Source: Bilabrum cf. latius (taxonomy: Eukaryota). From it: DNA of 64,000 nt. This document shows, piece by piece, positions 1 through 64,000 of the stretch; the stretch's first letter is position 1, and every line of letters begins with the position of its first letter. The DNA is taken from positions 1 to 64,000 of the forward strand of contig CBCXTV010000001.1 in the NCBI GenBank assembly GCA_965178125.1, in the 5' to 3' direction. The position numbers and the translations under genes were made by a program. The notes under the pieces are model-generated. The model saw nothing but the letters and a program-made list of their open reading frames with translations, made no database searches and was not told the DNA's origin.

Positions 1-427
1 TGGAGATCCTAGCATCGTATGGAGGCAAGAGGTAACACCTTGGGGTCCGTTCTCCGCTTCAATTCCTGTCCCAAATCCGATTCCCATTTCGAGACCGAAA
101 AAGGTGACCCGGAAAACGACGGTACTTATTTCTGAACCGTTTTCCGGACGCTTTCCGGGTCTCCCATGTGACCGCTTTTTGCGTACCGAAACACGTTCCG
201 CGCGTGAGGAGCAGATGCGGATCTCCGCGGGGTCCTATTTGTGTCTTTTTTCGGGGACGAAATCGGGCGCACTTCTCGTGCCGATTTGTGGTCGTCTCTG
301 AAACCGGCTGCGAGTCGGGAAAGGTGCCCGAGATGCTTGTGTCCTTGGCTTCGTATTTCTCCGCATATTCTTCAAACGCGGGCGGCAGTGGCTCCTGCGC
401 GGGAGCTTCCCGAGTGGGTCCGTCGTG

Positions 428-624
428 CAGTGCGCTGGGTAGGTCCGCAGGTCAAGGAGGCGCTCGCAGTTATAGACGTAGGTGGAGTTTGCGAGCTGCC
501 GGCCGACATGCTCATGTGGTGACCGGAGGTCACCACATGAGCATGTCGGCCGGCAGCTCGCAAACCCCACCTGCGTCTATAACTGCGAACGCCTCCTTGA
601 CCTGCGGACCTACCCAGCGCACTG
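428..624. repeat. 97-bp-arm hairpin (3-nt loop) derived from a diverged glycosyltransferase gene; also 15640-15836, 42337-42533, 57545-57741
   Basis: 428-524 is the reverse complement of 528-624 with 3 differences; loop gga. The arm encodes ..YNCERLLDLRTYPAH versus HNCERLLDVRTYPAH in the B glycosyltransferase. Confidence 0.93.
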
Positions 625-704
625 AGCAGACAACGCATTTGTGGTCCCCCTCCACGTCGGCATGGGCTTGAAGTGGTACCTCAGGAGGATTTCACTTGCG
701 CCGG

Positions 705-1610
705 CCCCCAGGATTTCGCCAAAAATGGCCGATCCGCACAAGGAATTTAAGTTGCGGCGACACAGCTCGGACCCTGGCTTTTTTTTGGCTGTTTCGGGGC
801 CCCAAGAGGGCTCCCGGCCCCAAAAAGGGCAAAACGCGAGGTTGTGGTGGAAAAAATGGGCCCCAAGGAGTCTCCAAACGACGCAAAACGCCACGTTGTG
901 GTGGATTTTAGAGCCCCTAAATCGCCCAAAAAAGACGCAAAACGCCACGTGGTGGTGGATTTTAGAGCCCCTAAATCGCCAAAAAAGACGCAAAACGCCA
1001 CGTTGTAGTGGATTTTAGAGCCCCTAAATCGCCCAAAAAAGACGCAAAACGCCACGTTGTGGTGTTTTTTTTGAGCGTTTTCGGGGGGCTCGGAAGGGGA
1101 CCCCCCAGGATTTGGCCAAAAATGGCCGATCCACACAAGGACTTTAAGTTGCGGCGACACAGTTCGGGCCCCGGTTTGTTTTTGCGGTTTGGGGGCCCCG
1201 AGAGGGCTCCCGGCCCCAAAAAGGGCAAAACGCGAGGTTGTGGTGGAAAAATGGGCCCCAGGCAGCCCCAAACGACGCAACACGCCACGTTGTGGTGGAT
1301 TTTAGAGCCCTAAATCGCCCAAAAAAGACGCAAAACGCCACGTTGTCGTGGATTTTAGAGCCCTAAATCGCCCCAAAGAGACGCAAAACGCCACGTTGTA
1401 GTGGATTTTAGAGCCCCTAAACCGCCCTAAAAAGACGCCAAACGCCACGTTGTGGTGTTTTTTTTGAGCGTTTTGGGGGGGCCCGGAAGGGGACCCCCCC
1501 AGGATTTGGCCCAAAATGGCCGATCCACACAAGGAATTTAAGTTGCGGCGACACAGTTCGGGCCCCGGGGTTTGTTTTGCTGTTTGGGGGCCCCAAGAGG
1601 GCTCCCGGGA
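705..1610. repeat. Satellite-like array: ~395-bp units containing ~53-54-bp subrepeats; also ~15917-16823, ~42614-43517, ~57822-58727
   Basis: cccaggattt.g.c.aaaatggccgatcc at ~705, ~1101 and ~1494; subrepeat acgcaaaacgccacgttgtggtggattttagagcccctaaatcgcccaaaaaag. Confidence 0.95.
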
Positions 1611-1912
1611 GGCCCTAGAGTGGCCCTTCTCCGCTTCAATTCCTGTCCCAAATCCGATTCCCATTTCGAGACCGAAAAAGGTGACCCGGAAAACGACGGT
1701 ACTTATTTCTGAACCGTTTTCCGGACGCTTTCCGGGCCTCCCATGTGACCGCTTTTTGCGTACCGAAACACGTTCCGCGCGTGAGGAGCAGATGCGGATC
1801 TCCGCGGGGTCCTAGTTGTGTCCTTTTTCGGGGGACGAAATCGGGCGCACTTGTCGTGCCGATTCGTGGTCGTCTCTGAGACCGGCTGCGAGTCGGGAAA
1901 GGTGCCCGGGAG

Positions 1913-3205
1913 ATGCTCGTGTCCTTGGCTTCGTATTTCTCCGCGTATTCTTCAAACGCGGGCGCACGTCTCCTACCGATTCGTGGTCGGTTTCCGAGGC
2001 CGATCGCGAGTCGGGAAATGCGCCCGCGATGCGCTCTCGATCTCGGAAAGGGCGGGAGTCCGTTCTTGCATTCGGAATGGGCGGGGAGTTGCTTTTCCTG
2101 GGAGCATGTGCGAGATTCCTTCTCCGCGGGTCCTCTTTCGGCTTCGGCAGTCAGCAGCGCACTCTGCGGGAACGGCATTCTCCGAGTCTCTTTGCCGATG
2201 ATGTCTGAGGAGAAACCGTCCGAGAGCATTGCTGTTTCCTTGGGAGACGGCCGCAATCTTCGTGGGCGTCGAGGCGCCGGTGATATGGGAAACGAGGGCG
2301 GCATGTTGGCGCGCGAGGTCGACGCGCCGGCGGAGCACGCCGGCGCGGCGGCAAGCGTCGATGATTCGGGCGGCTCCCACATCGAGAGCGGCGGCGCGGA
2401 GGCGGCGTCCACGGGGATGCTCGGAGAGGAGAGCGGCAAGGCAGCGCCGAAGGAGGACGCCGAAGACGACGGCGGCAAGAAGACGGAGGAGGAGGATGCT
2501 CGCGGCGGTGGACGTGCTGTGGTGCCCGGAGGTAATGACGACGTATGGACCAACGCAGCAGCTTGGAAGGCGGGTGGCGGCGTGGCAGCCGGGGCGGTCT
2601 CTGGCGCTGATAGCTGGGATCTATGGGGGACCCCTGCGAAGTCGTCATGGGGGGAGACGTACGTGCTGCGGCAGGTCGCGTCGGAGCCGGCGGAGGAGGC
2701 GACATGGACTTGCAACGCGTGCCAGTGCTGCAAGCCCCGGTCGGCGTACTTTAAGAAGTGGAAGGACTGGATCCAACCAGTTTGCCGGGTGTGTTGCGAC
2801 AAGTTCGACAACGCGACGCCGTGGTGGGTGTGGTGCAAGAGCTGCAAAAACGAGTATCCGGCGTACCGATTTCCCCAGATCCGCCGGAAGAAGGAGAACT
2901 TGCGCTATTTCTTCCCTGAGGACTGGTGCGCGAAGTGCCTGGTTGCGCGTGGCTGGAGTCTCCATGATGTCCGTTCCTCTGCGGGTGAAGCGAAGCGTTG
3001 GGTGCCAAAAGCTGGCGCGAATACCGGTGACGGCGACAACGACGCTCGTGCTCCCGCACGCGACGAGCTTCCTGCAGGAGGCGCCGCCTCCTGCAGCAAC
3101 GCCGTGCGTCAGAGTTCTTCGCGTGACGAGGCCTTGGATGACATCAAGCGGGCCATGGAGCTTCTCCAGAATGCGGAAAGGTTCCTCCTCACGATGCCAG
3201 CGTGA
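1913..3205 (+). CDS. Tandem CxxC zinc-finger protein (ZnF1); true start may be the ATG at 2198
   Basis: 430-aa ORF with a low-complexity acidic/Gly N-terminus, then CNAC..K..YF..CRVC and CKSC...F..CAKC, and a short C-terminal helix; also intact in copy 2. Confidence 0.7.
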   Translation: MLVSLASYFSAYSSNAGARLLPIRGRFPRPIASREMRPRCALDLGKGGSPFLHSEWAGSCFSWEHVRDSFSAGPLSASAVSSALCGNGILRVSLPMMSEEKPSESIAVSLGDGRNLRGRRGAGDMGNEGGMLAREVDAPAEHAGAAASVDDSGGSHIESGGAEAASTGMLGEESGKAAPKEDAEDDGGKKTEEEDARGGGRAVVPGGNDDVWTNAAAWKAGGGVAAGAVSGADSWDLWGTPAKSSWGETYVLRQVASEPAEEATWTCNACQCCKPRSAYFKKWKDWIQPVCRVCCDKFDNATPWWVWCKSCKNEYPAYRFPQIRRKKENLRYFFPEDWCAKCLVARGWSLHDVRSSAGEAKRWVPKAGANTGDGDNDARAPARDELPAGGAASCSNAVRQSSSRDEALDDIKRAMELLQNAERFLLTMPA

Positions 3206-3414
3206 CGCGGGAGCTTCCCGAATGGGTCCGTCGTACTGTGAGGGCGCTCCGGAAGGAAGAGCGCGAGTGAGTCATCCTTGCGCCGAGGTGAGCGCGACGT
3301 CGGAGGAGCACGGTCGTTTGATTGGGAACGATATGGTCGGCAGAGTGTGAAAATCCGAGTTTCTCGTGCAGGATTGGGCAGCTCTCTAGATATCTTGCCT
3401 GGGAAGGGTGTGAT

Positions 3415-4385
3415 GTGGTGGGAGCGCTTCCGCCTCACGTGGCAGACGTCCACACTTCCTGGTTCCCCGGCAGGCTGTTTGGCGAGACGGAGTGGCAAAG
3501 CATCCGCCTGCTGATTCCTACTTTGTTACCTCGATTGTGAGCTCGGAGCTTGGGGCGGAGGATTCTGCGGGCAGCTCATGTGTGCCTAGAGTGTCATCCC
3601 GCGACCCTCTGACTTCTGTTCGTGGCTTTACCTCTTCGCGCAGGAAGATTCCTCATGAGGCAAGCCCGGTCCGAACTCGCGTGGGATGCCGTGCGCTGGT
3701 GCGGCTTCCACTCATCCCCGGGGTGGGGAGCGCTGGGTAAAGGATCGTCTGTCCCTGCAAGTTTCGATTCGGCGAGGTGCGGCAGCATGACGCGGACCGA
3801 GGTGAAGTCCTTTGTCCGCGATAGGTCGCCGCGTCGCGCGGTGGCGACCCCACAGCGCCCAAATCCCATTCCGGAGAGGGGGTGTGATGCAGTGGGAGCC
3901 CTTCCGCCTCACGTGACAGACGTTCACACTTCCTGGTTCCCATAAGGTCTTCAGCACAGCGCATGCGAGGCAGGCTGTTCGGCGAGACGTAGTGGCATCG
4001 CCCCCGCCTGCTCATTCCTACTTTGTTACCTCGATTGTCAGCTTGGGGCTCGGGGGCGGCGGATTCAGCGGGCAGCTCATGTATGCTGGAGTGTCATCCC
4101 GCGACCTCTGACTTCTGTCCGTGGCTTTACCTCTTCGCGCAGGAAGATTCCTCATGAGGCAAGCCCGGTGCGAACTCCTGTGGGATGCCGTGCGCTGGTT
4201 CGGATTCCACTCATGCCCGATGTGGGGAGCGCTAGGGTAAAGGATCGTCTGTCCCTGCAAGTTTCGATTCGGCTCGAGTCAATGTGAGGAAGGAGAGGTG
4301 CGGCAGCATGACGCGGAACGAGGTGACGTCCTTTGTCCGCGATAGGTCGCCGCGTCGCGCGGTGGCGACCCCGCAGCGCCCAAAC
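3415..4385. repeat. Diverged tandem duplication (~470-500 bp units) ending in the 5' end of the coiled-coil ORF
   Basis: ggtgtgatg..gtgggagc.cttccgcctcacgtg and ctactttgttacctcgattgt each occur twice (~3406/3879; ~3518/4018), as does atgacgcgga.cgaggtga (3787/4308). Confidence 0.85.
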
Positions 4386-4829
4386 CCCGCCCCGCCTAGT
4401 CCTCACTCGACAGCGGTGTCGAACCTGCAGCAGCGCTTCGAGAACATGCAGCAGCGTGCGGAAAGCTTGAGCGCTCAGCTGGAGTACGCCCAAAGTGTGA
4501 TCAGGCTGCTCTCAGGCCTGTTGCGCGATGAGGCTCCTCGGTTCCATGCAGACTTTGATCCCGTGATTCGGCGTGCGATGTCTGGCGCAAGCGGCTCCGT
4601 TGCGGGTAGGTCTTTCCGTCTTGTGGACGGAGGCGTCATCCACGGACCTGACACAGCAGTCGCTGCTCCTCCGCGTCGTCTCATCGTTGAGGTGCGTACG
4701 GACTGGGAGATGACCGAGACTGCCTCAACTGTGCTGGATTCCTCAGGATCAGACGACATGGGTTCCGAGGACTCGCCGCCGCCGACCGTCGTCCTCCCCA
4801 GCGGCGCGGCGGGCGCCGGCGGTGCCTAG
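4284..4829 (+). CDS. Small coiled-coil hypothetical protein (ATG at 4308)
   Basis: 181-aa ORF with heptad segment VSNLQQRFENMQQRAESLSAQLEYAQSVIRLL; conserved in all three A copies. Confidence 0.55.
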   Translation: MRKERCGSMTRNEVTSFVRDRSPRRAVATPQRPNPAPPSPHSTAVSNLQQRFENMQQRAESLSAQLEYAQSVIRLLSGLLRDEAPRFHADFDPVIRRAMSGASGSVAGRSFRLVDGGVIHGPDTAVAAPPRRLIVEVRTDWEMTETASTVLDSSGSDDMGSEDSPPPTVVLPSGAAGAGGA

Positions 4830-5367
4830 TCCTCGGCAGCTCCTGCATCGGAGCCTCCTGTCGAGATTCGATCGCGCAACGTCGTTCCTTACATTGCTTG
4901 CCGTCGCATGTGCCGGGCGGTGGTGGGTGTGCGTGTTCGCCGAAAGTTCCCGGCCTCGTCTTCCTCAGGAGAGCTCCTCGACCCGAAATTGGCAGCTCAG
5001 CGCTGCCGTGGCCGATACAGTACCCGTGCATGGCCAGTTGGCAGCTACGCGCTGCCGTTGCCAATGTCGTCCGCACGAGAGCAGAGTGGCAGCTCAGCGC
5101 AGGCGAGAAACCGCGCTCGCAATGCTGCGAGGTGTATTCAATGCTGTGCACGTGTCTATTCCTCTCCCTGGTTTTGTCTCGCTTGCGCCAGTGTGACCGC
5201 AGCAGAGCGGGTGCTTCCCGTGCGTCTTCAGCTTTGAGCACTCCTCCAGCGACAGGAAGGCATTCGCTTGCTCTCGCTCCCCGCCTGCGTCCTATCCCTC
5301 CCGGGTATCTTCAGAGGCCACAGGCAGTGCGAAGCTTGGCAGCGGGTCCGTCCGCGTCGTTTCGGCT

Positions 5368-7005
5368 GTGAGCGATCTTCTGCCCGGTTCCTCACGCGTC
5401 ATAATGTCCTCTGCTTCGGTGCCGGATCAGCTCGCACGGATCAGTAAGGAGCTGAAGTGTCTCAGAGACGCGAGACAACGGGCGCGCAATGGGCTGCGCC
5501 ATCCGTGGTTGCGCGCCATGGAGGCACAGGTCGCTGAGGTTATTCGTCATCACCCCGGCGGTGGCGAGGCAGCTCTTCGAACCTATGTCTCTCGTCAGTT
5601 GCAGAGTCGACAGGTTTCCACGCGGACGGCTTCGCAGGAGGAGTTTCAAAGGCAGGTCGATGAGGAGGTCGCGCTCACCATGAGGCGCCCAGCTGAGGCG
5701 TGGCAGCGAAATCCTCTTCGCTCATGTCATCGAGAGTCCGTGGCACGCGCAGAGACCTTTCTCGCCGAGGCTTCTGTCGTTGCTTGGATCGACCATGTGA
5801 ACGAGCAGCGTGGGTGTGCTCCAACTGGGAACATGGTTTTCGCCATGCTTGCGAGGATGGGCGTTCGCGCGGGGAAGGACTCGGCTCGACGGCAGTGGCT
5901 CCTGCGCTTCCGTCGTCGTTGGCGGCTTCGGCATGGCCGATTGAAGAAGCAGCCCCCGGTAACACTCGATTACGTCAGACTCGCGTGTCGTGTCTTCTAT
6001 CAGTGGATTGAATTCGCAGAAGCGCGAGTGCCCCCCAACCGCCGCCTCGTCTTTGTGAATTTCGATGAGTCCAGCGTGCCCTTTGCCTTTCCGGGAATGC
6101 GCGGGTACATCGCACCGAGGTCAGGAACGGAGCCCGCTTCGCTTGGTTCGCGCACGGAGCGCCTCGCCTCGAATAGCAATCGAGGATCGTACACCTTTCT
6201 GGGTTTTATTAGCGACTGCCCGGAAATCCAGCGACGACTCCCGCGTATACTCATCGGGAAGCACACGCGGCTGAGCAAGCGCTTGATGCGTGGGGCGCCG
6301 AACCAAATGGTGGACGGAATGGAAGTCTGGGCCCGAGAGAGCTCGTGGGTGACGCAGTCCCTCATGTTCGACATTCTGCGTCGGCTTTTCGCTTCTTGGA
6401 TGGACATTCAGCATGAGATCTATCCAATAGTGATACTTGACTGCGCGCCCCAACACATTTCCACTGAGATTGTGAACTTCGCACACGGCCTTGGCATGGA
6501 TCTCGTGTTTATTCCTGGTCGACTCACCTTCCTGCTTCAGCCGTTGGACGTTCTCGTCTTTCAGCTTCTTAAGCGCGACCTTCGGGAGACGTGGATGCAG
6601 GAGCGCTCGCGTCATGAAGCGGGTCATGTCGATGTCTCTTGCCATCTCAGGGTTGTCGCTGAGTGCACGAAGAGAGTGCTCTCGTCTGGCTCGTGGCAAG
6701 GCGCTTTCGATATGACAGGCATTACCAGCGGCAGGCGCCGCTTGCATTCGACCCTACGGCGCTTGTTTGAGTGTGACATGGAGGACATCTCCAGCGATGC
6801 TCCGTCTGTCGACCAGCTCCGCTTCATCAGCAGTCCGCAGCAGCCTCTCCCGCACGATGCGCTCATCAACAGGGCCCCAGTCGCGTCCGGACACGCGGTC
6901 GACGGAGGCGTCCACGGTGGTAACGCTCGCCGCGTGCCTCGTGGCCGCAGACTAAACGGATGGACCCCCCGCGATCGCGCTCACCCCTCGGCGGCCATGC
7001 CGTGA
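5368..7005 (+). CDS. pogo/Tigger-type (Tc1/mariner superfamily) DD35D transposase; first ATG at 5404
   Basis: CENP-B-like HTH end (QWLLRFRRRWRL); catalytic motifs VNFDES, IVILDCAPQH and LQPLDVLVF, with 35 residues between the 2nd and 3rd Asp. Confidence 0.92.
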   Translation: MSDLLPGSSRVIMSSASVPDQLARISKELKCLRDARQRARNGLRHPWLRAMEAQVAEVIRHHPGGGEAALRTYVSRQLQSRQVSTRTASQEEFQRQVDEEVALTMRRPAEAWQRNPLRSCHRESVARAETFLAEASVVAWIDHVNEQRGCAPTGNMVFAMLARMGVRAGKDSARRQWLLRFRRRWRLRHGRLKKQPPVTLDYVRLACRVFYQWIEFAEARVPPNRRLVFVNFDESSVPFAFPGMRGYIAPRSGTEPASLGSRTERLASNSNRGSYTFLGFISDCPEIQRRLPRILIGKHTRLSKRLMRGAPNQMVDGMEVWARESSWVTQSLMFDILRRLFASWMDIQHEIYPIVILDCAPQHISTEIVNFAHGLGMDLVFIPGRLTFLLQPLDVLVFQLLKRDLRETWMQERSRHEAGHVDVSCHLRVVAECTKRVLSSGSWQGAFDMTGITSGRRRLHSTLRRLFECDMEDISSDAPSVDQLRFISSPQQPLPHDALINRAPVASGHAVDGGVHGGNARRVPRGRRLNGWTPRDRAHPSAAMP

Positions 7006-8024
7006 CCTCGACCACGACCATGTCAGGGGCGAACGCGACTTCGTCAACCTCGAGCACGACCATCCCAGCGGCGAACGCGGCTTCCTCGATGGGATCCCTG
7101 ACCCCGACGAAGCTTCCCCGACCTCGGCCACGTGAACCTGCAGGCGCATTCTTGCCCGATGTGCCCGCGCAGGTGGCGGCCTGCACGGCGTGGGCGCCAC
7201 CGTTTCGTCGACCAGACAGCTCAGCCACTCCGGCGACGCGCGAGGCGGCAACGTCCACGTGCATCAATCCGTGGACCGCTCTCTCCTGGTATCCGACACC
7301 ACCGCAGCCGACGGACCCCCCTTCCGACAGGCCTCGCGAGGTACCGAACCGGAGCTCCCGGCAGCAGCGCAGGCGTCATGCTTGGGGCGGCACGTGGGTG
7401 TTCGACGACGCCATTACGCTCAGCGATTGCGGGTCGAGGGTGCAGATCGACGCGCCGCAGTCGAAGCTCTTGGCGATGGTCCTGCCCCGGAAGTCGGGCC
7501 AGTGGATTCCTCGTAGGCTGCGCTCGCGTACGATCTGGTATTTGGCTGGGGAGCAGTCGGCCGTGATCACCAACCTCAAGTGCCAGGCCTGCAGTCGGGT
7601 CAAGCACGCGGACAGCTTCAACCCGAAGAGCTTGCGTCGGGCTCAGTACTCGTTGCTGCATTCCCTGTGGCCCGGCTACATACGACGTACCGAGCGGTCT
7701 ATTTGGTGCACGCAGTGTGCGGTGGAGGACCAGTTGATGCAGGGCAACTTTCCGGACGGCTACTGTTTCCGGATCCGCGCCACACTCGAAATTTGCCATC
7801 AAGATCGCGTCGCGGCCAAGCTGTTTGCAGTGCACGACAGTAACGCTCTCTTCGAGCAGATCCCGCTGAGCTCCCGTGCGGCCATGGACGTGGCGGAGCA
7901 GTTGCGCCGATACTGGCAGGATGCCGTGTCCTCAGACGGCCAGAGCAACATCTTCCACAGCGACCACGTTTCGACAGACGACGACTCTGAGTTCGCACCG
8001 GGCGGACCGGAGAGCGTGCCGTGA
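6960..8024 (+). CDS. CxxC zinc-finger hypothetical protein (ZnF2)
   Basis: 354-aa ORF overlapping the transposase stop; CQAC...K....F...WCTQC; Ser/Thr/Pro-rich N-terminus. Confidence 0.6.
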   Translation: MDPPRSRSPLGGHAVTSTTTMSGANATSSTSSTTIPAANAASSMGSLTPTKLPRPRPREPAGAFLPDVPAQVAACTAWAPPFRRPDSSATPATREAATSTCINPWTALSWYPTPPQPTDPPSDRPREVPNRSSRQQRRRHAWGGTWVFDDAITLSDCGSRVQIDAPQSKLLAMVLPRKSGQWIPRRLRSRTIWYLAGEQSAVITNLKCQACSRVKHADSFNPKSLRRAQYSLLHSLWPGYIRRTERSIWCTQCAVEDQLMQGNFPDGYCFRIRATLEICHQDRVAAKLFAVHDSNALFEQIPLSSRAAMDVAEQLRRYWQDAVSSDGQSNIFHSDHVSTDDDSEFAPGGPESVP

Positions 8025-8278
8025 GGGACCGCAGCGACAGTAGCGTCGCTTAGGTGAGGAGCGGGTGCCAATGCTCTTTTGAAAATGGTGTGTCGTACGT
8101 ACGGCAGGAGCCGTCGGTGGGAGCGGGGCGGATCCTGCGGGAAGTCGTGGAGACTGAGGGCAGAGACTCTCGGGTCGGTCAGGGTCTCATGTAACGTGCT
8201 GTTCACCGCAGAGGTATGTGCGGATCTTGGTGGATCTCTCGAGGACATGGGTGGCATACCGTTGTGCATCCGTTCCCC

Positions 8279-8412
8279 GGGGGGGGCGGTCGCAGAAGAG
8301 TGCACACGAAAACAAGAGGAAAGGAGACCAACCCCCCAAACCCACGTAGTGCGATCCTGGGGGGTACCCTATAAGGTACTAAGAATCCTTCTCCCGAAAA
8401 TCGCACTACCTC
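8279..8412. promoter_or_regulatory. Copy of the candidate replication-origin stem-loop of block B, flanked by 55-bp direct repeats; also ~35476-35608 and ~50185-50317
   Basis: Closely matches 24078-24207 (gtagtgcgat...atcgcactac); flanking repeats 8225-8279 and 8424-8478. Confidence 0.6.
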
Positions 8413-8789
8413 GGGCCACAACGTCTTGGTGGATTCCTCGAGGACATGGGTGGCATACCGTTGTGCATCCGTTCCCCGTCGCTCCCTAACGTCTTCAGTG
8501 GCAGGTTCGGAAAAGACACCTCCGTAGGCACGCGACAAGTCCCGGTGAAGCGGGCTCGCACCGCGCTGGGCGGGAGATCGTGAGCGCTTAGAGGACCGGA
8601 GCTTTCGGGCGGGTGCGTGTCTCGACAAACTCCCTCTTGACCACGGGCGGGGAACGTGTAGGGCGGAAGCTAAAGACACCGTAAGTAGCGGAGGGCTAAC
8701 ATTCCGTCCTTCGGTGAGAGCCAAAAGTTCGAGTCTGCGAGAGACTATTATACGAAGTTCTCCCCTCCTCATACGTGCGCATAGCCTCC

Positions 8790-9200
8790 TCACGCGGTAG
8801 CGCGAGCGCGGGACCCGGACCTGTCCCTGATGGGCGTGAATCTGAACCCGGCGTACTCTCCTAGTCTGTCACTTCCACGACCTTGTTGTCGCGGAACCAC
8901 TTGCACGGAGACGAACCTGTCGTTCAAGCGGGTGCAGCCGGACGCGCAGGTGTAGTGCATCGCCTTGCATATGTGCACGGCCAAGTAGATGCCGGAACCG
9001 TAGAGGTATCACACTTCCCGCGGAGCTTGGGTGGGTCTTTCGCTGCTGTCGTCTGCTCCAGAAGGTTTGCGCCAAAAACCGGAAAACTTCTAAGACAGAG
9101 GTGGGATGCCAGGAGCTCACGGTCCTGCCGGATTGGGGAGGTCCATGCCCACGCGAGTCGGGTACGCGTCCAAATCAACGCACAGAGCGGGAGCTGAGGG
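8790..9200 (-). pseudogene. Degraded PARP/ADP-ribosyltransferase-like fragment; also ~35986-36396 and ~50695-51105
   Basis: Minus strand 9008-8946 reads YLYGSGIYLAVHICKAMHYTC, like the PARP G-x-G-I-Y-F-A-x4-K-S-x2-Y motif; preceded by an in-frame stop; a frameshifted W-H-G-T-S-like motif lies near 9140-9155. Confidence 0.6.
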
Positions 9201-9375
9201 CGCCAAGGACGCTCACTGTCAGGCACACACAACGCGCACAGAATTCGTCATTTCGCGTTCAAAGCCTGCCAACGACGTGGCGCTTGGCGAAATGTGGTGG
9301 GTGGCGAAGATGTGGTACTTCGCCGTGCCTTTCTCTATGACGGCCAAGCGTGCATTCGCCATCGCGCTCGGACGC

Positions 9376-9527
9376 CACAGGAAGAGATCCCAGCTCGCAG
9401 CTCCGCCGCCTCATCCAGGAGTAAGGCGAAGTCGAATCGTGAATAGCGCTTCGCACCTTCACAGAGCCGAGGATCACAGATAGGCCCCGCCTCACAGAAC
9501 CCAGCGCCATAGGGCAGAGCGTGAAGT
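9376..9527 (+). pseudogene. Diverged fragment homologous to block B ~23655-23805
   Basis: ccgaggatcacagataggccccgcctcacagaa..gggcagagcgtgaagtac aligns with ccgaggattacagatagaccccgcgtcacagaa..gggcagagcgtcaagtac. Confidence 0.8.
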
Positions 9528-11245
9528 ACCTGGCCGCTTGGCTTGGCCGGACCCCCGCCCGCCCTCCGCCGGCAGCTCCTCCCGTCCGTCCCTATGGAGG
9601 CAGATCCGCGTACCCATGCTGCGGCGGGATCCTGACACAATCCGCTCCTCTTAGTGTGTGGCCGTGGGGCATGAGTGGAGCAGCATCGGGCCCTCACCAG
9701 CCGTGGAACGGAAGCAGCTCTCCGTGCGGCAGCTGTGCGATGCACAGACCTCGTCCCAAAGATACGGATCCATTTTGCCGTCTTCCCGCGCATACTGCAT
9801 CGCTCTGCAAAACTGCATTGCGCAGTGGATCCCCGAGCGTCGACTGCCAATAGCAGGCGGCCTCGCAAGGCCTTCATGGACGCAGGATTTGGGCTTCTTC
9901 ATCGTAAATTTGGGGTCTGCTCAGCGCGCGAAAATTCCAACGCTTCAAAATGATCCGGACGTCGCGAGAAGGGAACTCGTTGCTTGCTCACCTGTGCGGA
10001 GGGGTTGGATGCCCGATGTGCTAAAGAGAGGATACTGTCCGTCGGCGTTCTCTCTTCACCTTGTGCGGAAGGGTTGGGTGCCTGATTTCAGACAGAGAAG
10101 GTCTCGTCCGTTGGGAGCGCTTAGGAATACTTCCGGATGGGGCGTCCAGACGCGGTCCAGGACCTCCAGCTCGTCGGGGTCAATGTCGCCCGCGCCGTCC
10201 GTGCCTTTGACGCCTCTGGATCGATGATGCCCACGATCTTTGTCATCTCGGACGACACACGTCCCAGCTGCTCTTTGGTAGTGCATTACCTCATTGACCC
10301 CGAAGCGTTGAATATTTAATGAAGACCCTTCGGAAGCTGGCGAAGTTTGTCAGCTTGTCGGAGCGCAGCCTGGGTCCTTGTCAACAAACATGGAGGGTTT
10401 CGGGGCGGATTTCCAGCGTTCCGCCTTGATATCGAGTGCACCTCGAGGTCGGGATCGAAGCGGGGCGGGCGGTTCGTCATCCTCTGTGATACGCTTAGGA
10501 GGCGCCGACTTGATGCCCACCTTGTCCCCCAATCACTCCAGACGTAACTGGGGAACTCTTCCCGTCGTGGGCCGGGTACGCCTCCGAATCCCACGCGAGC
10601 CGTTCCCCACGGCGCACCGATAAGCGCCGCTGCAAGCGTACCAAGAGGGGCGTACCAAGAGGTGCTTCCTTCGCTCGGCAGTGTGGCACTTCAAGCAGTA
10701 GAATGTGCCACTCCCAGCACGTAGGTGGAGTTTGCGAGCTGCCGGCCGACATGCTCGTGTGGTGACCTCCGGCGCACCGATAAGTGCCGCTGCAAGCGCA
10801 CCAATACTACTTCGCTTGGGAGCGAGGCACTTTAAGCAATGCAGTGCGCCGGTTTTCGTGCACGCCCAGTCGCGCGGACGCCGCAGGTGGCTTGGCCGTA
10901 GGATAGAATTAGTGGCGGGTCGGTTTTGCATGTCTTCCCTCTCCTCTTGATATGGTACACAAAGGCAAGAGCCTGACGATGCAGACGGAACTCCTGGATT
11001 TCACCGCCACATTCCTAGTCAAGACAGCCCTCGACTAAACAGACGCCGAGTTATCTTGAGCAGCATCCCACGACGCAGTGATGTGGACGGCAAGGGTGAT
11101 GCCATGCTTTCCGGGCCTCCCATGTGACCGCTTTTTGCGTACCGAAACACTTTCCGGGGTCGACGCCCCGGCGGAACACGCCGGCGCGGCGGCAAGCGTC
11201 GATGTTGCGGGCGGCCCAGCCATGAGGTACATGATCAAGTACACG

Positions 11246-12029
11246 GAAAGCACGCAGAGCGTCGTCAATCCGTTCGTGAGCCGCGAGTTCCAAAAGGTCT
11301 TCGAGACATCCGCCCGGAAAGCACGCAGAGCATCGTCAATCCGTTCGTGAGCCGCGAGTTCCAGAAGGTCTTCGAGCACATCCCCCCGGAAAGCACGCAG
11401 AGCATCGTCAATCCGTTCGTGAGCCGCGAATTCCAGAAGGTCTTCGAGCACATCCCCCCGGAAAGCACGCAGAGCATCGTCAATCCGTTCGTGAGCCGCG
11501 AATTCCAAAAGGTCTTCGAGCACATCCCCCGGATGATGTCGAGCATGCGGACGCCCTGCTCCGGATGATGTCGGCCATGCGGACGCTCTTCCCAGACCTT
11601 GCGCGGCAGCGGGACGAAAATGGAGCTCTCCCTGCACCGCAAGCACGCCGGAAACCTGGTGCACTTCCACGTGTGCATGACGGACTCCGAGAGGTCGCAT
11701 CGTTGTCGCGTGGCGGAGGATTTCATTTGGGCCGGCAGCAGGCCGAATGTCGTGTACGGCTTTAAGGTACCGAACCGGAACTCCCGGCAGCAGCGCAGGC
11801 GGAGACATCCGCCCGGAAAGCACGCAGAGCATCGTCAATCCGTTCGTGAGCCGCGAGTTCCAGAAGGTCTTCGAGCACATCCCCCCGGAAAGCACGCAGA
11901 GCATCGTCAATCCGTTCGTGAGCCGCGAATTCCAGAAGGTCTTCGAGCACATCCCCCCGGAAAGCACGCAGAGCATCGTCAATCCGTTCGTGAGCCGCGA
12001 ATTCCAAAAGGTCTTCGAGCACATCCCCC
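11246..12029 (+). repeat. 72-bp tandem repeat (4 + 3 copies) of a glycosyltransferase-gene segment, inside a 499-bp duplication
   Basis: The unit encodes ESTQSIVNPFVSREFQKVFEHIPP (source ~21852-21920: ESTQCIVDPFVSRQCQKVFEHIPS). The 499-bp duplicate is absent in copy 2 (38443-38727) and present in copy 3 (53151-53934). Confidence 0.93.
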
Positions 12030-12977
12030 GGATGATGTCGAGCATGCGGACGCCCTGCTCCGGATGATGTCGGCCATGCGGACGCTCTTCCCAGACCTTG
12101 CGCGGCAGCGGGACGAAAATGGAGCTCTCCCTGCACCGCAAGCACGCCGGAAACCTGGTGCACTTCCACGTGTGCATGACGGACTCCGAGAGGTCGCATC
12201 GTTGTCGCGTGGCGGAGGATTTCATTTGGGCCGGCAGCAGGCCGAATGTCGTGTACGGCTTTAAGGTACCGAACCGGAGCTCCCGGCAGCAGCGCAGGCG
12301 GCATGCTTGGGGCGGCACGTGGATCTTCGACGACGCCATTACGCTCAGCGATTGCGGGTCGAGGGTGCAGATCGACGCGCCGCAGTCGAAGGTCTTGGCG
12401 ATGGTAATGCCCCGGAAGTCGGGCCAGTGGATTCCTCATAGGCTGCGCTCGCGTACGATCTGGTATTTGGGTGGGGAGCAGTCGGCCGTGATCACCAACC
12501 TCAAGTGCCAGGCCTGCCCCGGAAGTCGGGCCAGGGCATTCTCCGAGTCTCTTTGCCGATGATGTCTGAGGAGAAACCGTCCGAGAGCATTGCTGTTTCC
12601 TTGGGAGACGGCCGCAATCTTCGTGGGCGTCAAGGCGCCGGTAATATGGGAAACGAGGGCGGCATGTTGGCGCGCGAGGTCGACGCCCCGGCGGAGGGGG
12701 GGGGCCGTACGTGCCGTGACAGGTCGCGCCGGAGCCGGCGGAGGAGGCGACATGGACTTGCAACGCGTGCCAGGGCCTAAGCCCCGGTCAGAGTACTTCA
12801 AGAAGTGGAAGGACTGGATCCAACCAGTTTGCCGGGTGTGTTACGACAAGTTCGACAGCGCGACGCCGTGGTGGGTGAGGTGCAAGAACTGCAAAAACGA
12901 GTTTCCGGCGTACCGATTTCCCCAGATCCGCCGGAAGAGGGACGGGCCTCGATCTCGGAAAGGGCGGGAGTCCGTTC

Positions 12978-14300
12978 TTGCATTCGGAATGGGCGGGGAG
13001 TTGCTTTTCCTGGGAGCATGTGCGAGATTCCTTCTCCGCGGGTCCTCTTTCGGCTTCGGCAGTCAGCAGCGCACTCTGCGGGAACGGCATTCTCCGAGTC
13101 TCTTTGCCGATGATGTCTGAGGAGAAACCGTCTGAAAGCATTGCTGTTTCCTTGGGAGACGGCCGCAATCTTCGTGGGCGTCGAGGCGCCGGTGATATGG
13201 GAAACGAGGGCGGCATGTTGGCGCGCGAGGTCGACGCGCCGGCGGAGCACGCCGGCGCGGCGGCAAGCGTCGATGATTCGGGCGGCCCCCACATCGAGAG
13301 CGGCGGCGCGGAGGCGGCGTCCACGGGGATGCTCGGAGAGGAGAGCGGCAAGGCAGCGCCGAAGGAGGACGCCGAAGACGACGGCGGCAAGAAGACGGAG
13401 GAGGAGGATGCTCGCGGCGGTGGACGTGCTGTGGTGCCCGGAGGTAATGACGACGTATGGACCGACGCAGCAGCTTGGAAGGCGGGTGGCGGCGTGGCAG
13501 CCGGGGCGGTCTCTGGCGCTGATAGCTGGGCTCTATGGGGGACCCCTGCGAAGTCGTCATGGGGGGAGACGTACGTGCCGCGGCAGGTCGCGTCGGAGCC
13601 GGCGGAGGAGGCGACATGGACTTGCAACGCGTGCCAGTGCTGCAAGCCCCGGTCGGCGTACTTCAAGAAGTGGAAGGACTGGATCCAACCAGTTTGCCGG
13701 GTGTGTTGCGACAAGTTCGACAACGCGACGCCGTGGTGGGTGTGGTGCAAGAACTGCAAAAACGAGTATCCGGCGTACCGATTTCCCCAGATCCGCCGGA
13801 AGAAGGAGAACTTGCGCTATTTCTTCCCTGAGGACTGGTGCGCGAAGTGCCTGGTTGCGCGTGGCTGGAGTCTCCATGATGTCCGTTCCTCTGCGGGTGA
13901 AGCGAAGCGTTGGGTGCCAAAAGCTGGCGCGAATACCGGTGACGGCGACAACGACGCTCGTGCTCCCGCACGCGACGAGCTTCCTGCAGGAGGCGCCGCC
14001 TCCTGCAGCAACGCCGTGCGTCAGAGTTCTTCGCGTGACGAGGCCTTGGATGACATCAACCGGGCCATGGAGCTTCTCCGGAATGCGGAGAAATTCATCT
14101 CCGCGATGCCATCGTGCATGCAGTGTGCGGTGCAGGACCAGTTGATGCAGGGCATCGTCAAAGACCAGGCCCTCTTGGATATCTTCTCCGGCAAGATAAC
14201 GGACTGGATCAAATACCATCCGGCCACTCTTGGGGCGATCCAATCCTATCGAAACGCATGGCTGTGGGCCGACGGAATGGCTCATGGTTGTCGAGGATGA
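12978..14300 (+). CDS. Chimeric ORF: near-complete ZnF1 fused in frame to ZnF2 and glycosyltransferase fragments
   Basis: 440 aa: ZnF1 sequence, then CMQCAVQDQLMQG (ZnF2), then IVKDQALLDIFSGKITDW (glycosyltransferase). Confidence 0.45.
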   Translation: MHSEWAGSCFSWEHVRDSFSAGPLSASAVSSALCGNGILRVSLPMMSEEKPSESIAVSLGDGRNLRGRRGAGDMGNEGGMLAREVDAPAEHAGAAASVDDSGGPHIESGGAEAASTGMLGEESGKAAPKEDAEDDGGKKTEEEDARGGGRAVVPGGNDDVWTDAAAWKAGGGVAAGAVSGADSWALWGTPAKSSWGETYVPRQVASEPAEEATWTCNACQCCKPRSAYFKKWKDWIQPVCRVCCDKFDNATPWWVWCKNCKNEYPAYRFPQIRRKKENLRYFFPEDWCAKCLVARGWSLHDVRSSAGEAKRWVPKAGANTGDGDNDARAPARDELPAGGAASCSNAVRQSSSRDEALDDINRAMELLRNAEKFISAMPSCMQCAVQDQLMQGIVKDQALLDIFSGKITDWIKYHPATLGAIQSYRNAWLWADGMAHGCRG

Positions 14301-17300
14301 TATCGAACCTCGCGAAGCATGCGTGGATCGGCTACTCGTAGTTCTTCACGCCATCGCGAAACCCCAAGGTGACGCAGATGGCCATGTTAGCGGGGTCAGA
14401 AGCACCGAGAATGGTCAGCCTCCAGCGCGGAAACTCACCTCATGCACAACTGCGAGCGCCTCTTGGACGTGCGGACCTATCCGGCGCACTGGGTAGACAA
14501 CACATTTGTGGTCCCCTTCCACGTGGGCATGGGCCTAAAGTGGTATCTCATCAGCCCGGAGGGGAGGAAGGCGCTCCTGAAGATGCGGATCCCGAACCGA
14601 AGCTTCGAACGCTGCGTCTGGCGCCGCATCTTCGACACGTTCCAAGGGCCGGTATGTAATGTCCGTCGTGATGTCCGTGTGCGCGGCCCTGAGTTGGGGG
14701 GTTGTCTCGTCTGGGAAAAAACAGAGCGCGTGCCCATCTCCTACGAAGACTTGTGCGGTGTTCACGAGCACGCCGGCGAAACCTCGAGTTTTGGCATCAA
14801 GATCGTGTCGCGGCCAGGCTGTACGACGGCGGCAAGAAGACGGAGAAGGAGGATGCTCACGGTATCGCCCTGATCATCTGCACGACTTCGTGGGGCTCCA
14901 TGACGTAACGGCGAGCGAGAACATTGACTGGTGGCGTGGCTGGAGGATCTCGGGAACACACGGCGGGCGAGCCGTTTTTCAAAAGGAGCACGGGTCCTTC
15001 GGGACGCCATTTCACTTACGGCGGGCGAGCCGTTTTCCGAATGGTGCGGGGGTCCTACTGATGCACACGGCGATCGCTGGTTCACTCACGGCGGGCGAGC
15101 CGTTTTCCGAATGGTGCGGAGTCCTCCAGATGACCACGGTGATGGGTGGCAGCATGTCATAGGCGCGCCGTCGGAAGCTTCCCCTTCGAGTGCTGCCTAA
15201 AACTGAGAAACCTGGAGATCCTAGCATCGTATGGAGGCAAGAGGTAACACCTTGGGGTCCGTTCTCCGCTTCAATTCCTGTCCCAAATCCGATTCCCATT
15301 TCGAGACCGAAAAAGGTGACCCGGAAAACGACGGTACTTATTTCTGAACCGTTTTCCGGACGCTTTCCGGGTCTCCCATGTGACCGCTTTTTGCGTACCG
15401 AAACACGTTCCGCGCGTGAGGAGCAGATGCGGATCTCCGCGGGGTCCTATTTGTGTCTTTTTTCGGGGACGAAATCGGGCGCACTTCTCGTGCCGATTTG
15501 TGGTCGTCTCTGAAACCGGCTGCGAGTCGGGAAAGGTGCCCGAGATGCTTGTGTCCTTGGCTTCGTATTTCTCCGCATATTCTTCAAACGCGGGCGGCAG
15601 TGGCTCCTGCGCGGGAGCTTCCCGAGTGGGTCCGTCGTGCAGTGCGCTGGGTAGGTCCGCAGGTCAAGGAGGCGCTCGCAGTTATAGACGTAGGTGGAGT
15701 TTGCGAGCTGCCGGCCGACATGCTCATGTGGTGACCGGAGGTCACCACATGAGCATGTCGGCCGGCAGCTCGCAAACCCCACCTGCGTCTATAACTGCGA
15801 ACGCCTCCTTGACCTGCGGACCTACCCAGCGCACTGAGCAGACAACGCATTTGTGGTCCCCCTCCACGTCGGCATGGGCTTGAAGTGGTACCTCAGGAGG
15901 ATTTCACTTGCGCCGGCCCCCAGGATTTCGCCAAAAATGGCCGATCCGCACAAGGAATTTAAGTTGCGGCGACACAGCTCGGACCCTGGCTTTTTTTTGG
16001 CTGTTTCGGGGCCCCAAGAGGGCTCCCGGCCCCAAAAAGGGCAAAACGCGAGGTTGTGGTGGAAAAAATGGGCCCCAAGGAGTCTCCAAACGACGCAAAA
16101 CGCCACGTTGTGGTGGATTTTAGAGCCCCTAAATCGCCCAAAAAAGACGCAAAACGCCACGTGGTGGTGGATTTTAGAGCCCCTAAATCGCCAAAAAAGA
16201 CGCAAAACGCCACGTTGTAGTGGATTTTAGAGCCCCTAAATCGCCCAAAAAAGACGCAAAACGCCACGTTGTGGTGTTTTTTTTGAGCGTTTTCGGGGGG
16301 CTCGGAAGGGGACCCCCCCAGGATTTGGCCAAAAATGGCCGATCCACACAAGGACTTTAAGTTGCGGCGACACAGTTCGGGCCCCGGTTTGTTTTTGCGG
16401 TTTGGGGGCCCCGAGAGGGCTCCCGGCCCCAAAAAGGGCAAAACGCGAGGTTGTGGTGGAAAAATGGGCCCCAGGCAGCCCCAAACGACGCAACACGCCA
16501 CGTTGTGGTGGATTTTAGAGCCCTAAATCGCCCAAAAAAGACGCAAAACGCCACGTTGTCGTGGATTTTAGAGCCCTAAATCGCCCCAAAGAGACGCAAA
16601 ACGCCACGTTGTAGTGGATTTTAGAGCCCCTAAACCGCCCTAAAAAGACGCCAAACGCCACGTTGTGGTGTTTTTTTTGAGCGTTTTGGGGGGGCCCGGA
16701 AGGGGACCCCCCCAGGATTTGGCCCAAAATGGCCGATCCACACAAGGAATTTAAGTTGCGGCGACACAGTTCGGGCCCCGGGGTTTGTTTTGCTGTTTGG
16801 GGGCCCCAAGAGGGCTCCCGGGAGGCCCTAGAGTGGCCCTTCTCCGCTTCAATTCCTGTCCCAAATCCGATTCCCATTTCGAGACCGAAAAAGGTGACCC
16901 GGAAAACGACGGTACTCTCCGTCACTCCATCTGGCGGCGAAAATTGCCTCAGTTTCCGGTCCCCGATTCCGGGCCCAGGGACCCCCGAAATTCCCGATTC
17001 CGCGCAGTGCCGAAAGCTCGACATAAACCACAAACACGACACACAACACAACACGATAGCGCCTCCCCACGCGCGGGATTGGGTCCTTCCGCTCGCTGCA
17101 TGTGAGCTGCAGTGTGTTCTTGCCGGGAATGTCACTGGAAGTCGCGCTGCAGTCTGCTCAGGGCGCCTTATGACCATGAAGGCGTCTCAGCACCCGCGAC
17201 GGCAAGAGGGGGCACGCACGACGTTGCGAAGCACCCGCCCTGGGTGAAGAAACTGCGTATCCACAGGAGTCACGTTCAGGTGCGCGAGAATTGGAAAGGC

Positions 17301-19640
17301 GGGGTAACTGGTGCAGAGGAGCTTGTTCGCAGCGCGGCTTCCACCAGCGCCGCTGACGGTAAGATGCATCGGTCTCGGTACATGAGTCGGCACGGTGTTG
17401 CGTGATTGACTTCACGATGCGGGAGTGTGCAGCCTTCCGCAGCGGGAGAATTGTATCTCCCCACGACCGCCGAAAAAAAAAAGAAGGCTATGCTGGACTC
17501 GTTCCAGGGAAGGCTATGCGATGAGTATCTCTAGGCGCTTTCCGGAAGACCCACCCACTACACGCTGGTCAGCCCTCCCAAGCGGGAGTGAACCGCGGAT
17601 CCGCGGGCCCGTGAGCGCTGCTGCTACGATCATTTCTGCCCGTTTGACTCTCGCCCACTCTTGCCGTGACCAAAGACGCGCAGATCCTTATGACGCATGA
17701 CACCTCGTCGAGGTGTCGAGACTGCCTCACATTCCCGTTACAAAGACCCACAGCACTGCGACAACGAAATCGGTCACGAAGAGAGCAAGAGGCCGCGCAC
17801 CTGAGCATCACAAAAACCCCGAGAGACATAAACAACACCGTCCCGTGAAGTCCCTGCGACGAGGGGATGCTAAGCGGCTCCCACGGCGGCTCCTCTGCGG
17901 GAAAAGCTGCCGCAGACCTCGAGATGGGATGCACATGACTGCGAAGATTGCGGAACTCGTCCGAAGCCGGTCGCACGAGGGTCACAGCGAATGGAGGCAT
18001 ATCTATGAAATAGAGTCTGCGTGCAAAGCAGCATTCCAACGATCGTCCGCATTCTTCCGAGCAAATCCTTGGGAGCACACATCCTGCGGACGACATCTCT
18101 TTTCTATCCACCCCAGCGTACTCCCCGCACACACTTCTCGCGAATGATTGAGAATTCTGTGCGGCACATGTAATATCAGGCTACCATGATACGCGGAATG
18201 GCGTGCTATTGCTCGCACGTTCGTGCGCCCCCTTCCGAATGCGCTTACCACATCACTATGTTCGTCGGCAACCGTATACACCGTAGGGGTCTTCCCTCCG
18301 ACACCAAGCGTACACGACTGGCCGTAATAGCGCAGCGTAGATGTTTCGGACGTCGCCCAGGACAAGTGTCGACGCCCGGTTCGTCACGATCACTACGTGT
18401 GCACTTCACTCACCGCCCTCCAGCCGCTAGACTTCTTTTGGAGCGCGACATCCTACGACGCGCTATGACACGTAGCCGTAAACCGCAGACGGCCTCGCGT
18501 TCACTGCTTGCAGCGCAAGAGCGTGAACAAGAACCGCCCGCGTGGCACACCTTCGCAGGCGCGGAAGACAAAAAGTTCCTTCTAAGCTTGTATTCGGGTC
18601 CGAAAGCCAAATTCCACTTCGGGGTCGAGAAGGGCGACCCGGGAAATCACCGTACGCTCTGTGAATCCATTTCCCGGGGAAAGTCCCCGAGTTCCCGCTA
18701 CCCGGTCCCAGGCCCAGCGACCCAGGAAAGTTCCCGTCCCCCCGCATGCGGAAACCTCCCACGAAGCACGCCCACCTCACGCTTCACACGCAAAAGTCCA
18801 GGAGTCAAATCCATTCCGGACCCAGCAGTTCACCCCCCGTGACGATTGGGAAAGGCTCTTGCACACACCTTCTCGTCCGAGCAGTCTATGGAGCACACAC
18901 CTGTCTTCGTTGCCTTTTCCGGCCAAAAATGCAGGGAGTTCGAAGGGGAAGTAGCAAGCGCGGAAGACCGCTTTCGAAACGCAGGTGCTCAGGGAAAAAC
19001 AACCAGAGCGTCCCTGATCCTCGGCAGAGCCGTCCAGGAGGGACGGGCACGGACGGGCATCGCAGATCTTGCAGCGCCACCATTCGCCGGGATGGGCGAC
19101 CGGACGAGGGCGACCACAAGTACGTAGCGTGCGACGTCCGTCAGTCGCCATGTTGCGCTGATTCGCTTTCGCGGCACGACTTCCAGGGCCGGCCTTACTC
19201 ACTCCTCGGAGTCCGCGTGTGGATTCTCCCCTGCGCATGATCTGCCGCTCTAGATGCTACACAAAGATCCCGCTCGGATGACCCCCTCTGTGCATTCTGC
19301 AAGATTTTACGCGCCTCCATTCAATGCGCGAAGCATGCACCGCAGCAGTCTGAGTCCGGTGACCACCTTCAATAGCGTGGGACAAATTCCGTCCGCGATG
19401 TGCATTCGGGCATGCTCCCCTTTCCGAGTCTCTGTGACCCGTAGTGCGTCCGCGGCCAACGACTCAGGACTCCACGATGGTACGCACGAGTTGCATTCCT
19501 TGCACGAAGCGTGCGGAGAGAAAGCGATGCTCAGACATCGAGGCGCTTGGAGGGTCTGCACGCGACATGCTTCGAGAGGCCATGCAAACATGCGAAACCA
19601 GAACTGAGGTTCCTCATCGTTCCTGCTGTCGAGCGCTCAA

Positions 19641-22373
19641 TTGGGGCATCGGATCAGGACGAAGCTCGCGAAGAGAGGGCGCGGGTGTCCCCATCCAAAA
19701 ATCCGCCGCCTTCAAGGCTCATGTTCCCGGATCCTGCATTCGCGAGTTTCGGGAGCAGAAGTGCAAGATCGCCGCTGGACACACAGCGCATGCCATTTCC
19801 CGTCTCTGGAGATGTCGGGCTTCCAGGCGCAATTCGGACACCATCGCCAGGACCTCGGGAAGATGACATGTCTGCTGATCTGCAGGGAAGAGTCCCGCTT
19901 CGAGGAGTGGCGACAAAAAAAAGGGGCGCGAGAACTCCACGAGCACATGGGAGCGGTCCTTCGGCTCCCCAATCCAGTGTTTCCGCAGACCGACAGGGAC
20001 CCAGATGGACGCGACATCGTCAAAGACCAGGCCCTCTTGGATATCTTCTCCGGCAAGATAACGGACTGGAGCAAATACAATCCGGCCACTGTTGGGGCGA
20101 TCCAATCCCATCGAAACGCATGGCTGTGGGCTGAGAACCACACGCCGACGGAATGGCTCATGGTTGTCGAAGATGATATCGAACCTCGCGAAGCATGCGT
20201 GGATCGGCTACTCGTAGTTCTTCACGCCATCGCGAAAAACCCCAAGGTGACGCAGATGGCCATGTTAGCGGGGTCAGAAGCACCGAGAATGGTCACCCTC
20301 CAGCGCGAAAACTCCACCTCCATCCACAATTGCGAGCGCCTCTTGGACGTGCGGACCTATCCGGCGCACTGGGTAGACAACACATTTGTGGTCCCCTACC
20401 ACGTCGGCATGGGCCTAAAGTGGTATCTCATCAGCCCGGAGGGGAGGAAGGCGCTCCTGAAGATGCGGATCCCGAACCGAAGCTTCGAACGCTGCGTCTG
20501 GCGCCGCCTCTTCGACACGTTCCAAGGGCCGGTATGGAAGTGGGGAGATTGCCTCCGCATGACATCTGTGCTGGCAGCCAGCCCGGTCCTCGCATCGACT
20601 CCCGAGAGCATGGACACGGAGTGGGGGGGCTCGGGACGACGAAGTGCGGATGCAGGGCACAGTATGAAACCGTACATAATGGTCGACCCGAGTGACGACT
20701 GGACTCTTGGCGAGCGATTAAACACATTGTCCGTCGTGATGTCCGTGTGCGCGGCCCTGAGTTGGGGGGTTGTCCTCGTCTGGGAAAAAACAGAGCGCGT
20801 GCCCATCTCCTACGAAGACTTGTGCGGTGTTCACGAGCACGCCGGCGAAACCAACACGTTCGTCCACCTCCTCCAGGACAAACGCGGCGGGTCGTATTCG
20901 TACTTCCTGAGGTACGGAGACATCCGCATCCACGTGGTGCAGCCGATGATGTGCATCCCCACCCTCGACAGAATGCTCGACATGGTAGCCCTGAAGAGGC
21001 CCAAGATGAACACCCTGCCTCCCTTGAAATGGCAGACCGCTCGATGGATCCAAGTCAAGCAGAAGTGGATCGATAAACTCCACACGGAGATGCCGGGGGC
21101 CGAGCTGCCCTCATGGCTGGAGTGGCCACCCTCAACCCACGCGCTTGTCCTCTGCGACGACAGGGACTTGGCGGCGCACTGCCTCGAGGGGAGATGCCAA
21201 AAGGAGCAGCAGGAGTGGATGAACGACGGGAAGGACAACAGCATCCAGCACTACATCCTTGAGGCAAAGCAAGCGCTGCAGAACGAGTTGGAAGACATCC
21301 TAAAGGGGGACAGCAGCTCACGCCTCGTCGTGATCCGCATGACAACCAAACTGCTGGGACAGGTCTGGGTGGACATGATGAAGCACCTCACGAAGCAGTT
21401 CGGGAAGCGCATCATAACGCCAACGTTCCTCCTCCCGAAAATGATCCCCAAAAGGAGGCACGACGAAAAGAACCCGAGTGATGATTGGATTACTTGGGGA
21501 GCATCCTTGGCGAAAACCGTGGGCCTCCTCACGCTCATACCTCCGATGCAAGTGCACTATCCCATCATGAGCTGGACCGTGGCCTGGAACCACTTCATGT
21601 TTAAGGGCAGGACTGCCACGGACACCGTGATCCCAGACGTCATCCGAACTCTGTACGCTCCGCACAAGAGCAACAGGAAGCAGCTCCTCAAGAACGGCCC
21701 GCTGTGCCAGACGAGGCGCGCCGTGCTGGACTCGCCCGCACTGCGGGACATTGCGAACAACTACTCAAGGGCCAAGGACAAGACCTATAACCTCTTGAGT
21801 TATTCCAAATGGTTTGCCGAAGAAGCCATGTGGCACATGATCAAGTACGCGGAAAGCACGCAGTGCATCGTCGACCCGTTCGTGAGCCGCCAGTGCCAAA
21901 AGGTCTTCGAGCACATCCCCTCGGACGACATCGGCCATGCGGACGCCCGGCTCCGGTACAACCTTCAGGATGCCGACGACCGAGGTTACCGCTTCAACGC
22001 GGGGCATCTCTACACCGCGGTGCAGGGCATCAAAACGGTGAACATCGCATACAACAAGTGGCTCACCGAGCAGGCACAGAGTCATTCCGAATGGAGCTGG
22101 GGCAAAACGTTCATCAAGCTTGTGATCAACCAGTGGCGGCAGCAGCAGGGCAGTGAGCCGTATGACGTGGACGAGGAGGAGTACGTGAGCCTTCCGCGGA
22201 CCTTCCACGGGAATTCGTTGAAGCTCGCGAGGAGCGTAAGCCTCCAGGACACGAGATCCTGCTCCAGATCGTCCTCATCCTATTCCAGGTCGCCCTCCAC
22301 CAACAGGACTGAGGCACAGCCTTCGAAGAGAGCGCGCCTGACCCCGGCACCCGGCGTAAAGCACGAGCCCTGA
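19641..22373 (+). CDS. Large glycosyltransferase-like protein: GT25-like N-terminal domain plus a fucosyltransferase-like domain; likely start ATG 19812 or 19863
   Basis: GAIQSHRNAW, LMVVEDD and YLISPEGRKALL match GT25 motifs (GCxxSHxxxW, xEDD, YxIsxxGAxxLL). LGERLNTLSVVMSVCAALSWGVVLVW resembles the GLGNR start of GT-B fucosyltransferases. Confidence 0.72.
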   Translation: MGHRIRTKLAKRGRGCPHPKIRRLQGSCSRILHSRVSGAEVQDRRWTHSACHFPSLEMSGFQAQFGHHRQDLGKMTCLLICREESRFEEWRQKKGARELHEHMGAVLRLPNPVFPQTDRDPDGRDIVKDQALLDIFSGKITDWSKYNPATVGAIQSHRNAWLWAENHTPTEWLMVVEDDIEPREACVDRLLVVLHAIAKNPKVTQMAMLAGSEAPRMVTLQRENSTSIHNCERLLDVRTYPAHWVDNTFVVPYHVGMGLKWYLISPEGRKALLKMRIPNRSFERCVWRRLFDTFQGPVWKWGDCLRMTSVLAASPVLASTPESMDTEWGGSGRRSADAGHSMKPYIMVDPSDDWTLGERLNTLSVVMSVCAALSWGVVLVWEKTERVPISYEDLCGVHEHAGETNTFVHLLQDKRGGSYSYFLRYGDIRIHVVQPMMCIPTLDRMLDMVALKRPKMNTLPPLKWQTARWIQVKQKWIDKLHTEMPGAELPSWLEWPPSTHALVLCDDRDLAAHCLEGRCQKEQQEWMNDGKDNSIQHYILEAKQALQNELEDILKGDSSSRLVVIRMTTKLLGQVWVDMMKHLTKQFGKRIITPTFLLPKMIPKRRHDEKNPSDDWITWGASLAKTVGLLTLIPPMQVHYPIMSWTVAWNHFMFKGRTATDTVIPDVIRTLYAPHKSNRKQLLKNGPLCQTRRAVLDSPALRDIANNYSRAKDKTYNLLSYSKWFAEEAMWHMIKYAESTQCIVDPFVSRQCQKVFEHIPSDDIGHADARLRYNLQDADDRGYRFNAGHLYTAVQGIKTVNIAYNKWLTEQAQSHSEWSWGKTFIKLVINQWRQQQGSEPYDVDEEEYVSLPRTFHGNSLKLARSVSLQDTRSCSRSSSSYSRSPSTNRTEAQPSKRARLTPAPGVKHEP

Positions 22374-23247
22374 CGACGAAATGCCGCAGAACAGCGCGTT
22401 GCGGGGAGACAAAGCTCCGCGGGCAACAGCAGAAGGCCGCCGAGCGCCGGAGTTGGAGGGTCACATAGTTCCATCGGTCCCATTCTCTCCGGAAGTCGCA
22501 TAGCACGTAGAGATCCGCATGCTCTCGGTGCATGAACGCTGGCAGCACGCAGTGCCAAAGTCGCAAAGCGCTTCAGAGTCACAAGTCCAGAAGTTCTTCT
22601 GCCAATGTGTGTCCTCTTCCCGCTCATGTGTGCATCCTCGGAGGAAGTCTGGAGATGACAGGACCCAGCACGCACCACATCAGAAGTCCTTTTTTAAAGC
22701 GGCATCGTCAGACAAAAATCTGGAACGCCCTTCCGCAAAAAAGAGTGCTGCCCACAGAAAAAAGGGAAACACCTGAGGCCCCAGAAGCCAAAGGGAGGAC
22801 CGCGAAGGACGCAGTTTCGAGGTCACACTTTCCGGGACCAGTTTTGAGCCCAAAAAGGGGTACACAAGAGGAAAACACGATGCGGGAGGCTTGAAATTGT
22901 CACCGAAAACGGGCCCAAAATTGGGACCCCTTTTTCGCAAATTTCGCAGCATCCAGACGACCCAGAAAGGCTTTCCCAGGCGCCGCCTCGAAGCTCACCT
23001 TCTCGCATGCAACCATGACGCAGCCCCACCTCCTCATGCAGACGCGTCTGAGAGACCCCGCAGTGGAACTTCTCCCATTCTGCGCAGGAAGCACTTCAGT
23101 CTACAAGGACCCGCGCACTTCTTACCGCACCACCTCCATGTGAAAGCACTTCTCGCGGAGTTTTTTTCGGGCCCAGGAATACAGCAACTGCCAGAAGCTT
23201 CGCACAGAAAAGCAGCCCACTCAGGAAGCAAACTCACTGCACACCCC

Positions 23248-23718
23248 ATGGCGAGCGACGCAGAACCGGAGGACGCAATGCGGCTCGACTCCCCTAGAGA
23301 TGCGGATGCAGCGGCGCCACCCGAAGCGACGGAGGCAGGATCACAGAAACCAGATCATGCGCAGCAGTTCTTCGAGGAGCCCTGCCCGAAAGACGGACAC
23401 ATGGAAGCGCCAGAGAAGACCGCCAAGACGGACGAACCTGGCGACACACCCTTGTTCGTCGACAAGTGGACGGCAGCGATCACACGCCTTACCGAGGAGC
23501 GCAAGGCTCTCAAGCTCGAGCAGCGGGCTAAAACGAAGGCCATCCGCAAAACCATCCGGCAGAAAAGGCGCACCATGAAGAACGCCAAAAAACTCACAGA
23601 CGACGAGCTCGCCCAAATCGTGCTAGACAGGAAGATCTTGCAGTTGGTGCAAAAAGAAGAGATCGCAGCACGCAGCTCCGCCAACTCCTCAACGAGCCAG
23701 GCGAAGTCGACCTTGTGA
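23248..23718 (+). CDS. Small protein with an acidic N-terminus and a Lys/Arg-rich coiled-coil C-terminus (frame open from 22891)
   Basis: MASDAEPEDA...RLTEERKALKLEQRAKTKAIRKTIRQKRRTMKNAKKLTDDEL; a diverged homolog of its 3' end lies at ~9376. Confidence 0.55.
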   Translation: MASDAEPEDAMRLDSPRDADAAAPPEATEAGSQKPDHAQQFFEEPCPKDGHMEAPEKTAKTDEPGDTPLFVDKWTAAITRLTEERKALKLEQRAKTKAIRKTIRQKRRTMKNAKKLTDDELAQIVLDRKILQLVQKEEIAARSSANSSTSQAKSTL

Positions 23719-24077
23719 GAAGCGCTTCCCGTGTTCAGAGAACCGAGGATTACAGATAGACCCCGCGTCACAGAAGCCATCGCAAGAGGGCAGAGCGTCA
23801 AGTACAGCGCAGTCTTGACGGACACAGATAGCCCGAGCAGCACAAAGCAGCGGATGCGGCTGCCCAGCGGAGTCGCGCACTCGGACAGCATACACGGGAC
23901 GTGCTGGCAGAAATCACTCAGTCCGCGAGCACCGTCGTCAAGAGCACGGGAGGGGCAGACTCGACATGCACAACTTTGAAAAACGGGAGGGCACGAAAGG
24001 AAGACAAATTTGGCATTAATCCTTGATTACCCCCGCCCCCCCGTAGAATCAGAGCGAGGAGATATGCTCGGAAGGTC

Positions 24078-24384
24078 CGGGGGGCAGTCGCAGAAAAGTG
24101 CACGCGAAAATAAGAGGAAAGGAGACCCCCCAAACCCACGTAGTGCGATCCTGGGTGGTACCCTCTAAGGTACTAAGAATCCTTCCCCCGAAAATCGCAC
24201 TACATCGGTCCCTGGCGTCGGGGAAAGCGGAAAAAAGGGGAGCACTACCGTGAAAAAATCCTGCATTTTACAGGAAAATCGGAGCACTACGTGTCAAAAA
24301 CTGGGGGTTTTTGAGGTTTTTTTTCCAGAAAAACGGCATTTTTTTATGTAAAAACCGCGCGAAACGAGCACTACCGAGCACTAC
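24078..24384. promoter_or_regulatory. Candidate rolling-circle origin: inverted repeat plus GCACTAC iterons upstream of rep
   Basis: gtagtgcgat (24140-24149) / atcgcactac (24194-24203); gcactac at 24197, 24242, 24284, 24368 and 24378; A/T tracts between them. Confidence 0.6.
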
Positions 24385-24892
24385 ATCGCCTCCTCCAGTC
24401 GTGTTTCGCATTTTTTTCGCTGGCCGAAAATGTCTCCGAAGGCGCTGCCTCGAGGGGGGGTTCCGATGGCTGATTTTGGGCGTTCTGTTGTCGATTTCGC
24501 GTGCATTTCAGGTTGTCGGCGAGGCCTTTTTGGCGTATGTCGCAGTTCGGATGCCCTCGAACGTCGTGTCTCATGTGGTATTCGCCGGTTTCTATGTTGG
24601 AGAAGGCGGTCGGTCGATCATCCTCTCTGGCAGGCTCCGAAGTGCGTTTGTGATCGTGCTAATTGCAACGCCATGCTTTCCTTCGTTGGCTTCGAGAATC
24701 CTTCCCTCGGAAGCGGTAGTACCTCGCCCAGGGCGGCACGAGCTGCAGACTCAGCTGCCTCGGTGCTCATGTGTGTCCCGTGTCAGCAGTTTCGGTGTTA
24801 CGAACAGCAAGGATTCTGGGCATTGCGTGTCGGAGGCAAGTGTTCTATCTTGAGGCATTCCGCGATTCGTCGAAGGATTATTTGCGCAAATA

Positions 24893-27178
24893 ATGTCGGC
24901 TCCGTTCAAGGGCGAAACGATGAGTTTGTCTGTTGCCGAGTCGCTGAAGTCCCGAGTCGCATCCTGCTCCTGGGATCCCGCGTGGGTTTCCGCGAGCTGC
25001 GTGCCGTGCGATGGCCTCCCCACAAGCCAGGAGTCAGAAGCGTCCACGACGGCGACCTCTGCTTTGTTAGGGGTGTCCGAGGCGTCCCCAACGTGCTCGT
25101 GTGGCCTCGGTGTCTCCAATTCGGTGGCTGCAGCGCGCGCGGCCGCTGTCCCGAGTTTTGGCTTTGACGATGCGGAGAACGACTTCGACGCCAGTCTCGA
25201 CATGATTGAGGCCTCATGCGAGGTCGCATGCGAGGCAGAATGCGAGGGCGATCCGGGAGCCTGCTTGTTGTCCCACGGCAAGTCGAGCGGTCAGTGGCAG
25301 ATCGGCGTAGTGGGTGAACGAGTCCTTTATGAGGGCCTCAGCGTTGAGGGCGACATTCCTGGCCGCGTTGCTGCCTCCGAAGCGCTCGCCGCGGGTGTCA
25401 TCAATTTGGAACCCCCGTCAGAGGAAGTACTTTTGCCGGTGCAGCTTCTGCGGAGTAGTCAAGGTTACCGTGGGGTTCTGCCCATCGAGGATTCTGCGCC
25501 CGATGCGAGGGGGCGACCGCAGATGCTCATGCTCCCCGATTTCGTGCCCCGCGTGAAGAGGCGGCGTCTTCGGCAGAAGTGCGACCCTGCTGAGGGCGAT
25601 GCAGCACCGAGTCTTGCGGCTCATCTCGGACCTCCGCCCGCGGCTCGTGCCGCGGCCGGAGCGTCTGGGCCGCAGCGCTCGACTGGAAGGCCTTCGACTC
25701 GTCCTATTGATAGTGTCATCTATCGTCTCCTGCGGGTTTTCCCTGACGATTTCAAGTTGGCGTTTCCGGCGTCGGTGTCACACCAGCGGAAGCGGTGCCT
25801 CATCAGGGAGGCGCTTCGCAATGTACCCGGTGACCGCATGTGCATCTTGAAAGACTGGGCTGCGGGGGCGGAGGACACTCCTTGCCAGCTTCGTTTCGAG
25901 GAGCTCTTCCCGGAGCTTGCGCGGCAGCGGGACGAAGTTGTGAGGAATCCGGGATCGCACTCAGTGCCCGTGGGCGAGATTGTGCCTGCGTCCGACAAGA
26001 ACACGAGGCGGGGAAGGGCCGTGATGCTTACCTTTCACGGTCGCTGGGGTGTCGAAAAGGAGCCTGTGCGCGACATCATGTCGGCATCCGTGGCAAGGGG
26101 CGTCCTGAGGCGATTGGTTCTCGCGTCTCCGTTCTATGTGGAGCTTTGGGCCACCTTCAAGGCATGGGCGCAGGACATCGCGCGGCGGATGATGTGGCCT
26201 CAGCTGTCCATGAAAATGGAGCTCTCCCTGCACCGCAAGCACGCCGCAAACTTGGTGCACTTCCACGTATGCATGACGGATTCCGAGAAGTCGCATCGTT
26301 GTCGCGTGGCGGAGGATTTCATGTGGGCCGGCAGCAGGCCGAATGTCGTCTACGGCTCCGGGCGGTCAGCGAAGGCGCAGGAACGTGGCGCGTCGGAGTT
26401 ACACTATTATTGTCAAGCTCCCAAAGTCGGTGCGCTGCTTTGCGCCACGAACTACCGAGCCGGACGCGATTTCGTCGTCAATGGTAAGTTCGTGCACGCG
26501 TTGTTCGCACGCTTCAAAATGGATCCGGACGTCGCGAGAAGGGAACTCGTGGCGTATCGGTGTCGGGACGCCGAGAACTTAGTGCGCGCCATCGACTTCC
26601 ACATACAGAATACCGCGGAGAGGAGAGAGGTGTGCGCGCAGGCCGCGGTGCACGTAGTGACGAAGCTCCGCCCCTTTAAGGTGGTGCCCGAAGTCGAGAA
26701 GTGGCGCGAGAGCTATCGTCAGGAGTGGTTCGCGCACATGCGCTTCAAGTTCCTTGTCTTGGTGGGGGACTCCCGGTTCGGGAAGACAGTGTACGCGCGG
26801 AATCTCTTCGGGAGCGAAAGGACTCTTGTTGTGAACTGTCAGGGCAGTGTGGAACCTCCGCTCCGTGGCTTCGATCGAAGTCGGCATGTGGCCATTGTGT
26901 TCGACGAGGCAAATGCCCTGTGGGTCGTCAACAACAAACAGGTCTTTCAGGCTGGCCTTGACCCCTCCCTGCTCGGCCAGAGCAAGACGAACAGCCTCGC
27001 ATACTCTGTGTGGCTCCACGGTATCGCCCTGATCATCTGCACGAATTCGTGGGGCTCTGACGTGACGGAGTCGGCGGACCGCGATTGGCTTGACAACAAC
27101 TGCACGAAAGTGGAGGTGAAAGATCGGCTCTACTTCGACGAGGACTTGTTGTCTCTCACGGATGTGCAGAAGAGCTGA
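24893..27178 (+). CDS. rep: CRESS/geminivirus-like replication initiator (HUH endonuclease + SF3 helicase) with a long N-terminal extension
   Basis: Motif I VMLTF (~26021), motif II VHFHVC (~26255), motif III-like YYCQAPK (~26405), Walker A GDSRFGKT (~26765), Walker B IVFDE, motif C IICTN. Confidence 0.92.
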   Translation: MSAPFKGETMSLSVAESLKSRVASCSWDPAWVSASCVPCDGLPTSQESEASTTATSALLGVSEASPTCSCGLGVSNSVAAARAAAVPSFGFDDAENDFDASLDMIEASCEVACEAECEGDPGACLLSHGKSSGQWQIGVVGERVLYEGLSVEGDIPGRVAASEALAAGVINLEPPSEEVLLPVQLLRSSQGYRGVLPIEDSAPDARGRPQMLMLPDFVPRVKRRRLRQKCDPAEGDAAPSLAAHLGPPPAARAAAGASGPQRSTGRPSTRPIDSVIYRLLRVFPDDFKLAFPASVSHQRKRCLIREALRNVPGDRMCILKDWAAGAEDTPCQLRFEELFPELARQRDEVVRNPGSHSVPVGEIVPASDKNTRRGRAVMLTFHGRWGVEKEPVRDIMSASVARGVLRRLVLASPFYVELWATFKAWAQDIARRMMWPQLSMKMELSLHRKHAANLVHFHVCMTDSEKSHRCRVAEDFMWAGSRPNVVYGSGRSAKAQERGASELHYYCQAPKVGALLCATNYRAGRDFVVNGKFVHALFARFKMDPDVARRELVAYRCRDAENLVRAIDFHIQNTAERREVCAQAAVHVVTKLRPFKVVPEVEKWRESYRQEWFAHMRFKFLVLVGDSRFGKTVYARNLFGSERTLVVNCQGSVEPPLRGFDRSRHVAIVFDEANALWVVNNKQVFQAGLDPSLLGQSKTNSLAYSVWLHGIALIICTNSWGSDVTESADRDWLDNNCTKVEVKDRLYFDEDLLSLTDVQKS

Positions 27179-27582
27179 CGCCGGCCGCTGAGGTTTTCAG
27201 TCCGGTTCACACGAGCGCCGGAGCCGCAGCGGCAGCCGCTTCGGTGCTCCTGAAGGTCTAATGTCCTCAATGCGTTTCGTGTGCAAAAAGGATGTGGTTT
27301 CTACATGGGGGCATTCCGCAAGTTTCATGTGGTCCGTCGCGTTCGTCCGGGGGAGTGCTTGCCTAGTATTGGGAGCTTGCCTGACACACACACACGTGGC
27401 ACCCAGCCTGATGGGTTGCAAGTGTGTGTGTGTCTCCGCAGTGCCGCGGTTGGGACCCGGCGGGTCGTTTGCTTTTACGTCGCCGCGTCGCGCGCCGACG
27501 AGACATTTCTTGGTCTCAGAAGCCTCTGCTTCCGGTAGGCGCGCCGTGTACACTCGCGGGCCGAAGGTGGGTGCGTTGCTTG

Positions 27583-28275
27583 ATGGCCTACGTCGGTATC
27601 GCCGATGCACCGTATGTGCCCGTGGTTGCCGCGTCGACCTCCGAGCACGCCCCGGAGGGCGAGGTGGAGATGATGCTTGCGCCTCTTGCCGGAGATGTCG
27701 GTTTCAAGCGGCCTCGCGTGTTTCCTCCCGGTTCGCGACTTCTTCCTAAGTCGCCGGCCCATCCGGCGGTGCTCATAACAGCGCTCGGCAGTGAGGCACC
27801 CCAGGACACACAGTGCGTCGTTTGGTCGGACTCTAAGGCTTTCGACCTCGCGGAGTTTGTATGCTCTTCCTGCGGCTGCAATCGTGTCATGGCGGACCTG
27901 AATCATCGTATGCGTGATCGTCTCGTACGTCGCGTGCAGCGCACGCTTTATGCCGATGATTCTCCGTGCGGCAGGGGTGCGATTTCGTGTCGTGCTTGTC
28001 GCGAGAAGGCGCGCGACGCGGCGCCGAAGACGTCGATTATGAACGCGGCGAACAAGAAGAAGATCTCGGGAACTCTTCGCATGCAGTTGGATCTCATTGT
28101 AGAGACCGGGGAGCGGAAGGGTCAGCGTTGTACTGCGGAGAAAATTCTGACATTGGGAACGATGAAGCAGCACAGGGTTTTCGAGAGGGACCTTTACGAT
28201 GAGGCATGGCGCGGGCTTGTTCGTCTGTCTGGACGCGAGGCTTGGAGCGATGACGACTCGTGGTCTCCGCGTTGA
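27583..28275 (+). CDS. Cys-containing hypothetical protein (frame open from 27424)
   Basis: ATG 27583 MAYVGIADAP...; CSSCGC and CRAC pairs; directly downstream of rep on the same strand. Confidence 0.55.
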   Translation: MAYVGIADAPYVPVVAASTSEHAPEGEVEMMLAPLAGDVGFKRPRVFPPGSRLLPKSPAHPAVLITALGSEAPQDTQCVVWSDSKAFDLAEFVCSSCGCNRVMADLNHRMRDRLVRRVQRTLYADDSPCGRGAISCRACREKARDAAPKTSIMNAANKKKISGTLRMQLDLIVETGERKGQRCTAEKILTLGTMKQHRVFERDLYDEAWRGLVRLSGREAWSDDDSWSPR

Positions 28276-28475
28276 GCTTGCGTGACGGTTTTCCCTCTTA
28301 ACCTGGCCTCTTGCGTGGCGCTGCTTCCGCGTGTGGCCTGAGCGTGCGACCTGAGCGTTCGGCCTGCTGTCGCGTGTGACCTGAGCGAACGGGCGCTCGA
28401 CAGTATCCCGCGTTTGTTGCTTCTGGGGTTCAAGAAACTTGTACTTTTTGGGCTGTACGGTGGTCAGTGGTGCAC

Positions 28476-28608
28476 GGTTCGTTCGCAGCCTCCGCGTTGT
28501 TGGAAAGCTATGGTGGAGCATGGTTCTTTTCGCAGCCTCCGCGTTGTGATCAAGCTACGGTGGAGCATGGTTCGTGAGCATGGTTCTTTTCGCAGCCTCC
28601 GCGTTGTT
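28476..28608. repeat. Three imperfect ~47-57-bp direct repeats near the right end of B
   Basis: ttcgcagcctccgcgttgt occurs three times, with (aagcta.ggtg)gagcatggttc between copies. Confidence 0.85.
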
Positions 28609-29109
28609 GACACGTGAAAGCTACGCGAACGTGACCACACAATAGGCCATACCCCAGGTGAAATCCGGACTCGGACATCCAGACGAAACGGCATCATGCA
28701 CACTGTTGAACACACAAATGACACTGAGCTCCACCGTAACGTAACTTTCCATCACCACCTGGTTTATTTTCTCCGCGATGGCAGCTTGGCGGTGACGCTG
28801 TGTCTTCGGGCATGAAGGGGCAAATCTTTGATTTTTTGGGCCCTGTTTCGGTCACCGAAAAGTCGTGTGATTTCTGGCGCGCAGGAGGAGTGACGCAAGG
28901 TATTTCTGAACCGTTTTCCGGACGCTTTCCGGGCCTCCCATGTGACCGCTTTTTGCGTACCGAAACACGTTCCGCGCGTGAGGAGCAGATGCGGATCTCC
29001 GCGGGGTCCTAGTTGTGTCCTTTTTCGGGGGACGAAATCGGGCGCACTTGTCGTGCCGATTCGTGGTCGTCTCTGAGACCGGCTGCGAGTCGGGAAAGGT
29101 GCCCGGGAG

Positions 29110-30402
29110 ATGCTCGTGTCCTTGGCTTCGTATTTCTCCGCGTATTCTTCAAACGCGGGCGCACGTCTCCTACCGATTCGTGGTCGGTTTCCGAGGCCGA
29201 TCGCGAGTCGGGAAATGCGCCCGCGATGCGCTCTCGATCTCGGAAAGGGCGGGAGTCCGTTCTTGCATTCGGAATGGGCGGGGAGTTGCTTTTCCTGGGA
29301 GCATGTGCGAGATTCCTTCTCCGCGGGTCCTCTTTCGGCTTCGGCAGTCAGCAGCGCACTCTGCGGGAACGGCATTCTCCGAGTCTCTTTGCCGATGATG
29401 TCTGAGGAGAAACCGTCCGAGAGCATTGCTGTTTCCTTGGGAGACGGCCGCAATCTTCGTGCGCGTCGAGGCGCCGGTGATATGGGAAACGAGGGCGGCA
29501 TGTTGGCGCGCGAGGTCGACGCGCCGGCGGAGCACGCCGGCGCGGCGGCAAGCGTCGATGATTCGGGCGGCCCCCACATCGAGAGCGGCGGCGCGGAGGC
29601 GGCGTCCACGGGGATGCTCGGAGAGGAGAGCGGCAAGGCAGCGCCGAAGGAGGACGCCGAAGACGACGGCGGCAAGAAGACGGAGGAGGAGGATGCTCGC
29701 GGCGGTGGACGTGCTGTGGTGCCCGGAGGTAATGACGACGTATGGACCAACGCAGCAGCTTGGAAGGCGGGTGGCGGCGTGGCAGCCGGGGCGGTCTCTG
29801 GCGCTGATAGCTGGGATCTATGGGGGACCCCTGCGAAGTCGTCATGGGGGGAGACGTACGTGCTGCGGCAGGTCGCGTCGGAGCCGGCGGAGGAGGCGAC
29901 ATGGACTTGCAACGCGTGCCAGTGCTGCAAGCCCCGGTCGGCGTACTTTAAGAAGTGGAAGGACTGGATCCAACCAGTTTGCCGGGTGTGTTGCGACAAG
30001 TTCGACAACGCGACGCCGTGGTGGGTGTGGTGCAAGAGCTGCAAAAACGAGTATCCGGCGTACCGATTTCCCCAGATCCGCCGGAAGAAGGAGAACTTGC
30101 GCTATTTCTTCCCTGAGGACTGGTGCGCGAAGTGCCTGGTTGCGCGTGGCTGGAGTCTCCATGATGTCCGTTCCTCTGCGGGTGAAGCGAAGCGTTGGGT
30201 GCCAAAAGCTGGCGCGAATACCGGTGACGGCGACAACGACGCTCGTGCTCCCGCACGCGACGAGCTTCCTGCAGGAGGCGCCGCCTCCTGCAGCAACGCC
30301 GTGCGTCAGAGTTCTTCGCGTGACGAGGCCTTGGATGACATCAAGCGGGCCATGGAGCTTCTCCAGAATGCGGAAAGGTTCCTCCTCACGATGCCAGCGT
30401 GA
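29110..30402 (+). CDS. ZnF1, copy 2
   Basis: Near-identical to 1913-3205. Confidence 0.7.
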   Translation: MLVSLASYFSAYSSNAGARLLPIRGRFPRPIASREMRPRCALDLGKGGSPFLHSEWAGSCFSWEHVRDSFSAGPLSASAVSSALCGNGILRVSLPMMSEEKPSESIAVSLGDGRNLRARRGAGDMGNEGGMLAREVDAPAEHAGAAASVDDSGGPHIESGGAEAASTGMLGEESGKAAPKEDAEDDGGKKTEEEDARGGGRAVVPGGNDDVWTNAAAWKAGGGVAAGAVSGADSWDLWGTPAKSSWGETYVLRQVASEPAEEATWTCNACQCCKPRSAYFKKWKDWIQPVCRVCCDKFDNATPWWVWCKSCKNEYPAYRFPQIRRKKENLRYFFPEDWCAKCLVARGWSLHDVRSSAGEAKRWVPKAGANTGDGDNDARAPARDELPAGGAASCSNAVRQSSSRDEALDDIKRAMELLQNAERFLLTMPA

Positions 30403-31479
30403 CGCGGGAGCTTCCCGAATGGGTCCGTCGTACTGTGAGGGCGCTCCGGAAGGAAGAGCGCGAGTGAGTCATCCTTGCGCCGAGGTGAGCGCGACGTCGG
30501 AGGAGCACGGTCGTTTGATTGGGAACGATATGGTCGGCAGAGTGTGAAAATCCGAGTTTCTCGTGCAGGATTGGGCAGCTCTCTAGATATCTTGCCTGGG
30601 AAGGGTGTGATGTGGTGGGAGCGCTTCCGCCTCACGTGGCAGACGTCCACACTTCCTGGTTCCCCGGCAGGCTGTTTGGCGAGACGGAGTGGCAAAGCAT
30701 CCGCCTGCTGATTCCTACTTTGTTACCTCGATTGTGAGCTCGGAGCTTGGGGCGGAGGATTCTGCGGGCAGCTCATGTGTGCCTAGAGTGTCATCCCGCG
30801 ACCCTCTGACTTCTGTTCGTGGCTTTACCTCTTCGCGCAGGAAGATTCCTCATGAGGCAAGCCCGGTCCGAACTCGCGTGGGATGCCGTGCGCTGGTGCG
30901 GCTTCCACTCATCCCCGGGGTGGGGAGCGCTGGGTAAAGGATCGTCTGTCCCTGCAAGTTTCGATTCGGCGAGGTGCGGCAGCATGACGCGGACCGAGGT
31001 GAAGTCCTTTGTCCGCGATAGGTCGCCGCGTCGCGCGGTGGCGACCCCACAGCGCCCCAATCCCATTCCGGAGAGGGGGTGTGATGCAGTGGGAGCCCTT
31101 CCGCCTCACGTGACAGACGTTCACACTTCCTGGTTCCCATAAGGTCTTCAGCACAGCGCATGCGAGGCAGGCTGTTCGGCGAGACGTAGTGGCATCGCCC
31201 CCGCCTGCTCATTCCTACTTTGTTACCTCGATTGTCAGCTTGGGGCTCGGGGCGGCGGATTCAGCGGGCAGCTCATGTATGCTGGAGTGTCATCCCGCGA
31301 CCTCTGACTTCTGTCCGTGGCTTTACCTCTTCGCGCAGGAAGATTCCTCATGAGGCAAGCCCGGTGCGAACTCCTGTGGGATGCCGTGCGCTGGTTCGGA
31401 TTCCACTCATGCCCGATGTGGGGAGCGCTAGGGTAAAGGATCGTCTGTCCCTGCAAGTTTCGATTCGGCTCGAGTCAAT

Positions 31480-32025
31480 GTGAGGAAGGAGAGGTGCGGC
31501 AGCATGACGCGGAACGAGGTGACGTCCTTTGTCCGCGATAGGTCGCCGCGTCGCGCGGTGGCGACCCCGCAGCGCCCAAACCCCGCCCCGCCTAGTCCTC
31601 ACTCGACAGCGGTGTCGAACCTGCAGCAGCGCTTCGAGAACATGCAGCAGCGTGCGGAAAGCTTGAGCGCTCAGCTGGAGTACGCCCAAAGTGTGATCAG
31701 GCTGCTCTCAGGCCTGTTGCGCGATGAGGCTCCTCGGTTCTATGCAGACTTTGATCCCGTGATTCGGCGTGCGATGTCTGGCGCAAGCGGCTCCGTTGCG
31801 GGTAGGTCTTTCCGTCTTGTGGACGGAGGCGTCATCCACGGACCTGACACAGCAGTCGCTGCTCCTCCGCGTCGTCTCATCGTTGAGGTGCGTACGGACT
31901 GGGAGATGACCGAGACTGCCTCAACTGTGCTGGATTCCTCAGGATCAGACGACATGGGTTCCGAGGACTCGCCGCCGCCGACCGTCGTCCTCCCCAGCGG
32001 CGCGGCGGGCGCCGGCGGTGCCTAG
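31480..32025 (+). CDS. Coiled-coil protein, copy 2
   Basis: Near-identical to 4284-4829 (H>Y change). Confidence 0.55.
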   Translation: MRKERCGSMTRNEVTSFVRDRSPRRAVATPQRPNPAPPSPHSTAVSNLQQRFENMQQRAESLSAQLEYAQSVIRLLSGLLRDEAPRFYADFDPVIRRAMSGASGSVAGRSFRLVDGGVIHGPDTAVAAPPRRLIVEVRTDWEMTETASTVLDSSGSDDMGSEDSPPPTVVLPSGAAGAGGA

Positions 32026-32563
32026 TCCTCGGCAGCTCCTGCATCGGAGCCTCCTGTCGAGATTCGATCGCGCAACGTCGTTCCTTACATTGCTTGCCGT
32101 CGCATGTGCCGGGCGGTGGTGGGTGTGCGTGTTCGCCGAAAGTTCCCGGCCTCGTCTTCCTCAGGAGAGCTCCTCGACCCGAAATTGGCAGCTCAGCGCT
32201 GCCGTGGCCGATACAGTACCCGTGCATGGCCAGTTGGCAGCTACGCGCTGCCGTTGCCAATGTCGTCCGCACGAGAGCAGAGTGGCAGCTCAGCGCAGGC
32301 GAGAAACCGCGCTCGCAATGCTGCGAGGTGTATTCAATGCTGTGCACGTGTCTATCCCTCTCCCTGGTTTTGTCTCGCTTGCGCCAGTGTGACCGCAGCA
32401 GAGCGGGTGCTTCCCGTGCGTCTTCAGCTTTGAGCACTCCTCCAGCGACAGGAAGGCATTCGCTTGCTCTCGCTCCCCGCCTGCGTCCTATCCCTCCCGG
32501 GTATCTTCAGAGGCCACAGGCAGTGCGAAGCTTGGCAGCGGGTCCGTCCGCGTCGTTTCGGCT

Positions 32564-34201
32564 GTGAGCGATCTTCTGCCCGGTTCCTCACGCGTCATAA
32601 TGTCCTCTGCTTCGGTGCCGGATCAGCTCGCACGGATCAGTAAGGAGCTGAAGTGTCTCAGAGACGCGAGACAACGGGCGCGCAATGGGCTGCGCCATCC
32701 GTGGTTGCGCGCCATGGAGGCACAGGTCGCTGAGGTTATTCGTCATCACCCCGGCGGTGGCGAGGCAGCTCTTCGAACCTATGTCTCTCGTCAGTTGCAG
32801 AGTCGACAGGTTTCCACGCGGACGGCTTCGCAGGAGGAGTTTCAAAGGCAGGTCGATGAGGAGGTCGCGCTCACCATGAGGCGCCCAGCTGAGGCGTGGC
32901 AGCGAAATCCTCTTCGCTCATGTCATCGAGAGTCCGTGGCACGCGCAGAGACCTTTCTCGCCGAGGCTTCTGTCGTTGCTTGGATCGACCATGTGAACGA
33001 GCAGCGTGGGTGTGCTCCAACTGGGAACATGGTTTTCGCCATGCTTGCGAGGATGGGCGTTCGCGCGGGGAAGGACTCGGCTCGACGGCAGTGGCTCCTG
33101 CGCTTCCGTCGTCGTTGGCGGCTTCGGCATGGCCGATTGAAGAAGCAGCCCCCGGTAACACTCGATTACGTCAGACTCGCGTGTCGTGTCTTCTATCAGT
33201 GGATTGAATTCGCAGAAGCGCGAGTGCCCCCCAACCGCCGCCTCGTCTTTGTGAATTTCGATGAGTCCAGCGTGCCCTTTGCCTTTCCGGGAATGCGCGG
33301 GTACATCGCACCGAGGTCAGGAACGGAGCCCGCTTCGCTTGGTTCGCGCACGGAGCGCCTCGCCTCGAATAGCAATCGAGGATCGTACACCTTTCTGGGT
33401 TTTATTAGCGACTGCCCGGAAATCCAGCGACGACTCCCGCGTATACTCATCGGGAAGCACACGCGGCTGAGCAAGCGCTTGATGCGTGGGGCGCCGAACC
33501 AAATGGTGGACGGAATGGAAGTCTGGGCCCGAGAGAGCTCGTGGGTGACGCAGTCCCTCATGTTCGACATTCTGCGTCGGCTTTTCGCTTCTTGGATGGA
33601 CATTCAGCATGAGATCTATCCAATAGTGATACTTGACTGCGCGCCCCAACACATTTCCACTGAGATTGTGAACTTCGCACACGGCCTTGGCATGGATCTC
33701 GTGTTTATTCCTGGTCGACTCACCTTCCTGCTTCAGCCGTTGGACGTTCTCGTCTTTCAGCTTCTTAAGCGCGACCTTCGGGAGACGTGGATGCAGGAGC
33801 GCTCGCGTCATGAAGCGGGTCATGTCGATGTCTCTTGCCATCTCAGGGTTGTCGCTGAGTGCACGAAGAGAGTGCTCTCGTCTGGCTCGTGGCAAGGCGC
33901 TTTCGATATGACAGGCATTACCAGCGGCAGGCGCCGCTTGCATTCGACCCTACGGCGCTTGTTTGAGTGTGACATGGAGGACATCTCCAGCGATGCTCCG
34001 TCTGTCGACCAGCTCCGCTTCATCAGCAGTCCGCAGCAGCCTCTCCCGCACGATGCGCTCATCAACAGGGCCCCAGTCGCGTCCGGACACGCGGTCGACG
34101 GAGGCGTCCACGGTGGTAACGCTCGCCGCGTGCCTCGTGGCCGCAGACTAAACGGATGGACCCCCCGCGATCGCGCTCACCCCTCGGCGGCCATGCCGTG
34201 A
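32564..34201 (+). CDS. pogo-type DD35D transposase, copy 2
   Basis: Translation identical to 5368-7005. Confidence 0.92.
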   Translation: MSDLLPGSSRVIMSSASVPDQLARISKELKCLRDARQRARNGLRHPWLRAMEAQVAEVIRHHPGGGEAALRTYVSRQLQSRQVSTRTASQEEFQRQVDEEVALTMRRPAEAWQRNPLRSCHRESVARAETFLAEASVVAWIDHVNEQRGCAPTGNMVFAMLARMGVRAGKDSARRQWLLRFRRRWRLRHGRLKKQPPVTLDYVRLACRVFYQWIEFAEARVPPNRRLVFVNFDESSVPFAFPGMRGYIAPRSGTEPASLGSRTERLASNSNRGSYTFLGFISDCPEIQRRLPRILIGKHTRLSKRLMRGAPNQMVDGMEVWARESSWVTQSLMFDILRRLFASWMDIQHEIYPIVILDCAPQHISTEIVNFAHGLGMDLVFIPGRLTFLLQPLDVLVFQLLKRDLRETWMQERSRHEAGHVDVSCHLRVVAECTKRVLSSGSWQGAFDMTGITSGRRRLHSTLRRLFECDMEDISSDAPSVDQLRFISSPQQPLPHDALINRAPVASGHAVDGGVHGGNARRVPRGRRLNGWTPRDRAHPSAAMP

Positions 34202-35220
34202 CCTCGACCACGACCATGTCAGGGGCGAACGCGACTTCGTCAACCTCGAGCACGACCATCCCAGCGGCGAACGCGGCTTCCTCGATGGGATCCCTGACCC
34301 CGACGAAGCTTCCCCGACCTCGGCCACGTGAACCTGCAGGCGCATTCTTGCCCGATGTGCCCGCGCAGGTGGCGGCCTGCACGGCGTGGGCGCCACCGTT
34401 TCGTCGACCAGACAGCTCAGCCACTCCGGCGACGCGCGAGGCGGCAACGTCCACGTGCATCAATCCGTGGACCGCTCTCTCCTGGTATCCGACACCACCG
34501 CAGCCGACGGACCCCCCTTCCGACAGGCCTCGCGAGGTACCGAACCGGAGCTCCCGGCAGCAGCGCAGGCGTCATGCTTGGGGCGGCACGTGGGTGTTCG
34601 ACGACGCCATTACGCTCAGCGATTGCGGGTCGAGGGTGCAGATCGACGCGCCGCAGTCGAAGCTCTTGGCGATGGTCCTGCCCCGGAAGTCGGGCCAGTG
34701 GATTCCTCGTAGGCTGCGCTCGCGTACGATCTGGTATTTGGCTGGGGAGCAGTCGGCCGTGATCACCAACCTCAAGTGCCAGGCCTGCAGTCGGGTCAAG
34801 CACGCGGACAGCTTCAACCCGAAGAGCTTGCGTCGGGCTCAGTACTCGTTGCTGCATTCCCTGTGGCCCGGCTACATACGACGTACCGAGCGGTCTATTT
34901 GGTGCACGCAGTGTGCGGTGGAGGACCAGTTGATGCAGGGCAACTTTCCGGACGGCTACTGTTTCCGGATCCGCGCCACACTCGAAATTTGCCATCAAGA
35001 TCGCGTCGCGGCCAAGCTGTTTGCAGTGCACGACAGTAACGCTCTCTTCGAGCAGATCCCGCTGAGCTCCCGTGCGGCCATGGACGTGGCGGAGCAGTTG
35101 CGCCGATACTGGCAGGATGCCGTGTCCTCAGACGGCCAGAGCAACATCTTCCACAGCGACCACGTTTCGACAGACGACGACTCTGAGTTCGCACCGGGCG
35201 GACCGGAGAGCGTGCCGTGA
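34156..35220 (+). CDS. ZnF2, copy 2
   Basis: Translation identical to 6960-8024. Confidence 0.6.
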   Translation: MDPPRSRSPLGGHAVTSTTTMSGANATSSTSSTTIPAANAASSMGSLTPTKLPRPRPREPAGAFLPDVPAQVAACTAWAPPFRRPDSSATPATREAATSTCINPWTALSWYPTPPQPTDPPSDRPREVPNRSSRQQRRRHAWGGTWVFDDAITLSDCGSRVQIDAPQSKLLAMVLPRKSGQWIPRRLRSRTIWYLAGEQSAVITNLKCQACSRVKHADSFNPKSLRRAQYSLLHSLWPGYIRRTERSIWCTQCAVEDQLMQGNFPDGYCFRIRATLEICHQDRVAAKLFAVHDSNALFEQIPLSSRAAMDVAEQLRRYWQDAVSSDGQSNIFHSDHVSTDDDSEFAPGGPESVP

Positions 35221-38200
35221 GGGACCGCAGCGACAGTAGCGTCGCTTAGGTGAGGAGCGGGTGCCAATGCTCTTTTGAAAATGGTGTGTCGTACGTACGG
35301 CAGGAGCCGTCGGTGGGAGCGGGGCGGATCCTGCGGGAAGTCGTGGAGACTGAGGGCAGAGACTCTCGGGTCGGTCAGGGTCTCATGTAACGTGCTGTTC
35401 ACCGCAGAGGTATGTGCGGATCTTGGTGGATCTCTCGAGGACATGGGTGGCATACCGTTGTGCATCCGTTCCCCGGGGGGGGCGGTCGCAGAAGAGTGCA
35501 CACGAAAACAAGAGGAAAGGAGACCAACCCCCCAAACCCACGTAGTGCGATCCTGGGGGGTACCCTATAAGGTACTAAGAATCCTTCTCCCGAAAATCGC
35601 ACTACCTCGGGCCACAACGTCTTGGTGGATTCCTCGAGGACATGGGTGGCATACCGTTGTGCATCCGTTCCCCGTCGCTCCCTAACGTCTTCAGTGGCAG
35701 GTTCGGAAAAGACACCTCCGTAGGCACGCGACAAGTCCCGGTGAAGCGGGCTCGCACCGCGCTGGGCGGGAGATCGTGAGCGCTTAGAGGACCGGAGCTT
35801 TCGGGCGGGTGCGTGTCTCGACAAACTCCCTCTTGACCACGGGCGGGGAACGTGTAGGGCGGAAGCTAAAGACACCGTAAGTAGCGGAGGGCTAACATTC
35901 CGTCCTTCGGTGAGAGCCAAAAGTTCGAGTCTGCGAGAGACTATTATACGAAGTTCTCCCCTCCTCATACGTGCGCATAGCCTCCTCACGCGGTAGCGCG
36001 AGCGCGGGACCCGGACCTGTCCCTGATGGGCGTGAATCTGAACCCGGCGTACTCTCCTAGTCTGTCACTTCCACGACCTTGTTGTCGCGGAACCACTTGC
36101 ACGGAGAGGAACCTGTCGTTCAAGCGGGTGCAGCCGGACGCGCAGGTGTAGTGCATCGCCTTGCATATGTGCACGGCCAAGTAGATGCCGGAACCGTAGA
36201 GGTATCACACTTCCCGCGGAGCTTGGGTGGGTCTTTCGCTGCTGTCGTCTGCTCCAGAAGGTTTGCGCCAAAAACCGGAAAACTTCTAAGACAGAGGTGG
36301 GATGCCAGGAGCTCACGGTCCTGCCGGATTGGGGAGGTCCATGCCCACGCGAGCCGGGTACGCGTCCAAATCAACGCACAGAGCGGGAGCTGAGGGCGCC
36401 AAGGACGCTCACTGTCAGGCACACACAACGCGCACAGAATTCGTCATTTCGCGTTCAAAGCCTGCCAACGACGTGGCGCTTGGCGAAATGTGGTGGGTGG
36501 CGAAGATGTGGTACTTCGCCGTGCCTTTCTCTATGACGGCCAAGCGTGCACTCGCCATCGCGCTCGGACGCCACAGGAAGAGATCCCAGCTCGCAGCTCC
36601 GCCGCCTCATCCAGGAGTAAGGCGAAGTCGAATCGTGAATAGCGCTTCGCACCTTCACAGAGCCGAGGATCACAGATAGGCCCCGCCTCACAGAACCCAG
36701 CGCCATAGGGCAGAGCGTGAAGTACCTGGCCGCTTGGCTTGGCCGGACCCCCGCCCGCCCTCCGCCGGCAGCTCCTCCCGTCCGTCCCTATGGAGGCAGA
36801 TCCGCGTACCCATGCTGCGGCGGGATCCTGACACAATCCGCTCCTCTTAGTGTGTGGCCGTGGGGCATGAGTGGAGCAGCATCGGGCCCTCACCAGCCGT
36901 GGAACGGAAGCAGCTCTCCGTGCGGCAGCTGTGCGATGCACAGACCTCGTCCCAAAGATACGGATCCATTTTGCCGTCTTCCCGCGCATACTGCATCGCT
37001 CTGCAAAACTGCATTGCGCAGTGGATCCCCGAGCGTCGACTGCCAATAGCAGGCGGCCTCGCAAGGCCTTCATGGACGCAGGATTTGGGCTTCTTCATCG
37101 TAAATTTGGGGTCTGCTCAGCGCGCGAAAATTCCAACGCTTCAAAATGATCCGGACGTCGCGAGAAGGGAAACTCGTTGCTTGCTCACCTGTGCGGAGGG
37201 GTTGGATGCCCGATGTGCTAAAGAGAGGATACTGTCCGTCGGCGTTCTCTCTTCACCTTGTGCGGAAGGGTTGGGTGCCTGATTTCAGACAGAGAAGGTC
37301 TCGTCCGTTGGGAGCGCTTAGGAATACTTCCGGATGGGGCGTCCAGACGCGGTCCAGGACCTCCAGCTCGTCGGGGTCAATGTCGCCCGCGCCGTCCGTG
37401 CCTTTGACGCCTCTGGATCGATGATGCCCACGATCTTTGTCATCTCGGACGACACACGTCCCAGCTGCTCTTTGGTAGTGCATTACCTCATTGACCCCGA
37501 AGCGTTGAATATTTAATGAAGACCCTTCGGAAGCTGGCGAAGTTTGTCAGCTTGTCGGAGCGCAGCCTGGGTCCTTGTCAACAAACATGGAGGGTTTCGG
37601 GGCGGATTTCCAGCGTTCCGCCTTGATATCGAGTGCACCTCGAGGTCGGGATCGAAGCGGGGCGGGCGGTTCGTCATCCTCTGTGATACGCTTAGGAGGC
37701 GCCGACTTGATGCCCACCTTGTCCCCCAATCACTCCAGACGTAACTGGGGAACTCTTCCCGTCGTGGGCCGGGTACGCCTCCGAATCCCACGCGAGCCGT
37801 TCCCCACGGCGCACCGATAAGCGCCGCTGCAAGCGTACCAAGAGGGGCGTACCAAGAGGTGCTTCCTTCGCTCGGCAGTGTGGCACTTCAAGCAGTAGAA
37901 TGTGCCACTCCCAGCACGTAGGTGGAGTTTGCGAGCTGCCGGCCGACATGCTCGTGTGGTGACCTCCGGCGCACCGATAAGTGCCGCTGCAAGCGCACCA
38001 ATACTACTTCGCTTGGGAGCGAGGCACTTTAAGCAATGCAGTGCGCCGGTTTTCGTGCACGCCCAGTCGCGCGGACGCCGCAGGTGGCTTGGCCGTAGGA
38101 TAGAATTAGTGGCGGGTCGGTTTTGCATGTCTTCCCTCTCCTCTTGATATGGTACACAAAGGCAAGAGCCTGACGATGCAGACGGAACTCCTGGATTTCA

Positions 38201-39675
38201 CCGCCACATTCCTAGTCAAGACAGCCCTCGACTAAACAGACGCCGAGTTATCTTGAGCAGCATCCCACGACGCAGTGATGTGGACGGCAAGGGTGATGCC
38301 ATGCTTTCCGGGCCTCCCATGTGACCGCTTTTTGCGTACCGAAACACTTTCCGGGGTCGACGCCCCGGCGGAACACGCCGGCGCGGCGGCAAGCGTCGAT
38401 GTTGCGGGCGGCCCAGCCATGAGGTACATGATCAAGTACACGGAAAGCACGCAGAGCGTCGTCAATCCGTTCGTGAGCCGCGAGTTCCAAAAGGTCTTCG
38501 AGACATCCGCCCGGAAAGCACGCAGAGCATCGTCAATCCGTTCGTGAGCCGCGAGTTCCAGAAGGTCTTCGAGCACATCCCCCCGGAAAGCACGCAGAGC
38601 ATCGTCAATCCGTTCGTGAGCCGCGAATTCCAGAAGGTCTTCGAGCACATCCCCCCGGAAAGCACGCAGAGCATCGTCAATCCGTTCGTGAGCCGCGAAT
38701 TCCAAAAGGTCTTCGAGCACATCCCCCGGATGATGTCGAGCATGCGGACGCCCTGCTCCGGATGATGTCGGCCATGCGGACGCTCTTCCCAGACCTTGCG
38801 CGGCAGCGGGACGAAAATGGAGCTCTCCCTGCACCGCAAGCACGCCGGAAACCTGGTGCACTTCCACGTGTGCATGACGGACTCCGAGAGGTCGCATCGT
38901 TGTCGCGTGGCGGAGGATTTCATTTGGGCCGGCAGCAGGCCGAATGTCGTGTACGGCTTTAAGGTACCGAACCGGAGCTCCCGGCAGCAGCGCAGGCGGC
39001 ATGCTTGGGGCGGCACGTGGATCTTCGACGACGCCATTACGCTCAGCGATTGCGGGTCGAGGGTGCAGATCGACGCGCCGCAGTCGAAGGTCTTGGCGAT
39101 GGTAATGCCCCGGAAGTCGGGCCAGTGGATTCCTCATAGGCTGCGCTCGCGTACGATCTGGTATTTGGGTGGGGAGCAGTCGGCCGTGATCACCAACCTC
39201 AAGTGCCAGGCCTGCCCCGGAAGTCGGGCCAGGGCATTCTCCGAGTCTCTTTGCCGATGATGTCTGAGGAGAAACCGTCCGAGAGCATTGCTGTTTCCTT
39301 GGGAGACGGCCGCAATCTTCGTGGGCGTCAAGGCGCCGGTAATATGGGAAACGAGGGCGGCATGTTGGCGCGCGAGGTCGACGCCCCGGCGGAGGGGGGG
39401 GGCCGTACGTGCCGTGACAGGTCGCGCCGGAGCCGGCGGAGGAGGCGACATGGACTTGCAACGCGTGCCAGGGCCTAAGCCCCGGTCAGAGTACTTCAAG
39501 AAGTGGAAGGACTGGATCCAACCAGTTTGCCGGGTGTGTTACGACAAGTTCGACAGCGCGACGCCGTGGTGGGTGAGGTGCAAGAACTGCAAAAACGAGT
39601 TTCCGGCGTACCGATTTCCCCAGATCCGCCGGAAGAGGGACGGGCCTCGATCTCGGAAAGGGCGGGAGTCCGTTC

Positions 39676-40998
39676 TTGCATTCGGAATGGGCGGGGAGTT
39701 GCTTTTCCTGGGAGCATGTGCGAGATTCCTTCTCCGCGGGTCCTCTTTCGGCTTCGGCAGTCAGCAGCGCACTCTGCGGGAACGGCATTCTCCGAGTCTC
39801 TTTGCCGATGATGTCTGAGGAGAAACCGTCTGAAAGCATTGCTGTTTCCTTGGGAGACGGCCGCAATCTTCGTGGGCGTCGAGGCGCCGGTGATATGGGA
39901 AACGAGGGCGGCATGTTGGCGCGCGAGGTCGACGCGCCGGCGGAGCACGCCGGCGCGGCGGCAAGCGTCGATGATTCGGGCGGCCCCCACATCGAGAGCG
40001 GCGGCGCGGAGGCGGCGTCCACGGGGATGCTCGGAGAGGAGAGCGGCAAGGCAGCGCCGAAGGAGGACGCCGAAGACGACGGCGGCAAGAAGACGGAGGA
40101 GGAGGATGCTCGCGGCGGTGGACGTGCTGTGGTGCCCGGAGGTAATGACGACGTATGGACCGACGCAGCAGCTTGGAAGGCGGGTGGCGGCGTGGCAGCC
40201 GGGGCGGTCTCTGGCGCTGATAGCTGGGCTCTATGGGGGACCCCTGCGAAGTCGTCATGGGGGGAGACGTACGTGCCGCGGCAGGTCGCGTCGGAGCCGG
40301 CGGAGGAGGCGACATGGACTTGCAACGCGTGCCAGTGCTGCAAGCCCCGGTCGGCGTACTTCAAGAAGTGGAAGGACTGGATCCAACCAGTTTGCCGGGT
40401 GTGTTGCGACAAGTTCGACAACGCGACGCCGTGGTGGGTGTTGTGCAAGAACTGCAAAAACGAGTATCCGGCGTACCGATTTCCCCAGATCCGCCGGAAG
40501 AAGGAGAACTTGCGCTATTTCTTCCCTGAGGACTGGTGCGCGAAGTGCCTGGTTGCGCGTGGCTGGAGTCTCCATGATGTCCGTTCCTCTGCGGGTGAAG
40601 CGAAGCGTTGGGTGCCAAAAGCTGGCGCGAATACCGGTGACGGCGACAACGACGCTCGTGCTCCCGCACGCGACGAGCTTCCTGCAGGAGGCGCCGCCTC
40701 CTGCAGCAACGCCGTGCATCAGAGTTCTTCGCGTGACGAGGCCTTGGATGACATCAACCGGGCCATGGAGCTTCTCCGGAATGCGGAGAAATTCATCTCC
40801 GCGATGCCATCGTGCATGCAGTGTGCGGTGCAGGACCAGTTGATGCAGGGCATCGTCAAAGACCAGGCCCTCTTGGATATCTTCTCCGGCAAGATAACGG
40901 ACTGGATCAAATACCATCCGGCCACTCTTGGGGCGATCCAATCCTATCGAAACGCATGGCTGTGGGCCGACGGAATGGCTCATGGTTGTCGAGGATGA
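39676..40998 (+). CDS. Chimeric ZnF1/ZnF2/glycosyltransferase ORF, copy 2
   Basis: Near-identical to 12978-14300. Confidence 0.45.
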   Translation: MHSEWAGSCFSWEHVRDSFSAGPLSASAVSSALCGNGILRVSLPMMSEEKPSESIAVSLGDGRNLRGRRGAGDMGNEGGMLAREVDAPAEHAGAAASVDDSGGPHIESGGAEAASTGMLGEESGKAAPKEDAEDDGGKKTEEEDARGGGRAVVPGGNDDVWTDAAAWKAGGGVAAGAVSGADSWALWGTPAKSSWGETYVPRQVASEPAEEATWTCNACQCCKPRSAYFKKWKDWIQPVCRVCCDKFDNATPWWVLCKNCKNEYPAYRFPQIRRKKENLRYFFPEDWCAKCLVARGWSLHDVRSSAGEAKRWVPKAGANTGDGDNDARAPARDELPAGGAASCSNAVHQSSSRDEALDDINRAMELLRNAEKFISAMPSCMQCAVQDQLMQGIVKDQALLDIFSGKITDWIKYHPATLGAIQSYRNAWLWADGMAHGCRG

Positions 40999-43819
40999 TA
41001 TCGAACCTCGCGAAGCATGCGTGGATCGGCTACTCGTAGTTCTTCACGCCATCGCGAAACCCCAAGGTGACGCAGATGGCCATGTTAGCGGGGTCAGAAG
41101 CACCGAGAATGGTCAGCCTCCAGCGCGGAAACTCACCTCATGCACAACTGCGAGCGCCTCTTGGACGTGCGGACCTATCCGGCGCACTGGGTAGACAACA
41201 CATTTGTGGTCCCCTTCCACGTGGGCATGGGCCTAAAGTGGTATCTCATCAGCCCGGAGGGGAGGAAGGCGCTCCTGAAGATGCGGATCCCGAACCGAAG
41301 CTTCGAACGCTGCGTCTGGCGCCGCATCTTCGACACGTTCCAAGGGCCGGTATGTAATGTCCGTCGTGATGTCCGTGTGCGCGGCCCTGAGTTGGGGGTT
41401 GTCTCGTCTGGGAAAAAACAGAGCGCGTGCCCATCTCCTACGAAGACTTGTGCGGTGTTCACGAGCACGCCGGCGAAACCTCGAGTTTTGGCATCAAGAT
41501 CGTGTCGCGGCCAAGCTGTACGACGGCGGCAAGAAGACGGAGAAGGAGGATGCTCACGGTATCGCCCTGATCATCTGCACGACTTCGTGGGGCTCCATGA
41601 CGTAACGGCGAGCGAGAACATTGACTGGTGGCGTGGCTGGAGGATCTCGGGAACACACGGCGGGCGAGCCGTTTTTCAAAAGGAGCACGGGTCCTTCGGG
41701 ACGCCATTTCACTTACGGCGGGCGAGCCGTTTTCCGAATGGTGCGGGGGTCCTACTGATGCACACGGCGATCGCTGGTTCACTCACGGCGGGCGAGCCGT
41801 TTTCCGAATGGTGCGGAGTCCTCCAGATGACCACGGTGATGGGTGGCAGCATGTCATAGGCGCGCCGTCGGAAGCTTCCCCTTCGAGTGCTGCCTAAAAC
41901 TGAGAAACCTGGAGATCCTAGCATCGTATGGAGGCAAGAGGTAACACCTTGGGGTCCGTTCTCCGCTTCAATTCCTGTCCCAAATCCGATTCCCATTTCG
42001 AGACCGAAAAAGGTGACCCGGAAAACGACGGTACTTATTTCTGAACCGTTTTCCGGACGCTTTCCGGGTCTCCCATGTGACCGCTTTTTGCGTACCGAAA
42101 CACGTTCCGCGCGTGAGGAGCAGATGCGGATCTCCGCGGGGTCCTATTTGTGTCTTTTTTCGGGGACGAAATCGGGCGCACTTCTCGTGCCGATTTGTGG
42201 TCGTCTCTGAAACCGGCTGCGAGTCGGGAAAGGTGCCCGAGATGCTTGTGTCCTTGGCTTCGTATTTCTCCGCATATTCTTCAAACGCGGGCGGCAGTGG
42301 CTCCTGCGCGGGAGCTTCCCGAGTGGGTCCGTCGTGCAGTGCGCTGGGTAGGTCCGCAGGTCAAGGAGGCGCTCGCAGTTATAGACGTAGGTGGAGTTTG
42401 CGAGCTGCCGGCCGACATGCTCATGTGGTGACCGGAGGTCACCACATGAGCATGTCGGCCGGCAGCTCGCAAACCCCACCTGCGTCTATAACTGCGAACG
42501 CCTCCTTGACCTGCGGACCTACCCAGCGCACTGAGCAGACAACGCATTTGTGGTCCCCCTCCACGTCGGCATGGGCTTGAAGTGGTACCTCAGGAGGATT
42601 TCACTTGCGCCGGCCCCCAGGATTTCGCCAAAAATGGCCGATCCGCACAAGGAATTTAAGTTGCGGCGACACAGCTCGGACCCTGGCTTTTTTTTGGCTG
42701 TTTCGGGCCCCAAGAGGGCTCCCGGCCCCAAAAAGGGCAAAACGCGAGGTTGTGGTGGAAAAAATGGGCCCCAAGGAGTCTCCAAACGACGCAAAACGCC
42801 ACGTTGTGGTGGATTTTAGAGCCCCTAAATCGCCCAAAAAAGACGCAAAACGCCACGTGGTGGTGGATTTTAGAGCCCCTAAATCGCCAAAAAAGACGCA
42901 AAACGCCACGTTGTAGTGGATTTTAGAGCCCCTAAATCGCCCAAAAAAGACGCAAAACGCCACGTTGTGGTGTTTTTTTTGAGCGTTTTCGGGGGGCTCG
43001 GAAGGGGACCCCCCCAGGATTTGGCCAAAAATGGCCGATCCACACAAGGACTTTAAGTTGCGGCGACACAGTTCGGGCCCCGGTTTGTTTTTGCGGTTTG
43101 GGGGCCCCGAGAGGGCTCCCGGCCCAAAAAGGGCAAAACGCGAGGTTGTGGTGGAAAAATGGGCCCCAGGCAGCCCCAAACGACGCAAAACGCCACGTTG
43201 TGGTGGATTTTAGAGCCCTAAATCGCCCAAAAAAGACGCAAAACGCCACGTTGTCGTGGATTTTAGAGCCCTAAATCGCCCCAAAGAGACGCAAAACGCC
43301 ACGTTGTAGTGGATTTTAGAGCCCCTAAACCGCCCTAAAAAGACGCCAAACGCCACGTTGTGGTGTTTTTTTTGAGCGTTTTGGGGGGCCCGGAAGGGGA
43401 CCCCCCCAGGATTTGGCCCAAAATGGCCGATCCACACAAGGAATTTAAGTTGCGGCGACACAGTTCGGGCCCCGGGGTTTGTTTTGCTGTTTGGGGGCCC
43501 CAAGAGGGCTCCCGGGAGGCCCTAGAGTGGCCCTTCTCCGCTTCAATTCCTGTCCCAAATCCGATTCCCATTTCGAGACCGAAAAAGGTGACCCGGAAAA
43601 CGACGGTACTTATTTCTGAACCGTTTTCCGGACGCTTTCCGGGCCTCCCATGTGACCGCTTTTTGCGTACCGAAACACGTTCCGCGCGTGAGGAGCAGAT
43701 GCGGATCTCCGCGGGGTCCTAGTTGTGTCCTTTTTCGGGGGACGAAATCGGGCGCACTTGTCGTGCCGATTCGTGGTCGTCTCTGAGACCGGCTGCGAGT
43801 CGGGAAAGGTGCCCGGGAG

Positions 43820-45111
43820 ATGCTCGTGTCCTTGGCTTCGTATTTCTCCGCGTATTCTTCAAACGCGGGCGCACGTCTCCTACCGATTCGTGGTCGGTTT
43901 CCGAGGCCGATCGCGAGTCGGGAAATGCGCCCGCGATGCGCTCTCGATCTCGGAAAGGGCGGGAGTCCGTTCTTGCATTCGGAATGGGCGGGGAGTTGCT
44001 TTTCCTGGGAGCATGTGCGAGATTCCTTCTCCGCGGGTCCTCTTTCGGCTTCGGCAGTCAGCAGCGCACTCTGCGGGAACGGCATTCTCCGAGTCTCTTT
44101 GCCGATGATGTCTGAGGAGAAACCGTCCGAGAGCATTGCTGTTTCCTTGGGAGACGGCCGCAATCTTCGTGCGCGTCGAGGCGCCGGTGATATGGGAAAC
44201 GAGGGCGGCATGTTGGCGCGCGAGGTCGACGCGCCGGCGGAGCACGCCGGCGCGGCGGCAAGCGTCGATGATTCGGGCGGCCCCACATCGAGAGCGGCGG
44301 CGCGGAGGCGGCGTCCACGGGGATGCTCGGAGAGGAGAGCGGCAAGGCAGCGCCGAAGGAGGACGCCGAAGACGACGGCGGCAAGAAGACGGAGGAGGAG
44401 GATGCTCGCGGCGGTGGACGTGCTGCGGTGCCCGGAGGTAATGACGACGTATGGACCAACGCAGCAGCTTGGAAGGCGGGTGGCGGCGTGGCAGCCGGGG
44501 CGGTCTCTGGCGCTGATAGCTGGGATCTATGGGGGACCCCTGCGAAGTCGTCATGGGGGGAGACGTACGTGCTGCGGCAGGTCGCGTCGGAGCCGGCGGA
44601 GGAGGCGACATGGACTTGCAACGCGTGCCAGTGCTGCAAGCCCCGGTCGGCGTACTTTAAGAAGTGGAAGGACTGGATCCAACCAGTTTGCCGGGTGTGT
44701 TGCGACAAGTTCGACAACGCGACGCCGTGGTGGGTGTGGTGCAAGAGCTGCAAAAACGAGTATCCGGCGTACCGATTTCCCCAGATCCGCCGGAAGAAGG
44801 AGAACTTGCGCTATTTCTTCCCTGAGGACTGGTGCGCGAAGTGCCTGGTTGCGCGTGGCTGGAGTCTCCATGATGTCCGTTCCTCTGCGGGTGAAGCGAA
44901 GCGTTGGGTGCCAAAAGCTGGCGCGAATACCGGTGACGGCGACAACGACGCTCGTGCTCCCGCACGCGACGAGCTTCCTGCAGGAGGCGCCGCCTCCTGC
45001 AGCAACGCCGTGCGTCAGAGTTCTTCGCGTGACGAGGCCTTGGATGACATCAAGCGGGCCATGGAGCTTCTCCAGAATGCGGAAAGGTTCCTCCTCACGA
45101 TGCCAGCGTGA
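43820..45111 (+). pseudogene. ZnF1, copy 3, with a 1-bp frameshift in a C run (~44281; possibly a sequencing error)
   Basis: ggcggccccacatc versus ggcggcccccacatc in copy 2; the ORF is split into 43820.. and 44323..45111. Confidence 0.6.
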
Positions 45112-46188
45112 CGCGGGAGCTTCCCGAATGGGTCCGTCGTACTGTGAGGGCGCTCCGGAAGGAAGAGCGCGAGTGAGTCATCCTTGCGCCGAGGTGAGCG
45201 CGACGTCGGAGGAGCACGGTCGTTTGATTGGGAACGATATGGTCGGCAGAGTGTGAAAATCCGAGTTTCTCGTGCAGGATTGGGCAGCTCTCTAGATATC
45301 TTGCCTGGGAAGGGTGTGATGTGGTGGGAGCGCTTCCGCCTCACGTGGCAGACGTCCACACTTCCTGGTTCCCCGGCAGGCTGTTTGGCGAGACGGAGTG
45401 GCAAAGCATCCGCCTGCTGATTCCTACTTTGTTACCTCGATTGTGAGCTCGGAGCTTGGGGCGGAGGATTCTGCGGGCAGCTCATGTGTGCCTAGAGTGT
45501 CATCCCGCGACCCTCTGACTTCTGTTCGTGGCTTTACCTCTTCGCGCAGGAAGATTCCTCATGAGGCAAGCCCGGTCCGAACTCGCGTGGGATGCCGTGC
45601 GCTGGTGCGGCTTCCACTCATCCCCGGGGTGGGGAGCGCTGGGTAAAGGATCGTCTGTCCCTGCAAGTTTCGATTCGGCGAGGTGCGGCAGCATGACGCG
45701 GACCGAGGTGAAGTCCTTTGTCCGCGATAGGTCGCCGCGTCGCGCGGTGGCGACCCCACAGCGCCCCAATCCCATTCCGGAGAGGGGGTGTGATGCAGTG
45801 GGAGCCCTTCCGCCTCACGTGACAGACGTTCACACTTCCTGGTTCCCATAAGGTCTTCAGCACAGCGCATGCGAGGCAGGCTGTTCGGCGAGACGTAGTG
45901 GCATCGCCCCCGCCTGCTCATTCCTACTTTGTTACCTCGATTGTCAGCTTGGGGCTCGGGGCGGCGGATTCAGCGGGCAGCTCATGTATGCTGGAGTGTC
46001 ATCCCGCGACCTCTGACTTCTGTCCGTGGCTTTACCTCTTCGCGCAGGAAGATTCCTCATGAGGCAAGCCCGGTGCGAACTCCTGTGGGATGCCGTGCGC
46101 TGGTTCGGATTCCACTCATGCCCGATGTGGGGAGCGCTAGGGTAAAGGATCGTCTGTCCCTGCAAGTTTCGATTCGGCTCGAGTCAAT

Positions 46189-46734
46189 GTGAGGAAGGAG
46201 AGGTGCGGCAGCATGACGCGGAACGAGGTGACGTCCTTTGTCCGCGATAGGTCGCCGCGTCGCGCGGTGGCGACCCCGCAGCGCCCAAACCCCGCCCCGC
46301 CTAGTCCTCACTCGACAGCGGTGTCGAACCTGCAGCAGCGCTTCGAGAACATGCAGCAGCGTGCGGAAAGCTTGAGCGCTCAGCTGGAGTACGCCCAAAG
46401 TGTGATCAGGCTGCTCTCAGGCCTGTTGCGCGATGAGGCTCCTCGGTTCTATGCAGACTTTGATCCCGTGATTCGGCGTGCGATGTCTGGCGCAAGCGGC
46501 TCCGTTGCGGGTAGGTCTTTCCGTCTTGTGGACGGAGGCGTCATCCACGGACCTGACACAGCAGTCGCTGCTCCTCCGCGTCGTCTCATCGTTGAGGTGC
46601 GTACGGACTGGGAGATGACCGAGACTGCCTCAACTGTGCTGGATTCCTCAGGATCAGACGACATGGGTTCCGAGGACTCGCCGCCGCCGACCGTCGTCCT
46701 CCCCAGCGGCGCGGCGGGCGCCGGCGGTGCCTAG
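46189..46734 (+). CDS. Coiled-coil protein, copy 3
   Basis: Same translation as 31480-32025. Confidence 0.55.
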   Translation: MRKERCGSMTRNEVTSFVRDRSPRRAVATPQRPNPAPPSPHSTAVSNLQQRFENMQQRAESLSAQLEYAQSVIRLLSGLLRDEAPRFYADFDPVIRRAMSGASGSVAGRSFRLVDGGVIHGPDTAVAAPPRRLIVEVRTDWEMTETASTVLDSSGSDDMGSEDSPPPTVVLPSGAAGAGGA

Positions 46735-47272
46735 TCCTCGGCAGCTCCTGCATCGGAGCCTCCTGTCGAGATTCGATCGCGCAACGTCGTTCCTTACATT
46801 GCTTGCCGTCGCATGTGCCGGGCGGTGGTGGGTGTGCGTGTTCGCCGAAAGTTCCCGGCCTCGTCTTCCTCAGGAGAGCTCCTCGACCCGAAATTGGCAG
46901 CTCAGCGCTGCCGTGGCCGATACAGTACCCGTGCATGGCCAGTTGGCAGCTACGCGCTGCCGTTGCCAATGTCGTCCGCACGAGAGCAGAGTGGCAGCTC
47001 AGCGCAGGCGAGAAACCGCGCTCGCAATGCTGCGAGGTGTATTCAATGCTGTGCACGTGTCTATCCCTCTCCCTGGTTTTGTCTCGCTTGCGCCAGTGTG
47101 ACCGCAGCAGAGCGGGTGCTTCCCGTGCGTCTTCAGCTTTGAGCACTCCTCCAGCGACAGGAAGGCATTCGCTTGCTCTCGCTCCCCGCCTGCGTCCTAT
47201 CCCTCCCGGGTATCTTCAGAGGCCACAGGCAGTGCGAAGCTTGGCAGCGGGTCCGTCCGCGTCGTTTCGGCT

Positions 47273-48910
47273 GTGAGCGATCTTCTGCCCGGTTCCTCAC
47301 GCGTCATAATGTCCTCTGCTTCGGTGCCGGATCAGCTCGCACGGATCAGTAAGGAGCTGAAGTGTCTCAGAGACGCGAGACAACGGGCGCGCAATGGGCT
47401 GCGCCATCCGTGGTTGCGCGCCATGGAGGCACAGGTCGCTGAGGTTATTCGTCATCACCCCGGCGGTGGCGAGGCAGCTCTTCGAACCTATGTCTCTCGT
47501 CAGTTGCAGAGTCGACAGGTTTCCACGCGGACGGCTTCGCAGGAGGAGTTTCAAAGGCAGGTCGATGAGGAGGTCGCGCTCACCATGAGGCGCCCAGCTG
47601 AGGCGTGGCAGCGAAATCCTCTTCGCTCATGTCATCGAGAGTCCGTGGCACGCGCAGAGACCTTTCTCGCCGAGGCTTCTGTCGTTGCTTGGATCGACCA
47701 TGTGAACGAGCAGCGTGGGTGTGCTCCAACTGGGAACATGGTTTTCGCCATGCTTGCGAGGATGGGCGTTCGCGCGGGGAAGGACTCGGCTCGACGGCAG
47801 TGGCTCCTGCGCTTCCGTCGTCGTTGGCGGCTTCGGCATGGCCGATTGAAGAAGCAGCCCCCGGTAACACTCGATTACGTCAGACTCGCGTGTCGTGTCT
47901 TCTATCAGTGGATTGAATTCGCAGAAGCGCGAGTGCCCCCCAACCGCCGCCTCGTCTTTGTGAATTTCGATGAGTCCAGCGTGCCCTTTGCCTTTCCGGG
48001 AATGCGCGGGTACATCGCACCGAGGTCAGGAACGGAGCCCGCTTCGCTTGGTTCGCGCACGGAGCGCCTCGCCTCGAATAGCAATCGAGGATCGTACACC
48101 TTTCTGGGTTTTATTAGCGACTGCCCGGAAATCCAGCGACGACTCCCGCGTATACTCATCGGGAAGCACACGCGGCTGAGCAAGCGCTTGATGCGTGGGG
48201 CGCCGAACCAAATGGTGGACGGAATGGAAGTCTGGGCCCGAGAGAGCTCGTGGGTGACGCAGTCCCTCATGTTCGACATTCTGCGTCGGCTTTTCGCTTC
48301 TTGGATGGACATTCAGCATGAGATCTATCCAATAGTGATACTTGACTGCGCGCCCCAACACATTTCCACTGAGATTGTGAACTTCGCACACGGCCTTGGC
48401 ATGGATCTCGTGTTTATTCCTGGTCGACTCACCTTCCTGCTTCAGCCGTTGGACGTTCTCGTCTTTCAGCTTCTTAAGCGCGACCTTCGGGAGACGTGGA
48501 TGCAGGAGCGCTCGCGTCATGAAGCGGGTCATGTCGATGTCTCTTGCCATCTCAGGGTTGTCGCTGAGTGCACGAAGAGAGTGCTCTCGTCTGGCTCGTG
48601 GCAAGGCGCTTTCGATATGACAGGCATTACCAGCGGCAGGCGCCGCTTGCATTCGACCCTACGGCGCTTGTTTGAGTGTGACATGGAGGACATCTCCAGC
48701 GATGCTCCGTCTGTCGACCAGCTCCGCTTCATCAGCAGTCCGCAGCAGCCTCTCCCGCACGATGCGCTCATCAACAGGGCCCCAGTCGCGTCCGGACACG
48801 CGGTCGACGGAGGCGTCCACGGTGGTAACGCTCGCCGCGTGCCTCGTGGCCGCAGACTAAACGGATGGACCCCCCGCGATCGCGCTCACCCCTCGGCGGC
48901 CATGCCGTGA
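47273..48910 (+). CDS. pogo-type DD35D transposase, copy 3
   Basis: Translation identical to 5368-7005. Confidence 0.92.
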   Translation: MSDLLPGSSRVIMSSASVPDQLARISKELKCLRDARQRARNGLRHPWLRAMEAQVAEVIRHHPGGGEAALRTYVSRQLQSRQVSTRTASQEEFQRQVDEEVALTMRRPAEAWQRNPLRSCHRESVARAETFLAEASVVAWIDHVNEQRGCAPTGNMVFAMLARMGVRAGKDSARRQWLLRFRRRWRLRHGRLKKQPPVTLDYVRLACRVFYQWIEFAEARVPPNRRLVFVNFDESSVPFAFPGMRGYIAPRSGTEPASLGSRTERLASNSNRGSYTFLGFISDCPEIQRRLPRILIGKHTRLSKRLMRGAPNQMVDGMEVWARESSWVTQSLMFDILRRLFASWMDIQHEIYPIVILDCAPQHISTEIVNFAHGLGMDLVFIPGRLTFLLQPLDVLVFQLLKRDLRETWMQERSRHEAGHVDVSCHLRVVAECTKRVLSSGSWQGAFDMTGITSGRRRLHSTLRRLFECDMEDISSDAPSVDQLRFISSPQQPLPHDALINRAPVASGHAVDGGVHGGNARRVPRGRRLNGWTPRDRAHPSAAMP

Positions 48911-49929
48911 CCTCGACCACGACCATGTCAGGGGCGAACGCGACTTCGTCAACCTCGAGCACGACCATCCCAGCGGCGAACGCGGCTTCCTCGATGGGAT
49001 CCCTGACCCCGACGAAGCTTCCCCGACCTCGGCCACGTGAACCTGCAGGCGCATTCTTGCCCGATGTGCCCGCGCAGGTGGCGGCCTGCACGGCGTGGGC
49101 GCCACCGTTTCGTCGACCAGACAGCTCAGCCACTCCGGCGACGCGCGAGGCGGCAACGTCCACGTGCATCAATCCGTGGACCGCTCTCTCCTGGTATCCG
49201 ACACCACCGCAGCCGACGGACCCCCCTTCCGACAGGCCTCGCGAGGTACCGAACCGGAGCTCCCGGCAGCAGCGCAGGCGTCATGCTTGGGGCGGCACGT
49301 GGGTGTTCGACGACGCCATTACGCTCAGCGATTGCGGGTCGAGGGTGCAGATCGACGCGCCGCAGTCGAAGCTCTTGGCGATGGTCCTGCCCCGGAAGTC
49401 GGGCCAGTGGATTCCTCGTAGGCTGCGCTCGCGTACGATCTGGTATTTGGCTGGGGAGCAGTCGGCCGTGATCACCAACCTCAAGTGCCAGGCCTGCAGT
49501 CGGGTCAAGCACGCGGACAGCTTCAACCCGAAGAGCTTGCGTCGGGCTCAGTACTCGTTGCTGCATTCCCTGTGGCCCGGCTACATACGACGTACCGAGC
49601 GGTCTATTTGGTGCACGCAGTGTGCGGTGGAGGACCAGTTGATGCAGGGCAACTTTCCGGACGGCTACTGTTTCCGGATCCGCGCCACACTCGAAATTTG
49701 CCATCAAGATCGCGTCGCGGCCAAGCTGTTTGCAGTGCACGACAGTAACGCTCTCTTCGAGCAGATCCCGCTGAGCTCCCGTGCGGCCATGGACGTGGCG
49801 GAGCAGTTGCGCCGATACTGGCAGGATGCCGTGTCCTCAGACGGCCAGAGCAACATCTTCCACAGCGACCACGTTTCGACAGACGACGACTCTGAGTTCG
49901 CACCGGGCGGACCGGAGAGCGTGCCGTGA
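48865..49929 (+). CDS. ZnF2, copy 3
   Basis: Translation identical to 6960-8024. Confidence 0.6.
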   Translation: MDPPRSRSPLGGHAVTSTTTMSGANATSSTSSTTIPAANAASSMGSLTPTKLPRPRPREPAGAFLPDVPAQVAACTAWAPPFRRPDSSATPATREAATSTCINPWTALSWYPTPPQPTDPPSDRPREVPNRSSRQQRRRHAWGGTWVFDDAITLSDCGSRVQIDAPQSKLLAMVLPRKSGQWIPRRLRSRTIWYLAGEQSAVITNLKCQACSRVKHADSFNPKSLRRAQYSLLHSLWPGYIRRTERSIWCTQCAVEDQLMQGNFPDGYCFRIRATLEICHQDRVAAKLFAVHDSNALFEQIPLSSRAAMDVAEQLRRYWQDAVSSDGQSNIFHSDHVSTDDDSEFAPGGPESVP

Positions 49930-52900
49930 GGGACCGCAGCGACAGTAGCGTCGCTTAGGTGAGGAGCGGGTGCCAATGCTCTTTTGAAAATGGTGTGTCG
50001 TACGTACGGCAGGAGCCGTCGGTGGGAGCGGGGCGGATCCTGCGGGAAGTCGTGGAGACTGAGGGCAGAGACTCTCGGGTCGGTCAGGGTCTCATGTAAC
50101 GTGCTGTTCACCGCAGAGGTATGTGCGGATCTTGGTGGATCTCTCGAGGACATGGGTGGCATACCGTTGTGCATCCGTTCCCCGGGGGGGGCGGTCGCAG
50201 AAGAGTGCACACGAAAACAAGAGGAAAGGAGACCAACCCCCCAAACCCACGTAGTGCGATCCTGGGGGGTACCCTATAAGGTACTAAGAATCCTTCTCCC
50301 GAAAATCGCACTACCTCGGGCCACAACGTCTTGGTGGATTCCTCGAGGACATGGGTGGCATACCGTTGTGCATCCGTTCCCCGTCGCTCCCTAACGTCTT
50401 CAGTGGCAGGTTCGGAAAAGACACCTCCGTAGGCACGCGACAAGTCCCGGTGAAGCGGGCTCGCACCGCGCTGGGCGGGAGATCGTGAGCGCTTAGAGGA
50501 CCGGAGCTTTCGGGCGGGTGCGTGTCTCGACAAACTCCCTCTTGACCACGGGCGGGGAACGTGTAGGGCGGAAGCTAAAGACACCGTAAGTAGCGGAGGG
50601 CTAACATTCCGTCCTTCGGTGAGAGCCAAAAGTTCGAGTCTGCGAGAGACTATTATACGAAGTTCTCCCCTCCTCATACGTGCGCATAGCCTCCTCACGC
50701 GGTAGCGCGAGCGCGGGACCCGGACCTGTCCCTGATGGGCGTGAATCTGAACCCGGCGTACTCTCCTAGTCTGTCACTTCCACGACCTTGTTGTCGCGGA
50801 ACCACTTGCACGGAGAGGAACCTGTCGTTCAAGCGGGTGCAGCCGGACGCGCAGGTGTAGTGCATCGCCTTGCATATGTGCACGGCCAAGTAGATGCCGG
50901 AACCGTAGAGGTATCACACTTCCCGCGGAGCTTGGGTGGGTCTTTCGCTGCTGTCGTCTGCTCCAGAAGGTTTGCGCCAAAAACCGGAAAACTTCTAAGA
51001 CAGAGGTGGGATGCCAGGAGCTCACGGTCCTGCCGGATTGGGGAGGTCCATGCCCACGCGAGCCGGGTACGCGTCCAAATCAACGCACAGAGCGGGAGCT
51101 GAGGGCGCCAAGGACGCTCACTGTCAGGCACACACAACGCGCACAGAATTCGTCATTTCGCGTTCAAAGCCTGCCAACGACGTGGCGCTTGGCGAAATGT
51201 GGTGGGTGGCGAAGATGTGGTACTTCGCCGTGCCTTTCTCTATGACGGCCAAGCGTGCACTCGCCATCGCGCTCGGACGCCACAGGAAGAGATCCCAGCT
51301 CGCAGCTCCGCCGCCTCATCCAGGAGTAAGGCGAAGTCGAATCGTGAATAGCGCTTCGCACCTTCACAGAGCCGAGGATCACAGATAGGCCCCGCCTCAC
51401 AGAACCCAGCGCCATAGGGCAGAGCGTGAAGTACCTGGCCGCTTGGCTTGGCCGGACCCCCGCCCGCCCTCCGCCGGCAGCTCCTCCCGTCCGTCCCTAT
51501 GGAGGCAGATCCGCGTACCCATGCTGCGGCGGGATCCTGACACAATCCGCTCCTCTTAGTGTGTGGCCGTGGGGCATGAGTGGAGCAGCATCGGGCCCTC
51601 ACCAGCCGTGGAACGGAAGCAGCTCTCCGTGCGGCAGCTGTGCGATGCACAGACCTCGTCCCAAAGATACGGATCCATTTTGCCGTCTTCCCGCGCATAC
51701 TGCATCGCTCTGCAAAACTGCATTGCGCAGTGGATCCCCGAGCGTCGACTGCCAATAGCAGGCGGCCTCGCAAGGCCTTCATGGACGCAGGATTTGGGCT
51801 TCTTCATCGTAAATTTGGGGTCTGCTCAGCGCGCGAAAATTCCAACGCTTCAAAATGATCCGGACGTCGCGAGAAGGGAACTCGTTGCTTGCTCACCTGT
51901 GCGGAGGGGTTGGATGCCCGATGTGCTAAAGAGAGGATACTGTCCGTCGGCGTTCTCTCTTCACCTTGTGCGGAAGGGTTGGGTGCCTGATTTCAGACAG
52001 AGAAGGTCTCGTCCGTTGGGAGCGCTTAGGAATACTTCCGGATGGGGCGTCCAGACGCGGTCCAGGACCTCCAGCTCGTCGGGGTCAATGTCGCCCGCGC
52101 CGTCCGTGCCTTTGACGCCTCTGGATCGATGATGCCCACGATCTTTGTCATCTCGGACGACACACGTCCCAGCTGCTCTTTGGTAGTGCATTACCTCATT
52201 GACCCCGAAGCGTTGAATATTTAATGAAGACCCTTCGGAAGCTGGCGAAGTTTGTCAGCTTGTCGGAGCGCAGCCTGGGTCCTTGTCAACAAACATGGAG
52301 GGTTTCGGGGCGGATTTCCAGCGTTCCGCCTTGATATCGAGTGCACCTCGAGGTCGGGATCGAAGCGGGGCGGGCGGTTCGTCATCCTCTGTGATACGCT
52401 TAGGAGGCGCCGACTTGATGCCCACCTTGTCCCCCAATCACTCCAGACGTAACTGGGGAACTCTTCCCGTCGTGGGCCGGGTACGCCTCCGAATCCCACG
52501 CGAGCCGTTCCCCACGGCGCACCGATAAGCGCCGCTGCAAGCGTACCAAGAGGGGCGTACCAAGAGGTGCTTCCTTCGCTCGGCAGTGTGGCACTTCAAG
52601 CAGTAGAATGTGCCACTCCCAGCACGTAGGTGGAGTTTGCGAGCTGCCGGCCGACATGCTCGTGTGGTGACCTCCGGCGCACCGATAAGTGCCGCTGCAA
52701 GCGCACCAATACTACTTCGCTTGGGAGCGAGGCACTTTAAGCAATGCAGTGCGCCGGTTTTCGTGCACGCCCAGTCGCGCGGACGCCGCAGGTGGCTTGG
52801 CCGTAGGATAGAATTAGTGGCGGGTCGGTTTTGCATGTCTTCCCTCTCCTCTTGATATGGTACACAAAGGCAAGAGCCTGACGATGCAGACGGAACTCCT

Positions 52901-54882
52901 GGATTTCACCGCCACATTCCTAGTCAAGACAGCCCTCGACTAAACAGACGCCGAGTTATCTTGAGCAGCATCCCACGACGCAGTGATGTGGACGGCAAGG
53001 GTGATGCCATGCTTTCCGGGCCTCCCATGTGACCGCTTTTTGCGTACCGAAACACTTTCCGGGGTCGACGCCCCGGCGGAACACGCCGGCGCGGCGGCAA
53101 GCGTCGATGTTGCGGGCGGCCCAGCCATGAGGTACATGATCAAGTACACGGAAAGCACGCAGAGCGTCGTCAATCCGTTCGTGAGCCGCGAGTTCCAAAA
53201 GGTCTTCGAGACATCCGCCCGGAAAGCACGCAGAGCATCGTCAATCCGTTCGTGAGCCGCGAGTTCCAGAAGGTCTTCGAGCACATCCCCCCGGAAAGCA
53301 CGCAGAGCATCGTCAATCCGTTCGTGAGCCGCGAATTCCAGAAGGTCTTCGAGCACATCCCCCCGGAAAGCACGCAGAGCATCGTCAATCCGTTCGTGAG
53401 CCGCGAATTCCAAAAGGTCTTCGAGCACATCCCCCGGATGATGTCGAGCATGCGGACGCCCTGCTCCGGATGATGTCGGCCATGCGGACGCTCTTCCCAG
53501 ACCTTGCGCGGCAGCGGGACGAAAATGGAGCTCTCCCTGCACCGCAAGCACGCCGGAAACCTGGTGCACTTCCACGTGTGCATGACGGACTCCGAGAGGT
53601 CGCATCGTTGTCGCGTGGCGGAGGATTTCATTTGGGCCGGCAGCAGGCCGAATGTCGTGTACGGCTTTAAGGTACCGAACCGGAGCTCCCGGCAGCAGCG
53701 CAGGCGGAGACATCCGCCCGGAAAGCACGCAGAGCATCGTCAATCCGTTCGTGAGCCGCGAGTTCCAGAAGGTCTTCGAGCACATCCCCCCGGAAAGCAC
53801 GCAGAGCATCGTCAATCCGTTCGTGAGCCGCGAATTCCAGAAGGTCTTCGAGCACATCCCCCCGGAAAGCACGCAGAGCATCGTCAATCCGTTCGTGAGC
53901 CGCGAATTCCAAAAGGTCTTCGAGCACATCCCCCGGATGATGTCGAGCATGCGGACGCCCGGCTCCGGATGATGTCGGCCATGCGGACGCTCTTCCCAGA
54001 CCTTGCGCGGCAGCGGGACGAAAATGGAGCTCTCCCTGCACCGCAAGCACGCCGGAAACCTGGTGCACTTCCACGTGTGCATGACGGACTCCGAGAGGTC
54101 GCATCGTTGTCGCGTGGCGGAGGATTTCATTTGGGCCGGCAGCAGGCCGAATGTCGTGTACGGCTTTAAGGTACCGAACCGGAGCTCCCGGCAGCAGCGC
54201 AGGCGGCATGCTTGGGGCGGCACGTGGATCTTCGACGACGCCATTACGCTCAGCGATTGCGGGTCGAGGGTGCAGATCGACGCGCCGCAGTCGAAGGTCT
54301 TGGCGATGGTAATGCCCCGGAAGTCGGGCCAGTGGATTCCTCATAGGCTGCGCTCGCGTACGATCTGGTATTTGGGTGGGGAGCAGTCGGCCGTGATCAC
54401 CAACCTCAAGTGCCAGGCCTGCCCCGGAAGTCGGGCCAGGGCATTCTCCGAGTCTCTTTGCCGATGATGTCTGAGGAGAAACCGTCCGAGAGCATTGCTG
54501 TTTCCTTGGGAGACGGCCGCAATCTTCGTGGGCGTCAAGGCGCCGGTAATATGGGAAACGAGGGCGGCATGTTGGCGCGCGAGGTCGACGCCCCGGCGGA
54601 GGGGGGGGGCCGTACGTGCCGTGACAGGTCGCGCCGGAGCCGGCGGAGGAGGCGACATGGACTTGCAACGCGTGCCAGGGCCTAAGCCCCGGTCAGAGTA
54701 CTTCAAGAAGTGGAAGGACTGGATCCAACCAGTTTGCCGGGTGTGTTACGACAAGTTCGACAGCGCGACGCCGTGGTGGGTGAGGTGCAAGAACTGCAAA
54801 AACGAGTTTCCGGCGTACCGATTTCCCCAGATCCGCCGGAAGAGGGACGGGCCTCGATCTCGGAAAGGGCGGGAGTCCGTTC

Positions 54883-56205
54883 TTGCATTCGGAATGGGCG
54901 GGGAGTTGCTTTTCCTGGGAGCATGTGCGAGATTCCTTCTCCGCGGGTCCTCTTTCGGCTTCGGCAGTCAGCAGCGCACTCTGCGGGAACGGCATTCTCC
55001 GAGTCTTTTTGCCGATGATGTCTGAGGAGAAACCGTCTGAAAGCATTGCTGTTTCCTTGGGAGACGGCCGCAATCTTCGTGGGCGTCGAGGCGCCGGTGA
55101 TATGGGAAACGAGGGCGGCATGTTGGCGCGCGAGGTCGACGCGCCGGCGGAGCACGCCGGCGCGGCGGCAAGCGTCGATGATTCGGGCGGCCCCCACATC
55201 GAGAGCGGCGGCGCGGAGGCGGCGTCCACGGGGATGCTCGGAGAGGAGAGCGGCAAGGCAGCGCCGAAGGAGGACGCCGAAGACGACGGCGGCAAGAAGA
55301 CGGAGGAGGAGGATGCTCGCGGCGGTGGACGTGCTGTGGTGCCCGGAGGTAATGACGACGTATGGACCGACGCAGCAGCTTGGAAGGCGGGTGGCGGCGT
55401 GGCAGCCGGGGCGGTCTCTGGCGCTGATAGCTGGGCTCTATGGGGGACCCCTGCGAAGTCGTCATGGGGGGAGACGTACGTGCCGCGGCAGGTCGCGTCG
55501 GAGCCGGCGGAGGAGGCGACATGGACTTGCAACGCGTGCCAGTGCTGCAAGCCCCGGTCGGCGTACTTCAAGAAGTGGAAGGACTGGATCCAACCAGTTT
55601 GCCGGGTGTGTTGCGACAAGTTCGACAACGCGACGCCGTGGTGGGTGTGGTGCAAGAACTGCAAAAACGAGTATCCGGCGTACCGATTTCCCCAGATCCG
55701 CCGGAAGAAGGAGAACTTGCGCTATTTCTTCCCTGAGGACTGGTGCGCGAAGTGCCTGGTTGCGCGTGGCTGGAGTCTCCATGATGTCCGTTCCTCTGCG
55801 GGTGAAGCGAAGCGTTGGGTGCCAAAAGCTGGCGCGAATACCGGTGACGGCGACAACGACGCTCGTGCTCCCGCACGCGACGAGCTTCCTGCAGGAGGCG
55901 CCGCCTCCTGCAGCAACGCCGTGCATCAGAGTTCTTCGCGTGACGAGGCCTTGGATGACATCAACCGGGCCATGGAGCTTCTCCGGAATGCGGAGAAATT
56001 CATCTCCGCGATGCCATCGTGCATGCAGTGTGCGGTGCAGGACCAGTTGATGCAGGGCATCGTCAAAGACCAGGCCCTCTTGGATATCTTCTCCGGCAAG
56101 ATAACGGACTGGATCAAATACCATCCGGCCACTCTTGGGGCGATCCAATCCTATCGAAACGCATGGCTGTGGGCCGACGGAATGGCTCATGGTTGTCGAG
56201 GATGA
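54883..56205 (+). CDS. Chimeric ZnF1/ZnF2/glycosyltransferase ORF, copy 3
   Basis: Near-identical to 12978-14300. Confidence 0.45.
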   Translation: MHSEWAGSCFSWEHVRDSFSAGPLSASAVSSALCGNGILRVFLPMMSEEKPSESIAVSLGDGRNLRGRRGAGDMGNEGGMLAREVDAPAEHAGAAASVDDSGGPHIESGGAEAASTGMLGEESGKAAPKEDAEDDGGKKTEEEDARGGGRAVVPGGNDDVWTDAAAWKAGGGVAAGAVSGADSWALWGTPAKSSWGETYVPRQVASEPAEEATWTCNACQCCKPRSAYFKKWKDWIQPVCRVCCDKFDNATPWWVWCKNCKNEYPAYRFPQIRRKKENLRYFFPEDWCAKCLVARGWSLHDVRSSAGEAKRWVPKAGANTGDGDNDARAPARDELPAGGAASCSNAVHQSSSRDEALDDINRAMELLRNAEKFISAMPSCMQCAVQDQLMQGIVKDQALLDIFSGKITDWIKYHPATLGAIQSYRNAWLWADGMAHGCRG

Positions 56206-58818
56206 TATCGAACCTCGCGAAGCATGCGTGGATCGGCTACTCGTAGTTCTTCACGCCATCGCGAAACCCCAAGGTGACGCAGATGGCCATGTTAGCGGGG
56301 TCAGAAGCACCGAGAATGGTCAGCCTCCAGCGCGGAAACTCACCTCATGCACAACTGCGAGCGCCTCTTGGACGTGCGGACCTATCCGGCGCACTGGGTA
56401 GACAACACATTTGTGGTCCCCTTCCACGTGGGCATGGGCCTAAAGTGGTATCTCATCAGCCCGGAGGGGAGGAAGGCGCTCCTGAAGATGCGGATCCCGA
56501 ACCGAAGCTTCGAACGCTGCGTCTGGCGCCGCATCTTCGACACGTTCCAAGGGCCGGTATGTAATGTCCGTCGTGATGTCCGTGTGCGCGGCCCTGAGTT
56601 GGGGGGTTGTCTCGTCTGGGAAAAAACAGAGCGCGTGCCCATCTCCTACGAAGACTTGTGCGGTGTTCACGAGCACGCCGGCGAAACCTCGAGTTTTGGC
56701 ATCAAGATCGTGTCGCGGCCAGGCTGTACGACGGCGGCAAGAAGACGGAGAAGGAGGATGCTCACGGTATCGCCCTGATCATCTGCACGACTTCGTGGGG
56801 CTCCATGACGTAACGGCGAGCGAGAACATTGACTGGTGGCGTGGCTGGAGGATCTCGGGAACACACGGCGGGCGAGCCGTTTTTCAAAAGGAGCACGGGT
56901 CCTTCGGGACGCCATTTCACTTACGGCGGGCGAGCCGTTTTCCGAATGGTGCGGGGGTCCTACTGATGCACACGGCGATCGCTGGTTCACTCACGGCGGG
57001 CGAGCCGTTTTCCGAATGGTGCGGAGTCCTCCAGATGACCACGGTGATGGGTGGCAGCATGTCATAGGCGCGCCGTCGGAAGCTTCCCCTTCGAGTGATG
57101 CCTAAAACTGAGAAACCTGGAGATCCTAGCATCGTATGGAGGCAAGAGGTAACACCTTGGGGTCCGTTCTCCGCTTCAATTCCTGTCCCAAATCCGATTC
57201 CCATTTCGAGACCGAAAAAGGTGACCCGGAAAACGACGGTACTTATTTCTGAACCGTTTTCCGGACGCTTTCCGGGTCTCCCATGTGACCGCTTTTTGCG
57301 TACCGAAACACGTTCCGCGCGTGAGGAGCAGATGCGGATCTCCGCGGGGTCCTATTTGTGTCTTTTTTCGGGGACGAAATCGGGCGCACTTCTCGTGCCG
57401 ATTTGTGGTCGTCTCTGAAACCGGCTGCGAGTCGGGAAAGGTGCCCGAGATGCTTGTGTCCTTGGCTTCGTATTTCTCCGCATATTCTTCAAACGCGGGC
57501 GGCAGTGGCTCCTGCGCGGGAGCTTCCCGAGTGGGTCCGTCGTGCAGTGCGCTGGGTAGGTCCGCAGGTCAAGGAGGCGCTCGCAGTTATAGACGTAGGT
57601 GGAGTTTGCGAGCTGCCGGCCGACATGCTCATGTGGTGACCGGAGGTCACCACATGAGCATGTCGGCCGGCAGCTCGCAAACCCCACCTGCGTCTATAAC
57701 TGCGAACGCCTCCTTGACCTGCGGACCTACCCAGCGCACTGAGCAGACAACGCATTTGTGGTCCCCCTCCACGTCGGCATGGGCTTGAAGTGGTACCTCA
57801 GGAGGATTTCACTTGCGCCGGCCCCCAGGATTTCGCCAAAAATGGCCGATCCGCACAAGGAATTTAAGTTGCGGCGACACAGCTCGGACCCTGGCTTTTT
57901 TTTGGCTGTTTCGGGGCCCCAAGAGGGCTCCCGGCCCCAAAAAGGGCAAAACGCGAGGTTGTGGTGGAAAAAATGGGCCCCAAGGAGTCTCCAAACGACG
58001 CAAAACGCCACGTTGTGGTGGATTTTAGAGCCCCTAAATCGCCCAAAAAAGACGCAAAACGCCACGTGGTGGTGGATTTTAGAGCCCCTAAATCGCCAAA
58101 AAAGACGCAAAACGCCACGTTGTAGTGGATTTTAGAGCCCCTAAATCGCCCAAAAAAGACGCAAAACGCCACGTTGTGGTGTTTTTTTTGAGCGTTTTCG
58201 GGGGGCTCGGAAGGGGACCCCCCCAGGATTTGGCCAAAAATGGCCGATCCACACAAGGACTTTAAGTTGCGGCGACACAGTTCGGGCCCCGGTTTGTTTT
58301 TGCGGTTTGGGGGCCCCGAGAGGGCTCCCGGCCCCAAAAAGGGCAAAACGCGAGGTTGTGGTGGAAAAATGGGCCCCAGGCAGCCCCAAACGACGCAAAA
58401 CGCCACGTTGTGGTGGATTTTAGAGCCCTAAATCGCCCAAAAAAGACGCAAAACGCCACGTTGTCGTGGATTTTAGAGCCCTAAATCGCCCCAAAGAGAC
58501 GCAAAACGCCACGTTGTAGTGGATTTTAGAGCCCCTAAACCGCCCTAAAAAGACGCCAAACGCCACGTTGTGGTGTTTTTTTTGAGCGTTTTGGGGGGCC
58601 CGGAAGGGGACCCCCCCAGGATTTGGCCCAAAATGGCCGATCCACACAAGGAATTTAAGTTGCGGCGACACAGTTCGGGCCCCGGGGTTTGTTTTGCTGT
58701 TTGGGGGCCCCAAGAGGGCTCCCGGGAGGCCCTAGAGTGGCCCTTCTCCGCTTCAATTCCTGTCCCAAATCCGATTCCCATTTCGAGACCGAAAAAGGTG
58801 ACCCGGAAAACGACGGTA

Positions 58819-61800
58819 CTCTCCGTCACTCCATCTGGCGGCGAAAATTGCCTCAGTTTCCGGTCCCCGATTCCGGGCCCAGGGACCCCCGAAATTCCCG
58901 ATTCCGCGCAGTGCCGAAAGCTCGACATAAACCACAAACACGACACACAACACAACACGATAGCGCCTCCCCACGCGCGGGATTGGGTCCTTCCGCTCGC
59001 TGCATGTGAGCTGCAGTGTGTTCTTGCCGGGAATGTCACTGGAAGTCGCGCTGCAGTCTGCTCAGGGCGCCTTATGACCATGAAGGCGTCTCAGCACCCG
59101 CGACGGCAAGAGGGGGCACGCACGACGTTGCGAAGCACCCGCCCTGGGTGAAGAAACTGCGTATCCACAGGAGTCACGTTCAGGTGCGCGAGAATTGGAA
59201 AGGCGGGGTAACTGGTGCAGAGGAGCTTGTTCGCAGCGCGGCTTCCACCAGCGCCGCTGACGGTAAGATGCATCGGTCTCGGTACATGAGTCGGCACGGT
59301 GTTGCGTGATTGACTTCACGATGCGGGAGTGTGCAGCCTTCCGCAGCGGGAGAATTGTATCTCCCCACGACCGCCGAAAAAAAAAAGAAGGCTATGCTGG
59401 ACTCGTTCCAGGGAAGGCTATGCGATGAGTATCTCTAGGCGCTTTCCGGAAGACCCACCCACTACACGCTGGTCAGCCCTCCCAAGCGGGAGTGAACCGC
59501 GGATCCGCGGGCCCGTGAGCGCTGCTGCTACGATCATTTCTGCCCGTTTGACTCTCGCCCACTCTTGCCGTGACCAAAGACGCGCAGATCCTTATGACGC
59601 ATGACACCTCGTCGAGGTGTCGAGACTGCCTCACATTCCCGTTACAAAGACCCACAGCACTGCGACAACGAAATCGGTCACGAAGAGAGCAAGAGGCCGC
59701 GCACCTGAGCATCACAAAAACCCCGAGAGACATAAACAACACCGTCCCGTGAAGTCCCTGCGACGAGGGGATGCTAAGCGGCTCCCACGGCGGCTCCTCT
59801 GCGGGAAAAGCTGCCGCAGACCTCGAGATGGGATGCACATGACTGCGAAGATTGCGGAACTCGTCCGAAGCCGGTCGCACGAGGGTCACAGCGAATGGAG
59901 GCATATCTATGAAATAGAGTCTGCGTGCAAAGCAGCATTCCAACGATCGTCCGCATTCTTCCGAGCAAATCCTTGGGAGCACACATCCTGCGGACGACAT
60001 CTCTTTTCTATCCACCCCAGCGTACTCCCCGCACACACTTCTCGCGAATGATTGAGAATTCTGTGCGGCACATGTAATATCAGGCTACCATGATACGCGG
60101 AATGGCGTGCTATTGCTCGCACGTTCGTGCGCCCCCTTCCGAATGCGCTTACCACATCACTATGTTCGTCGGCAACCGTATACACCGTAGGGGTCTTCCC
60201 TCCGACACCAAGCGTACACGACTGGCCGTAATAGCGCAGCGTAGATGTTTCGGACGTCGCCCAGGACAAGTGTCGACGCCCGGTTCGTCACGATCACTAC
60301 GTGTGCACTTCACTCACCGCCCTCCAGCCGCTAGACTTCTTTTGGAGCGCGACATCCTACGACGCGCTATGACACGTAGCCGTAAACCGCAGACGGCCTC
60401 GCGTTCACTGCTTGCAGCGCAAGAGCGTGAACAAGAACCGCCCGCGTGGCACACCTTCGCAGGCGCGGAAGACAAAAAGTTCCTTCTAAGCTTGTATTCG
60501 GGTCCGAAAGCCAAATTCCACTTCGGGGTCGAGAAGGGCGACCCGGGAAATCACCGTACGCTCTGTGAATCCATTTCCCGGGGAAAGTCCCCGAGTTCCC
60601 GCTACCCGGTCCCAGGCCCAGCGACCCAGGAAAGTTCCCGTCCCCCCGCATGCGGAAACCTCCCACGAAGCACGCCCACCTCACGCTTCACACGCAAAAG
60701 TCCAGGAGTCAAATCCATTCCGGACCCAGCAGTTCACCCCCCGTGACGATTGGGAAAGGCTCTTGCACACACCTTCTCGTCCGAGCAGTCTATGGAGCAC
60801 ACACCTGTCTTCGTTGCCTTTTCCGGCCAAAAATGCAGGGAGTTCGAAGGGGAAGTAGCAAGCGCGGAAGACCGCTTTCGAAACGCAGGTGCTCAGGGAA
60901 AAACAACCAGAGCGTCCCTGATCCTCGGCAGAGCCGTCCAGGAGGGACGGGCACGGACGGGCATCGCAGATCTTGCAGCGCCACCATTCGCCGGGATGGG
61001 CGACCGGACGAGGGCGACCACAAGTACGTAGCGTGCGACGTCCGTCAGTCGCCATGTTGCGCTAATTCGCTTTCGCGGCACGACTTCCAGGGCCGGCCTT
61101 ACTCACTCCTCGGAGTCCGCGTGTGGATTCTCCCCTGCGCATGATCTGCCGCTCTAGATGCTACACAAAGATCCCGCTCGGATGACCCCCTCTGTGCATT
61201 CTGCAAGATTTTACGCGCCTCCATTCAATGCGCGAAGCATGCACCGCAGCACTCTGAGTCCGGTGACCACCTTCAATAGCGTGGGACAAATTCCGTCCGC
61301 GATGTGCATTCGGGCATGCTCCCCTTTCCGAGTCTCTGTGACCCGTAGTGCGTCCGCGGCCAACGACTCAGGACTCCACGATGGTACGCACGAGTTGCAT
61401 TCCTTGCACGAAGCGTGCGGAGAGAAAGCGATGCTCAGACATCGAGGCGCTTGGAGGGTCTGCACGCGACATGCTTCGAGAGGCCATGCAAACATGCGAA
61501 ACCAGAACTGAGGTTCCTCATCGTTCCTGCTGTCGAGCGCTCAATTGGGGCATCGGATCAGGACGAAGCTCGCGAAGAGAGGGCGCGGGTGTCCCCATCC
61601 AAAAATCCGCCGCCTTCAAGGCTCATGTTCCCGGATCCTGCATTCGCGAGTTTCGGGAGCAGAAGTGCAAGATCGCCGCTGGACACACAGCGCATGCCAT
61701 TTCCCGTCTCTGGAGATGTCGGGCTTCCAGGCGCAATTCGGACACCATCGCCAGGACCTCGGGAAGATGACATGTCTGCTGATCTGCAGGGAAGAGTCCC

Positions 61801-64000
61801 GCTTCGAGGAGTGGCGACAAAAAAAAGGGGCGCGAGAACTCCACGAGCACATGGGAGCGGTCCTTCGGCTCCCCAATCCAGTGTTTCCGCAGACCGACAG
61901 GGACCCAGATGGACGCGACATCGTCAAAGACCAGGCCCTCTTGGATATCTTCTCCGGCAAGATAACGGACTGGAGCAAATACAATCCGGCCACTGTTGGG
62001 GCGATCCAATCCCATCGAAACGCATGGCTGTGGGCTGAGAACCACACGCCGACGGAATGGCTCATGGTTGTCGAAGATGATATCGAACCTCGCGAAGCAT
62101 GCGTGGATCGGCTACTCGTAGTTCTTCACGCCATCGCGAAAAACCCCAAGGTGACGCAGATGGCCATGTTAGCGGGGTCAGAAGCACCGAGAATGGTCAC
62201 CCTCCAGCGCGACAACTCCACCTCCATCCACAATTGCGAGCGCCTCTTGGACGTGCGGACCTATCCGGCGCACTGGGTAGACAACACATTTGTGGTCCCC
62301 TACCACGTCGGCATGGGCCTAAAGTGGTATCTCATCAGCCCGGAGGGGAGGAAGGCGCTCCTGAAGATGCGGATCCCGAACCGAAGCTTCGAACGCTGCG
62401 TCTGGCGCCGCCTCTTCGACACGTTCCAAGGGCCGGTATGGAAGTGGGGAGATTGCCTCCGCATGACATCTGTGCTGGCAGCCAGCCCGGTCCTCGCATC
62501 GACTCCCGAGAGCATGGACACGGAGTGGGGGGGCTCGGGACGACGAAGTGCGGATGCAGGGCACAGTATGAAACCGTACATAATGGTCGACCCGAGTGAG
62601 GACTGGACTCTTGGCGAGCGATTAAACACATTGTCCGTCGTGATGTCCGTGTGCGCGGCCCTGAGTTGGGGGGTTGTCCTCGTCTGGGAAAAAACAGAGC
62701 GCGTGCCCATCTCCTACGAAGACTTGTGCGGTGTTCACGAGCACGCCGGCGAAACCAACACGTTCGTCCACCTCCTCCAGGACAAACGCGGCGGGTCGTA
62801 TTCGTACTTCCTGAGGTACGGAGACATCCGCATCCACGTGGTGCAGCCGATGATGTGCATCCCCACCCTCGACAGAATGCTCGACATGGTAGCCCTGAAG
62901 AGGCCCAAGATGAACACCCTGCCTCCCTTGAAATGGCAGACCGCTCGATGGATCCAAGTCAAGCAGAAGTGGATCGATAAACTCCACACGGAGATGCCGG
63001 GGGCCGAGCTGCCCTCATGGCTGGAGTGGCCACCCTCAACCCACGCGCTTGTCCTCTGCGACGACAGGGACTTGGCGGCGCACTGCCTCGAGGGGAGATG
63101 CCAAAAGGAGCAGCAGGAGTGGATGAACGACGGGAAGGACAACAGCATCCAGCACTACATCCTTGAGGCAAAGCAAGCGCTGCAGAACGAGTTGGAAGAC
63201 ATCCTAAAGGGGGACAGCAGCTCACGCCTCGTCGTGATCCGCATGACAACCAAACTGCTGGGACAGGTCTGGGTGGACATGATGAAGCACCTCACGAAGC
63301 AGTTCGGGAAGCGCATCATAACGCCAACGTTCCTCCTCCCGAAAATGATCCCCAAAAGGAGGCACGACGAAAAGAACCCGAGTGATGATTGGATTACTTG
63401 GGGAGCATCCTTGGCGAAAACCGTGGGCCTCCTCACGCTCATACCTCCGATGCAAGTGCACTATCCCATCATGAGCTGGACCGTGGCCTGGAACCACTTC
63501 ATGTTTAAGGGCAGGACTGCCACGGACACCGTGATCCCAGACGTCATCCGAACTCTGTACGCTCCGCACAAGAGCAACAGGAAGCAGCTCCTCAAGAACG
63601 GCCCGCTGTGCCAGACGAGGCGCGCCGTGCTGGACTCGCCCGCACTGCGGGACATTGCGAACAACTACTCAAGGGCCAAGGACAAGACCTATAACCTCTT
63701 GAGTTATTCCAAATGGTTTGCCGAAGAAGCCATGTGGCACATGATCAAGTACGCGGAAAGCACGCAGTGCATCGTCGACCCGTTCGTGAGCCGCCAGTGC
63801 CAAAAGGTCTTCGAGCACATCCCCTCGGACGACATCGGCCATGCGGACGCCCGGCTCCGGTACAACCTTCAGGATGCCGACGACCGAGGTTACCGCTTCA
63901 ACGCGGGGCATCTCTACACCGCGGTGCAGGGCATCAAAACGGTGAACATCGCATACAACAAGTGGCTCACCGAGCAGGCACAGAGTCATTCCGAATGGAG
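58819..64000 (+). mobile_element. Block B, copy 2 (truncated by the window end)
   Basis: Same left junction ggTA|ctctccgtcactcc; colinear with 16915 onward at offset 41904. Confidence 0.9.
61545..64000 (+). CDS. Glycosyltransferase-like protein, copy 2 (3'-truncated by the window)
   Basis: Colinear with 19641 onward; two conservative changes seen (E>D, D>E). Confidence 0.72.
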   Translation, partial: MGHRIRTKLAKRGRGCPHPKIRRLQGSCSRILHSRVSGAEVQDRRWTHSACHFPSLEMSGFQAQFGHHRQDLGKMTCLLICREESRFEEWRQKKGARELHEHMGAVLRLPNPVFPQTDRDPDGRDIVKDQALLDIFSGKITDWSKYNPATVGAIQSHRNAWLWAENHTPTEWLMVVEDDIEPREACVDRLLVVLHAIAKNPKVTQMAMLAGSEAPRMVTLQRDNSTSIHNCERLLDVRTYPAHWVDNTFVVPYHVGMGLKWYLISPEGRKALLKMRIPNRSFERCVWRRLFDTFQGPVWKWGDCLRMTSVLAASPVLASTPESMDTEWGGSGRRSADAGHSMKPYIMVDPSEDWTLGERLNTLSVVMSVCAALSWGVVLVWEKTERVPISYEDLCGVHEHAGETNTFVHLLQDKRGGSYSYFLRYGDIRIHVVQPMMCIPTLDRMLDMVALKRPKMNTLPPLKWQTARWIQVKQKWIDKLHTEMPGAELPSWLEWPPSTHALVLCDDRDLAAHCLEGRCQKEQQEWMNDGKDNSIQHYILEAKQALQNELEDILKGDSSSRLVVIRMTTKLLGQVWVDMMKHLTKQFGKRIITPTFLLPKMIPKRRHDEKNPSDDWITWGASLAKTVGLLTLIPPMQVHYPIMSWTVAWNHFMFKGRTATDTVIPDVIRTLYAPHKSNRKQLLKNGPLCQTRRAVLDSPALRDIANNYSRAKDKTYNLLSYSKWFAEEAMWHMIKYAESTQCIVDPFVSRQCQKVFEHIPSDDIGHADARLRYNLQDADDRGYRFNAGHLYTAVQGIKTVNIAYNKWLTEQAQSHSEW

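Follow-up and report, generated by a model that had tools for sequence, protein, structure and literature searches.

The 64,000 nt of Bilabrum cf. latius DNA analysed here (positions 1 to 64,000 of the forward strand of contig CBCXTV010000001.1, assembly GCA_965178125.1; hereafter the window) carry genes for a CRESS-type Rep and for a pogo-like DD35D transposase. Do these two enzymes belong to one mobile element, and which of them moves it? A sequence-only reading had treated positions 16915-35220 as a single, apparently capsid-less hybrid of ~18 kb that carries a glycosyltransferase (GT), amplifies by rolling circle and integrates or excises through its DDE enzyme, and had recognised no described class in it. 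That reading held in part. The explanation we prefer, to which we give about an even chance, is that copies of a single two-enzyme family of protist mobile elements are nested at this locus, the Rep gene sitting in a self-contained unit, element D.

The Rep gene lies in a discrete insertion

Self-comparison resolved the window into a near-identical array, B-C-D-B-C, with a period of 41.9 kb (exactly 41,909 bp, 99.88% identical) that spans the entire window and leaves no host gene and no unique host flank in it. Block B (28901-38999, + strand) is one of three copies that are 99.9% identical (1704-11802, 28901-38999 and 43611-53707). The B-C unit measures 15.2 kb and includes the DD35D transposase gene, and two of its three copies lack D. 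Eight co-oriented ORFs, none of them interrupted, lie on the + strand where the sequence-only reading had placed a string of intact genes. All eight have GC3 > GC1 > GC2, with GC3 at 0.65-0.78, a pattern not found in three overlapping alternative ORFs (GC3 0.57-0.62); ORF positions and GC3 pattern thus bear out the gene string. Searches with Rfam and with a 15-nt spliced-leader relic motif returned 0 matches each, and there were no RNA data among the runs listed as containing window sequence.

The single ~18-kb unit did not hold, since a precise element boundary, 28900/28901, cuts through it and separates the Cys gene from the ZnF1 gene. Its left end was placed correctly (we found 16917), and its right end, 35220, is merely the stop of an ORF. 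Element D (16917-28900, + strand) is a discrete insertion of 11,984 bp for which exact empty sites are known: it is missing to the base at two sites in the same window, 1703|1704 and 43610|43611, and is also exactly missing at a 96% paralogous site, 126|127. The empty state of the target is ancestral, because this older paralogue of the site is uninterrupted. D contains the GT-like gene, the cc1 gene, an iteron/stem-loop region, the Rep gene and the Cys gene, and it ends 3.7 kb ahead of the transposase gene. Further along, a scrambled patchwork (38303-42592, + strand) consists of fragments, 29-1169 bp long and nearly all in + orientation, that derive from D and from proximal B, in agreement with the earlier claim that this region draws on both Rep-side and transposase-side genes.

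The junctions of D carry a Rep-type signature

D lies between T and T. Its junctions have zero shared bases and neither a target-site duplication nor a TA, and thus do not show the proposed DDE-mediated integration. The left terminus (16917-16946, + strand) consists of 3 nt, the 9-mer CGTCACTCC and an imperfect inverted repeat; the right terminus (28871-28900, + strand) consists of the inverted-repeat arm GGAGTGACG and 5 nt. Within the window, the 9-mer is confined to the two D ends, in inverted orientation (3 matches). For the joined ends a hairpin of -18.0 kcal/mol (z = -4.4) is predicted, its 8-nt loop containing the join; none of 300 shuffles, and 5 of 1000 randomly joined window pieces, do as well. 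The same ends could equally be read as imperfect terminal inverted repeats (TIRs) of 25-30 nt.

The target is a predicted hairpin as well, with a 12-bp bulged stem and a 12-nt loop. It is intact at 43593-43631 (+ strand) and at 1686-1724, and its halves flank D at 16899-16916 and 28901-28921, which puts D in the loop. Two observations count against the preferred explanation: the choice of T^T and of a hairpin loop comes from a single insertion event (n = 1), and the target hairpin is modestly above shuffles (-11 kcal/mol, z = -1.98, 11 of 200 shuffles as good). An HUH enzyme is expected to prefer similar nick sites. The joined-end loop and the target loop are unlike each other in sequence, and comparison of the 200-nt regions around the joined ends and around the target gave no significant similarity (34 and 8 of 300 shuffles as good). 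A GGTACT 6-mer found both before the insertion point and inside the internal stem-loop upstream of rep was rejected as a shared signal, as its 15 occurrences in the window are about the number estimated from base composition.

Because D has no duplication, sits at T^T and has ends that could form a hairpin with the join in its loop, we read the signature as Rep-type rather than DDE-type; the junctions would fit nicking and joining by a Rep in hairpin loops. In the preferred explanation, family members would carry two unrelated DNA-processing enzymes, the CRESS-type Rep and the pogo-like DD35D transposase, and D would have entered (or would be able to leave) a hairpin loop that lies immediately before the 15.2-kb repeat unit with the transposase gene. 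The Rep would nick the hairpin loop made by the two ends of D and the hairpin loop of the target, and the nicked single strands would be joined, presumably by the Rep itself, leaving no duplication. D would have a circular form, and the transposase may move a larger unit or a composite. An end-to-start joint of D, of a circle or a tandem, was not among the joints listed for four runs, whose contigs cannot show its absence.

An intact CRESS-type Rep from a large family

Four exact iterons, GAGCACTAC, lie upstream of rep at 24240-24384 (+ strand) and nowhere else (0 of 100 shuffles reach four), and a stem-loop with a 10-bp stem and an inner hairpin lies at 24141-24204 (+ strand; -13.9 kcal/mol, z = -3.81, 0 of 200 shuffles as stable). 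Both features of the iteron/stem-loop region noticed earlier are therefore above shuffle level. This canonical-looking origin is internal to D, 7.2 kb from the ends, which also counts against the preferred explanation, and a near-copy of the stem-loop, 91% identical, occurs at 35477-35610.

The Rep gene (24893-27178, + strand) encodes an N-terminal extension of ~370 aa, an HUH nuclease and an SF3 helicase with the Walker A motif GDSRFGKT, as read earlier. An alignment of 60 relatives showed that H456 and H458 (HUH), Y506, K511, E672 and N718 are invariant; K631 and D671 are conserved in at least 90%, and motif I has the consensus LLTWNG. The conserved positions include the catalytic Tyr with the Lys after it and residues of Walker A, Walker B and motif C of the helicase. 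The model of the core had a pLDDT of 94.2. Foldseek searches of the PDB with the whole-length fold ranked AAV2 Rep68 first (E = 3.8e-7), followed by Vientovirus Rep (E = 2.2e-6), and the top matches in BFVD were CRESS Reps, down to E = 1.2e-14. The helicase domain matched the PCV2 Rep ATPase (Z = 10.4) and SV40 LTag (Z = 10.8), with generic AAA+ entries at similar Z. Motifs and fold thus agree with the CRESS type (HUH plus SF3) proposed from the letters. We also considered a Helitron RepHel (Y2 Rep plus Pif1 SF1B) and excluded it, the helicase being SF3/AAA+ by motifs and fold.

At the level of sequence, Pfam matched no family in the window Rep (Gemini_AL1, Viral_Rep and RNA_helicase included) and none at curated level in its 60 relatives, one of which had a weak Gemini_AL1_M match (E = 0.0012). 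Searching PDB sequences gave one chance match with phmmer (E = 0.91) and nothing below E = 0.4 with the 60-sequence profile, and a scan of metagenomes with the single Rep protein as query found no relative among 48 pattern matches. The family numbers 1316 representatives. It has probably been overlooked in protist genome annotation, because it is large, conserves its catalytic residues, is multi-copy in a symbiotic dinoflagellate and is invisible to Pfam.

Other genes of D and block B

The GT-like gene (19812-22373, + strand) encodes 853 aa with an N-terminal GT-A (GT25-like) domain, a conserved C-terminal part and a basic tail. It has eight full-length homologues at 29-98% identity, and D122 of its EDD motif, which is of the DxD type, is invariant. 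Residues 17-234 of a low-confidence model (mean pLDDT 51.6) aligned best, among GT-A enzymes, with mimivirus R655 (Z = 11.0, rmsd 4.0, 181 residues aligned), and the Atlas neighbours of the protein carried GT25/GT11 (scores 0.90-0.91). Pfam Glyco_transf_25 matched two of ten family members (best E = 0.0053) and not the window protein; the identification as a glycosyltransferase accordingly stands at the level of fold and features but not at the curated Pfam threshold. Pfam also found no family in the small basic helical cc1 ORF (23248-23718, + strand; GC3 0.72) or in the Cys-rich 230-aa ORF that is the last gene of D (27583-28275, + strand), whose homologues include P0233, at 60% identity, and P0232, which is identical. 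Pfam recognised no capsid gene in the window, and no packaging or polymerase gene.

In block B, the transposase gene (32600-34201, + strand) matched Pfam DDE_1 (E = 2.1e-11; 44.1 bits, cut-off 22), and all 8 aligned sequences have D221, D346 and D382, confirming the DD35D DDE_1 assignment. For the CENP-B/Tc5-type HTH DNA-binding domain, a match to HTH_Tnp_Tc5 stayed under its cut-off (E = 0.057, 13.8 bits against 22.2). The inverted pairs around the gene, 19-20 nt long and 80-84% identical in a window without unique flanks, were at the chance level estimated for 11-nt seeds in 28.5 kb, and no TIR rose above it. Of the neighbouring ORFs, the Cys-rich ZnF1 (29110-30402, + strand; GC3 0.71) has a 98.3% copy in block C at 39646-40814, cc2 (31504-32025, + strand) is recognised by its GC pattern, and the Cys-rich ZnF2 (34156-35220, + strand) overlaps the transposase stop and has a weak Stc1 match under the cut-off (E = 0.051). 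BLASTP gave no sign that Cys, ZnF1 and ZnF2 are paralogues (best E = 0.037).

Linkage of Rep and transposase in diverged loci

A scan with a seven-sequence Rep alignment yielded 18 related metagenome loci, seven of them with flanks of 2 kb or longer. The sequence-only reading had named, as evidence against itself, diverged loci in which the two genes are never linked, and the outcome favoured it: in L001, L007 and L009 a diverged Rep adjoins a diverged, co-oriented transposase (3/18 loci, or 3/7 of those with the longer flanks). These transposases are ~26-28% identical to that of the window; four of the seven informative loci were without one, a point against the preferred explanation. L001 has the order Rep then transposase, as in the window, and L007 and L009 share the order transposase then Rep, at 49% and 40% identity. 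Identities of the Rep and of the transposase each give the grouping (window, P0010/P0170), L001, (L007, L009); the contigs recorded for Rep P0010 and for transposase P0170 are both 14,535 nt long, and that the two share one contig is deduced from this size, not from sequence.

Comparison of the GT, cc1, Cys, ZnF1, cc2 and ZnF2 proteins with the related loci (tblastn, blastp) gave nothing below E = 0.01, and Pfam found just two DDE_1 matches and one low-complexity match in 20 other ORFs of these loci. When terminal repeats were sought for the elements in L001 and L007, only chance-level pairs and internal tandem arrays came up. A microsatellite-like array of ~1.1 kb, with units of 8-9 nt, lies between Rep and transposase in L001.

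The linkage and the concordant divergence of the two genes argue for the composite that the sequence-only reading had in mind: D plus at least proximal B, amplified by the Rep in rolling-circle fashion and integrated or excised by the DD35D enzyme, with the B-C copies lacking D as deletion derivatives. The window-like gene order of L001 and the mixing of both modules in the scrambled region point the same way, as does a contig of 25,927 nt recorded for GT, Cys and transposase proteins that are identical or 98% identical to those of the window; 25,927 and 14,535 nt were the only contig-size coincidences among GT, Rep and transposase relatives. We nevertheless think such a composite rather unlikely, given exact D junctions with neither duplication nor TA, an older paralogue of the target site that is uninterrupted, no TIRs above chance around the transposase gene, and the lack of D from two of three B-C copies.

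If instead two independent transposons are nested here, the linkage would reflect a preference of the Rep element for hairpins near a common pogo-like transposon. D is indeed a separate insertion, the hairpin it targets stands 209 bp ahead of the first ORF in the block with the transposase gene, the transposase is missing from the four informative loci mentioned above, and the gene order of L001 is unlike that of L007 and L009. Nesting of this kind is at odds with the co-orientation seen in all three linked loci and in the window, with the concordant groupings, and with an adjacency in L007 and L009 that is kept at 40-49% protein identity, a distance at which non-coding target sites would have diverged. 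We consider it unlikely.

Doubtful, too, is a concatemeric or circular episome, or virus-like replicon, of 41.9 kb, assembled over 1.5 rounds and containing one D and two defective B-C units, with D and B-C joined at origin-like hairpins. An exact period that fills a window with no host gene would be explained by it, and so would the finding that runs labelled with at least eight coded organisms contain 0.73-0.86 of the sampled words of the window. The rearranged, mostly co-oriented patchwork resembles the defective DNAs that rolling-circle replicons form; moreover, the Atlas clusters nearest to the GT-like protein come from Nucleocytoviricota. However, neither capsid nor packaging nor polymerase genes were recognised by Pfam, a scan of 2.9 million viral contigs for the Rep gave 19 pattern matches and 0 relatives, terminal overlaps were found in 0 of the 18 related loci, and a Rep-family relative occupies 274 contigs plus large scaffolds of a dinoflagellate genome, as is typical of integrated repeats.

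An assembly artefact, with repeats mis-expanded or mis-joined and the insertion arising from two haplotypes or mis-joins, would suit copies that are all ~99.9% identical, and we hold it to be very improbable because contigs of three public runs from three studies contain the occupied left junction as well as the joint of the empty site (16916->28901), the mosaic junctions of the scrambled region recur as loose ends in three public runs, and the depth of D is about half that of B, as expected from the 1:2 ratio in the window.

Returning to the nest of one two-enzyme family, we take the linkage of the two genes in distant relatives as a hint of a protist mobile element with two enzymes that has not been described before, and the recurrent, co-diverging association of Rep and DDE genes raises the testable question of a division of labour between two mobility systems.

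Comparison with known elements

The Rep has the same domain order, catalytic motifs and fold as the HUH Y1 plus SF3 Reps of Cressdnaviricota and pCRESS plasmids, and here too a stem-loop and iterons lie just upstream of rep. It differs from them in matching none of their Pfam families by sequence and in its 370-aa N-terminal extension, and the element differs in being 12 kb rather than a few kb long, in having no recognised capsid gene, and in being integrated and multi-copy.

The rolling-circle transposons known from eukaryotes are Helitrons, whose transposase joins a Y2 Rep and a Pif1 (SF1B) helicase in one protein, and Replitrons, whose Rep has no helicase. Helitron ends read 5'-TC...CTRR-3'; the Helentron group has short asymmetric terminal inverted repeats. 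D resembles Helitrons, in a single event, by its lack of a target-site duplication, its T^T site and its potentially hairpin-forming ends, and departs from them in its SF3 helicase and in ends that are not 5'-TC...CTRR-3'. Helitrons insert between AT or TT (PMC10288648). Replitrons, in the parts of the same source used here, are eukaryotic copy-and-paste elements of algae and protists, mostly without duplications, whose Rep is nearest to the CRESS type, whose transposases are without a helicase domain and whose ends are short direct repeats (Craig 2023, PMC10288648). On that description, D is Replitron-like as a eukaryotic transposon with a CRESS-type-like Rep and no duplication, and unlike Replitrons in its fused SF3 helicase and its inverted, not direct, ends. 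An intact CRESS-type Rep with SF3 helicase in a 12-kb unit, bounded by base-exact, duplication-free junctions in a hairpin loop, would be a third solution and would directly bridge single-stranded DNA viruses or plasmids and transposons.

The closest precedent we found is the geminivirus-like transposon of Tuber melanosporum, a repeated element which, in the text of Liu et al. (2011, PMC3198968) compared here, has a Rep-like ORF, transposase ORFs, 37-bp TIRs, no obvious target-site duplication and a microsatellite inside. As far as that text goes, it shares with the present locus the combination of Rep and transposase, inverted ends and the lack of a duplication, and a microsatellite also occurs in L001; the transposase type is not given there. 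Its ORFs are described as interrupted and as lying inside one TIR pair, whereas here both enzymes are intact, the inverted ends bound the Rep module alone, and this module includes a large GT-like gene. The sequence-only reading had recognised no described class here; with this precedent, the combination of Rep and transposase is not wholly unrecognised. Besides this paper, our literature search returned no description of this Rep family or of an element with Rep and DDE enzymes.

We suggest only tentatively, as a possibility short of probable, an undescribed eukaryotic class, of which this would be the first member dissected. In it a CRESS-type HUH plus SF3 Rep would act as transposase or integrase, inserting a circular or rolling-circle intermediate without a scar into hairpin loops, in long-term partnership with a pogo-like DD35D transposase and with GT cargo. 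If this reading is true, the Rep family with its 1316 representatives marks a widespread, overlooked group of transposons in dinoflagellates and other protists, a single element family relies on two mobility enzymes of unrelated mechanism, and its cargo includes a two-domain glycosyltransferase.

The transposase of the window, for its part, is like those of pogo and Tc1-mariner elements in its DDE_1 domain and DD35D triad. In contrast to those elements, no pair of TIRs or TA duplications was found around the gene within this window of repeats; the gene is one of several in its repeat unit, and its linkage to a Rep gene recurs.

Block structure of the window

Self-comparison showed that the entire 64 kb is made up of three repeat blocks. 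Block B (10.1 kb) occupies positions 1704-11802, 28901-38999 and 43611-53707, block C (5.1 kb) positions 11802-16916, 38500-43610 and 53707-58820, and block D (12.0 kb) positions 16917-28900 and, as a partial copy, 58820-64000. The blocks follow the order B-C-D-B-C-B-C-D and repeat every 41,909 bp, with 99.88% identity between periods; the GC content is about 0.60 across the whole window. The stretch 16915-35220, previously proposed to be one hybrid element of about 18 kb, thus consists of D together with the proximal 6.3 kb of one copy of B. That observation was largely right, and all eight ORFs it named are present, co-oriented and uninterrupted; this locus does not support the idea of one 18-kb unit. 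The ORFs (GT-like, cc1, Rep and Cys in D; ZnF1, cc2, transposase and ZnF2 in B) have a codon-position GC pattern typical of coding sequence, which overlapping ORFs lack, and the 64-kb window contains no ORFs outside the three blocks.

D as a discrete insertion

The sequences flanking D are joined directly at 1703|1704 and 43610|43611, such that B-C stands without D in two of its three copies and the Rep and transposase are separable within the window. A 96% identical paralogue of the D site, around 126|127, is likewise uninterrupted. These sites indicate that the empty state is ancestral and that D represents either an insertion or a unit that can be excised precisely. Comparing both junctions with the empty sites, we found that the match ends exactly at 16916 and starts again at 28901, with D placed between T and T, zero shared bases and no target-site duplication.

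The left end of D consists of 3 nt followed by CGTCACTCC, and the right end of the reverse complement of CGTCACTCC followed by 5 nt; within the window, this 9-mer is confined to the ends of D. Placed head to tail, the two ends fold into an extended hairpin whose 8-nt loop contains the join. The joined ends (60 nt, DNA parameters) gave -18.0 kcal/mol (z -4.4), a value matched by 0 of 300 shuffles and by 5 of 1000 random joins of window pieces. The target of D is likewise a hairpin loop, of 12 nt (halves of the hairpin at 16899-16916 and 28901-28921), with weaker support (z -1.98; 11 of 200 shuffles as good).

The occupied left junction and the empty-site joint, which skips 11,984 bases, were each present in contigs of three public runs from three studies. 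Internal mosaic junctions were also present in contigs of three public runs, and the D:B depth ratio was near 1:2 in three. An artefact of this assembly therefore does not explain the structure.

Directly upstream of the target hairpin, at 16003-16821 and in its copies, lie 394-bp tandem repeats with sub-repeats of 53-54 nt, which may be iteron-like. For the D stretch, taken as positions 19000-28990, 0.73-0.86 of sampled words occurred in runs labelled with at least eight coded organisms from at least eight studies, and three of these carry identical variants with respect to the window. Such a distribution would be more in keeping with a shared symbiont, parasite or contaminant than with many hosts. 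In run X12, compared over 15500-30500, the share was lower (0.35) and D-like pieces were 95-99% identical; the loose ends match nothing in the window, so that these pieces are copies in other contexts.

Proteins encoded by blocks D and B

An exhaustive HMMER search recovered 1316 representative relatives of the Rep, 871 of them below 1e-10, and the matched part of the window protein was residues ~370-750 in all 1316. Among 60 aligned relatives, no variation occurs at the HUH histidines, at Y506 and K511, at the Walker B glutamate or at the motif C asparagine; conservation of the Walker A lysine is 90% or higher. Pfam and PDB sequence profiles both missed this family. Using a model of the Rep core (pLDDT 94.2), Foldseek returned AAV2 Rep68, Vientovirus Rep, E1, NS1 and large T antigen as whole-length matches; against BFVD, the core matched CRESS-virus Reps (among them those of Genomoviridae, cruciviruses, a geminivirus and Kirkovirus), with E values as low as 1.2e-14. 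The language-model Atlas agreed with the fold searches. Just upstream of the Rep is a stem-loop (24141-24204; z -3.8 against shuffles), followed by four exact iterons. One 90% cluster of a relative (P0019, 38% identical) includes Cladocopium goreaui proteins, and 274 contigs are recorded for one variant, indicating that the Rep family is multi-copy in at least one dinoflagellate genome.

The transposase matched Pfam DDE_1 (E 2.1e-11), and all 8 aligned sequences share its triad D221/D346/D382, in which 35 residues separate D346 from D382. The GT-like protein belongs to a conserved family of ~850 aa with eight homologues at 29-98% identity, and it carries an EDD motif. Its model is poor (pLDDT 51.6), although residues 17-234 still align to GT-A transferases (best Z 11.0), and all of the top dozen fold matches were glycosyltransferases or proteins with a glycosyltransferase fold. 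Two of ten family members touched Pfam Glyco_transf_25, and the Atlas neighbours are GT25/GT11 proteins from giant viruses. With moderate confidence, we regard this 853-aa ORF as a predicted glycosyltransferase. The Cys ORF has one homologue at 60% identity; no Pfam family could be assigned to cc1, ZnF1, cc2 or ZnF2.

Linkage of Rep and transposase beyond the window

Scanning metagenome contigs with a seven-sequence Rep alignment yielded 18 loci. At three of these (L001, L007 and L009), a transposase homologue (26-28% identical, E 1e-18 to 1e-23) lies less than 4 kb from the Rep on the same strand, which amounts to 3 of the 7 loci whose flank is 2 kb or longer (L001, L003, L004, L007, L009, L012 and L013). 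The sequence-only reading would have been refuted by diverged loci in which the two genes are never linked, and on this point it came through the comparison. The homologues of L001 and L007, the two scanned, were both confirmed as DDE_1. In L007 and L009, where identity is 49% for the Rep and 40% for the transposase, the gene order is the same and the gap is short. The five elements group identically by Rep and by transposase pairwise identities, an agreement expected by chance for 1 in 15 unrooted five-taxon topologies. Recorded contig sizes give indirect evidence as well: a contig of 14,535 nt is listed for both Rep P0010 and transposase P0170, and one of 25,927 nt for each of GT P0001, Cys P0232 and transposase P0167.

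The linkage beyond the window is real, and it is the joint evolutionary travel of a CRESS-type Rep and a pogo-type transposase that held up outside it. We read the two enzymes as members of a single element family; the intact Rep module seen here, however, moved independently.

At L001, a microsatellite-like array of ~1.1 kb with units of 8-9 nt (3270-4340) separates the Rep from the transposase, and further arrays, with repeats of ~145 and ~280 nt, follow downstream (9200-12033). These arrays recall the block C repeats and the microsatellite of a truffle element.

Mode of insertion of D

Pogo-group DDE transposases make staggered cuts and leave a TA duplication. The D junctions carry neither a TA nor any other target-site duplication, and this locus does not support the earlier proposal of integration through the DDE enzyme. 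Nicking and joining by the HUH Rep would insert D without a duplication, and this route fits the absence of a duplication, the ends formed by hairpin halves broken in the loop, and the target in a hairpin loop. Rolling-circle replicons recombine at their origins, a behaviour that the D junctions parallel. The junctions also parallel those of Helitrons, which insert between AT or TT (PMC10288648). We observed a single insertion event, however; the D-end and target loops are unlike and their surrounding regions lack homology, and the canonical-looking origin, with stem-loop and iterons, is internal to D rather than terminal. We therefore give Rep-mediated insertion about even odds.

Comparison with described elements

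Helitrons combine a Y2 Rep with a Pif1 helicase. Replitrons are Rep transposons without a helicase that have direct terminal repeats (PMC10288648). The closest description found is the "geminivirus-like transposon" of Tuber melanosporum (Liu et al. 2011, PMC3198968). In addition to a Rep-like ORF and two ORFs for transposases, this transposon contains a microsatellite; its TIRs are 37 bp long, and it shows no obvious duplication. Apart from Liu et al., our literature search turned up neither an account of this Rep family nor one of its association with a DDE transposase. A term search of the main text of a Symbiodiniaceae viral gene-transfer survey (PMC9651163) returned neither replication-associated proteins nor Cressdnaviricota. 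Among dsDNA viruses of 15-45 kb, the Mriyaviruses and part of the polinton-like viruses likewise have HUH endonucleases (bioRxiv 10.64898/2026.06.19.733378). The window holds no recognisable capsid or packaging gene, and a viral-contig scan with the Rep found no relative. On the thin base of one insertion event and three linked loci, we class the element with rolling-circle or Rep-encoding integrated elements.

The scrambled region

Distal B and block C form a patchwork of 29-1169-bp pieces from D and proximal B, almost all in one orientation, and a 91% copy of the D stem-loop directly follows ZnF2. Together, these features suggest that B-C is an older rearranged relative, which would once have had Rep-side sequence adjoining the transposase, as L007 and L009 still do.

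A 197-nt near-perfect palindrome at 42337-42533 (also 428-624, 15640-15836 and 57545-57741) has 97-nt arms that are 97% complementary around a 3-nt spacer; the arms are 80-83% identical to 20301-20430 of the GT gene, so that the palindrome is an inverted duplication of a gene fragment. At 38441-38727, four tandem 72-nt units derive from the 3' part of the same gene (21850-21925, 88-91% identity). At 35447-35675, the 134-bp copy of the D stem-loop in block B is flanked by two identical 30-nt sequences (35447-35476 and 35646-35675) and looks like either a small insertion with a long duplication or a template switch. Finally, a 396-aa open frame at 39808-40998 fuses ZnF1 in frame with a short segment of ZnF2 and a segment of GT, and is probably a by-product of the patchwork.

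Follow-up and report, generated by a model that had tools for sequence, protein, structure and literature searches.

Weak inverted ends and a TA-CT-TA joint in a tandem Rep and transposase array: a possible excision scar

The array described here raises the question of how sites without its 12-kb Rep-bearing module came to read TA-CT-TA. The window, by which we mean the whole stretch of 64,000 nucleotides that was analysed, is a head-to-tail array in the order A, B, A, A, B (Table 1), and the second B differs from the first by 4 substitutions in 5,182 nt. The coordinates of B given in the earlier note, both flanking TAs and the strings at the filled site were all verified on the sequence.

Table 1. 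Features of the array, as positions in the window.
Feature	Position	Strand	Remarks
Block A, first full copy	1704..16916	+	15.2 kb
Other A copies	28901-43610 and 43611-58820		99.8-99.97% identity
Block B, Rep-bearing module	16915..28900	+	11,986 bp, one TA on either side
Left TA of B	16913..16914	+	
Right TA of B, first bases of next A	28901..28902	+	
Second filled left junction and beginning of second B	58817..64000	+	truncated by window end
Left imperfect inverted end of B	16915..16976	+	~62 bp
Right imperfect inverted end of B	28839..28900	-	~62 bp
TA-CT-TA, true A/A joint	1700..1705	+	
TA-CT-TA, true A/A joint	43607..43612	+	recurrence of the 1700 joint, period ~41.9 kb
Captured copy of empty junction within A	15259..15596	+	338 bp, 96% identity; scar 15335-15340
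Scrambled region of A	11106..15895	+	~20 pieces of A and B genes, most in the same orientation, at 83-99% identity
Direct paralog of left junction, inside B	18572..18790	+	~70% identity, nhmmer E 4e-19
Hairpin containing left TA and scar break point	16908..16923	+	5-bp stem, 6-nt loop; a weak lead
Pogo-like DDE_1 transposase	5368..7005	+	545 aa, D233/D358/D394 (DD35D)
Transposase ORF in other A copies	32564-34201 and 47273-48910		open in 3/3 copies
Rep	24893..27178	+	761 aa: low-complexity N-terminus, HUH domain (HFH, YY..K), SF3 helicase
ORF with candidate glycosyltransferase-like region	19641..22373	+	910 aa, lead only
Cys-rich ORF downstream of Rep	27424..28275	+	kept at same position in a relative

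The two ends of B pair in register starting at the TA, with 11 of the first 14 nt matching. They share a 9-mer that has exact matches nowhere except at B ends, and match again in a further block at +38 to +62; a 4-bp direct repeat is also present at the ends. The imperfect inversion over ~62 bp and the common 9-mer, both described earlier, could be verified, and the count of 18 matches in 24 was confirmed by eye. Over 62 nt the pair scores 15, as compared to a mean of -16.2 (sd 4.9; z ~6.4), a score matched by 0 of 40,000 sampled TA-TA pairs. It ranks 4 among all 117,530 TA-TA pairs, and the three pairs above it are parts of one mapped inverted duplication. At 30 nt only, it takes rank 3, under one chance pair, and for that reason we grade the ends as weak terminal inverted repeats (TIRs), though above chance. 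The similarity between the two ends is just ~65%, unlike the TIRs of active pogo elements, which are near-perfect and start with CAG, and this counts against an excision of B by a transposase. The B ends start with CTC/CCT.

The sequence TA-CT-TA starts at positions 123, 1700, 15335, 42032, 43607 and 57240, and consists each time of TA, the first 2 nt of B and TA. The earlier note had listed these as six empty sites; all of them do read TA-CT-TA, but they represent only two distinct sites, the A/A joint (1700 and 43607) and the diverged captured copy of 338 bp, and six independent excisions are therefore ruled out. The scars at 123, 42032 and 57240 lie in tandem copies of the captured fragment. 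At the A/A joints the flanks are identical to those of the filled site for 228-603 nt to the left and 561-674 nt to the right. The left break point is at +2 within B and the right one precisely at the boundary between B and TA, and both coincide with what is predicted for a 2-nt staggered cut of the Tc1/mariner type. The chance of a random joint within 3 nt of both ends is ~1.5e-6, with 22 scrambled joints allowed for. Footprints of Tc1/mariner elements are 2-4 bp (PMC7913693), those of the pogo element Passer 0-4 bp (PMC9976928), and the pogo group inserts at a TA target (PMC7325037). The scar by itself is ordinary Tc1/mariner biology.

The captured fragment is found in each A copy, in a scrambled region where gene fragments cover 4,323 of 4,790 nt, and it matches the main site exactly over just 77 nt to the left and 33 nt to the right of the scar. 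Since the captured copy is ~4% diverged, while the flanks of the A/A joint are identical to the filled site, we infer two events. The scar was probably formed at least twice, in the older captured copy and in the recent A/A joint.

B is a long-standing constituent of the unit rather than a fresh insertion, because a paralog with ~70% identity runs through the left TA in register (the TA of the paralog is at 18653), with 53 of 75 nt identical to the left of it. A recent insertion of B was dismissed on this ground, the left junction being ancient. Nothing about an arbitrary target would call for such a TA-crossing paralog, which also counts against the excision of B.

The transposase encoded in A is recognised by Pfam as DDE_1 (E 2e-11), its neighbours in the atlas are DDE_1/pogo clusters, and D233, D358 and D394 are unchanged across five relatives. 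The gene sits in A and not, as in an autonomous pogo layout, between TIRs, and no DDE transposase was found within B. In the Rep family the H-x-H, Y..K and Walker A/B motifs are invariant, and 1,358 relatives were counted at the 50%-cluster level. Pfam gave no match on Rep, and on 25 relatives nothing except three sub-threshold matches, all on one protein; a PDB sequence search with Rep gave no true match either, and the protein is placed by fold search alone. The structure model (pLDDT 91) has its best fold matches in AAV-2 Rep68 (E 1e-7) and vientovirus Rep (E 2e-6), at 10-12% identity. By its motifs, structure model and fold matches, Rep is CRESS-like, a HUH endonuclease fused to an SF3 helicase. 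The sequence-based searches found no capsid gene, neither with Pfam on 40 ORFs nor with PHROGs on 8 ORFs, and a search for a relic of the dinoflagellate spliced leader found none.

In gene models of Symbiodinium sp. CCMP2592, a relative of Rep is fused to a related DDE, in one model twice over, and of 19 metagenomic Rep loci, 3 have a DDE nearby on the same strand, both of the loci longer than 10 kb among them. As Rep and transposase adjoin in these relatives, A and B are best read as one composite mobile unit of ~27 kb, a member of a large family whose host group is probably the dinoflagellates. This takes the place of the earlier idea of a transposase outside its cargo; a composite element split by internal ends describes the locus better. 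A comparison of the Rep and DDE identity matrices over six pairs, one of which rests on equally long contigs, gave a Pearson correlation of 0.76 (13/720 permutations); with Spearman the same Mantel test was weak, 0.35 (61/720). No ends were found in the relatives L002 and L013. L002 starts with a CTC-rich run, which was not counted as an end. The viral contig collection held no relative of Rep or of the transposase, and exact 20-mers from the left end of B or the end of A were unmatched in it. Among prokaryote genomes one contig of 1.9 kb (L020) matched, probably a contaminant. A literature search, with Repbase, Dfam and subscription journals outside its range, gave no description of a dinoflagellate element with Rep and DDE, and within the literature searched the family appears undescribed.

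The joint from 16916 to 28901 is present in 3 of 4 public runs, from three studies. A second joint, from 16915 to 28904, occurs in one contig of run X1; in length, one X1 contig would fit a single-TA allele with one base different. X12 (share 0.36) contains neither joint and its cover is patchy. Other traces that the earlier note had raised, namely a single-TA allele, a TA-GG-TA scar, a joint of circular B and a second flank of B, are absent among the 15 of 102 joints listed, with 2,736 loose ends outside that listing. X4 and X10 each have a single contig continuous through the left TA, which implies that there is no second abundant flank. The depth ratio of A to B contigs is 0.8-1.0, and not 2, in X1, X4 and X10, so that the joint in these runs may be the captured copy only, although depth does not equal copy number.

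The best reading of the sequence, to which we give slightly better than an even chance, is that TA-CT-TA is the scar of an excision of B by a transposase. The ends of B would be old, degenerate transposase ends. The enzyme would cut the top strand 2 nt within the left end and flush at the right end, and repair would ligate the flanks into TA-CT-TA. The agent of the cut may be the transposase of A itself, and the array may grow through rolling-circle replication driven by Rep or through unequal exchange. The earlier proposal that the transposase encoded in A excised the Rep module is upheld as far as the intact pogo-like gene and the fitting break points go, but a B that moves independently found no support. 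It is also conceivable, though we regard it as doubtful, that the unit stands for a class with two mechanisms: a CRESS-like Rep that multiplies the unit, as arrays or circles, and a pogo-like transposase that releases the 12-kb Rep module. Such a class would be widespread as well as undescribed, its transposase would cut a fixed internal pair of ends, and the transposable form would be B, or any stretch from B to B including A. In that case the TA-CT-TA joints would be the traces of a change, made again and again, between units that replicate and units that lack Rep.

An unlikely explanation is that the left junction is the origin of Rep, with the HUH endonuclease nicking the hairpin loop after the fourth base. 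The scar would then be a joint of rolling-circle termination, the free 3' end joining a second site where A begins and thereby releasing or skipping B. The break does fall inside the loop of a stem around the left TA, and the paralog retains a similar stem (one compensatory pair, one gained, one lost) in a junction module that is conserved through the TA. The HUH and SF3 motifs of Rep are intact as well, and rolling-circle replication would account for the head-to-tail arrays. The candidate origin has a stem of 5 bp only, however, which is not above chance, as stems of at least 5 bp occur at 22 of 381 TA sites and the folding z is -1.0; the hairpin was dismissed as significant on its own. The right junction has no hairpin, and an origin gives no reason why the second break should fall exactly at the edge of the inverted counterpart of the left end. 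Unlikely too, and placed after the origin, is a single ancient excision, with the A/A joints templated from the captured copy by gene conversion or made by the assembler via the 77 and 33 nt in common with the main site. The presence of the captured copy in each A would fit this, and so would the near-equal depth of A and B in three runs and one assembly that has the A transposase and a B gene on contigs of equal length, 25,927 nt, which would suit an AB unit. Templating would however require two exchanges inside 77 and 33 nt, and one exchange predicts a 1.6-kb repeat, which is absent; furthermore, the A/A joint occurs twice, 41.9 kb apart, in copies with distinct substitutions, and resembles long-read sequence.

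More improbable again is that the joints are the two ends of A ligated with two B bases as a spacer, or that the element is a head-to-tail B and A. A TTT(C)CGG-type motif is found in 4 of 4 arms next to the two TAs, facing away from the TA (~0.06 expected per 70 nt), the transposase lies in A, and relatives keep Rep and DDE as one module. The ends of A have a 10-bp inverted core in common, but are ~5 nt out of register and score -13 over 75 nt, which weakens the end-to-end joints that the earlier note had offered as its alternative; nor is there, among the TA-TA pairs of the window, any inverted pair around the transposase gene (best scores 4 and 9). Very improbable is a one-off deletion, random or at a microhomology, followed by tandem duplication. 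It would agree with the ~20 other scrambled joints in A and with there being just two distinct empty sites, but the A/A joint is without microhomology and both breaks lie at most 2 nt from the inverted ends (chance ~1e-6). Deletion at a microhomology was rejected, as the route via the 4-bp direct repeat predicts a single TA, unlike what is observed.

To our knowledge, a rolling-circle Rep-helicase and a cut-and-paste transposase in one eukaryotic element are known from one decayed fungal case. In the unit of A and B both genes are intact, and Symbiodinium and metagenomes show them linked as well. One copy reveals the positions of the ends and how they were cut, which gives a defined substrate for assigning the roles of the enzymes. 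The unit may also point to a mechanism behind two traits typical of dinoflagellate genomes, tandem amplification and the shuffling of fragments.

Among known systems, Helitrons are alike in having a rolling-circle Rep-helicase, and fragment capture and tandem arrays are known from them. They carry a Y2 Rep and an SF1B helicase (PMC10288648); the unit has an SF3-like helicase and a structure of TIRs and TA that Helitrons lack, and does not qualify as one. Replitrons are eukaryotic mobile elements with a CRESS-related HUH endonuclease, without a helicase and with short direct terminal repeats (PMC10288648). The fused SF3 helicase, the DDE partner and the inverted ends set the unit apart from Replitrons. 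CRESS-DNA viruses, pCRESS plasmids and parvoviral Rep have the same architecture of HUH and SF3 helicase, but the unit differs from the viruses in a Rep of 10-12% identity, in the lack of a recognised capsid gene and in its size of 27 kb. The pogo DD35D transposons Passer and Lemi1 share the DDE_1 domain, the TA flanks, the short footprints and the layout of end and subterminal motif (PMC9976928, PMC1636448, PMC7325037). In contrast to them, the unit has a 12-kb Rep cargo, ends ~65% alike, a transposase that is not between the ends, and no dispersed insertions seen.

The closest precedent is the geminivirus-like TIR transposon of Tuber melanosporum, a single element that has multiplied in a eukaryotic genome and holds both a CRESS-type Rep ORF and transposase ORFs (PMC3198968). 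Its ORFs are interrupted, its TIRs are 37 bp with no obvious TSD, and there are 42 interspersed copies with every gene within the TIRs (PMC3198968). The unit of A and B differs from the truffle element in that its transposase lies outside the inverted pair and its Rep is unrecognised by Pfam, and in its intact genes, TA flanks, excision-type scar, tandem arrays and cargo ORFs. The likeness between the two is one of design, a Rep and a transposase in a repeated unit with TIRs.

The site that remains where the Rep-bearing block B is missing reads TA-CT-TA. The feature is real, and it is credible as an excision footprint. Enzymes of the Tc1/mariner type cut the transferred strand flush but the other one 2–3 nt inside. 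Such a staggered cut predicts top-strand breaks 2 nt inside the left end of B and at its right boundary with TA, and joining both would give exactly TA-CT-TA. Passages of two papers give footprints of 2–4 bp for Tc1/mariner-type elements (PMC7913693) and 0–4 bp for Passer, a pogo element (PMC9976928), and a passage of a third documents TA target sites (PMC7325037).

On re-check, every string and coordinate in the earlier note for the filled and empty sites was correct, and the imperfect inverted ends it described for B are real but degenerate. Counted from the TA, the two ends match in register at 11 of the first 14 nt and again in a block at +38 to +62, and they share a 9-mer that occurs exactly only there. 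The 62-nt score of the pair is 15 as compared to -16.2 ± 4.9, and none of 40,000 sampled TA-TA pairs reached this. Of all 117,530 pairs only three do better, and these belong to an inverted duplication already known; at 30 nt the pair is beaten by one chance pair. A TTT(C)CGG motif is found on all four arms around both TAs, directed away from TA, and recalls the subterminal binding motifs in a passage on pogo-like elements (PMC1636448). The ends of A, the block with the transposase gene, have only a 10-bp core in common, out of register, and no TA-flanked inverted pair around this gene was found among the TA-TA pairs of the window.

Features of the window, in nucleotide positions
Feature	Position	Description
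A-end	before first A
A	1704-16916
B	16915-28900
A	28901-43610
A	43611-58820
B	58819-window end
Older A-B paralogy	8281-8425 vs 24079-24219	outside scrambled region, 81-95%
Older A-B paralogy	9371-9539 vs 23646-23815	outside scrambled region, 81-95%
Older A-B paralogy	9898-9985 vs 26471-26555	outside scrambled region, 81-95%
Scrambled region	11106-15895	copies in each A; ~20 gene pieces from A and B, mostly in one orientation, Rep pieces from B included
500-bp duplication	11303-12301	in two A copies, missing in A copy 28901-43610
Palindrome	15640-15836	197 bp, near-perfect; 97-nt arms, 3-nt loop
Nested tandem repeats	15917-16821	just before the end of A; periods ~398, 107, 54 nt
Direct paralog of left junction	18572-18790
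910-aa cargo ORF	19641-22373
GGGCCC/CCCAAA-like stretch	22780-22940	precedes coiled-coil ORF in B

The blocks are arrayed head to tail and repeat every 41,909 nt, and G+C is ~60%. The A copies are 99.8–99.97% identical, and the two B starts have 4 differences in 5,182 nt. The six empty sites counted in the earlier note are, by identity of their flanks, two distinct sites. Two scars, at 1700 and 43607, mark genuine A/A joints, where the flanks are identical to the filled site over 228–603 nt to the left and 561–674 nt to the right. The remaining four belong to tandem copies of a single 338-bp fragment that was captured within the scrambled region and is 96% identical to the main site, but exact over 77 + 33 nt only. 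Because this captured scar is present in all A copies and ~4% diverged, while the main site is filled or empty between copies 99.9% alike, it would seem that two events had the same outcome, fewer than previously supposed, but homogenisation or conversion could mimic this.

Excision by the A-encoded transposase is plausible, the breaks being as predicted, but the number of events and the mobility of B were overstated. On balance, transposase excision, probably repeated, is the probable origin of the joint. A random deletion is very improbable, since no microhomology was found at the joint and the chance of hitting both ends of B is near 1e-6. It is unlikely that the Rep made the joint by nicking and joining; a 5-bp hairpin straddles the left TA with the scar break within its loop, and a comparable stem, with one compensatory pair, is retained in the direct paralog, but such a stem is unexceptional (22 of 381 TA sites have one) and the folding is unremarkable. 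One old excision, combined with templating or an assembly path, is slightly less credible still, and that the joints are end-to-end joints of A is somewhat more doubtful again. The direct paralog aligns in register with the left junction on both sides of the TA (E 4e-19; 53 of 75 nt identical to the left of TA, about two thirds of aligned bases to the right), so either B has long been resident there or the junction is a functional module.

Among the 22 public runs listed for the query, 10 hold at least half of the sampled query words, the sample being almost all B. Joints were examined in four runs (X1, X4, X10, X12), in assembled contigs, which drop rare variants. The joint 16916->28901 was present in X1, X4 and X10 and absent from X12, where cover is patchy. 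The median depth ratio of 4 A-only to 10 B-only hand-chosen bins was 0.81, 0.90 and 1.02 in the three runs with the joint as compared to 2 in the window, depth being no copy number, and what these runs carry as the joint may be no more than the captured copy. A second joint, 16915->28904, stands in an X1 contig of depth 265. It retains a single base of B, and its size is that of a single-TA allele changed at one base; as the letters between are unread, it is a hint. Neither a TA-GG-TA scar nor a B circle joint, both raised in the earlier note, is among the 15 of 102 joints listed. In X4 and X10 a 596-nt contig starts 29–30 nt before the branch and crosses the left TA unbroken, and this graph structure suggests that the left end of B has no second abundant flank in those two runs. 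Depth suggests three copies of the 500-bp duplication in X4.

The A transposase is a 545-aa DDE_1 protein (Pfam, E 2e-11) with D233, D358 and D394 as DD35D. Its reading frame is open in all three A copies and its atlas neighbours are DDE_1/pogo clusters; no transposase gene was found in B. The 761-aa B protein has no Pfam match. Among 50%-identity clusters, 1,358 relatives of its C-terminal 432 aa were found at E <= 0.001, and the H-x-H, Y..K and Walker motifs of this part are invariant. The predicted model (pLDDT 91) matches the fold of AAV Rep68 and vientovirus Rep, and judged by motifs and model the protein is an HUH + SF3 Rep. A Cys-rich ORF after Rep is kept (58% aa) in the relative L001 (790-1533), whose DNA is 70% identical over 1.57 kb. 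The 910-aa ORF resembles glycosyltransferases (score 0.90; PHROG E 0.001), and the atlas clusters closest to it are of GT25/GT11 proteins, several of them from Nucleocytoviricota; a possible glycosyltransferase is a lead only.

Rep and transposase appear to travel together, and A+B is best regarded as a single composite unit. In Symbiodinium sp. CCMP2592, a Rep of 41% identity and a DDE (26% to the A transposase, E 7e-23) are joined within gene models. The order Rep, part DDE, Rep, DDE in one model, and three members each given on a contig of 75,309 nt, suggest tandem copies. A same-strand DDE lies within ~3 kb of Rep in 3 of 19 metagenome Rep loci (L002, L013, L014), including both loci >10 kb; none was seen in the 16 shorter loci of 1.2–5.2 kb. 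Judged by equal contig size, a 52% Rep relative and a 50% DDE relative would share a contig (14,535 nt), as would the element's own A and B genes (25,927 nt). Rep and DDE identities over six pairs gave a Pearson correlation of 0.76 (13/720 permutations) and a weak Spearman of 0.35 (61/720). The transposases of L002 (5990-6220) and L013 (3890-4120) have apparent introns or inserts at a similar position, rich in self-complementary GGGCCC/CCCAAA motifs; the window transposase is without one, and a similar stretch lies in B.

As named relatives come only from Symbiodinium, a dinoflagellate is the likely host. Nine organism labels among the runs carry the whole or part of the stretch, and X3, X6 and X8 hold 77–79% of sampled words in very small contig sets (153–186 million letters), a pattern that a shared symbiont with the element in high copy number would explain.

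The pieces in the scrambled region are 30–1,170 bp and 83–99% identical to their sources, and public runs again show several of the region's joints, at ~1–3x base depth. Template switching, during gap repair or rolling-circle replication, is a candidate mechanism. The palindrome derives from the glycosyltransferase-like gene. The older paralogies are ordered differently in A and B, and A may contain the surroundings of Rep as a decayed copy.

No description of this Rep + DDE family was found in the literature searched (Repbase, Dfam, subscription journals and supplements lay outside it), and it is apparently undescribed. B resembles a non-autonomous pogo-type element with a putative TSD; as an autonomous one it was rejected, the transposase being outside B. 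According to passages of one paper, Replitrons are without a helicase and Helitrons use SF1B (PMC10288648), whereas the Rep in B has an SF3 helicase. The closest precedent, compared by design, is the Tuber melanosporum element, described as having a Rep-like ORF along with two transposase ORFs, TIRs of 37 bp and no obvious TSD (PMC3198968). L002, with its Rep and DDE relative, carries a microsatellite with a 9-nt unit as well as repeat arrays with units of ~280 nt and ~48 nt (3260-4360, 9240-10540, 11120-12033), and this microsatellite recalls that of the truffle element.
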